NCBI GenBank assembly: GCA_905178155.1
Contig: CAJINV010000001.1
Span: forward strand, 12,832,635 to 12,896,634
Source of the DNA: Amoebophrya sp. A120
Taxonomy: Eukaryota; Protista; Dinoflagellata
Direction of reading: 5' to 3'
DNA: 64,000 nucleotides
The notes under the pieces: generated by a model
Database searches by the model: none
Seen by the model: the letters and a program-made list of their open reading frames with translations, nothing else
What the model was told of the DNA's origin: nothing
In this document: piece after piece, positions 1-64,000 of the stretch
Numbering within the stretch: position 1 is the stretch's first letter
Layout of the letters: each line of letters opens with the position of its first letter
Made by a program: the position numbers and the translations under genes

Positions 1-780
1 AAAGGCGCTGCCACAAAAGCTGCGCCAACCCACGATGGATCGCTGGCCCGCTTTTGTTCTTGCGACCGGCGGGCGCGAAAGCTGCCAAATATTGCGACCC
101 TGGGGAAAGTTTCAGGGTGTGCACTGCACTGTTCGTGAAATTATCCGAGACGCGAAATACGCACCAATTACAAAGAGCTTACGCGGCCGCTTATTTAACA
201 GGGGCCCAAGCTGTAAAGCCAGTCTAGACGAGCACGAGCAATTTACAACGCTCATCATCTTTGACTTGTTCCTATAAAGAAAACTCAAGCTCAGATGTTT
301 CCAGGCACAATAATCTACACGACAGGTAGTCGACCACCGCCGGTTCCTCGTTTTGTTTTTTCGATTTACGCGGCGGCGTAATCGATTTTTTTTGCATTTT
401 TACGATCAATGCACCTTTTTCCACTACGGAGGCCTGGGGGCAGTTTTGAGTTTGATAGTATGCTTTTCCCCGCGGCGGCAAAGGCATCGTCCTCACTGGT
501 GTCGTCGTTGCCATACAACAAATCGGCTGCAATATTTTTGTACATAAGCATGCATCACACGGCTGCGAGTGCTTGCGGTCCATAGCGAAGCAGTCTTGGT
601 TAGCGCATCCATATGCAAGACAAGCCACTATATCGATTTCTCGAAGATCAAGAAAGTAGATCGATGAGTCATGATACATTGGACTACTTAAAATCCAAGA
701 ACATACATTTTCATACGATGATTGCGCGCACAGAGAAAAAAGAAGCAAGGATATCGTCGTGCTACCATCACAAAAACTTA

Positions 781-3649
781 CTAATCAATACCTGACCCGC
801 CGGTTCTGCTGGGACGCGGTGCGGGGTACATGCGGAAAAAGGTGCTGGAGTGTTCGCCCTGCGAAAACTTGTCGTTGCCGCGTATAAGCGTGTCGAAATC
901 TTCGCGCTTCAGGGACCAAAACTTCGCCGTAGGTTCCTGCACTACGCAAGTGCACTGCCGGGGCAGATCGAAAACCATACCTGATATTTATCGTCGTCAT
1001 GACGAATCCCATTTTAGTTCTTATTCTGAACAAAAGAAAAGAAGGACCAGCGGAGAACGCGGTGAACAATCCAAGGAAGTTGCTAGAGCTACATTCATTC
1101 ATCACGTGTACAAGCAGAACTACGGCATTGATTCGCCCTTACGCTTTATTTTTCTAAAGCGCGACTGCGACTCTGGCTCTGCGCGACGCGAAAATCTTCA
1201 CGGGCCGCCTTAGAAAAAGCGGGGTTCGCAGCTTTCGCTTTTGTCTTCGTGCTGCTCGTTGTAGCCGAGACAGCAAAAGTTGAATGTCATGTTGAACAAA
1301 CGATATTAGTACCTAATTCCCCCAAAATGTCGCCGGAGCGCAGGACGTTGATGCGGCGTTGGTTTTGGAAGACCTCGACGGTCCCCGTTTCGATGACATA
1401 GAGGTGCTCGTTGTCCGAGACCGGTTCGCCCTCCTCAAACCAGACGACCTTGTTGGTTTTCGGTTGCTGCTTGGGGTAGATGGGATTGTCCTTTCCGCGG
1501 TACAGCATGGGCATGTAGGCGTCCACAAGTTGAAACTGGAACGCGTTCAGCACGGCCTGCATCTCCGTGCCCGTCAAATGCCGGAACACCCACAGCTTGG
1601 ACAGCATCACGAACAGCGTCTGCTTCTCCTTCGGGATGTCCAGGCCTCCGCAGCTCTTGTACCGCTCGTCGTTGGTGAGCAGTTCCTGCATCTCGTCCGC
1701 GTCTTGGACGGGACTGTCCCGGTACGCGGGAAACAGCTCCTGGGAGTGGTTTTTGTTGATCGCCGGATCGTTTTTCACGTAATCCTCGAACGTGTCACGA
1801 TCCAGGGCCCACACGGTCGTCGCCTGCAGCCCCACGGTCTCGCACCGGGCCTGCCGCGGCATGTCGCACAGGAGGGCGCGCTCCCCAAAAAAACCGCCTG
1901 CCTTTACCACGTTCACCAGAAGGCCGTCGCGACGAACCTGGGGGGACATGGTCCAAAAATGCGAAAAATAGAGAGAATGGTAAAACCAGATCAAATGCGG
2001 TCTTCGTAAAAGAAAAAGGTACTGTAGCCTCAAACTCAAAAGTAATATTAAACACGTTAACCTAGACAGATGTAAACACTTTACTCAATACGTACCTGCA
2101 CCCTTCCTTTCTCCACTACGTACATGTTTTCGTCAGATGTCACCGAGTCCCCTTCTTCCCAATGGTATGAAAGGCAAATCAACTTTTTTCATTTTCATAC
2201 TATGATCTTCGATCTTGAAGTAACTCTATGTGTGTAGCCATCTTCTCAGGATATGAGTACCAGCTTTCTCGTAGAAAGTAAAGGGCACATCGCTGTACTA
2301 GTAGACATCCAATATCAAAATTGATTTTCCGCTAGCATACGAAGACGTGTCCGGGTCGGAATTCCATCTTCTGGAATTTGGGGCGTACGTGGCGGTCAAA
2401 AGTACTTTTTGGGACGTGGCGGAAGACGTAGGAGGCCCTCAGGAAGTCGCCCTCTTCGAGATCTTCATTTTCGCTGTTGCCGATATTACCAGAGTCGCCT
2501 CCTCCGCTGGTTCTATGCGAGTTTTTTTCCTGCCGCTCAATTTCTTCAATCTTGGCCGTCAGGTCGCACTTCCCGACGCCGAACGATTTCGCGCTCTGCA
2601 CCCGCTGCTTTTTGTTGTTTTGTGCGCCTGTGGAACTAGAAGCGGAGGTTGAGGTGTTTGTGGCATCGGCGATGATCTTCGTGGTCCCCGTGATGTCTTC
2701 CGCATCATGCACCTGGTTGGACGTTGCAGCTGCCTGTGCAGTTGCACTAGAAGAAGATGAATTAGTAGCACCTTGTCGGAGGTCCTCTGCGTCTGCCGGG
2801 AGCTGCGAAGTGGAAGATGCACCTCCTGCTGCTGCAGCCGATGCTGTAGCACCGCTAGCAGTTTCTTCATTTCCGTCGCCATTTGCAGGAGCCGCTGCTG
2901 CTTTTCCTCCGTGGCCACTTTTCCTGCCCTGCTCGTCGTTACTAGTATTGTTCAAATCTTGTAGCTCTTTCGCCAGCCAGGCCAGCGGCTCCTCGGGCCG
3001 GGCCTTGAGTACGCCGGCTACCAGATTTCGCACAACGCCGGCGATGTCATGCTCCTCCAGGTACTTGCAGGCCGACAAGGCGTGGCCGTGCTTTTTCGAC
3101 GGGGAGTTAGAGGAGGAGGTGGTGCTCGGGCCGACCCGAATGCGCATGTGGCTGAGAAGTTTACCGCTCTCCTGGTCCTTGAACTCGACCCGGTGCACGT
3201 GCGGATCGGGGGTATCCTGATTTTTGTAATCAGCGGAAAGAAGAGTTTTAATTTCGTTTCTAGCACGGGCACAGCATGATGATCGGGTACTTCAGCGAAA
3301 CATGAACAGCACTCACTGTGTACTAGCAAATCTGCAGAGGAAAGTTCATGTAGATGATAGTTCCATCAATTACTATTACACTTGCAAATAGATCGACCTA
3401 GAAGTAGAAGTTACGACGTACGTCTTTATTTGTTCCTGCCGCGCCGCTGACACCATTTGTTTTCGCGGGCTCGAGTTTACTGCGGCAGATCTCCTTCAGC
3501 AGCCCGATGGAGAGATCTCTCCTGTTTGTACACGGCACATAGATGGGTTTGTTCAATTCCAAAGCGGCCTGGCAATGCACGGTTCCCGACTTTATCGATA
3601 GAATGGACCCTGCCGGAAGGCCGTCCCCATCAAGAATTGTGATCTCCAT
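781..3649 (-). CDS. Multi-exon cAMP-dependent protein kinase regulatory-subunit-like protein (N-terminal C2-like region, Dpy-30/RIIa-type dimerisation motif, two cNMP-binding domains)
   Basis: Motifs YLEEHDIAGVVRNLVAGVLKARPEEPLAWL, FFGERALLCDMPRQARC and (spliced) GELGMVFDLPRQCT. Exons approx 3649-3422, 3216-2341, 2164-2096, 1937-1312, 980-781; mostly GT-AG joins. 3' end uncertain. Confidence 0.8.
2166..2339. mobile_element. Eroded introner-like intron
   Basis: TATG...CATA ends with a residual AAATCAA inverted match. DR not recognisable (AATGG/CGAAG). Removing element+5 nt keeps the cNMP domain in frame. Confidence 0.45.
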
Positions 3650-4863
3650 CTTGTTCTTCTTATTTTGATGTACAAAATGCAGGAGTAAAGTCGGCGTCAA
3701 ATAAGTTTAAGTACGCGAAAGTGGGAAGGCAAGTTCAAGTAGGGAAGATGGCGCAAAAAAGAAATAAAACTGTCAAGCGAGATCTTCAGAGCTCGCTCGA
3801 GAAGAACGGGCAACAGAGACTAAAGGCACAGGAGCGGCACAACTATCCGGAAGTAGTGACGTAGAAAGCAGAGGCCGTCACCGTCACAAGGCTTCCCTAT
3901 CTACTAATGCGGAAATGCTGATGCACAAATACATCTAGAAAAAACTGACATTTTTTCATTGATTCTCGTTCCTTCTGTAAAAACAAACTCCAATTTTGAG
4001 CACCAGGCTGAAATTTTGTATACGATAAAACTCAGGATCACGACCGAATCACGAGCGTAGCCTGCCGGTGGTGAGTACGACAAAAACGGTTGCGTCAATT
4101 TCTTATTTCCGGGTCCGCAAAGAAGAAAAATGGTAGTCAAGAGCCCCAGCAGGAGCGCAAAAAAAAAAACAAAGAGATGAGCCAGCAGCTTAGTCACAAG
4201 GTACTATGGGTCCTCGCTTCGAGGAAGCAAAACAAAAAGTCGAATGTCAGGCCGCCCGCCTCTCTGCAAAAAAAAAAACAGCAAGAACGTTCACAAGAGC
4301 CGGCGACAAAAGAAACCGAGAGCTGTCTAGATCAGTGGTAAAAATTTCACGCAGCTAACCGAGCCTCGACCGATCACAAAAAAAAATAAACGGAGTTATG
4401 TCTTCAACTTCGTACGCAATGTGTTCAACATTTCTTGTGGCTGCAGCTTCGAAGACAACGATGCGTGGATACCGAGGGTGTTTGAAAAAAAGGGACATTT
4501 TAAATGAAAAACAGACGGTAAACGAAATGGAAACGAATAAGGTGTAGTGCCACTCTTGGCGAAATTCCAACTCGAGGTTTCTTCTGCAGCTGACCAACGC
4601 CAGAGTAAATTGACGCCTTAGGAACGACCAGACGAAATCAGAATCTTGATCTTCTTCAACAGCCTCTATCTGCATTGGTACTGCCTGAAAGAACTGTAAA
4701 TCGAAATCTCCTCTACCTCTGGGCAAGGACCGAGGCGTCATAGTATGCAGCAGCACGACAGACACATCAATGAGGCTAAGCGGCTTGCAGTTGTCCTGTA
4801 CAGTTTTGTTCGCAAATATCCGTAGTGATCAACCATTCAAGTGACGTACATCATGACGATAAG

Positions 4864-7800
4864 TCATCCTGACATATCTGCCGTGGCCTCCTGAAAAATG
4901 TCGTGGAGCTCTTTCCACGCGTCAGAAAAAAACTTTTTGCGGTGCTCCGGCGCGATGGAATCAAAATCCAACCTGATATTGGGAAGCCTACCAGCCTCGC
5001 CAGAACACGCCTCAAGATCATCAAGCTGATGATGCCCCCTCCTTTTTGCGTCGACTTCGTCGCTGGGAAGTAGAGCGAAGCAGTCATCATCTACGACAGA
5101 ATCAGAATCTGTCAGCTCCCGTGCTGCTTCTCGGCAAGACGCGGCGAAATTGCCACTGTTGCCATCGTGATCATCTTGGTCAGGCCCGTGGGCGAGGACA
5201 TGCCGAGCCTTTTGATTTTCTGAAGACCCACTGCTGCTGCCGCTGCTGCGTTCACGACGCATTTTCGGCGAAGAATCATCTTCGGATGCCCACCAGCAGG
5301 CCTCCGAAGATTCGTCCGATCCATCTTCGTCGAAAATCTCCACAACTTCTTTGCTGTAATTTGTCGCGTTCCTGTAGTTCCGACCTCTCAGCTGCGACAT
5401 CTTCGAGTTTTGTGTCGTCGGGTCTTCTTGTGTAGACATGGCAGTATCGCTTTCGAGTTGGAACTCTCCTCGCACTATCCTGTGCAAAAGCTGCCCCGCG
5501 ATCGTACTAATCGCTGTCAAATCTTACCTAATCTGGATGGCAATCTTCACAAGTCGTATTTTGTTTTTCTTGTACCTGCAAAAATGCGATTCCGATTCGT
5601 ACTAGCGCGTCGACACTTTAACTTTTGCAATTACATAGGTAGTGCGTACAGTTCTGGCTCGAAAACTTCGCGGATCCAGGTCGATGAGAAGGTGTCCGAT
5701 GATGAAACAGAGCGGCGACGACGCGCGCAAGGAGAATGCAGGGTAGAAAGGAACGCGAAATCGTCTGCTAGCGGCTTCTCCTGTTTACGTTTAGTTAGAA
5801 AAGGGTCTGTGGAGGTTTTCTCAGTTTCAGTTATTTTCAATGTTGAAACTAGGTCAGCGCCCTGCTGCACCTGCACCTGTTCCGCTTCCGGCTGACACTG
5901 ATGGTCGGAGTCATATTTCGGTATTTTTTCGGAAGATAGGAGATCTGGTAATATTCCTGTTCCTCGTCTGACTGCTTGCGCACCAGCTTCGGTTTTGTTG
6001 ATTCCAGTTAAGACTTCGTCAACAAATTGCCCCTGTCGTGGGCGGTGCGGTGGATGAAGCTGCGACCGTTCTGAAATTTCTTGTTCGAGTCGTTCTGTCC
6101 ATTGTTCGTGGACTCCATCATCGTTGACATTTCTTGGTGGGAGTTCTGGCACCGGCGGCGCTCTTATTTCTGTAGTTGCCGAAGACTTTTTCTTCTCTTT
6201 GTCGTCACACGAAGGTACCCCGACGCCAGACGAAGGTACAGATTCTTTCTGTGCCACGGCATGCTCCCGGGAGAGAAACTCGGCCACGACGGAGTATTGC
6301 TCAGCGCAGTCATTCGTCTTTTGCTTTTCCAAAAAGCTGGCGCAAAAATAGTCGTCGACGTCGTCCCGGGACAGCACGGGGTGCTCTATGATCTGTTGCT
6401 GCCTGCTCCCGCCCACGTCGTGGAGGTCCGCTCGGGCACGGGCCTTCTTTTCGGATTCGTTGGCCTGCCTGGCTTCAGAACTGAATGGTTCTTGGGGATC
6501 ACAACGACGATGAAGATCATCATTTACCTGACTCATCGTATCTGGATCGGTGTCTCGGCTTCCGGGGAGCGGGAGTCCTCGTGCTGCAAGCAGCGCAAGG
6601 CCTTGTTCTCTCTGCTCCGCTGGAGACGCAAAGCTTCGTAATTCATCGCGACTTCGTGCGATTGGTACATCATCGTCAAGAACATCAACGACAATGCTTT
6701 GCCTTTCTTCGTCCTTTATTACATTCTGTACTGCTGCTCGCCGAGGTAGCACGACACTTTCCACCTCTTCCGCTCCGGTTCCCGTGCGATCATCGCTGGT
6801 GGGTGGCTTTTCAACTACATCTTCACCCGCAACGGCCTTGTCCGTTTCTATCCGAAGACCACCGTCTCGGCCGCCACCGTCGGTAATCGTCTTTCTCCTC
6901 GTGTCTTGACTGCTGGGAAACAGCACCACAGATCGATGCAGTTTTTCCGGCCGCGGTTCCAAGAGATCGTTGCCAGGGCGCTCAGAGTCAAGGAGCCGCC
7001 GGCAGCTGGATATAACCCGCTCAGGTGTTACAATCTCAAACGTTACAATAGAATATGGAAATCTGTGATGCAAGAGTGCATGATCTAGCCAACTCTCATG
7101 GGATTGCGCATGACAAGTTCCGGAGCGGCCCCGAACCCCACTACAATCTGGCGAAATCTGTATTGCAGAAAGTGGAACGCTGTGCGAGTCTGTCATGCTC
7201 ATCATGCAAGACAAATCTCAGAGTCAGATTCTATTGTAACGTTTGAGATTGTAACGTCTGAGCGGGTTATACTGGAACGGCGGGGTTTCTCGTCCGTCAT
7301 TACCAAAAGGGTCGCGGGCGTCGAACTCGGAGAAACGGAGTCTCTATCATCCTCGCTTTTTTTTCCTCCGATGTCTGCTTCTCGCAGATGATCCTTTCGT
7401 CGGAGAGCTGCGTCGTCACCCGGAGCTGGACTATTTGAAGCTGATGAAGCGCTGGCCGTCCCGGTAGTGCCAGGCCGCGATTTGCGAACCCGTTCGGGTT
7501 GTTCGGAAGCGTTTCTAGTACAACAGGGCTTCAGTAGTTTTTTGCTGTCTGCGTGCGGGTCAGGGTCTGCTGCTGCTGGTGCGACGCTATTCGTGTTGTT
7601 CCCAGAGCGAACCTCGTTCTCGTTGTCCTTGTCTTTTTGACTGAGCGAAGATGATAAACTTTTTCCTTTCGAAGCCAGACGACGTTTATTCGGAGCTTCA
7701 TCAACTTTTTTCTGCACTGCATCTTCGACAAAGGAATCGACGTGTTGATCGCTACAACGGTTCAAGGAGGAAAGGCGACTGCGGCTGATGCTCCTGTGGC

Positions 7801-10201
7801 GGTTTTCATTTTCTTCGAGCTCCGGTGAAGACGGCTTCCTTTTCACTTCGGCACACAGCTCGGTGGGCGACTTTTTCTGGGCAAGTTTATTGTAAAATGA
7901 TTTTTCTCTTGCTCTTGGTGACAGAGACAACTCCGACGTTGATGATCCTCGTCGTTTGCTCTGCATATGACGTTCTCCTTGCCCGCTAATTATCTTCACC
8001 TTGGCAGTAGAAGGCTGTTGTACCAAAGAACGGCTCGTCATCCCTACTCCTGCCGCTTCTCGCAACGGTAGTTCCAGCTCTTCGAACGTTTGCCCGCGGA
8101 AGTGCGACTCGCTTCCACAGCGGGGGATTTCGCTGGGCAGGGAGCTGGGAAACAGGGACTCTCCTGGACATGCGTTCCCTGCCGGCGGCGAACAGCAGGA
8201 CTCGATTCTCGACGGCGCCGTCGAAAAGACGAAGGCGGAAAAGCGCTCGTTAGCAACGCCACAAGAGAGGGCATAGGCATCCTGTGCCTGCCTTCTTGTA
8301 TTGGCTGTGAGAAGTTGTAGACCGTCATCTTCGTGCGCCCCCGATATGGGTACGGTGTGCGTTTCCCTATAGAGGTGCCCATCAAGAGCATAATTCCGAT
8401 ATCGTTCCTCGTTTCTTTCCAACAGGTCCATCTTGGCGTTTATTTGCTCATCGTAGGCTCCTGTACGAGGCAAGAACGGGTCGGACGCGACAGACTTCCA
8501 AGACGACGGCGACGTGGAAATATCATCGGTGGCCGCCCCGTCCTCTAGGGACTTCGCTGCTTTGATGCCGCCCGCCCGACTTCCGTTTTTTTGTAGGCCT
8601 GGCGGAGAAAAAAGGTTTTCTTCGGTGAAGAATCCGTGCTCGAGAGCGCAGAGCAAAGCCTCGTCATTCGCGTTCTCCAGCATCTGGATGCGCCGGTTCG
8701 CAAAAGGGTCGGCGGCAAGGAGGACTCCATTTTTACAGGCGTCTTCTGGTTTTAGTCGTGCGACGCCATGACCACGCGGACGCGTCTTCGAGGAAGCTCT
8801 TCGCGGTTCTCCTGGTCGCAGCTTCTCATGATCTCGGCGTTTTCGAGTAACTGCGGCCCTTGCTTTTTTACTTCCATGGCGTTTTCTTTCCTGCCACGGT
8901 GCATTATTCGCACCTGCTGACGAATTGGCAATCCTCGTTTTCGGTTCGTCAGGCGCGTTCGCTCGTCGAATTGTTCCGGTACCGCTCTGTCGCGCTGCTG
9001 TTTCACTTCCATGTGCCTTTGAATTATGCCTATCGAGTGCAATTTTTTTGTGCGCGTTGGCGTTATTCCTGACATGAGAGGTCCTCGTGCCTCCTCGCTC
9101 ATCTTCTCCTGCGTGGCAACGCCCTCGCCCACGATACGACGACTTTCGCGGTTCTTCGACGGCGGCGCTACGTCCTGCGGCGATAGCATGCACAGCCTCT
9201 GTCGCCTTTTGTTTTCGCGGAGGTAACGATCCGAAACGCGGAGCACCTTGTTCAGGAGCCCGCAGCCGCGAGTGGTCTTCAGTTCCTCGCTCCGCCCACC
9301 CAGGATGGCACAAAATGGCCCGCCGAATTTTTGCGCCCGTTGCGGTGTTGCGACACACCTGCAGAGCTGTCATCCCCCGGCGGTCCCGGAGGTGAAGCGC
9401 GAAGAAGTCGTAGCGTTCGAGATATCCTGTGCAAAAGTATCTATCGCACTCGTATAGATGCATTACAAATTTCCTCAGCATGAGAAATAAAATTTGTAAT
9501 GCAGTTTTACCTTAAGAGCAAGATTTGTAAATGCATGTTTGCGATTACTACGAGTACGATACTTTTGCAATGCATACGAGAATGGCGTAGGCAACTTTCT
9601 TTTGGTCCAAGGCAGCCGCGATGTGCAGACAGGTGCCTCCGGTATTCGGACAGGGCTTGTTCACCTGCTCAAACTGGGGGTGCGACAATATCTCCAGCAA
9701 GAGCTTCTCGTGCAAACCGAGGTAGAGGCCGATGATGACCAGGGACCCCAACTGCTTTTGCTCATCGGGCAAAAGGTTCAGAAAATTGTCCATTCTCGTT
9801 GATGTGGTGCAGTCGGGGACGATGGTCGTTGTACAACTTCTGCTCGCTGCGACCTGGTGCCCGGGGGCGGTCTCATGTTGTCTTCTTTCTCGCCCTTTTC
9901 GGGATGATCTGGAAACAGACTGAGTCCGCTGATCGACGCAGTCGTAGCGTATGTTAGTACCTACACCCGAAGACCACGACCCGCGGTGCTGGCGTTGAAT
10001 CAGGCGCCGGATCTCCTTCAACGTTTTGCGCTCGACGAACAATGCCCGTAGCAAGCGATTAGTTGCCATGGCACGCCGCCGGCTGCTGGCGAGAGTCGGA
10101 GCGTCATTCATGGTGAAATTATCCACATTTTTGATGATCATACTGACAATATTGCGTCCAAAACTGAAACTGAAACTGATCTGGTTGCTTTGCTGAATCA
10201 A
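4864..10201 (-). CDS. Large low-complexity protein with N-terminal ankyrin repeats; interrupted by two introners and one GT-AG intron
   Basis: ORFs 9548-10201, 7202-9481, 5631-7214 and 4864-5520 join in frame. The join at 9423 gives GGTCLHIAAALDQKKVAYAILERYDFFALHLRDRRGMTALQVC (ankyrin-like). Start codon uncertain. Confidence 0.7.
7011..7271. mobile_element. Introner element, family E (261 bp)
   Basis: ~44-bp TIR TATAACCCGCTCAG..GTTACAATCTCAAACGTTACAATAGAAT. DR CTGGA at 7006-7010 and 7272-7276. Removal joins RRS|SCRR in frame. Confidence 0.92.
9423..9576. mobile_element. Introner element, family A (154 bp)
   Basis: TIR core TGCAAAAGTATC. DR CGAGA at 9418-9422 and 9577-9581. Removal restores the ankyrin repeat (AIL|ERY). 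Confidence 0.92.
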
Positions 10202-10877
10202 CAGTCAGCGAATATGATTTTGTACCTGCTGATGTATGATAGATACCAGTGAGTAATGGTTGACAAAAAGTCGAAGCTGTGCATAGTAAAAGCAAAATAC
10301 AAGCACGAGCCTAGTAAGTCGTCCACGACAAAATTCAAACTGAGATGTAGAGTTTCGTTTTCGATTTTGCAGTAGATGTAGTGCCACGCATTGTAGCGAC
10401 GACTTTAACAATTGGGCCACACAGAGTGACACGTCGGTATCCATGAAAAAAGAAGTCGACAGATTGATACTTCGCCGCTGCGGCGCGAGCACGACGATCA
10501 TGATCTTTGTACGTCTACGTGACCTGTAAAACTCAGCGACGATGGAGTTGACAAACAAACCGCCAGAGTAGAGTCATCCGTGTTGAAACTTTCGGTACTG
10601 ATCTTGTTGCGTGAGCAGCAAGTAGAGACCTAAAAACCACTGCATACACAGTTTCATCTGCACATCCGCTTCATCTGAACAAGCAGTTGAGCCGGTTCGC
10701 GTTCAAATTCATTTTATTTCATCGCATGGACCGACTGACGTGCTAGCTGCCGCGGAACATCAAGTAGCACAGACTTCGTCTGTCTCTGATTCTTTCTTCG
10801 AGTGTTATGCGCTCCGTTGCTCCTCCTGTCCGAGTCGGCCACTTCTCTCCGAGAATAATTGAAGGACTATAAGGGAA

Positions 10878-11338
10878 AAAGTCATAACATCCTTCAGAAG
10901 AAAAACCTTCTGAAGAATCTTCAGAAGAATCAGAAAACCTTCAGAAGATCCAAAAGTCAGCACTTTTTTTGACGCGCAAAACTGAAACGGAGTCAGGGCC
11001 TGAATTGCACAAATTTCGCCTCTTTTGAAAACCTTCAGAAGACTCATACCTTCAGTAGATGTGTTGTAACCTTCAGAAGATTTTTGGCCCAAAAAACCTT
11101 CTGAAGGTTTGCCAAAAATAATTCTTGACCTTCTGGAAGGTTTTGGCCTTCTGAAGGTCGTTTTTTCAAAACCTTCTGAAGGTGGAAAACGAAAGTTGCC
11201 ACTTTTTATCAAAAACCGCGAAAAAAATGACGCAGCTTTTTTTGACCTTCTGAAGGTCAAAAAGTCTTCCTGAAGAGCTTCTGAAGATTATGCTCTCAAA
11301 ACCTTCTGAAGCTTTCTTCTGAAGGTTTTGTTAACTTT
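10878..11338. repeat. Intergenic foldback-like array of the palindrome CTTCWGAAG
   Basis: About 13 exact and 3 variant copies. Imperfect ~40-bp inverted ends (AAAGT..CCTTCAGAAGAAA). No DR found. Confidence 0.8.
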
Positions 11339-11565
11339 GCGCTGTTTAAACAAAAGCAAAAGGCTCCAACGTTGACTCAAACTGCGCCCGGCTCGTGATG
11401 AAGTTCCGGCTGACGCCAAGCGAAAGCGCAACCTTTTTAGCAGAGGTGCCGGCGCTGTGCCAGTCGGACGCTTTTCGCCGTGTGAAAAGAGCCCGACTGG
11501 GTATCGCTCGCGTTTAGATGCTTCGCGCACTTCCCTCGCGATTCTGGGCTTCGGGAGCTCGAAGA

Positions 11566-11820
11566 CCTTCGCGAAACGGAGCGAGAAGTCACTGACTTCG
11601 GACTTTTCGAAAATTCTGACTCTGGGAAGAGTGAACGCGACTCCGATTCCACAGTCCTTCGAGAAACGGAGTGAGAAGTCAGCGACTTCTCACTTTTCCA
11701 AAATGAAAACAAACTTTTTAGAAGTGCTCCACCTTTCCAAAGTGAAATCTTTCCAGAAATGAGAAGTCAGTGACTTCCAGAGTGAAAACTTTCCAGAAGT
11801 TGGAAGTCAGTGACTTCTCA
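11566..11820. repeat. Array of the 15-bp palindrome GAAGTCASTGACTTC, partly inside a ~43-bp direct repeat
   Basis: Copies at ~11584, ~11675 (one mismatch), ~11763 and ~11803. The unit CCTTCGNGAAACGGAGNGAGAAGTCA..GACTTC..ACTTTTC occurs twice. Confidence 0.8.
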
Positions 11821-12273
11821 TGTCTCCAAGAAAGCGAACACCTTTACCTTTTAGCTCCGATTTTCGAAGACAAAATGAAAACTTTCCCGAAATGAGAAGT
11901 CGCGGACGCTTCGCCCCGTTTCTCGACGGCAGGCAGGCCCCTTGTTTCTCAAAAACTTTTCCAGACAGAAGGCAGGCCACTTGTGAGCCATGCGCGCACG
12001 CGCGGCGCGTTTGCGAAAATCCCGCGCTGCCACGCCTCGAAAGCATTCGTGGAAATTTTCCGGCTATTAATTCTATCAGAGGGCTGCGGGCCCTGCGCTT
12101 TGATTTGAAAGCAATTGCATCGAACAACCTGAATGATGTATATACTTTTTCCCACGCGGCGCACGCCGCGTGGATTGGTTCTTAAGTACTTAAATGCGCC
12201 TTTACGGCCCCACACGACGGTCGTGCGATCCTCGCTGCCACGCTCGCGTTCCCATCCATGCTCGTCGACGCAA

Positions 12274-13160
12274 CTAGTGCAGGGGAGTGTAGGCCCAGCC
12301 CTTTTCCTTTATTTTGCGCACCCCGTACCAAACGCCGTCCATCGACATCCACGCGGGGCCGCTTGGAATCTTGACCCCGCCCACCTCTTCCAGGTTGTCG
12401 TCTTCCCGGCGGGGCCACAGGAACAGGTAGGCAAAAATCGCAGTCCAGAAGGTGAGTTTTACCATACGTATCTCGGTCCCCAGCAGTCGCATGTACTCAT
12501 ACGACGCCCAATCACGAACTTCCCTGGAATTTTTATCCATACAGAACATGGGAACTGATCTTCTGAGTTTCCAGAAAGAGCTTCTAGACTTGATTGAGGC
12601 GATCTCGCTTGAAAAAAGAGAAACGCAACATCAATATCGGCATGGGGGGCAGCCATACTGTACTTGTATTCCTGCATTTCTTCAACGGTGAACTCCTCGC
12701 GCCGGAGAATTTTCGTCCGGAAGTAGAGCGTGTCGCGGTCTTCCTTCTCCATGACCTCGAGCGCTTCCTGCACACGGTTCCATCGCGTAGCCGCGAGAGT
12801 CATGCTTGGCGGCAGGGGCTCGACGTGTGCTGGGATGTCAGATGAGGACGAGGCGGAGGGAGCAGCTGGCGCAGCGGCTTTTATCTGTCCCGTCGGCAAC
12901 GTAGGCGACGGGACTGACGGATGACGAGGACCGTCGTGTGAACCAGAAGAACCTGGAGGTTGTTCCGACACCATCCCCGCGTCTGCAGCGAAGGATCTTC
13001 GGAAATGTGAGCTACCAGCGGGGCAGTCGCGCGAACTCCTCGTGTTGGCTGCTATTGAGCCGCCCATCGGTCGAGGTCGTCCCAAGCAGGGCGCCCACGA
13101 GCTGACGACTGCTCTCCTCGAAGGCTGGGATGGACTGCTCCTCACAATGGCCAAGAACAT
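12274..13160 (-). CDS. Hypothetical single-TM protein, possibly with a mitochondrial presequence
   Basis: GT-AG intron 12658-12555 joins the two ORFs (EYKY|IPMFCMD). Arg/Ser-rich N-terminus; hydrophobic LTFWTAIFAYLFLW. Confidence 0.6.
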
Positions 13161-13594
13161 CTTGCTTGGCTTTGATGTTCACTGCTTGCTCGACGTCGCA
13201 CAGAAAAAACGTCAACTACAACAACAGCGAGTTCATATTGTCGCTCATCTGAGTAGAATCATACTTTCCTTATCCTGACCGGCTTCTTGCATTTTCTTGT
13301 GCTCTCCGTGTCTACAACACCACTGAACACAAAACACGCAGCAAAAGGGTCCTTGAAACTGCAAGTTACAAGCAGCTAGCCCCTCAATGCGGATGTGCTG
13401 CAAGCTCCTCGTGCACGAAAGATTTGCCGCATTGAAGATTAAGGGATGGAATCTACTTTGGGAGAAAGGTAAACTTAAAAATGGCGCTGAATGAAGATTC
13501 GAATTTGGATCGTTACAGTGTAGCCACGATATAGAAGAAAGTGTTGCGACTCAATCTTTCTCGAGTCCTCGTTTGTGCAGTGCGGAAATTGCAA

Positions 13595-16500
13595 TCAGGG
13601 TAGTGCTGCAGGTAGCGTTCTTCCATCTTCATCTTCATTTTCCTCGAAGTCTGTTGCGACCTCTCTCTGGTGCTGGGTTTCCGCAGAGCTCGCTTCTTGT
13701 TGGATCGGTTCGGCTACTTCTGCTGCAAGCTTTGTCGCCGTCAAGGACCGTATTTCTGTTGCAAGGTCCGCGAACTCGTGCGCACGAGTGTACAGGGCGG
13801 TGACGATTCGCAGTTCGTCTCCGGGTACAAACAAATCTGGATCTTCCGTTGGGCTTTCTCCTATCAGACAGTCAAGGAGCTCGAGCGCGCAGCGGTGGCT
13901 GTGTACCTCGGCTCTGGTAAAAATTCCCAACGTCTTCGCGTCTAAATCGCACAACTGCGCAATTCTGGCCGCAGGAGCTCTTACGCCGTGTTCAGCTGTA
14001 GTTTCCTTTTCGCCAGGTCGTGCTGTCGTAAGAGTCCGAGTGCTTGCCTGCGAGAACAATTTAATCGGCCGCGTTCTTTCCAGCGCCCGGGCTCTGTTCT
14101 TACCGCAGGCCACCTCTGCGGACGGAGGTCGAGGATTATGGCTTTCAGTCTCAACAACCTCTATAAGTGGGCCATCACCAGGACTGATCCAACAGGATTC
14201 GCTGCTTTGAAGGAACTCTTCTGCCACCGAATTACACGCGATTGTTTCGAGGTCCTTCAAGGTTGTGTGCCTACTGCTGGAACAAGTTCTGCGGCCGTTC
14301 GAAAGGTTATTTCCGCTTTCCAGAGTCACCGTCTCTCGGTTGCAGAATTCAACGAATCTCGGAAACTTTAGGACGAACATCCAGCGAAACAGCTCCGGCC
14401 ACACTCTCTCCCGGACCCGGCGCGCCAGGAAGTCGCCACTTGCCCGGACCATAATGGCAACGAGTTCACAGGCTTTCGCAAACAACGCGCCCTTCTGGGC
14501 GAAGCAGTGCAAAACGCAGGGCCACAATTTGTGCAGCAGCGGCAGAAGAACTTTTGTGTTCGTCGAGAGGATCTCGACCGCCATACCGATACAGTCAAAC
14601 GCCAGAACCGCGAGCTCCGGGTGTTCCAGAAAATGGCGAAACAAAAGAAGCACCTGCGCTGCGGCCTCACGCTCGTAGCTGTAGGACACTGGTATTGAGC
14701 CGGCTGTTGCAGTCGGTGTAGTTAGCAACTCTCTTGAGAGATCAGGTCTTGCTTGTGTTTCGTCTTGCTTTCCTTTTGATTCGGCTGCGGTGCTCGTATG
14801 CTGTGTAGCTGCATGGCTAGTAGTGACGCCTTCTGCTTGCGGTTTCACGTTCACGTCCTTATTTGGGCTGGCTTTTTCTTCGCGCTGCAACACTGCACTG
14901 CACCAGTCGTCAAAGCCCTGCAGGGGGTCGAGCTCGTCGTCGTCCGGTGGGCCGTCTTCGTTTAGTTGCTTGGTCCATAAATCTGAGACCCAAAACCCTT
15001 GAAAATGCGTCGTGTCTCCCCCCGTCTCAATAATCCTGTGCAGCTTCTCACATTCCGCGCTGTTCTGGCGGAAAAATGACTCCGCCTGCTTCCTCTTGAG
15101 TCGGACCCCCATCGTGAGGACGGCCAGCGCATCTCGCACGAGAGCCACACACCAGGTCGGGTAATCCCCGTTGGCGTCGTGTATGCCAATGTCGTAGTCA
15201 AGCAACTGAACCACAACGCTCGTGATCACTCTTCGCGCTTCGGAGGGAAGAAGAAGCGCACCTGCGTTCCTTCTGTCCACTTTTAGTAGAGTGGTCCACG
15301 AAAAATCGATGTTCATCTGTGCTGAGGAGGACAACGAGCAGAGACCTGTTTCGAGTTGTCTGGCTGGACCACAACGGGTGCGAGGAAGCGGTGCACTTGC
15401 AGCACCAGAACTACAGCCTGCGGATGTTGGCTGCAATCCATGATCAGCGACATTATTAGATATCTCACTGCACAGATATTGCTGCACCGCCGCGTTGAGC
15501 ATGGCGCGGCACAAAGGTTCTGTGAACCTTCGCGCACGAGTCCAGCATGATTGGCGAAATTTTCTCCCGCCCGACGTCAAATAGACGGGGCATGATGCAG
15601 GCGCCCGGGCACTATCGGAATTCTTGTCTCTCGGCCTTTGCAACAAGGCACTCCTCGTGCTGTTTCTTGTTGTCGAGGTGTCTGTTTGGTCCTGGAGTAT
15701 TGGTTCTGAGCCTTTCTTTTCGGATGCTGGCACTGGACACTCATTCAGATCTTTTTGGCGACGCAGCTGGATTTGCAAAAAGTTGATTAGAAAATCCGCG
15801 TTGTCTCGCAGTAGGTTTGCAGGTGCCCATGCTCGTCCCGGTGCAACCAGAGAGCAGCCACTAGAGTAGCTTGCAGTAGCAGCTTGACCTTCTTTCTGGA
15901 TGCTTCCATCATCTCCTGCGACCGATTTTTCCGGAGCGCCTTTCTGCAGTTTTTGAAGGTACTGGTGCGTTTGGTGCTGGGCCTCGAAAAACGCGCACGC
16001 TGCAAGGCGTTCCACGTTGCAGTGACCCTCTCTCGACGTTGCGGTTCCCCGTCGTTCATCATCTTGCGTGTTGTACGCAGCCAACAACGACGGAAGGACG
16101 TAAGGCAACATCTTCTGTAGCTGTGAGTGCAAAGTGTGGACGCGGTAGTCCCGGGAGTTTCGTTGGAGCTCGCCGTCTGTATTCGACGCCTGCGGTCTTG
16201 CCATTGCCGGTAGGTGTAACCTTGCCTGCTGCCTCTTCGTTTCTCCGCTACACTGCAATTCGTGCCTCGGGACAACCGCGTGAAGCAGATGCGCAAGCAC
16301 GGCGTGCGCAAACGAGACAGCATTTCGAGCAACATCCAACCTACCCCATTTCCGGTTTCGACGTTGACGCTCGCGTGATAGAGACCCGTCAAGATCTTCT
16401 GGATTTCTCGCATGTACGTTATGTGCTTGCTGCAGCTCAGCGGAGCACAGGGGGTTGCCTTCATACCCGAACCAATCGCACAAGAGCTTCGACATTTTTT

Positions 16501-19500
16501 CGAATGTGTCTGGAGCTGGACCCCCACGCAGCGCTTGTCTTTCCACGACAGTGGACGATAAGTCCGCAATGTTCACCACCTCGAGGACCCAACAGAGACA
16601 AACGCACAAAGAGAGATGGTGCACAGCTACAAATGTCTGCTTGTTCCGCGAACCAGCTCCGGAGCACGGCTCATCACGATTCTCGAAATCACGTCGTCCG
16701 CCCGGTGGACCAGTTGTGGCTTCATCTTCACGGTCGTAGGAACTCAAACGCCCCACAACCCAGTCGAGAAAACCGGGGTCGTAGCGTGCCAGGTCTTGAA
16801 TGATCTGCTTCTGAACAGTGACCAGCTCACGATACGTCCTACTGTGCGACAGGAAGTGGTGGCCGTGCGCTTCATAGCGCATTCTGGGCAGGTGGGGTAG
16901 TGTGGCGTGGCCCAAAGCTTCACTCAGCAGGGATGCATTCGATGTCATCTGATGTGATGAATTGCTCGAACTTCGTACTTCTACTTCACCATCGGGTTTG
17001 TTGGCTTCAACGTTCGTCGACAGATAAACATCCTTTACAGACGCCACACTCAATGAGGCGGGCAGAGGTCGGTCTTGTCGTTCCTGAAGAGTACTAGAGT
17101 GGTCTTGGTGTCGTTTCATCACCCCTTCGGCTCCCTCCTCCACTCCCGCGGCAGTCTGATCTACGGGAACGACTTGATTGACCAAACGCGCGTAAAAGTT
17201 ATCCACGATGACATTTCGCTCCACTTCGGACTCCGTTTCTTGTAACACGTCGTGCCAAGATCGGTAACAAAACGACCGCCAGTTAGGGTAAACTTGGGCA
17301 GGACTAGTACAGGTGCGTTGACCGCCATTTGCTGCCGTTGAGTGTTGGAACTCAGTGCCGCCTCCTGGTTCAGCGACTTGGAGTTCGCCAAAGGTGGACG
17401 CTGTCTTGCTTTTTGTTTCGCGTTCGCACTTCCCTAGAAGCAAAATGGCACCGCGGAGGCTGGTGTAGCTTTTGAGCAGGCACTGCAGCCGCACGTCGTG
17501 CTGTTCACTAGACGATGTTGGCTCGTCCTCCGATAGAAAACCACTTGTAAGTAGCTCCTTATCTGGTGAAGCAATGTCGGCTCCTTTCCCGGTAGAAGTA
17601 AAAGGCGTCGATGTGCTGGACGTGTAATTTTCCAGGTCTATCAAGCAGTGCTGCAGGAAAGAGTCGTCCATTTCCGGAAGGGCGGATTGACACAGAATAT
17701 GCCCTTGAAGATGGTCCCCACCGACACCGCATTGTGGTGGCGCGTGCAGGGATGAAAGTGCTGGCTTGAAGAAGTACGCGTTACCGCATTCGCGCTCTGA
17801 GTGCACAAAATGCAGCAAGCACGCACTGCACACAGCGTTGGCAACGGTGGGGTCCGGATCCGCCTGCGCGCGCACTAAGGCGAGTAGGCAGAAATTGCGG
17901 AGAATTTGCGGCGTGTACGTAAGCCCACTCCACAAGTCTTCCGCGCATCGCGGCTGCAGCCGCCAATCCACCCACATGCACCGCTCGGCAGAGCGCGAGG
18001 CAGGACTTAGCAACTGCTTGTCTTCTAGCTTTTGCTCCTGGAGCCCGGTGCGGGCGTCTTGCTTATCTGTCAAGTGTGAACGGAAAAACTCATTCTGACA
18101 AGCGAAACCGCCGCACGCACAGTTGCAGCTCACAGCGCGATGACATTGCTGGCGTCTGCCGCTCAAAGTAGATCTCTCTACTTCCAGCGGGTCACTCTGG
18201 AGTTCGCGATCCATCTCTAGTTGTACTGCGCGCGGCCGGACGGACAACAAAAATCCACAGAAGCGTGCAAACGCACGCCGCACAAATGGTGAATTCGATG
18301 TCAGCGGATTGCGGTCTGCCGGACAGAAAAATGCAGGCTTCACCAGGGCGTGTGTGATCAAGCGCAGCAGTTGCTGGTTGGGCTCCGACACGACGTCGCA
18401 ATCGTGGAAGTATTGGATTTCGTGGTTCTTTTTCGCGTGCCTCACATCGAACAAGTAGCTGCAAGACGGACGCCTGCTGCCGCTCTTTTCAGTCGGTTGG
18501 TCTTCAGCTCCACAAAAGCCGTCAGCTTCGGCTCGTTTGTCGTCCTCCTGCTTACTTTCAATTTTTGCCGCCGCGGTGTGAGTTTCTGCTTGTAGTCGTA
18601 CAGGAGCTGCAGTTGTCGTGAGTTGTTTTTGCTGCCCCGACGTAAGGTCCTCCTGATTCTCTAGGTGCGCTCCTTCACCTTCTGCTTTGTCCTGCGAAGC
18701 AGGAGCGGTGTCGTTGCATTTGACGGGCGTCGAATACTGCTCGCTTTTTCCAACTTTTGTCAGTTCTGAAAGCAGTTCCTGATCCGTCTGCAGCACGCGA
18801 TCCGAATTTTTTGACATCCACGTGATCAGACAGTCCAGCGCCAGGACGTAGCCTCGTTGCCCCCCGCTGCGCTGCACATCTGGGTAGGCCTGCACCACCC
18901 GCAGGCAGTGCGTGACAACTGCCGGGGCGCAGTGGCGGAATAGGAGGTCTTGCTGAGAAGTGTTCATCGTCTCGGTCCGTGATGAAGCAGCGGCAGATGA
19001 GTCGTCATGAGACTGCACTGCAGCCGATGCAGCTGCCGGTTCATCACGTTCACGTATCCTATGACAGCGGCCAAGAACCAGAAGCAGCAGCCAGAGGCCA
19101 AGCTTGTGCAGTTCCGCACAGTGTCGGTGGTGCTGCTGATAGGCCTGCAGCACCATGGTCACGATGGACTGTGCATAGTCTAGTCCGTGCGAGTGCAGCA
19201 GCAGCAGGGGGCCGGCGTGCTCCAGAAGGGTTTTCACTTGCGCGAAGATCTCCAAGGCGGCCGTCTCGGAGCTACGACCTTCGCGGTCAAACCGAAATAC
19301 CAAAAAAGCCAGCGCTTGCAACCCACACTCGATGTTTTTCTGCAACGCGAGGTCATCCTCATCTTCCGTGCGCGCGGGCCGCAATGCTGACGGATGCGGG
19401 TCTTGACGTGCGAACAAACTGTGATTTGCTGCGGGCTGCGTTTCTACTTTCGCAGGGGCTTGTGCTGAGCTATTTTCGACCACATTGCGGGTCGTTGTGG

Positions 19501-19762
19501 TCGCGTGCGGCGGCATAATCTTAGGCGAAGAAACCTGTTCCCCAACAAGGCTCCTTTCTGCGACGGCTTCTGTTGATCCGTTCTCGATAGATCCAAAACC
19601 GCAAACTCCAGAAACAGACACTGATGTTGAGGGGGTCGATCTGCATGCTGGGGAGGTCGTCCGCGGAGTGGACGATCCTGCGGACGATCTCGATCCGGCT
19701 CGCACCATGGGAGAACACGTTGATGACATAGATCCACCTCCACCGGACATCCTGTTCATCAT
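13595..19762 (-). CDS. TTI1: TELO2-interacting protein 1-like (TTT complex), intronless, 2055 aa
   Basis: LLRDNADFLINFLQIQLRR and LLPLLHKLWPCVLHCF..ACELVAIMVRASGDFLARRVRERVWP resemble conserved TTI1 C-terminal blocks. Confidence 0.7.
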   Translation of the reverse strand: MMNRMSGGGGSMSSTCSPMVRAGSRSSAGSSTPRTTSPACRSTPSTSVSVSGVCGFGSIENGSTEAVAERSLVGEQVSSPKIMPPHATTTTRNVVENSSAQAPAKVETQPAANHSLFARQDPHPSALRPARTEDEDDLALQKNIECGLQALAFLVFRFDREGRSSETAALEIFAQVKTLLEHAGPLLLLHSHGLDYAQSIVTMVLQAYQQHHRHCAELHKLGLWLLLLVLGRCHRIRERDEPAAASAAVQSHDDSSAAASSRTETMNTSQQDLLFRHCAPAVVTHCLRVVQAYPDVQRSGGQRGYVLALDCLITWMSKNSDRVLQTDQELLSELTKVGKSEQYSTPVKCNDTAPASQDKAEGEGAHLENQEDLTSGQQKQLTTTAAPVRLQAETHTAAAKIESKQEDDKRAEADGFCGAEDQPTEKSGSRRPSCSYLFDVRHAKKNHEIQYFHDCDVVSEPNQQLLRLITHALVKPAFFCPADRNPLTSNSPFVRRAFARFCGFLLSVRPRAVQLEMDRELQSDPLEVERSTLSGRRQQCHRAVSCNCACGGFACQNEFFRSHLTDKQDARTGLQEQKLEDKQLLSPASRSAERCMWVDWRLQPRCAEDLWSGLTYTPQILRNFCLLALVRAQADPDPTVANAVCSACLLHFVHSERECGNAYFFKPALSSLHAPPQCGVGGDHLQGHILCQSALPEMDDSFLQHCLIDLENYTSSTSTPFTSTGKGADIASPDKELLTSGFLSEDEPTSSSEQHDVRLQCLLKSYTSLRGAILLLGKCERETKSKTASTFGELQVAEPGGGTEFQHSTAANGGQRTCTSPAQVYPNWRSFCYRSWHDVLQETESEVERNVIVDNFYARLVNQVVPVDQTAAGVEEGAEGVMKRHQDHSSTLQERQDRPLPASLSVASVKDVYLSTNVEANKPDGEVEVRSSSNSSHQMTSNASLLSEALGHATLPHLPRMRYEAHGHHFLSHSRTYRELVTVQKQIIQDLARYDPGFLDWVVGRLSSYDREDEATTGPPGGRRDFENRDEPCSGAGSRNKQTFVAVHHLSLCVCLCWVLEVVNIADLSSTVVERQALRGGPAPDTFEKMSKLLCDWFGYEGNPLCSAELQQAHNVHARNPEDLDGSLSRERQRRNRKWGRLDVARNAVSFAHAVLAHLLHAVVPRHELQCSGETKRQQARLHLPAMARPQASNTDGELQRNSRDYRVHTLHSQLQKMLPYVLPSLLAAYNTQDDERRGTATSREGHCNVERLAACAFFEAQHQTHQYLQKLQKGAPEKSVAGDDGSIQKEGQAATASYSSGCSLVAPGRAWAPANLLRDNADFLINFLQIQLRRQKDLNECPVPASEKKGSEPILQDQTDTSTTRNSTRSALLQRPRDKNSDSARAPASCPVYLTSGGRKFRQSCWTRARRFTEPLCRAMLNAAVQQYLCSEISNNVADHGLQPTSAGCSSGAASAPLPRTRCGPARQLETGLCSLSSSAQMNIDFSWTTLLKVDRRNAGALLLPSEARRVITSVVVQLLDYDIGIHDANGDYPTWCVALVRDALAVLTMGVRLKRKQAESFFRQNSAECEKLHRIIETGGDTTHFQGFWVSDLWTKQLNEDGPPDDDELDPLQGFDDWCSAVLQREEKASPNKDVNVKPQAEGVTTSHAATQHTSTAAESKGKQDETQARPDLSRELLTTPTATAGSIPVSYSYEREAAAQVLLLFRHFLEHPELAVLAFDCIGMAVEILSTNTKVLLPLLHKLWPCVLHCFAQKGALFAKACELVAIMVRASGDFLARRVRERVWPELFRWMFVLKFPRFVEFCNRETVTLESGNNLSNGRRTCSSSRHTTLKDLETIACNSVAEEFLQSSESCWISPGDGPLIEVVETESHNPRPPSAEVACGKNRARALERTRPIKLFSQASTRTLTTARPGEKETTAEHGVRAPAARIAQLCDLDAKTLGIFTRAEVHSHRCALELLDCLIGESPTEDPDLFVPGDELRIVTALYTRAHEFADLATEIRSLTATKLAAEVAEPIQQEASSAETQHQREVATDFEENEDEDGRTLPAALP

Positions 19763-20639
19763 GGAAGTATCTTCTATCGAATAGGATGAGACTAGAAAAT
19801 CAGAGGAAAAATTTTGCTTTTGTTGGGAACGTGAGGTGAACGAGTTGTGATTCGCATCACGTCACTCAGGGTCAGTCACATGTTTTTAGTCACATTTTCA
19901 CAATTTGAATGTCTAAAGATGTAAGAAAGATGCCGGAGTGGTTGTAGAAGATACAAGACCGTTGCTGAAAAAACGTGGTGGAAACAACAAAGTACGAGCG
20001 GCGCTATGGGATCTTGATCTACGGCATTCGATCGTGATGTCGTGCGCACTTACTTCTTAATCTACAAGCTACGACTGGAAAAAGATATACGAAATGGCTA
20101 CTTATGCGCGGATGAAGATGATCGGGTTCGAGCTCGAGGCACAGTCCGGAGCAACGAGGATCCAGTTTCGTGGTTCTAACTATGTTCGAGAACGTCAAAG
20201 TCCATGTGAAACAAGTTGTCTCTTTCGCCTAACTTCAGGTTTCCCTAGCCTCTTTTGCCAGCAACAAAAAGAAACGAGCAACAGTGGGATCAATTTTTTT
20301 AGACTGACACGCTCTCTGGTGAAAAGGCAGAAGCAGAACATTGGTCGGCATCGGCGTGCTGATCGGAAAAAAATAAATAACGACAGAGCGAGTCATCTGT
20401 GGTGGAGCGAAATCGTCCCGGAGGAAGTAGCTGCCAGACCCGCACTTCCGCACCGGCACAGGCTTTAGTGTTGCTGCCCTGCTATCGCTAGTATGTCAAC
20501 GCGAATATCATGTAGTTGACTCCGTTTAGTACGTCAGCGATTCACAGATGAAGATGGAGACTGAGGGGTTTTCTTTGATGCCGCACAAAAGATCTACTTC
20601 GGCGCAGCAAGCGCGAAACGGATAAAAGACCACTCTTTC

Positions 20640-23600
20640 TTATTTCTTCTTCCCCGGAGTGGGCTTTGTCTGCGGGCTGTTGTTGGGCGAGGCTCCAAGC
20701 AGGAACCACTCCTTGTGCTGCATGAGAAACTGGAACACCTGCGTGCACTTGTCCATTTTTTCCGGGTTTTTATCCGGGTGATACTGGAGCTGCCACTTCT
20801 TAATTTTCGCCTTGCGTTCGGCCAGGGGTTCGTTCAGCGCCCGTTCCATCTGTTGGTGCAGCTCCCGCGTCGCCACGTTCACCGAGGCGTCCAGCTTGGG
20901 TCCCGTCGGCAGCGGCGTGGGCTTCTTCGGTCGCGCGTCGTTGCGGTTATTGCGCCCGGTGTCGGAGCCGCTGTCCGAACCTGGGTCCGGTGTGGTGCCA
21001 AAGTTCGCCCGGAAGAACGGGTCGTTGCCGTGCGGACCCGGCTGCCCGGAAGCCTTTCTCTTCTTATTTTCCTGGTTCTCCTGTTTGCCGCCAGCCCCGG
21101 CTCCGCCCGCGGTCGCGTTGTTGCCGTCTGGTGGGTCCACACCGGCCTTCCGCGCGCCGCCCCCGGCGCCGAAAAAAGCGTTTTTCCATTGCTGCTTCGT
21201 GTTCTTGTCGTTATTCCCTGCTCCGCCTGTCGTGAACCGTCGCCCCCAAATGCCGTCCCACTCCTTCGGTGTCTTGCGGAACTGCGCGTCCCGTTCCTTC
21301 TGCTGCTCCTCCGCCCGCTATGACAGTGCACAACTCCCCCTCCCCCTCATTTGTGTTGCATGAACAGCAACACAAGCGCTGGCAAAGATGCAGCTTTTGC
21401 ATAACAAACTGCGAGAGGATCGTAGTGCTGTTTTGGCTTTCGGAATCTGCCATGCAAAGAGTGCTAACAGGCAAAAGGTAGATTTGGGATTTTGCATGAC
21501 AAGTGAGGGGGAGGGGGAGTTGAAGTTGTGCTCTGTCATACCCGCTCGCGGTGCAGGTCCTCAAAAAAGTCCGCGTTGTCGTAGCCCTGCGTCTTGCTGC
21601 GGCGCCGGAACGCGCCAAACTTGATCGGGTTGCGGATGCTCCGAACCTCGCTGGTTTGCAGGTTTTTCTGCTTCAGCATCTCGAAATTCACCTCGTAGGG
21701 CTCGAAATTCATCTCGAACCGGACCGTCGGCTGCTTGTTCAGCCACGCGTACTTCAATTTCTTATCCTCTTGGGCGGCGTACACGTGCCACTGGTCGGTC
21801 TCGGGATCGTACCATTCGAAGCACTGCATAGAAAGATACATACCAAAGGTGCTTACAGGAGCTCCTAAACAACCTTTTCCTGCAGTAACGCCAAGAAGCT
21901 CTACTTATGGCAGCAAAGGATCATGATGAGAGTACTGACCCTGTTTCGGGCTTTGGCATCCATGGAGAAAGGGCGAGTTCATCAAAGCTTGAAAAATAGC
22001 TATTCGATGAAAAATTATGGTGTAGTAAAGTACGTCCCTCTTGTTGTTCGGGTTGTCCTCGGGAACTCGGTTGCCCTGCCCGCGGTAGGGGTAGTGGGTT
22101 TTCGTCTTCATGAGGTTCACGCGGCGGACGGGAATGCGGCCGTTTTCCTTCATCTCCTTGAAGTCGATCTTCATCTCCGGGCCGAGTTCCACCACGTCCT
22201 TCTTGCTGGCCCACGCTTCCGCGAGCTGCTTCTGCTCGGACTTGGGGTAGTTCAGCCACTTGCCGTTGCTATCCTCGTAGAACTGAAACAGAAATTGCGC
22301 ATAGTCCTCCTGCTGTTCAGTCGGCTGTGGCTCCTGGGAAGGTTTTATTTGCACCGCGATGGTAGGATAACACAAGGACGAGGATTGTAGTCGTGTGAGA
22401 TGACACTGACACATGAAGGCCAATGTACACGGTCCTTACTCCAGATGGCATGACTTCATCAGAGCAATGGCAATAAAAGGCAAAACTCTAAGTGTAGCAA
22501 ATCAAGATCGACAAATTTCAATTTTTACTTTTTCCTCTGCTGTTCCTGCAGCGGTGAAGTTGCGCTTCTGCTCTCCGGCCGCGAAGTTGGCGTCGGGTGT
22601 CATGCCTTGGTCGACGATGTTCTTCAGTCGAATCTTCCGCACCTTCTTCGTCCGAATGTTCGTTTGCGTCCACTCCAGGTAGTCGATGTCGTAGTTGTGA
22701 CCCATGATGGTAAGCCGTGTCGTCGCCATACCCCGCTTGTAGTCCTGCCAAAGCAGCTTGTCTGCGGCCCAACTATTAGTAGTGAATTGCTTTATAGACA
22801 TCTAAAGGTGCTTGCAATAGATACTGAAGCGGTCAAGCAGGTTTGGCAGTTATTTCATCTTGCTTCAAGGTTGGTGATTCTTTCCATCTTCAGCGTTAGT
22901 ATCTGGGCGTATCCATCGCATGCAGATGCACCAGACAAAAGATGAAACAGGGAAAAAGTTTGTAATCCTGGGCACAAATTTTACTGATTTTAGAAGGTAC
23001 TCAAAACTTCAACTCTTGTACTCAAAGTCCTTCCATTTGTCTCCTCCTTCCAACCACTGAAACTTGGACTCCGGCATGCGGCCTTGGAGATGCGCTGCCC
23101 CTGCCGCGGCCGTGTCGTCGTCAAGACCGGCAGACAACATGCGAATCTTTTTCACGTTGCCCGTCTTGAGATTCTTCTGCGTCATTTGCCGGAAGTTCAC
23201 CTCGTAGTCGTTTTTGCCAATGTAGAACTTGATGGTCGGGTAGTGTTTCACAAACGCGTGCTTCAGAATCTCCTGGTATTTGCCCTCGTACTGCTTCCAG
23301 TCGTGCCCGTGTTGCCACTCGAAGAACAACCGGGCCACCATGTCTTCATCCACAGGCTTGCCGCGGAACGTGTTCAGGTGCCCGCCCTGGGTCGTGGTCC
23401 CTTCGCCCGCCTGCTCCTCGCGGTCGCGCTTATTTTTCGCTCGGTAGTGTTTTTCCCCGTCGCTTCCCACCAGGGGGGCGCCGCGCTCCTTGCTGCGGTG
23501 CTTCTTTTCGTGCCACCCTTCCTGCGAGGGCATGGCCGCCATCTGGTATTTCCGCTTGTAATTTTCCTGTCGCGTTTCGCTGCTCGAGGACATCGGCTCC

Positions 23601-23839
23601 TCTTCCGAGCTCGAGGCATGTGGTCTGCTGCCTCGGGCATGATTCCCAGCAGTGCCCGCTGCGGTTGTATTGGATTTGGAGCCCGAACCGGTGCTGGCTC
23701 CGCTGTGCCGCTTCTTGTCTTTCTCATTGGAAACCGCATCAGCGACCGTGTCGCGATTGCGCAGGTAGTCGTTGAAATTGTCATACTGCGTCACCACTCC
23801 CGTTTGGCCCTTCTTTGTCTTGCCCACGCCCGCGCCCAT
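20640..23839 (-). CDS. Protein with about four WWE domains and a C-terminal J-domain-like HPD motif
   Basis: Repeated F-E/Q-W..W..Y and YEVNF..M.QKNL.T..V..IR motifs; KWQLQYHPDKN. Starts MGAGVGK. Three GT-AG introns plus one introner. Confidence 0.8.
21319..21540. mobile_element. Introner element, family C (222 bp)
   Basis: TIR TATGACAG.GCACAACT..CCCCCTCCCCCTCA. DR CCCGC at 21314-21318 and 21541-21545. Removal joins LHRER|AEEQQ in frame. Confidence 0.92.
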
Positions 23840-24365
23840 CGCATTGCATCTTCTGTTTGCTCCTGCGCTTGTAGTATCCTTCAAAAAGCAAAAGCTGCAG
23901 GAAATTCGAACACAACATACTTGTTTCTGCCTTCTTGTTAAACATCAGGATCTTCCGAGTCGGCAGCTGGCAATCTGCAGGTCGTGATCGATGATGAAAA
24001 GAGCTGACGTCTCTATGTTATTTCAACAAGCGATACTAGCTCACTAGAAATCGCAGAGTGCTGTCGTGGCGGTGCAGCGGCGCGCGAAAAAAATTCAACG
24101 TGACCACGATGCTGGCACTGAAGATGCAGCGAAGACAACGGGCGACGCGCACACAGATCGATCTGTGCATGACGCGGAGAGAAATTCTCTCCAGCTGCAG
24201 ACGCGGTCGCGCTCCAAGAAGATCAGGATCAGCTGTAATGAATTAATCCCTTTTGCTTACGCTCCGTCGAGGAAAAAAATGCTGACACACAGGACAGCAA
24301 GAACCTAGTTAAGTAGGTCAGTATGACCAGCAGAGCACGGGGCGTCGCCCATAGCTGCAGCAACT

Positions 24366-25760
24366 TCAGGAAGACACAAATCCCGAAAGTTCAGCGGGAA
24401 CAATTGTGCCTACGGGAGTCGTAAATGTACGTCTTCTCTTTTGTTGCAACACTTGCAAACGCGACCGTATACTCGCGGCACAGCCAACAAGGTCTGCTGC
24501 GTTTATCGGGGGACTGAAAGGAACGATAGTTGTGTGCTCGCTTCTACGTCGCGCGAGCTTTTTTGTAGATTCTTTCACCACACCACGACTGCGCGAAGCA
24601 TCACGTTCGCGAGCTAGATAATTCAGCTTCTTGTTGTCTGCACCGCTGGCCCTACCACCTCCGCCTTCAGCTTCCAGACGGTCTCGTCCCGCCTCTTGAT
24701 TGTCTCGTGTTCTGATGGCCAGGAATGGTTCTACGTGAAAAAGCGTCATTCCTTCTGCAATGAGTACGTCCTCCGGGGTATAAATCGTCGAGGAGCGGTC
24801 TTTGACGCAAATTCGAAACAGCCGGGATCCGATCCACCTTCGCGCCCGGACCCTTGCTAGCGGTAACAACTCATCTTCACCGTCTTGATGTAGTATGACA
24901 TTTTCATCGCTGCCACCATTTTTCTGCTGTTGACCCTCGTGCTTGTCATCTTGCGGAGCAGAACTTGGCCGCAACAAGAGTTCGACCACTAGCTCCTCCT
25001 TCCTCTGAACAAACAACCCGCGGACCAGTGACACGGCGAAGAGGAAAACGAATACCAGAAGTCCAAATGCGGAAAGTAAAACGACAAGCTTTATCGCGAT
25101 TCGGCTTGTTCTTCTCCACGGCGTTGAATGTCGTGTTGTGGTATCCAGGTGGTCCTCACCCTCAGGTGGGGGTCGCTGTTCTGCCACAATATCTTCTGTT
25201 GCTTGTACAACTTCTGGGACATCATGGTCATCTTGAGCAGCGAGCGAAATCTGATCTACTTTATCATCAGCAGTCACGGGGCTGCGGATCGGCGAAGTCC
25301 ATATCTCCTGCACCCTCGTTGCTACATTCGCTGCAACCTCGTCTGCGTGGGCACATAGTACATCGGCGGGGGCGAAGCTGCACCAGGTTTCAGCATCAAG
25401 ATCGACACCAAAAGAATTCCGCATCATGTTGTTCATGTTCTGGTAATTTATGGCAGGCAATAAATAGACTACTTGCTCCTGCGTGATGGTTTTATCCACC
25501 TGCTGCAATGCAACTGTCGTTTGCATCGGCACAAATGCGGCCACTAGGACGGCGACACCGGCAACGGCAAGGGGCACGAAGATGAAAAACCAAGCAGCGC
25601 AGCATGCTTGCGAAGTGGCAGAACAGGACCCCCACTGTCGTTCAAAAACTAGAGCATTTCCTCCATTCTCGTTCATCTTCGCAAGTGGCCGTGCCTCGGT
25701 AATTGCTGCCCGAAGACGCCGCGCTCGGTTTGAGCAACCGCACCACGAAGGAGCAGCCAT
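24366..25760 (-). CDS. Hypothetical membrane protein (two TM segments)
   Basis: 464-aa ORF with two long hydrophobic stretches (WFFIFVPLAVAGVAVLVAAFV; LVVLLSAFGLLVFVFLFAVSLV). Confidence 0.55.
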   Translation of the reverse strand: MAAPSWCGCSNRARRLRAAITEARPLAKMNENGGNALVFERQWGSCSATSQACCAAWFFIFVPLAVAGVAVLVAAFVPMQTTVALQQVDKTITQEQVVYLLPAINYQNMNNMMRNSFGVDLDAETWCSFAPADVLCAHADEVAANVATRVQEIWTSPIRSPVTADDKVDQISLAAQDDHDVPEVVQATEDIVAEQRPPPEGEDHLDTTTRHSTPWRRTSRIAIKLVVLLSAFGLLVFVFLFAVSLVRGLFVQRKEELVVELLLRPSSAPQDDKHEGQQQKNGGSDENVILHQDGEDELLPLARVRARRWIGSRLFRICVKDRSSTIYTPEDVLIAEGMTLFHVEPFLAIRTRDNQEAGRDRLEAEGGGGRASGADNKKLNYLARERDASRSRGVVKESTKKLARRRSEHTTIVPFSPPINAADLVGCAASIRSRLQVLQQKRRRTFTTPVGTIVPAELSGFVSS

Positions 25761-26559
25761 GGATTTATTTTATCTCTGAAATGTTGCGAAAGAATACACC
25801 AAAAGAAAGTCATCGAGCGTCGTCTAGCAGGAAAACCATCGGTCACAAATACAAAGACAGGTGTAATTCTCGTCCTATTCGACAAATAGAATTGTGTACC
25901 GAAAGATTTCGCCGAATATTTTCTATTGATCGGATGATGTCCAGCAGTGTTTTCGTGTAAGTCGAGGAAAGTGAAAGGCGGACAACCAAAACAACCAACA
26001 CTTGGCAGAGCAAATTACGCGAGTCTTGGTACTACGCCTGGATATTTTGTCTGGCGTTCAGATGAAAAACCTGCTTAGGCAGGACTGATACTGTAGTGCA
26101 ACGAGATGAAGAAAATCGGGGGGAATCCTATCATGTTGAAATGCTTACAGAGCCTTGTGATTTCTTCTCCTCGACTTCTTGACAGAAAAAGTCAAACTGT
26201 AAGTGTAACTGACCAAACTCAAAATTCTAGTACATTGGCGTTTAATAGCGAGAAACTAGTCACAATCTCAGAGTCAAACCTATCATACAGAAAAGAAGCG
26301 AATGATATGAACAACGTAACGCTAAAAATCCTAATGTAGCAGACGAGTGGTAACATTTGTTGTATGGGAGAAACATCAAAGAATTACAGCAGCACGCTTA
26401 AGTCCTACAGAACTCAGCACCAATAACCTAGAGTGATGCTTTGCCCCTCTGGGGAAAACAATGGATGAGATCGATGAAATATTTGAGAAAGTCAAAGATG
26501 CTTTTGCCTTTTTCCAACAAGATGAAGTGTGGGACTCGCTCTTCAAACAAGTGGTGCTG

Positions 26560-28439
26560 CTACGCCGCGGCCTCAGCTGTTGTAATAGCAGCATCTCCTC
26601 CTTCCAAGCTTCCTTCTGCGGCTGCAGCTGCATCTTCTCCTGTATTCTTCGGTTGTTCATCTTCGCCTGGAACCGCAGCACCATCACCCGTTTGAATATT
26701 TCCACTGTCCTCGTCCTGTCCATCGCCAGGCACTTCTGGCTTGTTTGATATTTCTCCGTCAGCGGCCACCTCGACCTCCACTGGGGCCGACTCGGACTCC
26801 CCCGCGGCGCCGCCCGTAGCTGCCTGATCGGCCGGAGGTTCATCTTGGGTGTTTATTTTACTAGCCGCGTTTGTTGATGTAGTTGCATCCCCCGTCGTAG
26901 CACCAGAACTCTTAGTTTCCACCACTGGCCCTCCCTGGACCAGAAACTCGTGCAGCACGTCCGGGTACAAGACGTCGTTGACGGGGTCGCCGGGACTGGT
27001 CTTCAGGTTGTTTAGGATGACGGACAAGGCGTGCGCGTGCTCCGCTTTGGTCAACATGGACGCGGGTTGCAGGAAGTGGCCCCCGGACACGGTTTTGCCC
27101 TCGAAGCACTGCAGCACTCGCACCTGCGGATTCATGCGCTGGATGTGCGTGAGCCGCTCCAACACCAGGTGCCGGCGTTTGATCATGTCCGGAAATTGTT
27201 TCAGCGTTGGGGTGATCGGAATGGCCATAAACACCACCTTGCGCGCCGGCAGCGACTCGTGCTTCCGCGGCACCTTCAGTGCCTGCTCCCCGAGGATTTT
27301 CGTCGCGACAAAAACGTCCTTCGCCGACACACCCTCGGTCAGGTCCAGGTGTCCCGCCGAAATCACCACGCAGTCTGGGTCCAGGTTGTGCACCAAGGTC
27401 AGAATCCCGGGCTTGCACTTGCCCGTCACGTCGCGCTGGTAGTGCTCGAACACGCTGGCCGCCAGGTCCTGGCCGGACAGGAGAAAGTTCGATTCGTCGT
27501 AAATCTCGATGAATTCCGCGGTGGACGGGGGCAGCGGTTTGGGCTGCTGCTTCAGTACCTCGTCTGGCGTGGTCGTAGAAGTCGCTGCCAGGGAACCGCT
27601 GTTGGCCGCTGTCAAAGCCCGTTGCCGCTCTACCCGCGTGCGCTCGTTCACGCAGCGCCAGTTGCCGTCCTTGTCCTGAGCCACCTGGTGCGTATACTGG
27701 ATCTCGTTGAACTTGGTCAGCGACACGCGCTGGCCCCGCTGCTCCGAGATCCGGGGCGTGAACATGTCGCCGAAAAACACGATGGACTTCACGGGTTCGC
27801 GGTCAAACGACGGCACGATCGGCATCAGCCGCGGCAGGTCGTTCTCGATTTCCGCCCGCAAAGGCGTATTTTCGCATCCAAAGTCGGGAAGTCCGCGCTT
27901 CTTCATCTCGCGTCGCCGCAGCCAGCACTCCTCGCACAGCCCGTCTGAAGTGTCAAGTTTTGGAGAAGCGTATAAGTAGATGTTGTAGTAGGGGGAGGAA
28001 ACAAAGCAGTCAGTAGGTCTGCGAAAAAGACACTTCTATTGACTCAAAAACGTCGCTGCAAATGTGAAAGAAATCAGAAAAACTTTAACTTGAGGAGGAG
28101 AACAGAAATGAAGCGCAGCAAAAAAATCATTTAATGTTGAGTTGTACGCAATCCCCATTCTCCCATCGGGTCGCCTCTTCTGAGCATGTCGGGGAACGCC
28201 GAGAATCGGTTGCACATGCCCGCCTGGAACAGGGCGCAGACCTGGTACCCGGGACCCGGGTGCGGTCGCTCATCCTTCGTTTCGGCGTTGACCTTGTAGT
28301 CCGCGGTTTGGAATTCTGGTCCGTGAATCTCATACTCCTTCAGCAACGTCGGGGGAACGTTTGGCGTGGGCTTCAAGGCGGAATAGCCCTCCTTGGAGTA
28401 CCACACCGGCTCGGGTTGATTCGCCACGTGGCAAAGCAT
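26560..28439 (-). CDS. Hypothetical protein with a CCCH-like N-terminus and a degenerate SGNH/GDSL-like domain
   Basis: A GT-AG intron (~28147-27945) gives WGLHGLCEECW. Motifs IVFFGDMFT and LDPDCVVISAGHLDL. High-GC3 coding pattern. 5' end uncertain. Confidence 0.55.
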
Positions 28440-29296
28440 CTTGTTATGTTTGTTGGCTACTGCAGCACTGCCAGGTTCGAAAGAGCGCTTTTTTCTCCCT
28501 TTGTGAAGATAGAGATAGACTGTGCCACTGAAGATGATCGACGACGATCGGAAAAAATATGAAAACTGATGATACTTAGATGATGTAAAGGGTCGTGGTG
28601 CAAAAAAGGGACCGTGTGTAGTGCGTATTCTTTCCCAATCAACTTTGTGCCCTGGAGATGAGGTCTTTTTCAGAAGAAAAAATGCGATGAAGTGTCTTTT
28701 TGATTTTCTTGTTTGCAGCTTTTTTTCTGAATCGTAGTCGTACAGAAGTGGTATAAGCAATCGCACTTGCGCGAAAGCCGCCGAGAAGGAGCGCTGGACT
28801 CATCTTTTGAAGAAAAAAAATGAACAGGTTCTTGTTCGTGAACGACAACAGGCGGTTTCACGTGCTCAATGTTGAACGACATTGATTTTTTACCACTCAG
28901 GACGAGAACAAAGAAATGGTAACAAGCACGGACGAAATCAACTGGACGAAAAATGAGAAAACGAAAGAACTGTTGCTCGCACATTACGATTTTTGATGGG
29001 GACGACAAGAAACCACGAAAATTTCGTGATTCGAGCGTGGTACCTACGAGGATCATACGGACTTTTCTACTTTTACGACGTCAATAGGATTTGGGTTTGT
29101 TAACTGAACACTACAAGAACGGAAAAAGAGATGTCGGTCAGAAATTTTGGTTTTCTGTTTCTCGCGGAAAATGCTCGAAATTAAATGCAGCACGTTTTTT
29201 CGTTCTGATCTTCTTGTTGTTTCTTTGGTCGAGGTAGTCTCGTCCTTTTGAGGTAGCTGCAACGTAATTGATCGTGCTCTGTAATCAGGCGCAGGT

Positions 29297-30620
29297 TCAC
29301 CGACCCCGTCGCTTTCCACCTCCCTTTTGTTTTCCTTTACCCCCTCCAGCGGCTTTCTTTTTGCTTCCGCTCATCGCACCTGCTTCTTTGCGCACTTGGT
29401 GCATGTCGGAAAGCTTCTGTTTGGCATTGCGGAAGGTCGCGAGCCTTTCCCCGGAGGCGGAGAAGGAGTCTACTTCTTTCAGCAAGTCTCGAAGACCCAC
29501 AGCTCCATCCGAGCCGCCGCCCTGCTGCCGCAGCTGCTTCAGCCGCTTGGCATCCTTCTTGTCCTGCTTCGTCTGGCGAAGGCGCGTCAAGTTGTCTTCC
29601 TCGTAGGCCTGTCGCTCCCTTTGCTTGCGCATCAACTTCTCCACCTCGTCCGTGCGCCCACTACGTTCGCTACCACCAACCTGCGATGGAGTTTTTTAAT
29701 TGATGAATCAGCTGCTTGACCGACAGAACTCTCTATTGCCTTGCAAATGCTATAGACATAGGCGTCGTGACACAGGTTTCATTCATAAACACCACCACGA
29801 CATCTTATTCACACTTCTGCATTGTCTAATCGTAAAAGTATGATGTTATTTTTTGAAGTACCTCAACAGCCGTTGCATCTATTTCGCCCTCCATCGCCAC
29901 CTCCTTGAGTGCCTTGAAAATGTTTGTGTTTTGCAGCCTGCGCTGCTCGCGCTCCAGTTGCTTCTCTGCCTTGTTTACGCTCTTGTCATACCCGGTGTAC
30001 TCCATCGAAGTGATCTTCGGCGGCCGGTAGATTTTGTCCTCGCCAGATTGTTCAGACTTTCCGTTTTTGAGCTGCTGACCTCCTGCTTCTGGCTCGTCTT
30101 CCATGGCGTTCTTGAATTCGTCGTCTTCGTTTTCCCCAGCGATCAAGCTGCCCTTGGCGAGCCGCAAGCTGGGTCTTGCGCCGGAAGATTGCAGTTTCCC
30201 CTCCTCCGTGTCGAGAAGTTTCTGGATGGAATACTGCAGCTTTTGGTCCAGTCCCTTCACACGACTGAACGCCAACCGGATGCGGTACAGCTGCTCAAAG
30301 CGCTTACTTGCCGCACTGCTGGACGACGGGTCCTCCTGTAAATTTGTCGCTTCCGGTTCCCCTTCCTCGCTCAACTCGCTCGTTTGCTGGTCTTGTTCCC
30401 CGCTTGTTCCACAACCTTTTGTCTGGTGCAGGAGATAGTCCACTAATTCGAGCAGGTAGCTGAGCATCAGCTGCGCTTTGGCGTCCAAAAAAGGCATCCG
30501 CCCGGTCGTGCCGGCTTTCGGCGCGGCATTTTGCAGATCCGCCACGGCCGCGAGCACCGCGCTGAGATCCTTATTCACAGCACTTGCTCCGCCCGAAGAT
30601 GAGGAGGCGGAAGATGCCAT
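29297..30620 (-). CDS. NGDN: Neuroguidin / Lcp5 (Sas10/Utp3/C1D family) SSU-processome factor
   Basis: FLDAKAQLMLSYL, RVKGLDQKLQYSIQKLL, IYRPPKI, ERQAYEEDNLTRL. One GT-AG intron. Confidence 0.85.
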
Positions 30621-31363
30621 TTTTTTCGCTAGGAGAGAGTCGCTAAGACTGTACGATTGGGGATTGGTCGAAATCACCGAGGAGAAAGTAGTATCGAAGC
30701 TCGGAGTATTTGTTCGGACATTAGCATTACAACACGAAAGAGACGGTAATGAGATGACGGGGCAGTTATCGTTCTTAGCAACGCCTCGTGTTTCTTATGT
30801 TTAGTTCTTTGCGGTCCTTTTAGTGAAAAAATTTCCGTTGAAGTATGAAACTACCATGACCAAGTTGGACTCTTCTAGTCTATCGATCGGAGGAACTGCA
30901 TCATCCGTGTTTTTTTCTTTAGCTGCTGTACAGATCGTAGATTTTATTTGGTGAAAGAACTTCATTTTGATAAAATGGTGCAAAACACTAACACTGGATC
31001 GCGTGAAGAGCTTTTCGATTTTTCTATGTGCTCTGCTGGGGATCGCGCAATATTAAGGAACGAATGTCACGTGCACCTAGACATACAGTGCAGAACCACA
31101 GACGATCTATTTTCATCATCTTGGAAGTACAGATCTGCTTTGTTTTTACAGTCGATGATCTAGTTGCCTCTTCTCCACCACCTCCAGCGTTGGCAATGAA
31201 TCGCCATGATTCATCGTTCACGACCACTGATGTGTCGCGCAAGCAAAAACCTGGAGAATTACTTATGACGATTTTCCTTGACAGACACGGGACAATACTA
31301 CCCGTTGCGCGCTTTCATCTACGGACAGAGAGTGTTCATTACATCTTTTAAGTTGTCTATCCG

Positions 31364-32320
31364 CTACAGAAATTCCGCTAAATTGGTGGGAGTTTGGTTC
31401 AAGTCGCAGCTGCAGGCGCCGGGGGCGCTTTCGTTGTCTTCGTATGCGCCGACGCAACGTTCCTTTCCGTTGACGTTGCAGCAGAACTCTTCCTGCAAAA
31501 TCGTATCTTGCCCTCCCGTGCACTCCCAACTGTGAAACGGACGGCCAGACGCAGGAGGTGGGGCGGCAGTTGTACTAGAGCTGCTGGCAGCGTCTTTTGC
31601 GTCTTTGGAAACAGCAACATTCTTGATGGGCTGGGTGCCAGCCGGGCAGAATTCTAGACGTTCCTCGCCGAGATCTTTGCGGAGAATCATGGCCCCTTGC
31701 TCGCCACGACACGCCTCTTCACTGGCCGGCATCGGTTTGAAGAAGCTCGAGGTGTTCGCCTGACATCCGCGACTGAAAAACCAGCGGCCCCAGCTGGACT
31801 GGTCTCTCGCTGCCTCGGGCGTGCAGGTGGTACCAGAGGTATACCGCAGCGTCCCCTCCCGTGTGTATTCCGCTGAGGTGTCCGCGCACATTGTGGCTTG
31901 CTTCTTCTTCTGCTTTTTCGCTGCCGCGTGCTCCTCAAAAGAATCGTGACTGGACTCCCCGTTGGGCATCAAGAGTTTCGGCTGTCGGCAACACTGCAGC
32001 TTCTTCCGCCGCTGGTGGAACGAATCCGGGTCGCATTTCAGATGCGCCTGCACGTCGCTCGGCCCGGATGGCTCGTAACACACACCGTAACTCACCTTGG
32101 CGGCGCCGCCCAAGACATCGCGCGTGCTTTTCACGATGGTGCCGCCGGGGGCGCACAAATCCGGCGCGGGGGCCTCCGCTGGCAGAAAGCTGGTTGATGA
32201 TGATGTGGAGTGATGAAAGGCCGCCGGTCGTGGCCATGTGACGTCGGGGTGGTAAAGGTTCATCATCTGCAAAGCAGGACAATGTGCCGATGATGTTGAG
32301 CGAATCAGAATTTGCGCCAT
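31364..32320 (-). CDS. Cys-rich hypothetical protein
   Basis: 318-aa ORF with many cysteines and coding-like composition; no family recognised. Confidence 0.5.
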   Translation of the reverse strand: MAQILIRSTSSAHCPALQMMNLYHPDVTWPRPAAFHHSTSSSTSFLPAEAPAPDLCAPGGTIVKSTRDVLGGAAKVSYGVCYEPSGPSDVQAHLKCDPDSFHQRRKKLQCCRQPKLLMPNGESSHDSFEEHAAAKKQKKKQATMCADTSAEYTREGTLRYTSGTTCTPEAARDQSSWGRWFFSRGCQANTSSFFKPMPASEEACRGEQGAMILRKDLGEERLEFCPAGTQPIKNVAVSKDAKDAASSSSTTAAPPPASGRPFHSWECTGGQDTILQEEFCCNVNGKERCVGAYEDNESAPGACSCDLNQTPTNLAEFL

Positions 32321-33187
32321 GGCGTTCTATTTTCATCTGAGAAATTAAGTGGAATTTCAAGGGATAACAGAGAAAATTTATTGGCTGTCCACAACTAAAA
32401 TGACTTTCGTCTGAGAAAAATTGGTTACCGCACTCGCATTGCAAGCTGCGAACTCATGTCTGACAGAACAAGCGACTTCGACTTCGATAGCGATCGTGAC
32501 ACGACTTGTGTGCTTAGGCGACGCGGTCAACGATTACGATTTTTACGATGAGTCGGGCGACGCAGAAGACGGCAACGAACTACTTTCGAGAACAGTGAAT
32601 TACTTACGCGCAGCTCGAGCTAGCAAAAGGAACAGGGTACACGAACAATCAAGTATACATTCGCCGCCGCGAAGAAACCGACGTCTAGATTGGGTTTCTG
32701 TCTTTTATTTCCAGTTTGCGTTTGAACTTCTTTCGTCGAATTGATCATACCGTCCAGCTGCGTCGTTCAGTTGTCGAATTGAATGAAAGACTGAGATGCG
32801 TTAGAGGTCTTGAGTTTCATTTTCTCTCGTCGTGTCGATGTTGAAAATTAAGTAGAAAATATCTTCACAGGTCGGTTAATATAATTTCCGAAGCAAAACA
32901 TGAATGAATGTGCTTGAAGTCGTTGCGTTCAGTCGCCGTACATTCTTCTTGCGGTCTGGGGAAGAGAGACTCGCATGCACCCGTGAACAACTGGAGTATT
33001 GGCATTACTCCGTCGGCGTCCGGGTATTAAATCCACTTTCGTCGAAGTTGGATCGTGCTATGAGGACGAGTCGAGGCCTCCCGCCCGCTGCGCGCCCGGC
33101 TGTGGTTCCTCTTTATTCTCGTTTTTTTCCTTCTTTTTCTTTTCCAGGTCCTCCAGGAACGTTTTTTTCCCCGAGGCAACTCGCAAG

Positions 33188-34841
33188 CTACTGCGGACGT
33201 GACCGGCGACCTTTTGAGGAATGAAAGCACTAAGTTAGATCCGTCTAGTATTCTGACACCTCCTCCAGGGATGCCGCTGCAAACGGGTTCATTCAGTGCT
33301 TCGTCAAATCGTAATAATTGTGATGATTCAGATTCAATTTCAACATCAAAGAAAAAGCTAGTAGGAGTGTGAAGAAGTAGATGCATGATGTCCATGACCA
33401 CAAAGATTCACTTTATCTTTTTCATATGATATTACCTTAAAGCCGAAGATCCTCGGGATGTAATTTCTGGGTTCTGTTGTCGGTTTGAGGTTTGGGTAGG
33501 TGAGGAAAAACAAGTGCGGGAAGGAGGTTCCGAAAAATGCGCCGTCGATTACCTTCGAGGGAAGTTTGGGTTAATGCACGAGGAGCAAGTTGCAGCCATG
33601 CTCCTAAATACCTACACTTCGCCAGCAGGCGCCGTCCTGGCATCCCTACTAGTAGCCAACAAAAGAACGAACCTAACTCGTTCAAGAACAGCAGACTATC
33701 TTATTAAGTAAGTACCTCCAACTTGCTGCTCTTTGGGTGAAAAATCTCCTTGCAGCGGGGGCAGTATACTTTCGCGCCGGTGGCACCGACAACGTCTGTT
33801 ATTCCCACGGGAAGCACTGCCTGGTTTTGCGCGTGACAGTCCAGGAGCGGACAGGAGCCGTACACGTAAGTGTTGTACTTCTCCATCATTGCTGCGAGAC
33901 CTCGCGCGGTGAGGATCCACCTGGAAATGGGAAAAAAGCAGAGAGTTTTCAGTGGCTCTCACAAAGCCACACTTCTCGGATTGGAAACTCAATCTGTCCA
34001 TAGAAACAAGAAGGTATTACATTGCAATACCTGGCGTGTATGAGGCCATACAAGCACTGCGCGCCCTGTTCCACCATACTTCTGTCGTCTTCGGTAATTT
34101 GCATGTCGCCGTCGTCATAGTCGAGGATCATGTTCAGACTTTCTCGGTACACGTCCACATTGTAATACTCCTGCAAATCCTTGTTGAGATACCTGGGGTT
34201 AGAGGAAGAAAAAAATGAACCCGCTTTTGGTTTCGCAGAATTGACGTCCAGCTAATTACTACTCCCGAGGTGGTCACCAGCTTTTGTGGCGAGAAATAGG
34301 CCCGCGAAAGAGCAGCGGGCAGGAGCAGAAATTCAATACATCTTTCTACATCTATCATTCGAAAAAAAAAGTACTTAAAACCAAAGAAAGTGTTTTTTGT
34401 ACGTGAGGTTAAAGTCGTCTTGGACGTATTCATCTTCGACCTCCACGAAGAACTCGTTTCCCTTCAGGTGACAAAACCACTCTATCCAGGTCACCTGTAG
34501 AGTCAAGATGATGAGAAGATAGGTCTATATCAATCATCGCCTCGCAGTTCGGGCGGAAAATCATTGCATCAAGTGTCGTACTTTATCCTTATTGAAGTAG
34601 CGAACTTCGGCACGGCAAGTGATGCTATATCGATGACAGAGACAGACCACATTCATCTTATTGACAGCAGCAGCACCAGAAAAGGAGAAAACAAGAGCAG
34701 CGTGAACTACAGCAGCAACAGGTGGAACTACAACATCAAAGTTGCAATCTTTCTTAAAAATCGTACCTCATCCCCCATGTCGCTGTTGCTCCCGTTTGAG
34801 AACTCATCGGTGCTCTCGGAAGGTCCCTCTTGGAACTGCAT
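33188..34841 (-). CDS. CSNK2B: Casein kinase II regulatory (beta) subunit
   Basis: Spliced exons give [74 protein letters not shown] and [13 protein letters not shown] introns; terminal exons uncertain. Confidence 0.92.
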
Positions 34842-36711
34842 TTTCTCGGAACGCAGTTGAAATGAACGTTTCTCTGGCTAGTCGTGCCAAGGCTTGAAAA
34901 TGCTGTTGTCGCGATGTACGTACTGTCCTTCTTGCTGAGTTTTCTATCTGTTGTTCTTGCTCATCGGACGTACTTAGAAAACGGAGCTACCACCGTATTT
35001 CCAATCCGGACGATGTCGTGGTCGTCGCCGCGCCTTTTCAAATTCAGGCCACTATGTATACGTGCTGTGTGCCGCTTCGAAACGACAAGAAGCCACCGGC
35101 TCGTCTTCGTTCGGAGCTGCGGTCAGGTTCGGAAGGTTCTTTGCTAGTCGGGGTATCGAACTTTGACCTAACTTCTGCTCTATAGAATTCGGCCTTCTCG
35201 AGATCGAGATTGCAGCCGAAGACGCTTCTGTCTTTATTGGAGTCCTGACGTTCTAGGAAAACTTTAATTTGTCGTGCCGCTCTGCATTGTGATTGTGTAG
35301 CCCGCGTATGAGATTTTCACCGGTATCTGTATCACACTGGTAAACCGGAAGAACTAGGCCACCGTGCTGCCGTGGTTCTCTTCTTTGCACTGTCGAAATC
35401 AACAAGGCACCGTCGGAGCAGCGGAGTGTCATCTTTTCGCGTAGATTTAGTTGACCTAGCCGTACCTTCTTGGAAATGATCCAAATGGATGACTCCGCTT
35501 CACAAACATTTTCTAAATCTACGTACCGCAACTGATCTTAAATAAAGTAACAAATACTCAGTAGATAATTCGCAAGGTGGATAGATTGTGTACTTATTCG
35601 CGATGGATTGTGTAATATATTGTTCCGGTCCGTTGGACAGGGAGACGAAACACAGAAGAGAAAAAAAACGACCGAGTCGGGGGGTACAAAAAAAGTATCA
35701 ATTTCAATCCTGCCTACCAAAATAAATTTATGCTGTCGCCGTGGTCGCCGCTGTTGATGAACGAAGATGAAAGGAGGAAATTGCAGCGTCTTCGTGTAGT
35801 TTAATATTGAGAAGTATTGCGAATACGACGGTTCTCTTTGATCTGGGGGACCTGACACTGTAGGATCATAACTGAGGCTAAGCTGCGTCTCTATAGCTAC
35901 GAATGTGATGCACCGCACGGGCACCCGCACCGGAAGCGGAATCTGTTCTCAATCTCATGTTTAGTTCTTTTACCGTCGAGCTCGCCTCAGAATTATTAAG
36001 CTGCCTCCTGTACCACTAAAGTTGTCACTTATATGTATGTTCGAGGGCTGCAGGACTGTTGTGGTTTTGCAGAGAGATCCTGTTCGGTGAGACTAGGAAA
36101 ACTACGTCAATCACAATCACGAGGCTGTCCTAGTTGGTTGTTGATCTTTCATCACTATGAATAATCTCATGTAGTACTTGATAACGAGATCAGCATGAGC
36201 GGGGACAGGAGCGGGCACAAAAAGTAGAAGGGATCTTCCAGAAAAAACGCCGATACTAACCATGTCAAACAAAGCGGCTAGGGCTAGTTGTAGTTTGAAA
36301 GAGCCTGCCTCTTGTTCTCAGTGGCAATGAGATTCAAAATCGTAACATCGAGAACAGGACTCGCAAGAGAGCACTTGCCTCGTTTAGCCGTGTGATCTCC
36401 TTCGCACTCTAGTACTCGCACAAGCTGTATTTCGTGTGCGCCGTCTCGCGACTGTGACACTGCGTTCCTGGAAGATGATACACAGGAGCCTTGCGGCTTC
36501 ACGTGAACGAATTCCAGCGACGTGCTTTTCAAGCTCGAAAAATTCAAAGCGGTTCCAGTTGCAAAATTATCGCGGCTGTATTCTCGAGAGAATGTGGACA
36601 GGCACGAGCGATGGAGATGTGTAATATTGGCGGGGACGCGACAGTTCAGCTCGCCCCTTGCTGCTCCTTGTAAAAATCTTCGTTGTGGTTGTCCTTTTAT
36701 CTTTATCACAT

Positions 36712-36978
36712 TCACACCGAGCCTGCTCCGTAGCTAAAGGTTGGCACGTGGGTGTAGGGAACTTTCTTCTTGTAGGGCGAAAACATACACGTGAACCAAT
36801 CGTAACAGCGGACGCAGCGCTCTTTTACCGGGTACGCGCACCGCTGACAACAACGTTTGATGGCCTGGTAAATGGCCATGAAACATCGCGCAAAAACGGC
36901 GAAACAGTCCAGAATCGCGAAGCAGCACTTTGTGAAAGCGCCCGGCTCATTGTCATCCGGAGCCGCATCATCACCCAT
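36712..36978 (-). CDS. Small Cys-rich hypothetical protein (88 aa)
   Basis: ATG-initiated ORF on the same strand as its neighbours; CC motifs suggest palmitoylation. Confidence 0.55.
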   Translation of the reverse strand: MGDDAAPDDNEPGAFTKCCFAILDCFAVFARCFMAIYQAIKRCCQRCAYPVKERCVRCYDWFTCMFSPYKKKVPYTHVPTFSYGAGSV

Positions 36979-38223
36979 CTTGACGCTTGTTGGCGCTAAC
37001 CGTAGATTGACTCGAAAAGCAAAGGATTGCCGAGATTCTTGGAAACTTCATAAACGGACCGACTACCTCTACGAAGAGACACAACCAACTGGACTCTTCA
37101 AAACGAAAACATCAATTAAGGCGAAGATTCTGGAGATGCTACAACAACATCACGACGACAAACGAAAACTTCACATGTTGATGGATCAAGTATCATCATG
37201 TCGTTTCCATTTCCAACACCACGCGGGCAAAACGAAGTGAAAAAGTGCTGCTAAATGTAAAGTTTGTGTTTGATCACCGCATGTGGGGGCACGGTATAGA
37301 TACCGAGGAGATCGACGCAGGGACACCAGGCTGAAAGCAAAAAAAAAACGGACTGCGATCAAACTCTTCTGCCAGGAATCGCATTGCTTCCTGCTTCAGA
37401 GAGAAGACATGAGTACGAGGGCGCGGTCCATCCCAGAATTCTGCTTGTCGTCAGCCCGCCATACAATTCCCTGTTGGTTCTTCATATCGATCACCACTTC
37501 GTTACAGATTTCGAGAGTTTTAACTCGAATTTAGCCCACAAGTTTTTGCACTGCTCCTCTAGTACCTGGCCACCCTCCAACAAGGAATGGCAGTAGTAGC
37601 ACAAACAAGCCCGTAGATGAAAGATAAAAGTTAAGAGTCAGACGACAAGCTTCATGCACAGCTGCAATGGTAACGGCCGCAGCTGTGTTGAGACGAAAGT
37701 TCATTTGAATGTTTCAGAGGCAGAGGATTAGGAGCTAAGAACTCGGACTCATTCTAGGCAGACTCTGAGCATCGTGTTCCACTGTAAAAATGCTCGGCAT
37801 CATCGACATCGTCACGATATCACTACTGCAGGTATCTGGCGTTCCGGCAGTCGATAGCGATGAGCCGATCTAGGTCGTCTCGTGGTCTCTCGCTGATCTG
37901 CTCAAACACCGCGTTTGCACCTGCGGCCGACATGGCGTGATCGGACAAATAGAAATTCTTGTCGCCAAACCGGTCCCGCTGTTGTGATTTGCATTTAATG
38001 GTCTTGCGTTGTAATTCAAGAAGCAACAGAAGTATAAGTCAAAGTTCATCATTGTGTCTGCAGCAGGATGAGTTTCATCTGGCTAGTGCTGATCTCCATC
38101 TCTCTCCTGAAAAATACGAAAATAGAGTTCGAGATTCCTTTGAACCGTACATGATGCATCTATGACGAGTTCAAGCGGCCAGCTCCCCGACTACAAAAAC
38201 TACAACAAACATCCATAGATTCA

Positions 38224-39154
38224 TTATACGCAGTATGGATCTAGGTGCGTAAATGCCCGGTCCAGCTCCTGCTCGACGACGCCTGCCATGCCCATCGGAA
38301 CCCGGGTTTTGTTATGGCGTTCTCAACTGTTACATTCTCAACTGTTACATGAGTTTGCAATGCAAGACTGGCAAAAGTGAAAGCAGGAAGATTGCGCCTT
38401 TTGCATTACAAGTTTGGCGCAGATTTGGATGCTGTTTAGCCCTTCCGAAATTTGTCATGCGAAGCAGCTCGATCATCTGCCGCCCGGCTTAAGGTACTTT
38501 TGCATGACAAATTCATGTAACAGTTGAGCATGTAACGTTTGAGAACGCCATATTTGTTCCGGAAAACGGTGGTGGGTATGTTGATGCTCCCGCCCTTCCT
38601 GGTCGAAATGAAGGGCATGTCCCCGGTGCCGAAGGGAAAAGCCTTTTTGCGCCCCAGCGGATTTGCGACCAACGTCTTTACGGAACTCGTGTAGCGGCCG
38701 CCCAGTTTCAGGGTTCTGCTACCGCTTAGGTTGCTAAACGGTGACGATCTCCCGCTTCGTGCTTGCTCTGATCCGAGCGCATAATCTGAGAGCGTTTGGG
38801 ATCGATAGCTAAGTTTGGGACAAGCAGGAAATTCATAAAAAAATTACGTGGGGTGACCAGCATGTCGTCTCACACTACAGCAGCGACAACAGCTATTTTT
38901 ACAAACAAAATGCAAATGCGCAAATGTACTACAGACAGCACAACGACATCATCCTGGATACCTGTTGTCCCCAACGGCAGCGTCGGCGCGGATGCATTTT
39001 TGGAAAGCCCTCGTGCAGCAGTGTGATCGCTGCTTGTAGCACCGCCCGTGGTTTGCACCGCTGTCACATTGCCACCGCATATCGACAGGCTGGCCGTCTT
39101 GCTCGCAAAGCTGAGTGTGCGCCCCAGGGGCTGCAGATCCTCATCGGCACCCAT
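38224..39154 (-). CDS. Hypothetical protein (one GT-AG intron plus one introner)
   Basis: Exons join as ..LGTT|DYALG.. and ..VFRNK|TRVPMGMAGVVEQELDRAFTHLDPYCV*. Confidence 0.6.
38313..38552. mobile_element. Introner element, family D (240 bp)
   Basis: ~40-bp TIR TATGGCGTTCTCAA..GTTACAT.CTCAACTGTTACATGA. DR TTTGT at 38308-38312 and 38553-38557. Confidence 0.92.
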
Positions 39155-40232
39155 AGGGTTTGTGTTCTTGGGGAAAAACAAAAAACTTGTTTCTGACGCG
39201 GATCGAAGTCCGCCTGCTACGTAGAAATAATTTTTCAACAATCCGAGGTTGAATGAGGTAAGAGTTGGAGTTCTAGCAAGTGAATTGCTACGAGCGTACT
39301 AGAAGATTGTCTTTGTCCCGACGACCATCCATGCGGCGAAAGTCCAATGCTTTATGATCGCGACGAATAAACGTAAAATGAGTGCTATCTGCAGATCATA
39401 ATTTGACCACTCACCAGACAGATCTGAAAAGCGACGGAGAAACAAATGGTAGAAGACGAGGATCCCAACAGATGAAGACGAGTCGCGCCACGGTTTTGCT
39501 TGAGTTTGCTCCCATTTGAAAAACGAACCCAGAACAGATAATCTCCCGACGACCACCACGCAGGGCAACAGATATCGAGGAAAATGCAACCGATGCTGCT
39601 GATGGTGATGGTGTGACATAGCATGTACGATATGAAGATAAATTGAAGTGGAACTACGAAGCGGGAGAAGCAGGATTCACGACTATTTTCACGACGAATA
39701 CATCCTACTTTTTTGATTGCGCAATAATCTTCGACGGATTGATTCTTTTGTGGCAAGTACACGATAAGTCACTCCGAATCACCAGAGATACACCGCAATT
39801 GCTTCAGCCAGGCACTGCCTTGCTTGAACAACAGGATCACAATGGATGTGAGTGTGAACATATTCGCCCGCCGCCGCCGATAAGGGGAGTGGCACCATCT
39901 TGTGCTTCTGTGAGAAGATCTGTTCTCACTTGTTTTGTTCGGTGTCTCGGTGATCAACATCACCTATTTCATCATACAAGATTGTAGCACAGCTGGAGTC
40001 ACTTCAAATTGATTTTTTTCGCGAGAATTCGCTTCTGTGAAGCACATGAAGAAACTTCTGTATACTGATGAACATGAAACCACCAAATAATGCACTAACA
40101 AGTACCTAAAAATAGCGAAAGACTGAAGACAGGCATCTTCGCACGTCGTTCGATTACTTTCTCTCCCGAAAGAAACATGAACGGGAGAAAACAAACAAGT
40201 ACAAATGCAAACCGCAGCGCTAGCAATTCTGT

Positions 40233-43200
40233 TCACCACATGCCCTGTTCATCTTTGCCGCAGAAGACTTGGTTCATGCGTCGCACTACGAGATCCCGCA
40301 CAACCTTGTTGTCTTCGTTTGCGCGCCCCGGAAAAAAGCCGGACGAGGTGCCGTTCACCTCCAGGATGTATTCCTGGTCATCTTCGCCCACGACGAGGTC
40401 AATCGTGCAGATATCCAGTCCTCCGAACAGCTCCGTTGCCACCAATTTTCCCCAGGCCAGGTAGCGGAGCGGGATTTCCGACTGCGGCGCCGCATAGTCA
40501 TCTACTTCCGCCCGAGCAGCGCCACCACCTGCGGCGAGGACCTCTTCGCTGGCCCCCACGACCCCGAGCTCCACCACTTTGCTGAGCCCCACGTTGGCTT
40601 TCCAGTGCCCGGACGCAGAAACTTTGCGGAAGCAACGGATGTGGCGGCCCTGATCGAGGACCTGAATTCGCACATCGAAGGCCGTGTCGGCAACATACGG
40701 TTCCACCGTGCAGTAGTGTCCGCCGCACATCTTCTATCAAAGAGCACAACTACTTTCCACCCTCTTCTCGTCTTCTTTTATTTGTCATGCATACAACAGT
40801 CGCACAGACACCCACACCAGGACCAGACACTGAGACTGACAGTGAGGACTGCGCCACGAAGATCCTCGAAGTCCTTTGTTGACGCGTTGCCACAAGCAGC
40901 TGCGCACGCAGGAAACCAAAATCTAGGATCATGCAAGAATGCGATTACTTTACCTTTTCCTCCAGATCATTCAGCTATCGCTTTGCAGCACTACATCGAA
41001 TCAAGCTGCTGCGAAGAACCCCAAACAATTATACTAGATTTTTTTATGCCTAGACTCGTGATGCACAGCAGGCTGCATCTCTTTCTCTGCCCTGGTCTCT
41101 GCTGCAGCTTTATTTGATGCGTCCTCTCAAATGCGGGGCAGAAGGTGGAGTTTATGTCCAGTCTCGTATCTTTAGCACAGACCGGAAATCCTCCAGGGAG
41201 TGGTGGTCCTCGAGCAGCATCTTCCCGTCACCGGCATGGACGCCTCCTATCTTTGCCACAGCGGGGAACGCGTTGCCGTAGAAGAAGCCGCGGGCGTGGT
41301 GCGTGCTGAAAAAGGACTGCTGCACCAGCGGAAACCCGCACTTATACAGTTCCCGCAGCTCCTCGTCGCTGATCAGGTGTTCGACCTCAAGCACTTGCTG
41401 GTTAAAAGACAAAGGGAAAGAAGTTTGCTCTCCCTGTTGTTCTCCTTGTGACTGGAAAAAGCCACCTCCCGCTGTAGTAGGGAAGGCAACAGCATTTGGA
41501 TTTGTGGTTCCGGTACTAGCTGCGGACGTCGACGTCTGCGTGGTTTGCTCTTGCTTCAGAAACTGCACGTTCTCCCGAGGACCCCCGAGCGCGGTGAGGG
41601 GGTTAGTGGTGGTCGTAGAGGTCGACACCGTTGTGGTGGAGGAGACCCGGACATGCGGCTGGAACGCGCAGTGCCGGAACTGCAGGCTTTCAAACTGCTT
41701 ATCAAATGTAAAAGTGTCTGGGTCTGGAAGAGTGAGCGACTTGTCATGCAGCTTTTCCAGATACCATGGCTGATGGCACTTAGGATGAAGGGGGCAGTCC
41801 TCAACCAATACACATTGGAAGAGGGGACCCCAACCCCCTGGGGGTGAAGAATCGAGGGTGGCATTGACCTACAGAAAAATGATCAACGATCAAAAATCCG
41901 CAGGCGAGAACGGGAAGGATCTTTTCAGACACCGACCCAAATCCTCTGCCAACCACTTCCCTCGATTTCACAAACTTCACTGCCGCGACGCAAGCGAAGC
42001 TGACAGGAAGACCCCGGCCACCCTTCCTCACGACCGAATTCCGAGAGGGATAAATAGTCCCCTCAGATTAGTCCCCTCAGATTCATGCAGCTTTTCCATG
42101 ACCCATGAGGTCTGGAATGCAGGACCTAGCATGACAGATTCTGCGCGACCTCTCTCATGCCTATCCTGCATGAGAACAAACCCCCTCCCGACTTGGTCAA
42201 AACTGGGCGACTTTTGGTAATTATGCAACAGCAACACAGATTCTTGCTTGTTTCAGATTTAGCATGACAAGCTGCATTCTTCCAGACCCAGACATTTTTA
42301 CATTTGATACTGCTTCCGCATCAACGATTTGCGGATCTTTTCCTGCGGCGGAATGCGAATAATCGTGTCGCCAGACTGTGTTTTGATCACCACGGCGGGC
42401 TTCTGATCCGAAGTGGCAGTGGCAGTCATGGTTGCAGCAAAAGAGCTACTATTTTTACTGCTGCGGAAGAGTTGTCCCGGGGCGGATCCGGGAGAAGAGT
42501 ATGCGGTGCCCACAACTGGCTCAGGCGACAGGCTTCTGTTATTGTTCGACGAGAGCTGGAGGAAGTTCTGCTCCAACGTCGAGCCGGGCGAATTTGGTCG
42601 GCTGCTCCGGCGTGACAATCCCGGGCTATTTGAATGAGCTGCGGCACTCGTTTTTGAGGCATTGTAAAAGTTTTTTGACCCTCCAGGACCAACAAAGCCA
42701 GTTGACGAAGTACTTTGCTGGAGTTCACCTCCCGCCTCTGCCACCATAGCCTGCCACCTGGTTACCTTCCGTTGGAGCTGCACAAGTTCGCCAAACACCA
42801 CGGGCCTCTCCAGGAAGGAGTAAACGGAGCGGAGACTGTTCACAGTTTCGAGGCCGCCGTAGTGGAAAAGCCCGAACAGCTTGTTCCGGTGATCTTCGTG
42901 CGACGTGCGAACTTCGTTGCGAATCAACACAAAGTCGGGCGGAGGAGAAATCATTTTCCCCGTTTTCGTGTGATGCAGTAGCAACCCCTTGTTTGGTGCA
43001 ATGGCACGTGTCGTGTTTGTCGTTGTCCCTTGCATCGCTCCAGTGGGCGGGAACGACGTGGCTCTGCTGGCTGCGAATGACGCATTCTCGTGGTCGTAGG
43101 GCTCGCTAGTCACATCCAGATCGTCCCAACCGCACTGGGTGACGTGAACCCCACGACCATCCGCTAGCTTTGTACCGCGGAAAATCTCGGCCCAGTGATA

Positions 43201-43422
43201 TCGGTCCGCCTGGATGACGAGGAGGTGGACGTTGTGATTCGAAAAATCCTTGTCACCCTGGCCAAGCTCATACAGCTCCTCCTCTTCTTGCAACGAAGCT
43301 TCTTCTTCTACTTCCTGTACTCGCTCGCCTGAGAGCAGTTCTTGTTCACGGTGCTGCGGCAGCTTCTGCTGCGCCGCAACATCCTCGTCGGTCGAACGAC
43401 CACCAGCACTTTCGTCTACCAT
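40233..43422 (-). CDS. Synapsin-like ATP-grasp protein, interrupted by two introners
   Basis: PDFVLIRN, VNSLRSVYSFLERPVVFGEL, FPAVAKIGGVHAGDGKM, SGHWKANVG, LFGGLDICTID and EYILEVNG match synapsin domain C. Confidence 0.85.
40735..41168. mobile_element. Diverged introner, family C-like (434 bp)
   Basis: Left arm TATCAAAGAGCACAACT, right arm (reverse complement) TACGAGACTGGACAT. DR TCTTC/TCTTT. Removal gives DFRSVLK|MCGGHYCTVEPY. Confidence 0.75.
41700..42309. mobile_element. Introner element, family B (610 bp, with nested insertion)
   Basis: ~32-bp TIR TATCAAATGTAAAA.TGTCTGGGTCTGGAAGA. DR CTGCT at 41695-41699 and 42310-42314. Removal joins MRKQ|FESL. Confidence 0.93.
41760..42082 (+). mobile_element. 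Nested 323-bp insertion, probable 5'-truncated non-LTR retroelement
   Basis: Flanked by the 16-bp direct repeat TCATGCAGCTTTTCCA (41744-41759, 42083-42098). Ends in the tandem (TAGTCCCCTCAGAT)x2. Confidence 0.65.
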
Positions 43423-44850
43423 GTGAAGGCCTCTACTTTATTGGTCAAGCAGCGTCGCGGCACAAGACGGGTTTGGTTTCTTTGGCCACAGTAAGTGGTA
43501 CACGACTCGGTCTACCTCCACGAGTATGCCACAAGCGACATTCTTGCAATCATTTGTATCTACAGAGTGACACTACGTACTACACTCATGCAGCTTTCTA
43601 GTTCTACGACCACAATTTATATGATCCGGTTCAACGGAGGATAATATGTAAGCTGTAGTTGATCAACATCAAGAAAGCGAAGCTGGGGCGGAATAGTGGG
43701 TGGACTTCGGGGTCGAAAAATGCACCGATTGGAGATTCAGATTCTTCAGCTTGCGAGTTCCTGTAGTAAGTTTGTGACGAAACAATGAAGAAAATGAAAA
43801 TGGTATTGCACTATGTATTTTCATTTTGCAGAGAAGATAGGCTGGTGCACGCGATGAGGGCTACAACTACTCCTGCAGAACTAAACACACGCCAACCACA
43901 GGTAAAAGCTGTGAGTGTGACCAGTGGTAATTGCACGAGGTTTGATATGGATTTTGTTTCATCCTGAGAAACCAACAGAACGAGAAGCAAGTACGAGGCA
44001 GGCTGCGAACGACCAAACTGAAAATTTTTAGCTTAAGGACATGCACCAAGGAACGACAACGGACGAAAGGCGAACGTGAACGATTGTTGTGTGCTGCGAC
44101 ACGACAGAGTTGGAAAGACGGTCGTGGGCGCTCTTGCGTTGTTTTTTTAGTTCTTTGGCAACGAACAAAGACGAGGGACATCACAATGAAGAAAACGAGC
44201 AAAAGGCTGCTGCCTGACCTACTTAGCACCATGATGGTGCCATGGCTTGTTGTAATTGTTTTCAAAAAATTATCCAGCAATGTTGCAAAACAAAATCTTC
44301 AATTGGATGACTCATTCAGTACATAGGCGTGTGTGCAGCTCGTCGCTCCGACGAAGGAATTCAGTTGATCCTGTAGTTGTGGCGTTCGCATTACACGGTC
44401 TGTTCTTAGGAACCGGGCAACATACTGATTGTGGCTTCGGGAAAACTAACTGCACTAAGCTTGAGAAGCGGCGCTCTTTGGAACCACTCGGAGCTGGAAA
44501 ACTGGTATACTATAAGTACGTTTTCGTGCCAAAATGTCAACGCAAGCGAAGCCTTCACGAAAACAAAGACTGCGAGTTTCTCTACGACTTACTCGTACTA
44601 AGGTGAAAATATATACGAAAGTCTAGATATAGATTCACAAAGAAATAATAGGGATGCAAGACACTAGAAAAAATGCATTCGTGGTCGAGCTCACAGAGTC
44701 GCTCTATCTTCACTCACCAGCGTGCGCTTTTGCTGACGATTTTCGGGTCCCCCTGCGTATCAATCTATAACTCGATTTTGTGCGTCACCTTCATGTCTAC
44801 AGAAACGCAATCGAAACGCACACGGAAAATCTGTACGCCTTTCTTTCTCG

Positions 44851-47800
44851 TTATTCCCCAACCGTCTTCGATGGCGTCTTTTCTTCCTGGTTGGCAACGG
44901 GAAAAATACCATCCTGCCCTTCTGCAGCTGTTTCGCCATAATTTGCGATTATTTCCCCTTCCTCAGCATCTTCGTGCTCCTCCTCTTCCTGTCCCGCTGC
45001 AGTTCCGTCCTCCGCCGGTAACGGAAGAGTTGCTGAAGCGATGCGGCCCTCCCCGTTTTCGTCCGTGACCAGCCAGCTAATGCTTTGTTGTGGAGCCGGA
45101 GGCACGATTTCAATCTCGTCCTCCTCCTCGTCTTGTTCTTCTTCGCCTGGTGTTGCTGTCGTCTGTTCCCCCTTCGACGCTTGTTGCAGGTCGCCATCTG
45201 ATAATTCTCCGCCCATCTTTGCCGGTTGTAGATTCGCCTCCTGCCTCGTGTTTCGCCCTTCTATTTTGTCTCGAAACGCGGAAACCGAGGGTCCGCTGTG
45301 TTTGCCGTCGTTGTCCGCTCTAGTATGTTGTCCCTGCTCGCCAGCGTCACTATCCTTGCTCACGATGCTGGAAGCAGTGGAGAGGTTTCGCGAAGGTGGC
45401 GGGATTATTTGGGCCTCCGACGAACTGGTGGTCGGGATAACACCACCGTACATCGAGGAACACGCACTCGTTGAGGCAGTACTGACGGAGGGAACCTGCA
45501 GTTGTTGAGCCATGTGATCCATTCTACATGAAAGAATAAGAATGTATAAAAACGAAAACCGCACCGGCCGCTGCGCCTTGTTTCTTTTAAGAAAGTTCGT
45601 CGTGAAGAACGAAACACAAACCTCTAAAAAAAGCCACCCATGCTGATGAGCAAACTACAAATTTGCGTACCCCGTTTTTCCTGCGTTCCATGCGCTTTTT
45701 TCGGTCGTTGTTCCGGGTGAGTGCGCGGTCCAAGACGTCCCGCCAACTTGGGTTGTACAGGGCGATGCCGACGCTGATGAGGGACTGGTTCTTGAGCATA
45801 GCGCTGCCCAGAATTTCCTCGAATTTCGCGCCCATGCCCCGGTTGTTCATGCACTCGCCCTGCTGCCCGGAGATGCGCAGAACCTCTAGACTTCGATTCA
45901 CGGAGAGCGAGTCCGCGATGGTGCACAGCGCGCTGACGTCCACGTAGTTGCCCTCAATGTTCAGCTCTCTCAGACTGCCGTTGTCCCGCAGCGACTTGCC
46001 GAGCACCTCCGCTTCCCCCGACTGCAGCGTGCTGTTTTGCAGGTACAGCCGCTCCAGAAAACGGTTTTTCCCAACCGCGGCGCACAGCTTCGGGGCAACG
46101 CGAAACTCGTTCTCGGGGGGCGGCATTTGCGTGCCCGCGAAAGAAAGTTCGAGCAGCGTCGGATCGTTCAAGAATACCCGGTGCACCATCCAGATCATCC
46201 AATTGGTGAACTGCCACTTCGCATCCACCTGCGCAAGCGTTTACTGTTTTCAGTAGAGACGGCTTCATGTCAAATCTTGTTCATCAACATGGCTTGAGAT
46301 AGCGATTGCTTTTGCATTCGAGCGGGGTGCAAGAAGTGACCACTTAATGTTAATCCGAACTCCACCTCCTCCACCCCCATTACTTCAATCAAATCGAAAT
46401 CTTCTCGTACCTTGATATTGAGACACTCCTCGATGGTGGTAATCTGGTCGATTTTCTTGAAGTCGTCCAGTACGCGCTTCTGGTCCTGCGGCTGGTTCTT
46501 TATCTTCTCCAGCTTCCGCACCCACCGCGCGAATTTCTCCTCCTCCGTCAGCTCATCCTCGTCGGTGCTCGACTCCTCCGACTCTTCCTGGTCCGGGCGC
46601 CACTGCCGGTTATGCAATGCAAAAGCATCGTACTAGTATGAATTGCATGACAAATTTTTCCTAGAAGAAAAATGAAATTTGTCATGCAGATTGAGGTAAG
46701 AAAACAGATCTGTAATGCTAGACTCGCATTTATGCGAGTACGACTACGATACTTTTGCAATGCATACCGGTAGTGTCCCATGGATTCCAGCACCGCCTTC
46801 ACGCTGGCGGCGGCCTTGCGCAAGTCCTGCCATCTAGGTTCTTCGATCAACGAGGTGACCGGGTTGATATTATTTTGTTTGGCGGAGGAGGTAATTATCT
46901 TTTCAGTTGTATTTTTGCAGTGATAGGATGAAGAAGAAGAACAAGAACCTCTACTGCTAGAAGTACTGCTACTGCTGCCCCCGGCCGACGAACGTCCGGC
47001 TTCCAGTAGGGCCGCTTGTTCCGTACCAGTTTCTGTCTGGACTGAGCTCCTTCCTGGGGACGCTGTCATGGACGCCGAGCTAGAAGTACCAGAGGAAGAA
47101 GATGATAGTGACGTCGTCGCATCGACATTTGTCGATATCGCCGTACTAGACGCCGTGCTCATCGCACAACTACTGCCCTCGTCCTCCTCCTCTTGCTCTG
47201 GGTTCCAGTTCTCCGTGAGATCCATCTGGTAGAAGACCTTCCCGATGCGGATGCAGTTGCCGCCAAAGACGCAGTCCAGCTCGCGTTTGTCGCCCTTCAC
47301 CGTATCGTACATGAGATCGCGCTATCAATTGTAAAAATGTCTGGGTCTGGAAGAATCCAACTTGTCATCGCTGATGTTGGATTATAAAAAAATCTGTATT
47401 GCATGAGCAGCAAAGAGAGTCCAAGTTTTGCTACACGGAAAGAGCATTTGTCATGCGGTATAGGCATCAGGAAGCCGTCACAAAACCTGTGATGCTAGGG
47501 CATGCATCACAGACGTCAGGAGTCATGCAAAATGTGCATGACAAACCTGGCAATCTTCCAGGCCCAGACATTTTTACACTTGATACGCGCATCTTTTCGA
47601 TACAGATCAGCGTGTCGTTCTCCAGCTTGCGACGCTTGATCATGCCCAGGTGCTTGTCCGCAAGCTTGGTGCAGCCGGTCGTAAATTGGGACTGGAATTG
47701 TGGTTGAAGTTTTGCAGTAGCAAGAAGTACGAACGTATAATGGCATGCTAGTTTCAAAACTTTCATATTTTGTGTACTTAAAGAGATAACTGAAGTTAAC

Positions 47801-48300
47801 GTTACGCTGTGGCAAGGTGCATTTCTGAAGTCGAGTGCGTACTACAATAGGATACCAGCAGTCCGTCCATCGTGTTGCTGACCCGCTCCACACGCTCCTC
47901 ATCGATCACGCCCCCGCATCCAGTGCAAATGCGATATATGTCAGAGTCAGCACCAAAAGACATCTAGATTTTTTACCTAAATTCATCTTGCTCGCTTACG
48001 CTTTGCAGCGAACTTGCACGAATCAGAAAACCTCGTGCGCGCGGCTCCAGAGGGAGCAAGATAGATGAAGAAGGATGAAAGATATGCACGACGTGTCGTT
48101 CGTAATTTTTTACAAGTAACTTCTTACAGTGACGTAGACATTTATTGCTCTTGCAGTGGATACACGGTACTCGACGACGATTTTGGGTTTCTTTTGTTCC
48201 ACTTTTTCTTTGCTTTTTTTCTTCTTTTTTACCTTTGCGGGCTCGCCTGTGCCGGTGCCGGGAGCGGCGCCCACGTTTGGTAGAATGGTGCTGGTCGCTA
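44851..48300 (-). CDS. Multi-exon protein with a tropomodulin-like (RNI-type) LRR domain; two introners
   Basis: LNDPTLLELSF, LRDNGSLRELNIEGNYV and RALTRNND resemble the tropomodulin LRR. 5' end uncertain. Confidence 0.65.
46611..46766. mobile_element. Introner element, family A (156 bp)
   Basis: TIR TATGCA.TGCAAAAG.ATCGTA. DR CCGGT at 46606-46610 and 46767-46771. Removal joins HYR|QWRP and corrects the frame offset. Confidence 0.92.
47323..47585. mobile_element. Introner element, family B (263 bp)
   Basis: TIR TATCAA.TGTAAAAATGTCTGGG.CTGGAAGA. DR CGCGC at 47318-47322 and 47586-47590. Removal joins KMR|DLMYD. Confidence 0.93.
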
Positions 48301-49663
48301 TGCAGAGAAAAAACACTAAAAAGCATGACGAGGCAATGAAACGTGTGGTGCCAGTCATTACACTTGTAACAGCACATGACGTGCTGTTTTCTTGTCGTCG
48401 GAACATAAAACATGGGATAACTTGATACTTGCATGCTTATCCAGTTTTCCTTTCCGGAGGAACGAAATCATCATAAGTATGTACCCATCCAGTACCAGTT
48501 CCAGTACGGGTATGTGAAGTATGTGACGCGTAGAAAAGTTTGGGTTTTGTGATCCAGTTTTTTCCCCTTCGATACTCGCGACCGTCATCCTTTCTCGCGG
48601 ACAAGCCTGCGGTTTATTCAACAGTCGGTGTGGGTTGCACTGCCCGCCGCGTTCTGTCGAGCTTTTTGCCGTTTAGCAACCACGAAACCCTGCGCCTGGA
48701 ACGCCCGTTCTTGCTAGCACTGCTGCTTGTTACTTGGAGAGAAGGTGGAAGTGGAACGTCGCTTCTTGTCTACGGGGTCGTATACACGGCATTCATATTT
48801 GGATTTCTTCAATGTTTTTGTTTGTATGTCTGCTTGCCGTGAACATAAATCATTGCAAGTAGTAGAGACACAGAAAAGAGTGGCGGGCGCCCTTTTGCTG
48901 GTGCGGTTGGCTTTTGCTCTTTCTCATCTCAGTCTCTCATGTTCATTCCGCCCGGACTCAGCGTAGACGCAGCGAGCTGTAAAAAATTGTAATTACGCGC
49001 ACCAGCACGTGACGGCCTCAGAAAAGAATAAAACGTATCCAGTTCTTCTTGTTGAGAGCAACGTGCTTCAGGAAGTGTCATTTTGGTGTGGTCGCGATAC
49101 AAGCACAAGCAGAACATCTCAAAGAATGTTGACAGTCATGCGCTCGTCTCAAGTTGGAAGAGCCTTTATCGAGTTCTACTTGCGTCGTAGACGCTTCTTT
49201 TTCTTTATTTTCGTACTATTAGATGCTTTCTCCCTTTCTTGCGACGCCATCCCGGCTGTTCTTGCCGTTCCCGATTTCATTTATTCGGGTGCCCCCCTCC
49301 CCACAATCTCACCTTCCTCGAGCGTACACAAATTTGATCAGCTTAGCATCTGCCAGGAATCACTATGTCGATGGATGCGTTGAAAGTGAAAGGTCAAGGT
49401 ACTTCTCTCGTTCTTTGCTTTCCACTTTCATGCGTCCTCCGCCGACACAATTATTCCGCGTATTCAATCAGAAAATTTCATCAGTTAGCGTGCAACTGTG
49501 TTCGACTTGCTAAAGTTTCAGTTTCAGGTTTTGAGTTTGTTTCAATGGTAATCAGTTGTTCCTTGCATCAATTACAAATGGTGTTGGTGCTTGTTATTAC
49601 ATGGTGATGGTAATTTTACATGTTGTGCTTGTGGAGTATTGTGAAGAATTAGAATTCCTCTAA

Positions 49664-52600
49664 CTATTCCATCAACAGGTCCGCCATCGGGGAGGCCGCG
49701 TATTCGTCCGGAAAGTTCTTTTCGAAGGTTTGCACAATCTCGGCGACAAAGTCCGGGCTGTAGACCTTGACCTCGAAGAGAAACTGCAGCAGCTGTTCCG
49801 GTATGCTCTGCAAAGGTATCGCAGTCGTAGTAATTGCAGTCATGCATTACAAATTTTTTTCTTAACGTAAATCCGCATGACAAACTTCATTTCTCATGCT
49901 CTAATGCATTTAATATACGAGTACGATACTTTTGCAGTTCATATCCGGCTCGATCCGGCTGCGCTCCAATTCGTCCGAAAACATCACGTATCAGAGTGCA
50001 CAACTTCTTGGACCTTTGTCCCTCTCCTTTGATTGTCCTACTTTACAAAGCACCATCACAGCCACTGTTTGCCTCTTGGCACTTCTTGTTTTTGCGAACA
50101 GGCAGGGTCATCTGGCAGCCAAGACAACACTGGAATTCTGTGCGAAATTGCCTTTGCCATGCAAAAGCGGCATATATTTTTGTTGACGTTTCTATTGCTG
50201 AAGGCTGATCATGCAGCTGTTAATAATGAAATGCGCTACAAATTATGACGAGCAGGGGAACAAGGGGAACAAGTTGTGCACTCTGATATGACGCGGAGCA
50301 TCTGCACGAAGGTGGTGAGGACCAGCCCGCAGCCGGCCTTCCAGAAGGTGTGCAGGACCACTTGCGCCAATTCCGAAAACTCCGGATCAATCAGAGACAC
50401 ATACACGTACATGCTGATCCGCTCGAACAACCCGGCCCTGGTGTTGTGAAATCATTGTGGAAATGAATTTAATTTTTTGGAAACATCATGCACGAGTAGG
50501 TAATCATGCTTCTCATGGTGGTGCGTGCAGGCGAAAGGCTAAGGCAAGAAGAAAGCACGTGCAACATGCACCAAAGTCGTGTGTTAACTGCCAGTAATTT
50601 GAAAGAACTGAAAGTATTGTAGCTATATGATGTTGATGTGGTCATATATATTGCCTCCGAAATACAGCGAGCGAATCAATTCATACGTAGCTTTGAACTC
50701 TACCAGTCTTCCTCCCCCAGCGTGAGGTCTATGTCTCTGATGCAGGCGAGTAGCAGCTCGAGATGGGCGGCGTCGAAGTAGTCTAGTTCCGAGGCCTCCA
50801 CGTCGTCAACGAAAGCTGACGCGATGTCAAACCCATTCCACAACTGGCGCAAGCAAACCTCGTCGTACGCTCGGGAAGCAGGGCCCATCACGTAACTGTG
50901 GAAAGATTTTATCAAGACGTGCTGCACTTCCTGCAGGACCCCGTCGCAGACTGAAAAAGATGCAGATCATCATCAAGAAAAGCAGACACTATACTGGAAA
51001 AAAATGGAAAATGAACATTTCAACTGCTGCAAATATATGAAGAATAGGAGTGCGAGACTCAACGCATCCAAAACTATACTTCAGTCTGTGCACAACCATT
51101 CCGAGTCGATTTACGCTCATTTCGGCGTCTATCAAATGTAAAAATGTCTGGGTCTGGAAAGTTGTGATGCTGTGTGGCGTGCCATGCATGAGGAGGCCAC
51201 GATTGCTGGCTCAGCATGACAAGTTTCTGAGCTTCTAGGTGTTGCCTATTCTGCATGACAAACTACGTTTCTGCATGACAGAAAAGTGGGGCTCTTTGGT
51301 AATGTGCATGACAGATTTAAGAGTCATGCCAGACAAGCATGACAAACTTGCATTCTTCCAGACCCAGACATTTTTACATTTGATAGCATCCGCCAACAGT
51401 CTCTGTCGTAGCGGCGCCGGCTGCGTCACTAGTATCTGGTAGGAAATAAAGGAATACATAATTGTAAAGGTGGATTCGATTGCAAAACAAGCTGCGGGGT
51501 ACGACTATCAATTTTGAAAAAAGCTGAGCAACGCGCAACCATATCAGCACGCACGTCTACACCAGGATGTACTTAGAAAGTCTATCAGTACCCTAACGTA
51601 GAGCGGCAGCAGCTGCTCCTTGAATTGCGGATGGACCAGGAGCAATACTACGTTGGCGAGCCCCACCTGGAGGACATTTCTCGAGTTAGTTGGAATAAAG
51701 ATGGACTGCACAAAGTGCATCAGCAGTTTCTCCGTTTCCGGTGGCCTCGGCGGCGCCGACGCTTCACTTGAGCTTGCGGATACTGACGAAATGGATTATG
51801 TGGATAGAATGCCAATGCAGTTGCAGCCGTTTGTTCTTTTGAGTTTTGACTTGTTGTACACTGTACAGGCCAAGTCTCACAATTTGTTATCATGATGCGC
51901 GAAAAATACCCTCGCGAACAAGTAGAGCGAATGCTTGTTACGAGTAGCAACAATCTTCTTTCTCTATGCCTGTAGACCCACTTACCTAGATTCAGCAGCA
52001 AATGGCAGGCGAGAAGGAGCAATTGCGCCTGGACTTCCCACCACGTGTCTTGTGCGAGGTTTTTCATTGCCGGTACGAGGGCGAAAACGCCTTCCAGAGA
52101 TATGTCCTTGGCTTCCGGGGCGTAGCTGTGATAGAAATTATTGTAGGCGAATCTATAACGACCACGACGCTCCTGCTCCTCTTCTTCAGCATCAATTTCA
52201 TGATCACGGCAGATCGATGAAGAAGGAGATCGAGGTCTACGCAACCAAAATAATCCACAAAGATAGTGTAGCAATGTCGCCCCAAGGCTAGAAGTATCCG
52301 CACGGTGGGTCGATGCTACGCTGTACTACTTCGTTGCATCACGGTTTTTCATCACCTGGAAGGAAGAAAAAAGAAAATAAGAAGTACTCGGCGGTTTTGT
52401 TGTAGTCGTAATCCTCCTTGGCACTGACGATCTGCGTTAATATACTCAACCCGAATACTATGAGGAGAAAAAAGTGTTACAGTTACACATTGTCATGCAA
52501 GACGGGCAACACAGCCAACCTTTCTCATGCAGGAAATGCTTTGGAGTTGGAGCCTCGTTTCCTTCCTGTTTTCCCTTATGATCTTTGCATTGCAAGTTTT

Positions 52601-54915
52601 CTTTGTCATGCAGAGGAAACTTGTGATGCTGAAGTTACAGCAGATGTGTAACTGTAACACTTTTTTCGTGGGATAAATACCCGGACGCGAGGGGACGCGT
52701 CTTGGATGCCCAGTTGGGCGTAATACAGGTACAGGTCTAGCAGCGTCGGATCCTGTTGTAGATATTCATGTTGACATGTGTTGAAAAGCATTTTGCTTCG
52801 GCGGATCTGATCTCCATTTCCAGTCATCTCCAAGGGACCGTCGGACTGCTGTTGACGCTACCCTCATGTAAATAAGGCGGTCTTGTTGAGACCCGTTAGA
52901 TATCCTGGCGACCGTTGAAGGCAATGCATGAAAGCAGTTGTACAACTTACCCCAAGGAGTCCCATCTGCGCTTCTATACCGACGAGGAAAGACAACAGAT
53001 TTACGTACACCCCGACTTCGGCAACTCGCTCCTTCAGGTGCCTTAGCGCTGCAATGTGCGCCTGCGACGTGTCACCGCTGTAAGAAAACACGAAGTCGGC
53101 CACCGCCTCCCGCTTACTGCCGACCAGCGTCGCCAGCTTGGCCATGTCCGGAAGGCCTCCGTCGATCCACAGGTGCTCGGTGATGACCGGATCCGTTTTA
53201 GACAGCGTGGCGCCGAGGCGCTTCAAAAAGTACGCAATGCCCTCGAACACGGGGTTGTCGTGGCTCAGCGAGAACAGCGGCTGGCTGAACAGGGTAAAAA
53301 TTTTCGAAAACTCGGGTGGGTTCTTCAAACATGTCTCGGCGATGCCGCGCAAGACGCCCTGCCCGGTCAGGGACTCGAGTATTCTAAGTGTAATCCCCTC
53401 CGGAATCTGCTCCACGTGCTCCATGAAACTGACCACCTGCAGAATGAAGTGCAGACTCAGTCGCGATGGATTTGTTGTTAAGGATGCACGACGGCGGGGG
53501 AACAAAATCAAAGTGCGCCATAATATTTTTTGCAGTAATTGATTAAAAAATCAAAGTTCAAATTGCAGTCCTACTACTTCATCTCACAAAAATGAAGAGG
53601 TCCCTGCTTCTGGTACCAGGTCTTTTCTTGGATCGATGATGCGGTAGCAGTCTGCATCAATGGCTTCGGCAAAGATGGGCTTCATTATGGCGAGACAACT
53701 CTCTCCGGACACGGCCCCGTCGTCGAGGCTCCGGGCGGACGCCGAGGTCGCGAGCCGGCTGTGCTGCCGGAACATGGTCAAGTTTTTACTGATCGGCTTT
53801 ATGCTTGCCTCCTTGATGTCCAGGTGCGAGATCTCGAACTGTTTGTCGGTCAATTCGCTTCTTCATAGGAGTCGATGTCCAAAAGAGCAAGGTCCGTTTC
53901 ACTAAAACAGGCCGCCCCATGGCGGGATTCACTACGGCAAACAATTTCTACTGAAACTGAGTTCAAGTTCTTCCAGGGGTACGAAGATAATGATAAACAA
54001 AGAACAAAATCCATGAAATAAAAAGTTTTTTTAGTACATTGCTACTGACGACCCTCGGCTCGCCCCTACCGGAGTGCGCAGGTCTGCTAGTCCGTGCCGT
54101 TGACATCATTTGCGCTTGTTCTCGTTTCGCTGGCTCGGGTGGATCCGGTTCCTTTGCAGTAGTTGAGGCTGCCCTTGAAGCCGCGTCATCGGCGCCCTTT
54201 ATCGAAGCGAAGAGAAATGAAATCGATGCTGATTCCAAATGTGATTTAAGTTTTTTCAATAGAACCCCTGGAGGAACAACTTGTTCTTTTAGATGAAGCC
54301 ATGGCGTCGATACAAACTAACTGCCTATATCGCTCTTCTGGCTGGCCTCCAGCAGTAGAGATCTTTTCATCTTTTTCGGCATGTAGGGTGAATGTCTTCA
54401 GTTGCTCGTCATGCCACCCTATCAGTATCTTTTGCAAGACGCATTCGCTTTAGGAATCATCCAGGCGACTTTATCTTCTCGTCGATATCTCCAGTGGCGG
54501 CGGCACTGGCGTCTGCGGGTATGGTTTCTACGAGCGCATTGTAGTCCACGGCCACGCGCTTGGTTAAAAATGTGTACAGTTTTTTCATGAGCGCGACGCT
54601 CGCGCCGGCGACATTGTTGATTACCGGATCGAAGTCCGGCCGGCCGATGTCCACCTTATGTTTCACAAAAAATTTCAGCAACTGGTCCCAGTTATCCCGC
54701 TTGATCTTCAGCTGCGTACCGGCCTCGTATGAGTGCATGTGGATCTCCTTCGGGTGGTACCTGGAGAGCACTTCTGCCACCAAGAATCCGTTGCTGAAGT
54801 CGCGCCCGACATTCACGATGGCGAAACTCAAGTCCAGTGACTGTAGCCACTTTAGAATCTCCCGAGGCAGCCGCGTTTGCGGCTCCACCCCGTCGGTTGG
54901 CCGTCCTGGGAACAT
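49664..54915 (-). CDS. SPATA4/SPEF1-like CH-domain (DUF1042) protein with a long helical C-terminus; four introners plus several GT-AG introns
   Basis: LPREILKWLQSLDLS..RDFSNGFLVAEVLSRY..KRDNWDQL. The last exon ends PMADLLME*. Some internal exons are only approximately traced. Confidence 0.75.
49802..49943. mobile_element. Introner element, family A (142 bp)
   Basis: TIR TATG..CTGCAAA.GTATCG. DR TCCGG at 49797-49801 and 49944-49948. Removal joins RIEP|EQLLQF. Confidence 0.92.
49989..50288. mobile_element. Introner element, family C (300 bp)
   Basis: Perfect 18-bp TIR TATCAGAGTGCACAACTT. DR TCACG/TGACG. Removal joins MLRV|MFSDEL. Confidence 0.9.
51130..51385. mobile_element. Introner element, family B (256 bp)
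   Basis: Perfect 30-bp TIR TATCAAATGTAAAAATGTCTGGGTCTGGAA. DR GCGTC/GCATC. Removal joins LAD|AEMS. Confidence 0.92.
52459..52675. mobile_element. Introner element, family F (217 bp)
   Basis: TIR TAT.....GAAAAAAGTGTTACAGTTACACAT. DR AATAC at 52454-52458 and 52676-52680. Removal joins RVRV|FGLSIL. Confidence 0.92.
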
Positions 54916-56607
54916 TTTTCGACCGCGGCTCAACACTAGTAGATGCCACCAAGCAGTAAGAAAGCTGCGTCGAATAAAGCTTCCTACCACGGTCGATTGG
55001 GCGCGTCGTCCTGCTCAGCAAGGGAGCATGTTCTTGCCAGTTCTTGTACTCAACATGAAAAATCGTTGTAGTTTATTATCCGGTGCAACGCGCCGCCTTC
55101 GCGCTGCGCGCGCACCGAGTGCGGGGAAACGACCATGCAATCGTCTACTGCGCGCTTGGTAAACTAAATGAGTCTTGTATTATATTTCAATTCCGTTGAC
55201 AACAGTCTGCCTCTGCACTTTTCATTTTCTGCAGCATATTGAGTTCGGGAACAAGCCTGCGACGGCGAACGAGAAATCTCCGACCCATCTCGAATGTCAA
55301 GCTCGAGTTTCGACGCGACTCGCAATACAAACAGCCTTGCCCTTGCCCCCTCTCGTCGTCGTCGTCGTGCTCGTGGCCAAAAAGAAGAACTACAATAAAC
55401 ATGGACGCTAGGCTAGCCAGAGGAACGAATCTCCTCCACACAGCATTGATTTCTATTGCTTTGTCACTCCAACATACTACACATACGAAATCGAAAACAC
55501 GTGAAGCGCTCTGATTGTTGACACTCAACGGCACTCAGCAATCAAGTGCTGACTGTATATTTCACACATGTTTGTAGACGAGAACGTAACGTGACTGAAG
55601 CATCAGCATCAGAAGAGGAAAACGTCAGTCATTTTCCCCGTCACGCCATATTAGCGTGGCCTTTATGGTCATATTTTCTTGTAAACAGCTAGCCCGTAAT
55701 ATCATTATCCAAATCCATCCAAGGATCACCAGTCGGCCGTCGTCAAGCAGCAAATCGCGGTATCTTCTCTTCCATCCTCAAGCTAGCAACTTTTATATAA
55801 ACATTGTACAATTATGTGTCATGGTTTCATTTCCTTTTTTCAAACCCGAGCCCCAGCAGGTTGAACTACTAGCATTGAAGGATGAGAGTCAACGAGTCAC
55901 GATAAGGTCCCGCTCATTCTCATGCTGCAGGCCGCGGTAATTTTTCTGATCTTGCCTAGTAATCAAACAGTAACAGATAGTAACGTAAGTTGTAAGTTGA
56001 AGACGATTGTTGAATAGAAGCACAGGGAGGTTCTTTGAAGATCATTTCTGAGGTGACGATGAGCATTTGCAATGAAACTACATATTAAATGAGATGACTA
56101 TGATGTTGTACAGCAATTTTACATTTCCATCTGTCAACATTCTCGATGACACTTACAACCATAAAAGTCAAGTAGCAGCCTTAGAAATATTCATCAAGGA
56201 AACTTCGATTTTGCATAAAGTGGATAAAAAATGTTTTGCGAAGATAGCAGTCGCGCATCGTCATGCAGAACCTGCGACGAGGCTTGACGCAATGTCACGT
56301 TGTAATAAGTAGTAATGTAATGAACGGTATTAAGGGGCGCCATCTGCATCTATTAGAATGCCGACGTTTTTTTATCGAGTAGTCCCGACACGGGACGTGT
56401 AGAAGCGTTCAAAAAAAAAGAAAGTTGGAAAGATGCAGGTGTTGAGTGGAAACTCGGGTTTTACAGCCGTCCGCGCCGCGTGGAAGAGGATGGAACTACA
56501 GGGTAAGTAGGCCCCGAGGAGCGGGCTACGCGTACAAGGAGTTTTCTCAGTATCACGACTCGATGGACTTCTCGTCTGGTAGGAGCGAACTTCTTCCAGC
56601 AATAAAC

Positions 56608-59600
56608 TTATTTTCGGCGAATGAACACACCCTGTTCCATCTCGACCGGGTCAAAGTCTCCTAGCGGCTCGTTGAGCAAGCGGCTGACGATCTCCGCGGG
56701 CACCTTATTGAACTCCATATCTTCGAAATTTCCCCGCAAATCCAGCACCGCCAGCGCAGCGCTCGCCGCTGCGGCGTAGACCAGTGCGGAGAACGCCTCG
56801 TCACTGCGGAAAGCGATCTCGTTGTTGGAGAGGCACAGGAACTGGATTGTGGGGTGCATGGCCACCATCTCCGCGAACCTCAGAGCGCCCAGCTCGCGCA
56901 CCCGGTTGCTGCCCAAGTCGACGGAAAGCACGTTCAGCAAGCTGGTTTCCACCTCGCTGTGATGCAGCTCCGAGCCGCCGATGCTTTCCGCGAGCGCCAT
57001 CGCGCCAGATTCGGTGATGTTATTCTCGGACAGATTCAACGACGAGAGGCGCGGCAGCGACTGGATGCTGTGCGCAATGCACACGGCGCTGATGTCGCTC
57101 ATCTGATTCGCCTGCACGCTCACGTGCACTAGCGTAGATCCACACTTCACCAACGAAGTAAACCTGAGATTTGGTTGTATTGATATATATAATCACGAAC
57201 TGGTACTGGAGGCTAAACTTCTACATTATGTACACAATGACAATCCAGGCCCAGTAGCTTTTACTCTGCGTTCACGCTTCACTATTTGTTCCTGGGTTTT
57301 GGAATTTTTGTATGCGCGTTGCAGTCTTGTGAGCTTCGAGAGGACGACATTTTTCCACCGCAAAAGTGCAACAAAAAAAAATCAGATATAGAAGCGAATG
57401 CTTGTACAGGTCCACCACGCCGGAGTCCCCTAAGTTGTTGAATGCCAGGTTCAGGTGCGTCAGCGACGCTAGGTCCAACTGGTCCGCGGCACCCAAGTCC
57501 CAACTCAGGGGGGACATGGAAAGAAACAGGTGCTGGATGTCCATGGAGCTGACCGAACCCAAAATGTCGCCCACCACGGCGGGATCGACGAAGGGAAAAC
57601 AGATGCGGTGCTTGGCCAGTCATCCTGTGGAAAAAACTTCGAGTTGTCGTGCCAACGTTGACTCTTCTGCTTGCAAAATTATACTTTGCAGCACACCAGA
57701 TCGACACGCACAGGCAAAACACAACATATAATTGGTTTTGGCAAAAAAATTGCATGCAAATAAAAATACTTAAAACAGACCACACGGACTGTGAAAATTG
57801 AAATTCTAAAATTCGAATTGCCAGGACAACGCGAGGATATGTTTTTTCCATTTTCCTAGGAGCTTGTCGCTGTAGATGTCGGAGTGCGTCAGGTGCACCT
57901 CATCGTTTCCATACAGTGTACGGAAGCAGTCGTGCATGCGCTGGCTGTTGATGTTGTTTACATAAAGCGGCTTGGCGGGTAGGTCCGTGAGTGCGGCTGC
58001 GCCGTCTGCGGTTGCCGAGCCTCCTCTTATCGCCGCGTCCTTCCGCGCTTTCCGCTTCACCAATTTCTCCACCAGGTGCCCGAAAATGCCCGCGGGGCCC
58101 GCTGTGTTGACGTGCACCGTTTTTGTGACCGCCTTCACGACCGTATCCATTATGGAGTTCTCAAATGTTACATTCTCAACTGTTACATGATTTGTCATGC
58201 AAAATTACCTTGACTATCGACGCCATCAAGCCGCTTCGCGCGGCAAATTCTCATACGGCCAAACAGGCTCAGAATCTGTGTCAAATCTGTCATGCAAGAC
58301 GCGCAAGGTCCTTCCTTTCTTTTCACATTTGCCATTCTTGCATCACAAATTCATGCAACAGTTGAGAATGTAACATTTGAGAACGCCATATCCATTTCTT
58401 CTTGGTTCTGCATTAGGAAAATGGTGCCGTCGTCCTGGATGTGCATCCCGTGCTCGGCAGGAATCTTTGGAATCACACTCAGCTGCACTTTGGTGCTCAC
58501 GGGAGTGGCGCGGAAAAATCGTACTATTTCCTTCAGCTCACGCTCCAGCTTAGACCTGAAAATTCGACGTGTAACAACGAAAATCAGTACTAACAACACC
58601 ACATAAATCCACAATCACAAAACAGTGCGATGTGATCAATCGGAAGTCAACATCCACCTGGACAGGACGTGCTGGACAAAGTAAATTTTTCTGCCTGTAC
58701 CTGATGACTATTGGTGGCACGAAAGGCGCGGTGTTTCCGGTCGGTGCTCGACTGACGTCGTGTCTACGCTTGCTGCACTTTTGCTCCATGGCTGCCAGCT
58801 CGGACTCCATGTCCATGTTGTGTGTGACCAGGAGATGCACGTGGCAGTGTGGGATTGCCGGGAAGGTGTGCAGGACGTGCGCGAAGAAGTGCGCGTCGCA
58901 TTCCGACAGAACGCTGTTGCCCACCGCTTGGTCGACGTCCACGCGGATCACGGCGGGCGGCAGGGGTTTTCCGGCCGTCGTGGCGACGGTAAGCGCCTCG
59001 ATATCGATGCCGTTCAGCACCTTCAGGCTTTTCAGCCCCGCGCTGCTGGGTTCCTGCTGGACGCTGGCCGCCTCCCCGAAGGCGGTCAGTGCAATCTTGG
59101 ACCGGAGCAGCTGGTACAGCTCGAACGCCGTCCGCGCGCGGAGTTTCGGGCAGTACCGGACGGTCAGCTTCTCCAGCGTCGGGCAAGCGTTTTCGACCGA
59201 TAATTGCTTGCACAAAACCGCCACCGCTGCATCCGTCAGGGACGGGTTGCGCGACAGGTTCAGCTCCTGCAAAAACGGAAGCGATGTCGACGAGGGGAGG
59301 CCTGTCGTTTCAGAAACAAAAGAAAGATGCGGGGCGTGGGAATATCACTTTCGAATTGTGATGTCAAAAGCAAAAGCTTAAGCTACAGGCTGAAAAGTGC
59401 TCATACGTATCACCACCATCTCAATCAGGCCTACGCTGCGCTCAAGTATCAGTGGAGAATGAGTCCAAGCAGAAAACGTTCAACAGATCAAGTAAACAGA
59501 AGAGATGTCTCTATGACCACTATGATCACTACACTTCTTCTAAAATGAAGTAGTACCGTCCGCGGGTGTGAAGCACTTGAGCAAGCCGCAAAGACCACGC

Positions 59601-62600
59601 ACGCCAACATCGGTGATGGTGTGTCCCTCCATTTTTAGCGGAGAGGTGTTGGGTTCCGGCCACACGACGTGCGGCCAGAGTTTTAGCCTGGAGAGAAGCC
59701 CGAGCGAAAAGTCGTTCCACACCACATCGTTGGCCAGTATGGCCCCCTTGACGCTGTCCGTCCCAGTAACCTGACCCTTCTTCTCTTCGAGTAGTCTCAT
59801 CAGCGGAATGCCATTCACTGTGCGGAGACGCGAAGAAATTTCGGAAACCGCTGACAGCAGCAGATTAGCGCCCCGATTGCTGGTGTGATAGCGTTGTTTT
59901 GTGGTCACGACTCTATCGATTTTTGACAATTATGGTCTCGCGTACAACTGAGAAGACCATCCCCCTTTTTATTTTTTTTTGTTCATCTTGCAGCTGCATC
60001 GATCGATTCTGATACTTGTTTGGTTATGTTCATCTGCAGATGCCGATGTGGATCACTCCTTCATGAGGAGAAAGTTGTAGTACCAGGTGTTGAATCAGGA
60101 GCTGCGATCCATCGAATTCGAAAGACGCTTACCTAAGAATATGGAAAACTCAAAACCGCTGTATTGGTATTTAATGAAGCAGTATCATGTACCTGAGCTT
60201 CAAATTCACGAAGTCCAGATTTTCCAGTGATGGCAGCGCGAGCAGGGCGTCGCAAATGTAAGCCAAGGTTGAATCGGATACCGCGTGATCCTTCACCTGG
60301 ATACTGGTAAGCTCGGGAAAGTTGGTCGACGTTACCAGGGACGCAAACAAGTAGCCGTCTCCCTCGTCTAGCGTGACGTATTCGCTGGCGAAGGCCGTGG
60401 CGCAGTAGATGTTGTTGCTTTCGTTCTCTTTCTGCTCTTCCTCCGCCAGTTGGGGCACCGGAATGCCGTGGTGATCGAACTTCAACTCTCGCATCGTGGT
60501 ATGCAGGGCAAAAATCGTTGTATCGTTGAGGTTGCCGTACTACCCTTTTTTCTTTGTCACCAATAAAAATACGCTAGTACCAACTACAGAGACAAGACCA
60601 TACATCATCTTCATGGTCATGGTGTCACACACGAGCTTCAAAAAGTTCAGGCACTGCCTCTCCTGCGTGGAGGCTTTCTAGGATCACGTTCACGATGTAA
60701 GTTGTATCATATTTTCATGTCAAAAACTTACTCCACGTATGTACACCCTCTACGATACCTTTTTTTCCCACAATATTTCTGCGCGTCGTCGACCACGACG
60801 GGAATCTGGTTCAGTGTGAGCAAAGTGTTGTTCTTCTCGAGCAGACTGATGATGTACAAACAGTCCTGCTTGTCCAATCCGTTCCCCCTCAGGTCCAAGG
60901 ATGCTATTGTGGGGCTGGACAATAGCGACTCCAGGCACACGCGGAGAAAATCACTGCTGAAACTCTTGTATGAATTGCAAAAAGATCTTTGGTCACAGTC
61001 GCCTGACAGAAAGATGGAAGAGCAATACATATACGATCTTAACTTTAAATTGGTTGAGACGAGGATGGTTGTGATCGAGATTGTCTCTTGTCCTTGAACT
61101 ATAAAGCTCGCTTGTACTTCAACACCTTGCATGGTTATTGAGCTTCTCGCTCCTCATCCCGTACAAACGAAACTTCTCACCTCAACATCATGGCAGAATT
61201 ACTTACTGCATCAACTTACTGTCAATGTATGTCATCCTGCCCGCAAGATCATGACGACGACCACATGCTTTAACATTTTTTTTCCCGTAGCTGGCTCGAG
61301 CTCGTTGCTTTCTGCAGGACGGACTCGGTGCCGAGCTTGGTGCCCACCGGGTCCCAGTGAAATTGCTCTACCTCGTTGGGGTCTATTTCCAGGGCGGAGA
61401 ACCCGGGTAGGTCCGTAAGCTTCTCCATCCCGCCGCCGGGCGCGTCGTTTTCGAGGTACTGTCCCGGACGAAATTTGCATCGCGGCTTCGCCCAGAGCGC
61501 TCGGCTGGTGTTCGGCCACTCGTCGCACCGCAGATTGCCGATCAGTTGCTTCAGGTTGACTTGGCAGAGCGACACTTCCCGCAGCTGCAGGGTGGTGTCC
61601 AGCGTGGGCAGCTCAAACGCGAGCGGGGTGTGCCCGCCAAGGTCGTCGGGGTAGAACTGCCCCCCTTCCCACTTGCCCCCGCTGGCTTCGGGGTAGTAGT
61701 ACTCTTTCGGCGTGGTTACGCAAGGGATGTAGACCTGGGGCGCGTAGGTGTCGTTTTTGGCCCACCCGTCCACCAGAACCGCGCCCAGGGCGTTTGCGAA
61801 GTCGGTGAGCGTCATAGCCACCAGGGCGTTTTTCGGGACCTGGCCCACCGCGCTCGTCATCACCTCGAAGCTCTTCGAGGCCGCGGAGCTGATGCCCTGT
61901 TATCAAAAGGAAAAATCCCCCCTCCCCATATCGAAACGAAGTTTCTGATGCTGGATTTGCGTACCCAAATCAGATCTGTCTTGCTGGCGAGGACTGCAGG
62001 CGCCTGCCAAGCCTGAGTAGAGAGCTTTTGGCCTAGGCGCTTAGCATGAGAAACGTCTACGCTGTAGGCCCAACAGCATGACAAACCGCCTGCATAGTGC
62101 GGCAGAGCCTGCGGCGTTGTCTTCTTGCAAGACAGACTTGATTTGGGGTCTCAAATCAGCAAGACAAATTTTCGGAAACATACCTTTTCGATATGGGGAG
62201 GGGGGATTTTTCCTCTCAATACCTGTTGCAGCTTCACCAGGGACGCCCGCTGCGCCTCGCTGAAGACCTTCGGAACCCGCCGCGTCTGGAGCCACTTGCG
62301 GTCCAGCCGTATTCGCTCCAGGTCCTGCTTGCTGTCGGGACTCTGGAAAACGTCCACCAGCGCGTCCAAAACCGTTTCCAGCCGTTCGAGCCCGAACTCG
62401 CGTAAGTTTGGCAGCAGCTTGGCGGCGCGGACCATTTCAACGGCGGTGTTCTGGCTGCGGAGCCGCAGGTTGTGCACGAAGGGAGGGATGTTTCGGTTCC
62501 CGTTGTTCTCCTGCAGGTAGGCCGCGATTGCCTGCTGCGTCTGCGCCACGCCGCTCGCTTTCTGGTCGAGGAAGTGCAGGTATGAGAGTGCACAATTCCC

Positions 62601-64000
62601 CCTCCACCTCATTTGTATTGTATGAACAGCAACACAAGCAACAGCGGAAAAGGGACTTTTTCATGACAAATCTGTATGCGGATTGTAGTAGTATCTATTT
62701 GAGGTTCCAAAATTTGTCGCGCTAACAGTGCCTACGAGCAAGGTGTCGTGCTCGTGTGAGTTTGGTATTTTGCATTACAAATGAGGGCGAGGGGGACTTG
62801 TGCACTTTCATAGCAGGTCAATGTCGTATACCAGCTTGTCCACGAGCCGAAAGCAGTCAAAGACGAAGGGGATCTTCAAGTCTTTTCTGCCGCAGGTCAG
62901 GGACAGCATCAGCAAGGAGTTTTCATCATCCTGCCCGCCGCCGAGCTGGCACACCACGCCCGGGCAACATTCCAGAAGCTGTTTTCAGTTTATTAGTGCC
63001 AGCATTTGGATTCATTTGTACGACTACTAGCATAGCAAATGGCACTAGCCAACCTTTCGCGTTCTCAGACCACAGGAACATGCCCACAGTAAAAAAATTT
63101 CTGCGCCCCATTTCCAGTGATTTTAATTCATTCGTACCGAAAAAGTGAGAATTCGCCTGTGAAGATTTGGCTCTTAGTCAGAACTTGTTACCAACAAAAG
63201 TGCGCGCTCGGCACTATCGGAGTCGTAGTTTTTGAGTTTGACGTTTCCGAAGACTTGCAGGGTTGGTATTTCCGCGAGAAAGTTCTGCAGCACCTGCCAG
63301 TGTTTTCTATGGGGTCCGAGCTTGTCTTTAATCCAGGTGGGCAACCGTCCGTCGTTACTCCAATCCGGCGGCACCTCCGTGATGGTTGCGGCCGCGTAGC
63401 CGGGCAGCCTCAGATCCAGCAGCGACTTCGACGTTCTGAGATGACGCATTATTTGCACCGCTAGCCCGTCCATACCCGGCGGAATGGCGAGTTGCACCTG
63501 AAAATGTAAATCAAACAAAGCAATAAGAATAAGCAGGAAGTTGCAATTCAAATTCTACTGCGTATTAGATGAAGCTGCCGCTTGAGGAATGTTCTGTCCT
63601 GTAGCCCTCGCAAACTTATAATTTTAGAACGGCTCGTCCCAATGTAACAATAAATGAAAAGCAGGGAGCATGAATTCCGATGGATGTAGTTGCTATAAGT
63701 ACTTTCGTAAGAATGTGGCGGCACTCGTGAAGACAATTGTTCAGCGCCGGACAGAAGCTAACTGGGTAGGCGGTAACCGCTGGAAATTCGTTGGTGAAGG
63801 TCGTCTTGGCAGCTCCATACTTGAAATCCGTTTTACTCGCGGGGCAGATCACCGCGAGCAGCCAAAAATAGAGGGCAATCTCGGACTTCACAGGGCTGGC
63901 AAATATGCGGTCGACAAGCTATCAACATGAAAAAATCTACATCACCTCATCGCCGTTCGCCTTCGCGGTTTATTTTCAGTGTCCTCATTGACATCAAGTA
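56608..64000 (-). CDS. Large multi-exon RNI-type leucine-rich-repeat protein (5' end probably outside the window)
   Basis: LSSLNLSENNITESGAMALA, LTHLNLAFNNLGDSG, IASLDLRGNGL and QELNLSRNPSLTD. Contains three clear and two eroded introners. Confidence 0.75.
57621..57858. mobile_element. Eroded introner-like intron (family A-like)
   Basis: Inverted TGGAAAAAAC near both ends. Left end CATCCTGTGG resembles 9423 TATCCTGTGC. Flanks CCAGT/GGAGC. Removing element+5 nt gives DKL|AKHRIC. The nearest CAG acceptor leads to a stop. Confidence 0.5.
58151..58390. mobile_element. Introner element, family D (240 bp)
   Basis: ~40-bp TIR as at 38313. DR TCCAT at 58146-58150 and 58391-58395. Removal joins EEM|DTVVK. 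Confidence 0.93.
60500..60775. mobile_element. Eroded introner-like intron (family A-like)
   Basis: Arms TATGCAGGGCAAAAA..GTATCGTTG and TATTGTGGGAAAAAAAGGTATCGTAG. DR lost. Removing element+5 nt gives AQK|MRELK in frame. Confidence 0.5.
61901..62221. mobile_element. Introner element, family G (321 bp)
   Basis: TIR TAT....AGGAAAAATCCCCCCTCCCCATATCGAAA, extending imperfectly to ~100 bp. DR CCTGT at 61896-61900 and 62222-62226. Removal joins LQQ|GISS. Confidence 0.93.
62581..62812. mobile_element. Introner element, family C (232 bp)
   Basis: TIR TATGA.AGTGCACAA.TCCCCCTC..CCTCATTTGTA. DR GCAGG at 62576-62580 and 62813-62817. Removal joins DIDL|HFLDQ. Confidence 0.93.

What the first reader, a model, noticed from the sequence alone, without database searches (positions are those of the whole stretch)
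7011..62812. Multi-family system of TA-ended, TIR-bounded, 5-bp-DR elements acting as mostly non-GT-AG introns
Seen: 15 elements of at least six TIR families share one architecture, DR5-TA(T)...(A)TA-DR5. All lie in coding exons, and removing element+5 nt restores the frame each time, including conserved ankyrin and synapsin motifs. Only three (21319, 47323, 61901) allow an in-frame GT-AG within the DR. Known: similar introner elements were reported in Amoebophrya, and to my knowledge their excision mechanism is unresolved. Inference: these are MITE-like DNA transposons removed by a structure-guided pathway that does not need AG.
Basis: partly seen in the sequence, partly recalled or inferred. 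Interest (0 to 1): 0.88.

Follow-up and report, generated by a model that had tools for sequence, protein, structure and literature searches.

The report
Transposon introns cut by fixed ruler
These are the already described transposon-like introns of the marine parasite Amoebophrya A120; the added detail is that transcripts lose them at one fixed distance from their inverted ends, ignoring the usual GT-AG signals, likely through a modified spliceosome.

Summary
Real, but a known class. The window is Amoebophrya sp. A120 (annotated proteins 99-100% identical), whose TAT-ended introners were described by Farhat 2021. I recovered 15 elements matching the description and 7 decayed ones. Transcript contigs skip exactly element+5 nt at 9 of 9 elements in the stretch laid; annotated proteins show it at 8 more; 5 rest on reading frame alone. 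DNA-like contigs keep the elements. Added here: copies with decayed direct repeats fix one cut register, N|TAT...ATA-NNNN: one base before the 5' TIR, four after the 3' TIR. Four loci exclude an earlier register, three a later one. In-frame AGs are skipped at 47323 and 48299. In a second assembly both end dinucleotides are unbiased and 209 of 291 pairs have exact 5-bp repeats. The donor (NTA) falls in the register of the canonical GTA donors. An internal GCATGACAA-like motif is shared across TIR families. Farhat left the border unknown; I found the register in no paper searched, but figures were not visible. Machinery untested: spliceosome about 0.5, endonuclease-ligase about 0.35. The scan noted similar introns in three other genomes.

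The parts
5476..5637 (-). Decayed element, DR lost; predicted intron 5472-5638
   Evidence: TIR ends seen; element+5 gives 199/200 open codons; no RNA test
7011..7271 (-). Element, perfect DR CTGGA; predicted GT-CA intron
   Evidence: frame only
9423..9576 (-). Element, perfect DR CGAGA; predicted GT-TC intron
   Evidence: frame only
21319..21540 (-). Element, perfect DR CCCGC; in-frame GT-AG (element+2) also possible
   Evidence: frame only
38313..38552 (-). Element, perfect DR TTTGT; predicted AT-AA intron
   Evidence: frame test not discriminating
40735..41168 (-). Decayed element in synapsin-like gene; AT-AG at the inferred register
   Evidence: RNA joint skips 439 in 3 of 4 runs; Pfam Synapsin_C on both sides; fold z +1.4
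41700..42309 (-). 610-nt element, perfect DR CTGCT, about 350 nt of unique inner DNA
   Evidence: RNA joint skips 615 in 3 of 4 runs
46611..46766 (-). Element, perfect DR CCGGT
   Evidence: RNA joint skips 161 in 4 of 4 runs
47323..47585 (-). Element, perfect DR CGCGC; in-frame GT-AG (265 nt) available, not used
   Evidence: RNA joint skips 268 in 4 of 4 runs
47917..48162 (-). Decayed element, DR CCCCG/CACGG; allows k=0 or 1 only
   Evidence: RNA joint skips 251 in 4 of 4 runs
48299..48574 (-). Decayed element, DR GTCGC/CTCGC; needs k>=1; in-frame AG skipped
   Evidence: RNA joint skips 281 in 3 of 4 runs; fold z -1.0
49802..49943 (-). Element, perfect DR TCCGG
   Evidence: RNA joint skips 147 in 4 of 4 runs; P0002
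49989..50288 (-). Element, DR TCACG/TGACG; needs k<=1
   Evidence: RNA joint skips 305 in 4 of 4 runs
51130..51385 (-). Element, DR GCGTC/GCATC; needs k<=2
   Evidence: RNA joint skips 261 in 4 of 4 runs
52459..52675 (-). Element, perfect DR AATAC; TT-AT at the inferred register
   Evidence: only element+5 matches annotated P0002; A25 orthologue aligns without gap
54200..54487 (-). Decayed element, DR lost; needs k>=1
   Evidence: RNA piece starts at 54489; P0002 allows k=1-3
57621..57858 (-). Decayed element, DR lost; needs k>=1
   Evidence: P0001 allows k=1-5; 243-nt removal keeps the frame
58151..58390 (-). Element, perfect DR TCCAT
   Evidence: only element+5 matches P0001
60500..60775 (-). 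Decayed element, DR lost; needs k<=1
   Evidence: P0001 allows k=0-1; 815-nt transcript gap solved only with it
60969..61289 (-). Decayed element; needs k>=1
   Evidence: RNA piece starts at 61291; P0001 allows k=1-3
61901..62221 (-). Element, perfect DR CCTGT; the only GT-AG at the inferred register
   Evidence: P0001; RNA piece ends at 61895
62581..62812 (-). Element, perfect DR GCAGG
   Evidence: only element+5 matches P0001
55662..64000 (-). LRR gene (P0001, Amoebophrya sp. A120) holding six elements; 5' part lies beyond the window
49167..55203 (-). CH-domain gene (P0002; A25 orthologue P0003) holding five elements

Best explanation
These are Amoebophrya A120 introner elements, short TAT...ATA inverted-repeat inserts that transcripts lose together with exactly 5 flanking bases, at an inferred fixed register and likely by a modified spliceosome. 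Shown: element+5 is missing from transcript contigs or annotated proteins at 17 of 22 elements, and DNA-like contigs keep them. Inferred from decayed repeats, assuming one rule for all copies (about 0.9): the intron is N + element + NNNN, so the 5' cut lies one base before TAT, the 3' cut four bases after ATA, and neither GT nor AG is needed. Inferred: a cut-and-paste transposase not found here inserts them with a 5-bp target duplication, which 1+4 removal undoes exactly, in either orientation. The shared inner motif likely serves transposition, since spliced decayed copies lack it. Committed mechanism (about 0.5, untested): the U2/U5/U6 spliceosome, without U1, reads the TIR's TA as intron +2/+3 as in the canonical GTA donors, while pairing of the ends or a factor bound to the TAT-N7-AAA ends sets the acceptor by distance.
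For: RNA joints at element+5 for 9 of 9 elements in 40150-51440; the same contigs also skip 5 canonical introns, so they are spliced RNA. Allowed registers intersect at k=1 only; annotated proteins add four decayed loci with the same intersection. Chance that nine informative loci all allow k=1 under random cuts is 0.003, 0.016 after six registers. AG skipped at 47323 and 48299. Second assembly: exact DR of 5 bp in 209 of 291 pairs, 3 bp in 4, 4 bp in 2; G at +1 in 46 of 157, GT-AG in 6 of 157. Canonical donors are GTA in 6 of 6. All nine predominant A120 non-canonical motifs in Farhat Table S4 begin NT. Of 230 oriented elements, intron +4 deviates in 9 (8 to C, as in GTAC donors, which breaks the hairpin pair) and +2 in 1 (Fisher p=0.057). 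U1 not detected in A120; U2AF35/65, SF1, SF3B1 present.
Against: A spliceosome free of any preference at +1, -2 and -1 has no precedent I know (recalled); Fritillaria keeps AG-A(N) biases. No branch point was identified, and A at -7 is not invariant (4 of 230 deviate). The TA may be conserved for transposition alone; the register match has a 1-in-6 prior chance. The end asymmetry is not significant. Two spliced copies lack a predicted in-register hairpin. The register comes from old copies only. RNA contigs are one study, two samples, and may share data with the annotation. Contigs drop minor isoforms. No transposase found.
Confidence: 0.5

Rival explanations
1. Same introns and register, but removed by a non-spliceosomal protein endonuclease plus RNA ligase that measures from the paired TIR ends, as proposed for euglenid nonconventional introns.
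For: No bias at +1 or at the acceptor in 157 oriented elements; AG skipped twice; 14 of 18 folded elements have z below -4 and most pair +2..+4 with -5..-7; euglenid TIR introns leave as circles (review PMC11282704).
Against: Register equals that of canonical GTA donors; T-to-C drift at +4 breaks pairing; copies with weak folding still splice; A120 keeps most spliceosome parts. No such enzyme was looked for, since no genome is held.
Confidence: 0.35
2. Removal is real but the cut slides within the repeat from copy to copy, as Farhat's Fig. 3 legend suggests ('variable').
For: Perfect repeats cannot locate the cut; only nine loci are informative; legend text.
Against: Four loci need k>=1, three need k<=1, none excludes k=1; p about 0.016.
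Confidence: 0.08
3. The elements are cut from DNA, like ciliate IESs, in the expressed nucleus or stage.
For: TA ends and short repeats resemble IESs (recalled). Only one DNA-like run was laid, its kind is not on record, 605 joints were not shown, and contigs drop rare alleles.
Against: X1 contigs at depth 42-46 run unbroken through six decayed elements (47556-49846, 52650-58177, 58365-61925) and into the TIRs of young ones, while contigs lacking the elements also lack canonical introns.
Confidence: 0.03
4. The junctions are reverse-transcriptase template switches across hairpins between short repeats.
For: All RNA evidence is from assembled contigs, presumably cDNA; hairpin plus repeat is the known artefact setting (abstract listing PMC8240250).
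Against: Copies with little or no repeat left show the same +5 junction; the element-free form lies in the main full-length contigs; the A25 orthologue (66% identical) aligns without gaps at 4 of 5 junctions; retained elements carry stops or frameshifts.
Confidence: 0.02

Closest known systems
Introner elements among non-canonical introns of Amoebophrya sp. A120 (Farhat et al. 2021, PMC7789003; classed 'TIR DNA, unknown' in Gozashti 2025, PMC12130899)
   Same: Same organism; IR starts TAT + 7 nt + AAA; RNA-supported non-canonical introns near 240 nt; many families; DR at borders.
   Different: Farhat gives DRs of 3-5 nt and unknown or variable borders; Gozashti's rows 1-22 of 58 give automated TSDs of 2-5 nt. 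Here: strict 5-bp DR, one register (1+4), and a cross-family inner motif.
Euglenid nonconventional introns (PMC11282704 section 6; PMC11170887 passages)
   Same: Terminal base pairing offset from the cuts, TSD-like repeats, presumed MITE origin, no GT-AG.
   Different: Euglenid stem pairs +4..+6 with -8..-6 (CAG/CTG); here +2..+4 with -7..-5 (TAT/ATA). Circular excised RNA shown there, untested here.
Fritillaria borealis MITE-derived non-canonical introns (review PMC11282704; Soo 2026 PMC13326754 abstract)
   Same: Transposon-derived introns removed despite non-canonical ends.
   Different: There spliceosomal, with AG-AC/AG-AT bias, duplicated U2AF and U1 kept; here no end-dinucleotide bias, U1 not detected, one U2AF35 and one U2AF65 listed.
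IS3EU/GingerRoot DNA transposons (Kojima and Bao 2023, PMC10045372 passages)
   Same: TA..TA termini with TIRs.
   Different: TSDs are usually 6 bp there, 5 bp here; no transposase seen here.

Membership tests
Amoebophrya A120 introner elements | Host is Amoebophrya A120 | tested here: met
   Window exons match annotated A120 proteins at 100% and 99%
Amoebophrya A120 introner elements | IR begins TAT, seven variable bases, then a run of A | tested here: met
   TAT at both ends in the 14 young window elements and the A-run in most, not at every end; profile of 191 elements in the second assembly
Amoebophrya A120 introner elements | Short direct repeat (3-5 nt) at the borders | tested here: met
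   5 bp: 12 perfect, 3 with one mismatch among the 15; 209 of 291 in the second assembly
Amoebophrya A120 introner elements | Removed from transcripts with non-GT-AG ends | tested here: met
   9 of 9 joints; 1 of 22 is GT-AG at the inferred register
Amoebophrya A120 introner elements | Repeated in families | tested here: met
   Depth of element bins far above the 43-fold background; 13 of 18 elements hit the second assembly, the decayed ones do not
MITE (non-autonomous TIR DNA transposon) | TIRs, fixed-length TSD, short, non-coding, many copies | tested here: met
MITE (non-autonomous TIR DNA transposon) | Cognate autonomous transposase with the same ends; empty allelic site | not testable with these tools
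   No genome held, records not held; 972-nt and 610-nt copies have no long ORF; Farhat found no transposase in A120
IS3EU/GingerRoot | TA..TA termini | tested here: met
IS3EU/GingerRoot | 6-bp TSD | tested here: not met
   0 of 291 exact 6-bp repeats; not filed here
U2-type spliceosomal intron | GT(GC)-AG ends | tested here: not met
   6 of 157 GT-AG at k=1, at most 6 at any register
U2-type spliceosomal intron | Branch point, lariat, snRNP dependence | not testable with these tools
   No raw reads of this strain; X9 laid only 39 reads
Euglenid-type nonconventional intron | Terminal pairing with CAG/CTG at +4..6/-8..-6 | tested here: not met
   Pairing present but TAT/ATA at +2..4/-7..-5
Euglenid-type nonconventional intron | Excised as full-length circles | not testable with these tools
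   needs excised-RNA sequencing
Ciliate-type IES | Absent from somatic DNA | tested here: not met
   Present in DNA-like run X1, absent only from spliced contigs; one run, rare alleles invisible

The most novel reading that the evidence does not exclude
Amoebophrya A120 removes tens of thousands of transposon-derived introns by a second, non-spliceosomal pathway: a ruler nuclease-ligase that cuts one base before and four bases after the TAT/ATA ends, exactly undoing a 5-bp target duplication, so one unknown transposase can insert in either orientation at any codon without harm.
Probability: 0.3. Interest if true: 0.85.

Novelty: already known. Interest (0 to 1): 0.45.

Why it matters
The class is published, but its splicing mechanism is open and the published borders are 'unknown'. 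A fixed register gives exact intron ends for about 30,000 A120 introners (count from Farhat). That allows correct re-annotation, primer design for lariat versus circle sequencing, and minigene tests. Either outcome would interest splicing specialists: a spliceosome indifferent to G+1 and AG, or a second nuclear splicing pathway. It also explains why the invasion is tolerated: 1+4 removal restores the target site exactly.

Tried and rejected
Purine bias at intron +1 seen in the window vanished in 115-157 oriented elements: rejected. A fixed branch A at -7: 4 of 230 deviate: unsupported. Inner motif as a splicing signal: absent from spliced 47917 and 48299, and present in both orientations, 374 against 446: rejected as required. 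Transcript-length checksums were not unique for 57162-58698 with canonical introns only or for the CH-domain gene (none, time-out, 7002 solutions); replaced by annotated proteins. Frame test in the second assembly is noisy: element+5 alone best in 117 of 242, +4 in 40, +6 in 35, 50 ties. No RNA holder is on record as RNA; X3-X6 are read as RNA because they skip canonical introns. Homologue search for the 5476/7011/9423 gene found nothing. No Rfam match, no match in viral contigs, no whole genome, records not held. No transposase ORF in long copies. Earlier-findings look-ups by sequence and place were empty. IS3EU membership rejected on TSD length.
Full report
Observation. A scan for TA...TA inverted ends with an exact 5-bp direct repeat (DR) gave 13 hits, 12 of them clear elements, against 0-2 in each of 10 shuffles. 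Allowing one DR mismatch added 49989-50288 and 51130-51385; 40735-41168 was read from the sequence. Element+5 gave the longest two-sided open frame at 7011, 9423 and 21319, but the test does not discriminate at 38313 or at short exons. In-frame GT-AG exists at 21319, 47323 and 61901 only, among the 15. Synapsin domains are confirmed; the ankyrin label is not.

Identity. Window exons match proteins labelled Amoebophrya sp. A120 at 100% and 99%, with an A25 orthologue at 70% over the query. Farhat 2021 (PMC7789003; I read the abstract, sections 10-12, 16, 25, passages, supplement part 4 and supplement search hits; no figures) describes A120 introners with IRs beginning TAT, seven variable bases and an A run, DRs of 3-5 nt and 29,850 copies. 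It says that the border position 'remains unknown', that U1 was not detected and that no transposase was found in A120. The class is therefore known.

RNA versus DNA. In 40150-51440, four contig sets from one study (two samples) show 14 joints: 5 canonical and 9 at elements, each skipping element+5 (439, 615, 161, 268, 251, 281, 147, 305, 261). Two of the nine, 47917 and 48299, were not among the 15. Record coordinates leave no extra letters: the 294 nt between 47317 and 48576 equal the three exons (106+56+132; hand sum). Run X1, read as DNA from its flat 42-46 depth, runs unbroken through six decayed elements and into the TIRs of young ones; 605 of its joints were not shown. Annotated proteins match only element+5 at all six elements of P0001 and all five of P0002. 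The A25 orthologue aligns without gaps at 4 of 5 junctions. Tally: 9 by RNA joint, 8 more by annotated protein, 5 by frame only, of 22. The annotation is transcript-built and may share data with the contigs.

The register. Let k be the number of upstream DR bases inside the intron. Perfect repeats allow any k. Decayed ones do not: 47917 allows 0-1, 49989 at most 1, 51130 at most 2, 40735 at most 4 and 48299 at least 1, so the RNA joints intersect at k=1. Annotated proteins add 60500 (0-1), 60969 (1-3), 54200 (1-3) and 57621 (1-5); RNA pieces starting at 61291 and 54489 agree. Under random cuts all nine would allow k=1 with p=0.003, or 0.016 over six registers. Assuming one rule, the intron is N-TAT...ATA-NNNN. 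At that register 1 of 22 is GT-AG. At 47323 and 48299 an in-frame GT-AG (element+2) is available and the contigs do not use it.

Second assembly. They share the families (best hits up to 98% identity) and gave 291 TAT...ATA pairs, some false: exact repeats of 5 bp in 209, 2 bp in 34, 3 bp in 4, 4 bp in 2, 8 bp in 1, 6 bp in none. Of 252 kept (100-700 nt, at most 2 DR mismatches), 115 were oriented directly and 157 by locus. Intron +1 was G 46, A 43, C 35, T 33; no acceptor exceeded 17 of 157; GT-AG was 6. The flanks carry no signal. All nine predominant A120 non-canonical motifs in Farhat Table S4 start NT, and all nine for A25 start TT, which fits an NTA donor, though aligner bias may contribute.

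Anatomy. TIR positions 1-3 and 11-13 are paired in 179-188 of 191 elements, positions 4-7 in only 82-142. Fourteen of 18 folded introns have z below -4; 40735 (+1.4) and 48299 (-1.0) do not, yet are removed. A GCATGACAA-like motif occurs 56 times in 4,570 element bases against 24 in 59,430 outside (defined on these elements). It holds up in the second assembly at 17.1 against 2.45 per kb, in every end group (overlapping loci counted twice). It lies in both orientations and is missing from two spliced copies, so it more likely serves a common transposase (inference). TA..TA ends recall IS3EU/GingerRoot, but those have 6-bp TSDs (PMC10045372 passages).

Mechanism. Canonical donors are GTA in 6 of 6, the register in which the TIR's TA falls. 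Drift at +4 is mostly T to C at the 5' end (8 of 9), which matches GTAC donors and breaks a hairpin pair; +2 deviates once against five at its partner (p=0.057). This leans weakly to a spliceosome (about 0.5). Full freedom at +1 and at the acceptor leans to a nuclease-ligase (about 0.35). Nothing here tests catalysis.

Literature and novelty. Seven searches showed no paper stating this register or the inner motif. I saw passages of PMC12130899 plus 22 of 58 A120 rows of its file 8 (files 13-14 not searched), section 6 and passages of PMC11282704, passages of PMC12005148, PMC11453091, PMC9860276 and PMC11170887, and the abstract of PMC13326754. Roy 2023 and Henriet 2019 were not read. [quoted passage not shown] The scan noted comparable introns in three other genomes, not checked here. 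Verdict: already known; interest 0.45 for the testable register.

Noticed in passing
window 10860-11940: Intergenic repeat block: many short inverted copies at 10860-11340, then 40-nt tandem and inverted units at 11560-11930. No hit in the fetched loci. Possibly another decayed foldback element.
   Followed up: partly
window 41700-42309 and L031 3001-3972: Long copies of the commonest family carry 350-700 nt of unique inner DNA with no long ORF; they could be remnants or captured DNA. The 610-nt copy is still spliced at +5.
   Followed up: partly
window 47330-47368, run X9: A 2026 RNA run with the same species label laid only 39 reads, mostly 90-95% alike and nearly all on TIRs: a related element family in another sample.
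   Followed up: no
window 47692-47855: This canonical GT-AG intron begins GTATCC like one TIR family; it may be an old introner turned canonical (by eye).
   Followed up: no
window 1-64000: All Pfam-supported ORFs are on the minus strand (cNMP-binding, TTI1, WWE, Sas10, synapsin, CH, LRR), as in dinoflagellate unidirectional gene blocks.
   Followed up: partly
window 40236-43420: A synapsin-like ATP-grasp gene in a parasitic dinoflagellate, with both Pfam synapsin domains above cut-off.
   Followed up: partly
window 1947-2199 and 28543-28736: Weak further candidates for decayed elements from the relaxed scan; untested.
   Followed up: no
L001-L133: Families have distinct left and right TIR ends at positions 4-10 and insert in both orientations relative to the gene.
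   Followed up: partly

Follow-up and report, generated by a model that had tools for sequence, protein, structure and literature searches.

About 30,000 introners have been reported from Amoebophrya A120, with both their mobilizer and their splicing route described as unknown (PMC7789003; this and the other papers cited below are drawn on in excerpt). The excerpted accounts portray elements of about 240 nt that fall into many families, lack GT-AG boundaries, are flanked by direct repeats of 3-5 nt, and end in terminal inverted repeats (TIRs) composed of TAT, seven looser bases, and AAA (PMC7789003, PMC12130899). The TAT...ATA elements of our window (the whole 64,000-nucleotide stretch of A120 DNA analyzed) share these features, TIR included, and, judged by their sequence, they match the published introners. 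The grammar of the ends, the GC content, and the co-oriented genes would suit A120 as host, and the best named match was to a dinoflagellate (Amphidinium, 57%). Although the elements are already published, literature searches did not recover the internal motif considered here, and the excerpts of the A120 papers, figures S19-S25 aside, describe neither an internal motif nor phasing.

Comparable arrangements are found in other mobile elements. The subterminal repeats of the hAT transposon Hermes, which are bound by BED domains, are likewise short, placed inside the ends, present on both strands, and asymmetric between the ends, and their exact phasing is said to be crucial (PMC10368747, excerpt). 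Multiple short repeats at fixed phase, a feature of hAT- and MITE-type subterminal repeats, are also seen here in the form of 4-7 sites with a period of 10.5 bp. However, Hermes combines 4-bp sites with an 8-bp target, whereas the sites here span 9-13 bp and the duplication is 5 bp rather than the 8 bp typical of hAT elements; moreover, the array covers the whole element and is common to families that differ in bases 16-30 and whose interiors do not align. The Emigrant MITE is comparable in being nonautonomous, with subterminal motifs cooperatively bound by proteins of the related transposon Lemi1, but it is a single pogo-like family, and the excerpted account mentions neither sharing across families nor an intron function (PMC1636448). 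IS3EU/GingerRoot elements have the same TA..TA termini but usually 6-bp duplications (PMC10045372, excerpt), as against the 5 bp and the lack of any visible transposase here. The nonconventional introns of euglenids resemble the present elements in their hairpin ends, non-GT-AG boundaries, and fixed offsets from the cut sites; yet their conserved letters are terminal (CAG/CTG), and the excerpt describes no internal phased array (PMC11282704).

The internal motif and the elements that carry it

The exact motif GCATGACAA occurs 19 times in the window against 0.92 expected, a count matched by none of 100 shuffles, and GCAWKACAA occurs 30 times against 3.05; the motif is the top over-represented 9-mer of the window under an order-3 background. 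Every one of the 19 exact copies falls within a TAT...ATA element with a 5-bp duplication (Table 1): 18 in 14 clear elements totalling 3614 bp and the last (40782) in a decayed one. Together, the 17 elements (4573 bp) hold 19 exact and 44 one-mismatch copies. The sequence-only reading had found none of the ordinary GT-AG introns that it traced to contain the exact motif, and indeed the nine canonical introns (1892 bp, defined by likely-RNA contigs) contain no exact copy, no one-mismatch copy, and no site of the window-trained matrix, so that enrichment over canonical introns is strong. The placements that it named are also correct: three exact copies in 51130-51385, inverted pairs in the elements at 46611 (46645+/46679-), 38313 (38452-/38502+), 47323 (47448-/47536+), and 41700 (41741-/42262+), a GCATTACAA pair in the element at 9423 (9460+/9494-), and only weak matches in that at 49989.

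Table 1. Elements of the window, with the positions and strands of their motif sites
Position	Element	Ends and duplication	Sites	Likely-RNA contigs
7011..7271	element	TAT...ATA, duplication CTGGA	7063-, 7108+, 7158-, 7190-, 7206+	
9423..9576	element, family B		9460+, 9478+, 9494-	
21319..21540	element		21351-, 21367+, 21399+, 21447-, 21494+	
38313..38552	element, family D; orientation opposite to 58151		38355-, 38403+, 38452-, 38502+	
40735..41168	decayed element	TAT...GTA, duplication 4/5	40782-, 41056-	
41700..42309	element, family A		41741-, 42112-, 42129+, 42152-, 42168+, 42231+, 42262+	
46611..46766	element, family B		46645+, 46679-, 46710-	
47323..47585	element, family A		47394-, 47448-, 47487-, 47504+, 47536+	
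49802..49943	element, family B		49844+, 49875+, 49891-	element + 5 nt skipped
49989..50288	element	duplication 4/5	weak only: 50154-, 50190-	element + 5 nt skipped
51130..51385	element, family A		51162-, 51214+, 51253+, 51273+, 51306+, 51328+, 51337+	element + 5 nt skipped
52459..52675	element		52490-, 52497+, 52522-, 52587+, 52603-, 52621-	element + 5 nt skipped
54200..54487	decayed element	duplication 1/5	none at score 8; one-mismatch remnant 54406-	element + 5 nt skipped
57621..57858	decayed element	CAT...CTA, duplication 2/5	none at score 3; one-mismatch remnant 57644-	element + 5 nt skipped
58151..58390	element, family D		58192-, 58287-, 58340+	
61901..62221	element, family F		61943-, 61976-, 62044+, 62076+, 62127+, 62159+	
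62581..62812	element		62629+, 62661+, 62772+; sense strand without site at score 10	

Deleting the first element of the table together with 5 nt leaves an open frame of at least 600 nt on both sides. The family F element arranges its sites in three tandem pairs, 32-33 bp apart. The element at 41700 contains an insert of about 320 bp between 16-bp direct repeats, the repeat beginning inside the first motif.

In a related strain, the window-trained matrix (score of 10 or more) finds a site in all 378 elements sampled, with every end family represented (133 loci, 1723 sites; one 1031-bp "element" of locus L035, kept among the 378, consists of merged neighbors). Site density is 17.8 per kb inside elements, against 0.39 far from any element end and 0.16 in shuffles. 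Across the 1723 sites, GCA and A-C-A are the least variable letters, whereas position 5 is divided among G (879), C (484), and T (351) and position 9 between A (1196) and G (517), after which R-Y-T follows. The GCAWKACAA motif of the sequence-only reading is therefore real and over-represented, but drawn too narrowly: the wider consensus is GCAW(G/C/T)ACAR, present in about five or six copies per element and in 4-7 sites in each of 12 consensuses.

The motif had also been said to recur in families with unrelated TIRs. It does occur in all families, but their ends have more in common than this implies. The 5-bp duplication is common to all families (perfect in 12 of the 14 clear window elements), as is an A-run at end positions 11-15 (A at positions 11-13 in 690, 715, and 747 of 784 ends), and 9 of the 378 elements are chimeric, their two ends belonging to different families; the TAT terminus was fixed by the element search and hence is no independent result. 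This search returned no false elements from 562 kb of shuffled sequence; a 6.2-kb candidate at locus L038 was discarded as a chance pairing. For most family pairs, no more than 8% of the interior pairs align, clusters 1/10 and 5/8 being the exceptions. Under loose thresholds, 339 of 392 elements were chained together, and the families were then taken from a redone clustering; a motif-masked BLAST of the elements was not used because the mask biases its result low. Derivation of the motif from a terminus copied into the interior was rejected, as T stands at end position 5 in just 1 of 784 ends.

Helical phasing and a probable protein-bound array on DNA

The distances between sites have their best period at 10.5 bp, with a statistic of 0.33 in 36 cluster representatives (null maximum 0.16; 0 of 300 shuffles), 0.41 in 13 window elements, and 0.50 in nine family consensuses, the latter two values being reached by none of 500 shuffles. 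For a period of 10.2 the statistic drops to 0.13-0.16 and for 11.0 to roughly 0, and it still stands at 0.26 at 10.5 when tandem pairs of 29-34 bp are left out. The phase holds whether few or many turns separate the sites, up to distances of about 216 bp, and sites on opposite strands are offset by half a turn (estimates of 5.4 and 4.7 bp). This spacing fits the DNA double helix, whereas an RNA helix would call for 11 bp. Phasing relative to the termini is less marked and broad, with a best period of 10.8 (0.26); a Rayleigh test on first-site positions singled out no period, and family B departs from the common end spacing. The two strands are used alike: sense and antisense sites number 505 and 553 in 229 stranded elements and 201 and 229 in 109 elements obtained under relaxed criteria (gene strands in the related loci come from a coding model rather than from RNA), and the mismatch by strand is 0.070 versus 0.066 (p=0.43).

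The 10.5-bp phasing and the strand symmetry, together with the conservation within families and the loss of sites with age described below, support a shared recognition site on DNA, one of the roles advanced by the sequence-only reading. We consider it probable that the motif copies act in transposition as a row of DNA sites for a predicted binding protein. One sequence-specific protein would bind the copies and line one face of the element, and the bound array may help to join the two TAT ends of an element of 150-320 bp. Copies retaining the array would spread, such that the motif would be conserved between lineages while eroding in old copies, and RNA removal would read the element ends instead of the motif.

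By analogy with the BED domains of hAT elements, there is a slightly better than even chance that the binder is the transposase's own DNA-binding domain; the chance of a host DNA-bending partner falls a little short of even. No transposase domains were detected in 26 window frames, the family A end had no matches in a viral scan, and Farhat et al., as excerpted, found no transposase in A120 (PMC7789003). A phased site of 9-13 bp common to all families offers a bait for DNA pull-down and with it a direct test for candidate transposases. It also suggests that the reported introner families, very many as they are, may be one system under one binder.

As phased sites would suit any DNA-wrapping protein, the array might instead bind a host protein of chromatin or transcription that has no part in transposition, such as a packaging protein or an AP2-type factor, from which the elements benefit indirectly; the apicomplexan AP2 motif TGCATGCA overlaps GCATG, which counts in favor of such a factor. 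Nevertheless, this is unlikely in view of the near-background frequency of solitary sites outside elements (111 in 501 kb of mostly gene bodies, against a background of 0.16 per kb), the variability of CATG among the sites, and the poor fit of a 10.2-bp period.

Removal of the elements from RNA

Within one sample of contigs whose RNA nature is a guess ("likely-RNA" contigs), an element plus 5 nt is skipped at 6 of the 15 joints listed (of 45 joints), and nine GT-AG introns are skipped in the same contigs. The skipped elements include the motif-poor pair at 57621-57858 and 54200-54487 (contig depths of 119-127 and 48-81), whose one-mismatch remnants are on the sense strand. Because these two are still skipped, a role of the motif in RNA excision, which had been proposed as an alternative to a transposase site, is disfavored. 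For antisense-only elements, splicing was read from reading frames only. Raw RNA runs X9 and X10 yielded only 39 and 3 matching reads, almost all of them partial and most of them falling on element ends, and were given no weight; an Rfam search of the window gave no match.

Since the elements need removal from mRNA yet lack GT-AG, the motif could in principle be an RNA signal (a branch point, an RBFOX-like site, or an snRNA target) that excises them, the copies on both strands serving either orientation; a sense copy does lie within 60 nt of the 3' end in 145 of the 229 stranded elements. However, a sense copy is missing from 23 of the 229 and an antisense copy from 22, and in 8 more the nearest sense copy is over 120 nt from the 3' end. 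The TGAC on which the branch-point proposal drew is present in only 609 of the 1723 sites. The RBFOX consensus is (U)GCAUG; among the sites, GCATG is found in 776 and TGCATG in 320, with no strand bias and with GCA and A-C-A, rather than this core, being most invariant. Even cluster 4, with sites almost all on one strand, sits in genes without orientation bias (10 one way, 15 the other). Given further that the period is 10.5 and not 11 bp and that motif-poor elements are skipped, the branch-point and RBFOX readings both fail, and an RNA signal of any kind is very unlikely. Two questions are separated in this manner, the internal array being likely for movement and the ends likely for RNA excision.

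A single DNA-bound protein might nonetheless do both, aiding mobility and marking the element during transcription, with the cut made one base before and four after the ends. If true, this would be DNA-guided splicing, orientation-independent by nature and free of splice signals, and would explain how an element of any family, whichever way it points, acts as a harmless intron on landing. The strand symmetry of the sites accords with such a protein, as do the low rate of private substitution in motif columns (0.021 versus 0.056 in the interior, corrected) and the small share of stranded relaxed-criteria elements without any site (6 of 109). The skipping of the two motif-poor elements at the depths given above and the drop in site density with age speak against it, and we hold it to be distinctly unlikely.

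Conservation, decay, and descent

Motif columns have a mismatch of 0.066 against 0.233 for the interior, that is, they are 3.5 times more conserved. Site density declines with decay of the duplication, from 18.6 per kb at five matches through 16.5 and 14.2 to 11.3 at four, three, and two. The private rate of the motif columns lies near that of the duplication clock (0.028), but as it is below that of the interior, the case for neutral decay after insertion is incomplete, and the motif might also be used after insertion. Equal singleton rates (0.0107 and 0.0107, uncorrected) in the five largest clusters were dismissed as an artifact.

The sequence-only reading had itself raised the prospect of one ancestor with neutral decay of the motif. 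If the motif were a neutral relic, left by a repeat inside a single ancestral element, this would account for the shared ends and duplication length, the chimeric ends, and the chaining of families at loose thresholds. The spacers of tandem pairs also keep slight cross-family identity (0.36 versus 0.25 shuffled, 51 pairs), on account of which part of the site layout may be inherited. The 3.5-fold conservation of the motif columns, the nonaligning interiors of most family pairs (except clusters 1/10 and 5/8), and the phase kept across different turn numbers are at odds with such a relic. It is extremely unlikely, and as the only explanation it is largely refuted; common descent combined with selection is likely.

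At locus L053, antisense-only joined forms were rejected as splicing, since the same forms occur in run X1 and reflect strain differences. Three elements of this locus are missing, with one repeat copy left, in the contigs of X1, a run of unrecorded kind that behaves like DNA; this suggests that the strains differ in their insertions.

Confinement of the motif to introner elements

The 9-bp site GCAWKACAA occurs 30 times in the window against 3.05 expected, and one exact form, GCATGACAA, occurs 19 times against 0.92 expected; every example picked out by the sequence-only reading was recovered at its position. Searching for TAT...ATA termini flanked by 5-bp repeats gave 14 clear elements, to which three decayed ones were added (see the table). 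All 19 exact GCATGACAA copies lie inside these 17 elements, whereas nine canonical introns of the window contain neither exact nor one-mismatch copies; the sequence-only reading had likewise seen no exact copy in the ordinary introns that it traced. The motif is real and element-specific. The elements themselves are already published: with their TAT-starting repeats, seven looser bases, A-run and 3-5 nt direct repeats at the boundaries, they match the introners described for Amoebophrya sp. A120 in excerpts of PMC7789003. The host is probably this organism, and the best named hit of a window exon is to a dinoflagellate (Amphidinium, 57%). Six of them are each skipped together with exactly 5 nt in likely-RNA contigs (two runs, one sample), and the same contigs skip nine GT-AG introns, the two groups making up the 15 joints listed of 45. 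For the elements starting at 49989, 51130, 54200 and 57621, which have mismatched repeats, the joints concur in a cut that falls one base ahead of the element and four bases beyond it, as read on the sense strand, and 57621 alone sets this position without ambiguity. On the minus strand, a synapsin-like gene (40200-43437; Pfam Synapsin and Synapsin_C) is broken by the 40735 and 41700 elements, and a single 2088-codon open frame with a TTI1 C-terminal TPR domain (13595-19861) has no clear element, though the rest of the window is intron-rich.

Coordinates of decayed elements and of inserts flanked by motif-overlapping repeats
Feature	Sequence	Coordinates	Basis
Decayed element	Window	40735-41168	Sequence reading / likely-RNA joints
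Decayed element	Window	54200-54487	Sequence reading / likely-RNA joints
Decayed element	Window	57621-57858	Sequence reading / likely-RNA joints
Repeat-flanked insert	Window	41744-42098	
Repeat-flanked insert	Locus L038	5794-6297	
Repeat-flanked insert	Locus L040	9994-10965	

A metagenome scan with the end of family A (families being groups by end sequence) matched at least 133 loci, all in one assembly; 633 kb of non-redundant DNA from loci among the matches listed yielded 378 elements, 176 of them in family A owing to the query, and 562 kb of shuffles gave no false positives. A site matrix trained on the window only and then applied to these loci found at least one site in 378/378 elements and in every end family, for a total of 1723 sites in 97 kb of element DNA, with the consensus GCAW(G/C/T)ACAR followed by RYT. 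In DNA remote from all element ends, sites occur at 0.39 per kb, and solitary sites are close to background (111 in 501 kb; shuffles, 0.16 per kb). The sampled loci are from another strain: run X1, a sequencing run that behaves as DNA, differs at exon positions, and three elements of locus L053 (5765-6049, 6100-6320 and 7624-7903) are missing from X1, with exactly one repeat copy remaining, while their neighbors at 5411, 6875 and 7978 appear shared. This pattern points to insertion differences between strains and to recent insertion at the DNA level. L053 carries 21 elements within 8.6 kb of one gene.

Helical phasing and strand symmetry

Twelve consensuses of clusters (groups by interior alignment) carry four to seven sites each, mostly five or six; tandem pairs spaced 31-33 bp and divergent pairs spaced 45-49 bp are frequent layouts. 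Counted inward, the first site usually falls at position 32-33 or 40-44, occasionally near 55. When site-to-site distances are scored with opposite-strand pairs shifted by half a turn, the best period is 10.5 bp in 36 cluster representatives (matched by 0/300 shuffles), in 13 window elements (0/500) and in nine family consensuses (0/500). At 11.0 bp the statistic drops to about 0, and at 10.2 bp it is 0.13-0.16; the phasing survives removal of the tandem pairs, and fitting the opposite-strand offset to the data yields 5.4 and 4.7 bp. One helical turn takes about 10.5 bp in B-DNA, 11 bp in A-form RNA and about 10.2 bp in nucleosomal DNA, and with the observed period the sites come to lie along one face of the DNA double helix. 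Relative to the termini, phasing is weaker, with a best period of 10.8 and family B deviating.

The sequence-only reading had proposed a shared recognition site for a transposase or the excision machinery or, alternatively, a symmetric branch-point signal, and had pointed to an overlap with the RBFOX core. A coding model gave the gene strand for 229 of 392 elements (minus for all window elements called), in which 505 sites are sense and 553 antisense, with equal conservation (p=0.43); 109 relaxed-criteria elements have 201 and 229, respectively. Cluster 4, with sites nearly all on one strand, is oriented one way in 10 cases and the other way in 15, and locus-level strand calls give a nominal orientation bias in one of 14 clusters (cluster 1, p=0.024). 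With sense and antisense sites equal, and with TGAC in only 609 and GCATG in only 776 of the 1723 sites, neither the branch-point signal nor the RBFOX overlap finds support. Furthermore, elements 57621 and 54200 are skipped in likely-RNA contigs although they have no site at scores 3 and 8, respectively, of fit to the matrix; each retains a one-mismatch motif remnant on the sense strand. The recognition-site proposal fared better: the strand equality and the 10.5-bp phase fit a DNA-level binding array, which the motif likely constitutes, with a presumed binder. In X9, a raw RNA run of 2026, no window gene is covered, and reads at 47330-47390 resemble, at 90-95% identity, a family A end with the motif after it.

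Relatedness of the families and possible decay after insertion

The element interiors fall into 44 clusters, and at most 8% of cross-cluster pairs align, two related pairs excepted. Taken with the one grammar common to the ends, nine elements with ends of two families and a tandem-pair spacer identity across families of 0.36 versus 0.25 shuffled, this suggests that the families form one system of remote common ancestry, whose interiors can no longer be aligned. Family-specific short tandem modules (GTCTGG, CCCCCTC, ATCGTAC, GTTACA, CCCCAC) occupy element-end positions 16-30, with the shared terminus on one side and the shared motif on the other; mixing between families is seen. Common ancestry with a motif decaying at the neutral rate was the case that the earlier reading had set against its own proposal; the within-cluster mismatch, 0.066 in invariant motif columns versus 0.233 in the interior, argues against it and largely rules out the motif as no more than a neutral relic. 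As the flanking repeat decays from five to two matches, site density drops from 18.6 to 11.3 per kb (43, 31, 24 and 13 elements with 5, 4, 3 and 2 matches; the lower classes may hold mispaired ends). Motif columns show private substitutions at 0.021 and the interior at 0.056, with a repeat clock of 0.028. At a sampling of less than 1% of the genome, many of the private changes are older than insertion; the rates are compatible with neutral decay after insertion.

A proposed role in transposition

We consider it quite probable that a sequence-specific protein aids transposition: it would bind five or six sites along one face of the element, the bound array would help draw the two ends together, and removal from RNA would be read from the element ends. 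The closest analogues are the subterminal repeats of Hermes, the phasing of which is termed crucial in excerpts of PMC10368747, and Emigrant/Lemi1 (excerpts of PMC1636448). However, the 5-bp duplication here differs from the 8 bp of hAT elements and sets the introners apart from them, as it does from IS3EU, where excerpts of PMC10045372 give usually 6 bp. As to the mobilizer, the excerpted text of Farhat et al. has no transposase found in A120 (PMC7789003), and that of Gozashti et al. reports an integrase-like family (PMC12130899). Searches with the motif strings, among the matches listed from open full-text literature, and searches of Amoebophrya introner papers and text supplements found no prior description, and a match in PMC6482013 is a primer; relative to this literature, the motif array would be a new feature of known elements.

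Two non-coding arrays of near-palindromic repeats on both strands (window 10880-11330 and 11580-11930) lie upstream of a minus-strand gene and comprise 13 copies of CTTCAGAAG/CTTCTGAAG, a motif with only five occurrences in the 633 kb of loci, and four GAAGTCAGTGACTTC-like copies. In three of the 26 elements longer than 345 bp there is an insert bounded by direct repeats of 16-19 bp, which overlap a family A end motif. Two of these inserts begin at the same base within the motif and one has an A-rich tail at its end; by sequence, they look like retroelements that may target the motif.

What the first reader, a model, noticed from the sequence alone, without database searches (positions are those of the whole stretch)
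38313..58390. Family D sits in opposite orientations in same-strand genes: orientation-independent introns
Seen: the interior of the copy at 38313, reverse-complemented (..TTTGTCATGCAAAAGTACCTT..GCTTCGC..AAACAG..TTTGCCAGTCTTGCAT), aligns along its length with the copy at 58151 (..TTTGTCATGCAAAATTACCTT..GCTTCGC..AAACAG..TTTGCCATTCTTGCAT). Both are 240 bp and both hosts are minus-strand. Inference: every signal needed for removal must be symmetric (TIR stem and two-strand motifs), unlike polar spliceosomal introns.
Basis: partly seen in the sequence, partly recalled or inferred. Interest (0 to 1): 0.8.

Follow-up and report, generated by a model that had tools for sequence, protein, structure and literature searches.

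The report
Amoebophrya introners spliced in either orientation
Two copies of a small hairpin-ended transposon sit in opposite directions inside two genes of the plankton parasite Amoebophrya, and both are missing, to the base, from assembled contigs of likely RNA samples; this is a known kind of mobile intron, and direction likely does not matter because its mirror-image ends give the RNA nearly the same start and finish either way.

Summary
Observation confirmed. The 240-bp copies at 38313 and 58151 share interior homology only in reverse orientation (z 10-14 vs 0-2.6). Both hosts are minus-strand genes of Amoebophrya sp. A120 (100% protein hits). In 4 of 4 likely-RNA runs both copies are skipped as element plus one 5-nt target duplication (245 nt, no GT-AG possible), which makes the proteins colinear with homologues. 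Three more families in the window also occur in both orientations. These are the published A120 introner elements (Farhat 2021). The inference is only partly right: the long inverted ends give the transcript nearly the same first and last 40 nt either way, either-orientation introners with GT/GC/GA 5' splice sites are published for Polarella, and the cut is polar: one register, 1 nt before and 4 nt after the element, fits all 8 RNA joints tested. That register puts the element's TA where 17 of 17 canonical introns have G-T-A, which favours a relaxed spliceosome over an SOS-like nuclease-ligase route. The scan noted these elements and the 1+4 cut earlier on other DNA of this genome.

The parts
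38313..38552 (.). Family D introner copy A, 240 bp, TAT...ATA, 53-nt inverted ends (38313-38365 / 38500-38552)
38308..38312 (.). 5-nt target-site duplication of copy A, left copy (3' copy in the transcript)
38553..38557 (.). 5-nt target-site duplication of copy A, right copy (5' copy in the transcript)
38309..38553 (-). 245-nt non-canonical intron of gene A drawn in the inferred 1+4 register (the joint itself can slide over 7 positions, none GT-AG)
   Evidence: joint 38307->38553 in 4 of 4 runs; slides; register inferred from other elements
37820..39252 (-). Host gene A (annotated A120 protein P0078, 219 aa, no name); exons about 38962-39252, 38553-38785, 38230-38307, 37978 and below; limits approximate
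58151..58390 (.). Family D introner copy B, 240 bp, opposite orientation to copy A, 43-nt inverted ends (58151-58193 / 58348-58390)
58146..58150 (.). 5-nt target-site duplication of copy B, left copy
58391..58395 (.). 5-nt target-site duplication of copy B, right copy
58147..58391 (-). 245-nt non-canonical intron of gene B drawn in the inferred 1+4 register (joint can slide over 9 positions, none GT-AG)
   Evidence: loose end behind 58151 equal to window 58397-58426 in 4 of 4 runs; annotated protein
56611..63915 (-). Host gene B, LRR protein (annotated A120 protein P0059, residues 346-1769 lie here; the gene runs past the window end); also holds elements 57621, 60500, 60969, 61901, 62581
46611..46766 (.). 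Second family, same orientation as 9423-9576, opposite to 49802-49943; removal implied by contig pieces, joint not displayed
49802..49943 (.). Second family, opposite orientation; skipped as 147 = 142 + 5 nt in 4 of 4 runs
47323..47585 (.). Third family, opposite orientation to 41700-42309 and 51130-51385; removal implied by a contig piece ending at 47317
51130..51385 (.). Third family; mismatched duplication; skipped as 261 = 256 + 5 nt, allowed registers 3-5
49989..50288 (.). Fourth family, opposite orientation to 21319-21540 (and, through it, to 62581-62812); mismatched duplication; skipped as 305 = 300 + 5 nt, allowed registers 4-6
54200..54487 (.). Diverged element, duplication mostly decayed; skipped as 293 = 288 + 5 nt, allowed registers 3-4 (register 3 would read GA-AG)
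57621..57858 (.). Degenerate element (ends TAG...ATG, boundaries assigned by me); joint 57616->57860 has no microhomology and allows register 4 only
   Evidence: loose end in one run

Best explanation
The two copies are non-autonomous inverted-repeat transposons (introner elements) of Amoebophrya sp. A120 that sit in opposite orientations in minus-strand exons with a 5-nt duplication, both are absent from likely-RNA contigs together with one duplication, and they are likely removed from pre-mRNA by a relaxed U2-type spliceosome that is predicted to read the element ends rather than GT-AG. Steps: (1) shown: insertion geometry, opposite orientation, 245-nt skip, restored colinear proteins; (2) shown by sequence: the inverted ends give the transcript near-identical first and last 40 nt and a predicted long stem in either orientation, while the interiors differ; (3) inferred from mismatched duplications: the cut is polar to the transcript, 1 nt before TAT and 4 nt after ATA, so the intron reads N-TAT...ATA-NNNN and length is restored whatever the target; (4) inferred: the stem holds the ends together and the TA at +2/+3 stands in for the G-T-A of canonical donors, with G+1 and the final AG dispensable; (5) inferred: an unknown transposase inserts without regard to transcription direction, hence both orientations. 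Steps 1-3 I hold at about 0.9, the spliceosome step at about 0.55-0.6.
For: Reverse-only interior homology. Skip of 245 nt at both copies in 4 of 4 runs; the DNA-like run X5 enters the element and runs through a canonical intron (records 10-11). Spliced frames open for 251 of 259 and 259 of 259 codons; each element has stops in all three transcript frames. The A25 orthologue and P0061 align without a gap across junction B (2 of 9 homologues aligned; the other 7 are gapped there or end before it); across junction A, 6 of 8 homologues have no gap at the junction, one has a 27-aa gap ending there and one does not reach it. Transcript-strand ends 37/40 and 38/40 identical; stem z -8.9 to -13.2 in both orientations. 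17 of 17 canonical introns begin GTA; element 61901 reads as a plain GT-AG intron in register 4. Farhat 2021 reports nearly all spliceosomal proteins and U2, U4, U5, U6 in A120, U1 snRNA not found, and the same repeat layout in 15% of canonical A120 introns.
Against: No lariat, branch point or factor dependence was tested; I saw no branch-site motif shared by all families, and a 40-50 bp stem would have to be opened for U2/U6 to act. The N-TA start of the elements is partly circular, since 14 of 18 were found by searching for TA/TAT ends; only the register is independent, a 2-nt match (about 1 in 16 by chance). Copies A and B have perfect duplications, so their own register is not fixed (7 and 9 slides). 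Cross-family orientation calls conflicted, so register 4 in both orientations is argued statistically, not shown within a family. The four runs are contigs, 'RNA' by the tool's guess, at most 2 samples of 1 study, and may not be independent of the annotation. Junction 57616 rests on one run's loose end and my boundary call; 54200 also fits GA-AG at register 3. 7 of 9 homologues did not align cleanly across junction B.
Confidence: 0.6

Rival explanations
1. A spliceosome-independent hairpin excision: a nuclease recognises the paired inverted ends, makes a staggered cut 1 nt before and 4 nt after the stem, and an RtcB-type ligase joins the exons, a precise counterpart of SOS splicing and perhaps of euglenid nonconventional intron removal.
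For: No GT-AG in any slide of either joint; strong stems in both orientations; end-pairing scores 7-27 in 18 elements vs 4-7 in 17 canonical introns; U1 snRNA not found in A120; SOS splicing is triggered by paired inverted repeats (PMC12779559).
Against: SOS splicing is imprecise and leaves indels, whereas all 8 joints tested remove exactly element + 5 nt; the register aligns TA with the G-T-A of 17 of 17 canonical donors; old elements with weak end pairing (scores 7-10) are still removed according to a contig end or the annotation. RtcB/AKAP17A/CAAP1 presence not tested.
Confidence: 0.27
2. One reading: removal needs only two-strand-symmetric signals, including the internal repeated motif, and has no polarity.
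For: A motif copy lies 42-43 nt from each end in both copies, facing inwards.
Against: The cut keeps the 5' duplication and discards the first 4 nt of the 3' one; most internal motif copies are polar and fall on opposite strands in A and B, so they more likely serve transposition.
Confidence: 0.06
3. The skips are reverse-transcriptase template switches or assembly artefacts across a hairpin flanked by direct repeats.
For: Hairpin plus short direct repeats is the classic setting for RT skipping (own knowledge); only cDNA-derived contigs were available.
Against: Retention would truncate conserved proteins; joints with mismatched duplications do not use the longest microhomology (49989) or have none (57616->57860); the same joint appears in 4 of 4 runs.
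Confidence: 0.04
4. Removal happens in DNA (empty alleles or programmed excision), not in RNA.
For: The runs are RNA only by the tool's guess; the joint table for X5 was cut (517 rows not shown).
Against: The same contigs skip 9 GT-AG introns among the 15 joints shown; X5 contigs enter the element at single-copy depth (about 26-27) and cross a canonical intron.
Confidence: 0.03

Closest known systems
Introner elements / non-canonical introns of Amoebophrya sp. A120 (Farhat et al. 2021, PMC7789003; also listed in Gozashti et al. 2025, PMC12130899)
   Same: Same organism; inverted ends starting TAT, 3-5 nt direct repeats, non-GT-AG ends, about 240 nt, repeated families, in long co-oriented gene blocks.
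   Different: Nothing in kind. The sections, passages and supplement legends I read do not mention element orientation or a fixed cut register; family D lacks the A-run at TIR positions 11-13 described for A120 families, and its inverted ends (43-53 nt) are longer than the 8-20 nt reported.
Either-orientation introner-like elements of Polarella glacialis (classes 1, 2, 3, 6, 7, 8, 10) and Aureococcus anophagefferens (Roy et al., bioRxiv 10.1101/2020.10.14.339549)
   Same: DNA-transposon introns with target duplications that become introns in either orientation.
   Different: Those recruit GT/GC/GA donors and AG-type acceptors from the element or the duplication, so insertion sites are constrained; here no such dinucleotides are needed and the 18 duplications vary freely.
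SOS splicing in C. elegans and human cells (PMC12779559)
   Same: Removal of inverted-repeat DNA transposons from mRNA at non-GU-AG sites near the repeat ends; logically blind to orientation.
   Different: SOS is imprecise, leaves indels and needs AKAP17A, CAAP1 and RTCB; here removal is exact and these factors were not tested.
Euglenid nonconventional introns and Fritillaria borealis non-canonical introns (review PMC11282704, section 6)
   Same: MITE-like origin, inverted ends, duplications, non-canonical borders; in euglenids the pairing is offset from the intron ends.
   Different: Euglenid introns use CAG/CTG at +4..6 / -8..-6 and leave circles, mechanism unknown; Fritillaria uses AG-AC/AG-AT and its own spliceosome. 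Neither motif set is seen here.

Membership tests
Amoebophrya A120 introner elements | Located in the A120 genome | tested here: met
   exons 100% identical to proteins named Amoebophrya sp. A120
Amoebophrya A120 introner elements | Terminal inverted repeat beginning TAT | tested here: met
   definition from section 11
Amoebophrya A120 introner elements | TAT + 7 nt + at least three A (published family consensus) | tested here: not met
   family D has TCA at positions 11-13; several other window families fit it. A described consensus, not the paper's definition of an IE
Amoebophrya A120 introner elements | 3-5 nt direct repeat at the exon/intron borders | tested here: met
   perfect 5-nt repeats at both copies
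Amoebophrya A120 introner elements | Removed from RNA without GT-AG ends | tested here: met
   contigs of runs that are RNA by the tool's guess
Amoebophrya A120 introner elements | Repeated family | tested here: met
   two copies here; 44 X5 contigs leave the element end at 38313 with other flanks
Spliceosomal (U2-type) introns | GT/GC/GA-AG borders | tested here: not met
   no slide of either joint gives them
Spliceosomal (U2-type) introns | Lariat with a branch adenosine; dependence on U2/U5/U6 and Prp8 | not testable with these tools
   only contigs were available for this strain
SOS splicing | Trigger is a paired inverted repeat | tested here: inconclusive
   stems predicted in both orientations; necessity not tested
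SOS splicing | Imprecise junctions with indels | tested here: not met
   8 of 8 joints remove element + 5 nt; contigs hide rare isoforms
SOS splicing | Needs AKAP17A, CAAP1, RTCB | not tested
   no whole genome held
Group I/II self-splicing introns | Match to catalytic RNA models | tested here: not met
   0 Rfam matches at gathering score in the window
MITEs (non-autonomous TIR transposons) | TIR, fixed-length TSD, short, non-coding, multi-copy | tested here: met
MITEs (non-autonomous TIR transposons) | Cognate autonomous transposase | not tested
   no genome held; Farhat 2021 reported two putative transposases in A25 and none in A120

The most novel reading that the evidence does not exclude
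Amoebophrya A120 has a dedicated, exact transposon-removal system that measures from a TAT...ATA RNA stem (1 nt before, 4 nt after), needs no splice dinucleotides, no fixed flank and no orientation, and works outside the standard spliceosome: a precise, genome-scale counterpart of SOS splicing that lets tens of thousands of transposons land in exons at no cost and could be turned into a scarless, orientation-free intron cassette.
Probability: 0.25. Interest if true: 0.85.

Novelty: already known. Interest (0 to 1): 0.4.

Why it matters
How Amoebophrya removes tens of thousands of non-GT-AG introns without a detectable U1 snRNA is an open question. Opposite-orientation sister copies act as a natural mutagenesis: they exclude the middle ~140 nt as a one-strand signal and confine what the machinery reads to about 40-50 nt at each end plus a 1+4 spacing. 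That gives minimal substrates and a sharp test (lariats or not) between an altered spliceosome and a nuclease-ligase route. Orientation independence as such is not new for introners and does not decide between the two.

Tried and rejected
No whole genome is held, so the genome-wide sense/antisense count could not be run. Including DNA-like run X5 swamped the joint table; 11 joints were not shown, so removal of 41700, 46611 and 47323 is implied by contig pieces only. A common orientation axis across families was sought by alignment and rejected: scores conflict (47323 and 51130 are opposite to each other yet both score 'same' to 21319). A G enrichment at duplication position 4 (11 of 18) looked like splice-site selection but is mirrored by C at position 2 (11 of 18), so I read it as a palindromic target preference. 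No branch-site motif common to all families was seen by eye in the ends; not tested formally. Pfam gave no family for the host exons next to either copy. Rfam: 0 matches. Look-up of earlier findings by the sequence of copy A: none. Paper search was swamped by unrelated hits. The Aureococcus primary paper is not held.
Full report
Observation. The copies at 38313-38552 (A) and 58151-58390 (B) are both 240 bp, begin TAT and end ATA, have inverted ends of 53 and 43 nt and are each flanked by a perfect 5-nt direct repeat. Reverse-complemented A aligns to B at 190 of 245 columns. After trimming 43, 53 or 60 nt from each end the reverse alignment stays far above 300 shuffles (z 14.3, 11.6, 9.9) while the same-strand one does not (z 2.6, 0.0, 0.5). 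A scan for TA..TA elements with a 5-nt repeat found 13 in the window and 0, 0, 0 in three shuffled controls; a looser scan added 52459-52675 (controls 2, 0, 0), and four degenerate ones (54200, 57621, 60500, 60969) came from RNA joints or the annotated protein, 18 in all.

Organism and hosts. Exons next to B and A translate 100% identically to proteins named Amoebophrya sp. A120. P0059 (1769 aa, LRR) maps on the minus strand from 63915 to 56611 with a 245-nt gap at B; P0078 (219 aa) spans A. The 9 canonical joints among the 15 shown all read CT..AC on the plus strand, so these genes are minus-strand, in keeping with the co-oriented gene blocks in Farhat et al. 2021.

Are both orientations removed? 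Eleven runs were listed, none of the holders on record as RNA. I laid six. X5 behaves as DNA: its contigs enter element A at single-copy depth and cross the canonical intron at 38786-38961; it may be the source of the assembly and is no independent support. X9 gave 7 reads and is uninformative. X1-X4 (contigs, RNA by the tool's guess, at most 2 samples of 1 study) skip canonical introns and show the joint 38307->38553, 245 nt, in 4 of 4 runs; for B the laid stretch ended inside the element, and 4 of 4 runs show a loose end behind 58151 whose letters equal window 58397-58426, again 245 nt. No slide of either joint gives GT-AG. The spliced frames are open for 251 of 259 and 259 of 259 codons, and both elements carry stops in all three transcript frames. 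Across junction B the A25 orthologue and P0061 align without a gap, while 7 of 9 more distant homologues are gapped or end there; across junction A 6 of 8 homologues have no gap at the junction. Contigs cannot give efficiency or rare isoforms.

Not special to family D. Three other multi-copy families also show both orientations: 9423 and 46611 versus 49802 (interior scores 91 and 73 reverse against 33 and 31 forward), 41700 and 51130 versus 47323 (124 vs 28; 70 vs 47), 21319 and 62581 versus 49989 (61 vs 25 for 21319); shuffle maxima were 26-33. Joints are shown for 49802, 49989 and 51130, implied by contig pieces for 41700, 46611 and 47323, by annotation for 62581, and untested for 9423 and 21319.

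Why orientation does not matter. On the transcribed strand A and B share 37 of the first 40 and 38 of the last 40 nt, and each folds into a long terminal stem as transcribed or flipped in silico (z -8.9 to -13.2 against 40 shuffles). Any machine that reads the ends sees almost the same RNA both ways. The interiors are polar: the repeated internal motif lies mainly on one strand in A and on the other in B, apart from one inward-facing copy 42-43 nt from each end. So the pair excludes the interior as a one-strand signal but does not show that removal is non-polar or non-spliceosomal.

The cut is polar. Where the two duplication copies differ, the joint shows which letters were kept. Counting the nt of the 5' duplication left in the exon, the allowed sets are 4-6 (49989), 3-5 (51130), 3-4 (54200) and 4 only (57621); the four perfect-duplication cases (A, B, 49802, 52459) allow anything from 0 to 5; register 4 alone fits all 8. 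Two annotation-based cases read by eye allow 2-4 (60969) and 4-5 (60500). A cut fixed to the element's own axis would give register 1 in half of the copies; 6 of 6 informative cases exclude 1 (about 0.03 if orientation is random, my arithmetic). I could not assign these six to a common axis, so this is an indirect argument. The intron reads N-TAT...ATA-NNNN. I saw this, before looking up earlier notes, which report the same 1+4 rule elsewhere in this genome; they are not independent proof.

Which machine? 17 of 17 canonical introns examined begin GTA and end CAG (GT and AG were selected for, +3 A and -3 C were not). Register 4 places the element's TA at +2/+3, and element 61901 then reads as an ordinary GT-AG intron. 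Farhat et al. found most spliceosomal proteins and U2/U4/U5/U6 but no U1 snRNA in A120, and the same repeat layout in 15% of canonical introns. The evidence is modest: a 2-nt match, no lariat data, no shared branch motif seen. A nuclease-ligase route like SOS splicing remains open (0.27), though SOS is imprecise and 8 of 8 joints here are exact. RT skipping is unlikely because one joint has no microhomology and the proteins need the skip.

Comparison with what is known. These are the published A120 introner elements. A statement on orientation for the Amoebophrya non-GT-AG elements was not found in searches or in the texts read. What I saw: PMC7789003 abstract, passages, sections 10, 11, 12, 16 and a term search of its one supplement (legends; figures not held); bioRxiv 10.1101/2020.10.14.339549 passages and section 5; PMC12779559 passages and Discussion; PMC11282704 passages and section 6; PMC9860276, PMC12130899 and PMC12787238 passages only. 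The Aureococcus primary paper is not held; the journal version of Roy et al. and the Gozashti datasets were not seen and may contain orientation counts. The labels MITE and RT template switching, and the branch-site consensus I looked for by eye, are from my own knowledge.

Verdict. Real, correctly observed and supported by likely-RNA contigs; a known system with an apparently unreported but expected property. Its value is that it narrows the unknown removal signal to the ends and a 1+4 spacing. Interest 0.4.

Noticed in passing
18 elements across the window: Target duplications show C at position 2 (11 of 18) and G at position 4 (11 of 18), about p = 0.003 each post hoc: a palindromic nCnGn target preference, a handle on the unknown transposase.
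   Followed up: partly
window 61897-62222 (-): An element whose duplication happens to read NNAGG becomes a plain GT-AG intron in the 1+4 register; may explain the canonical introns with repeats reported for A120.
   Followed up: partly
window 57621-57858, 54200-54487, 60500-60775, 60969-61289: Old elements with weak end pairing (scores 7-12) and decayed duplications are still removed according to contigs or the annotation, so a long stem may not be needed once an element is established.
   Followed up: partly
window 41700-42309: 610-bp member of a ~260-bp family, probably holding a nested insertion; it separates Pfam Synapsin N- and C-domain matches in a minus-strand gene, a synapsin-like ATP-binding protein in a dinoflagellate parasite.
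   Followed up: no
17 canonical introns, 37979-63702: All begin GTA and end CAG, with little conservation beyond +3, fitting a donor read without normal U1 pairing.
   Followed up: partly
window 38311-38348: Contigs of runs X3 and X4 carry family D ends joined to flanks from other loci: some copies elsewhere appear unspliced (pre-mRNA, retained, non-exonic or DNA).
   Followed up: no
window 11068-11929: Cluster of short direct and inverted repeats (about 34-45 nt units) that does not fit the TAT...ATA pattern.
   Followed up: no
window 7011-7271: 261-bp element with a 47-nt inverted end distantly like family D, scoring in the orientation of the copy at 58151; inside an open minus-strand frame; no RNA laid.
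   Followed up: partly
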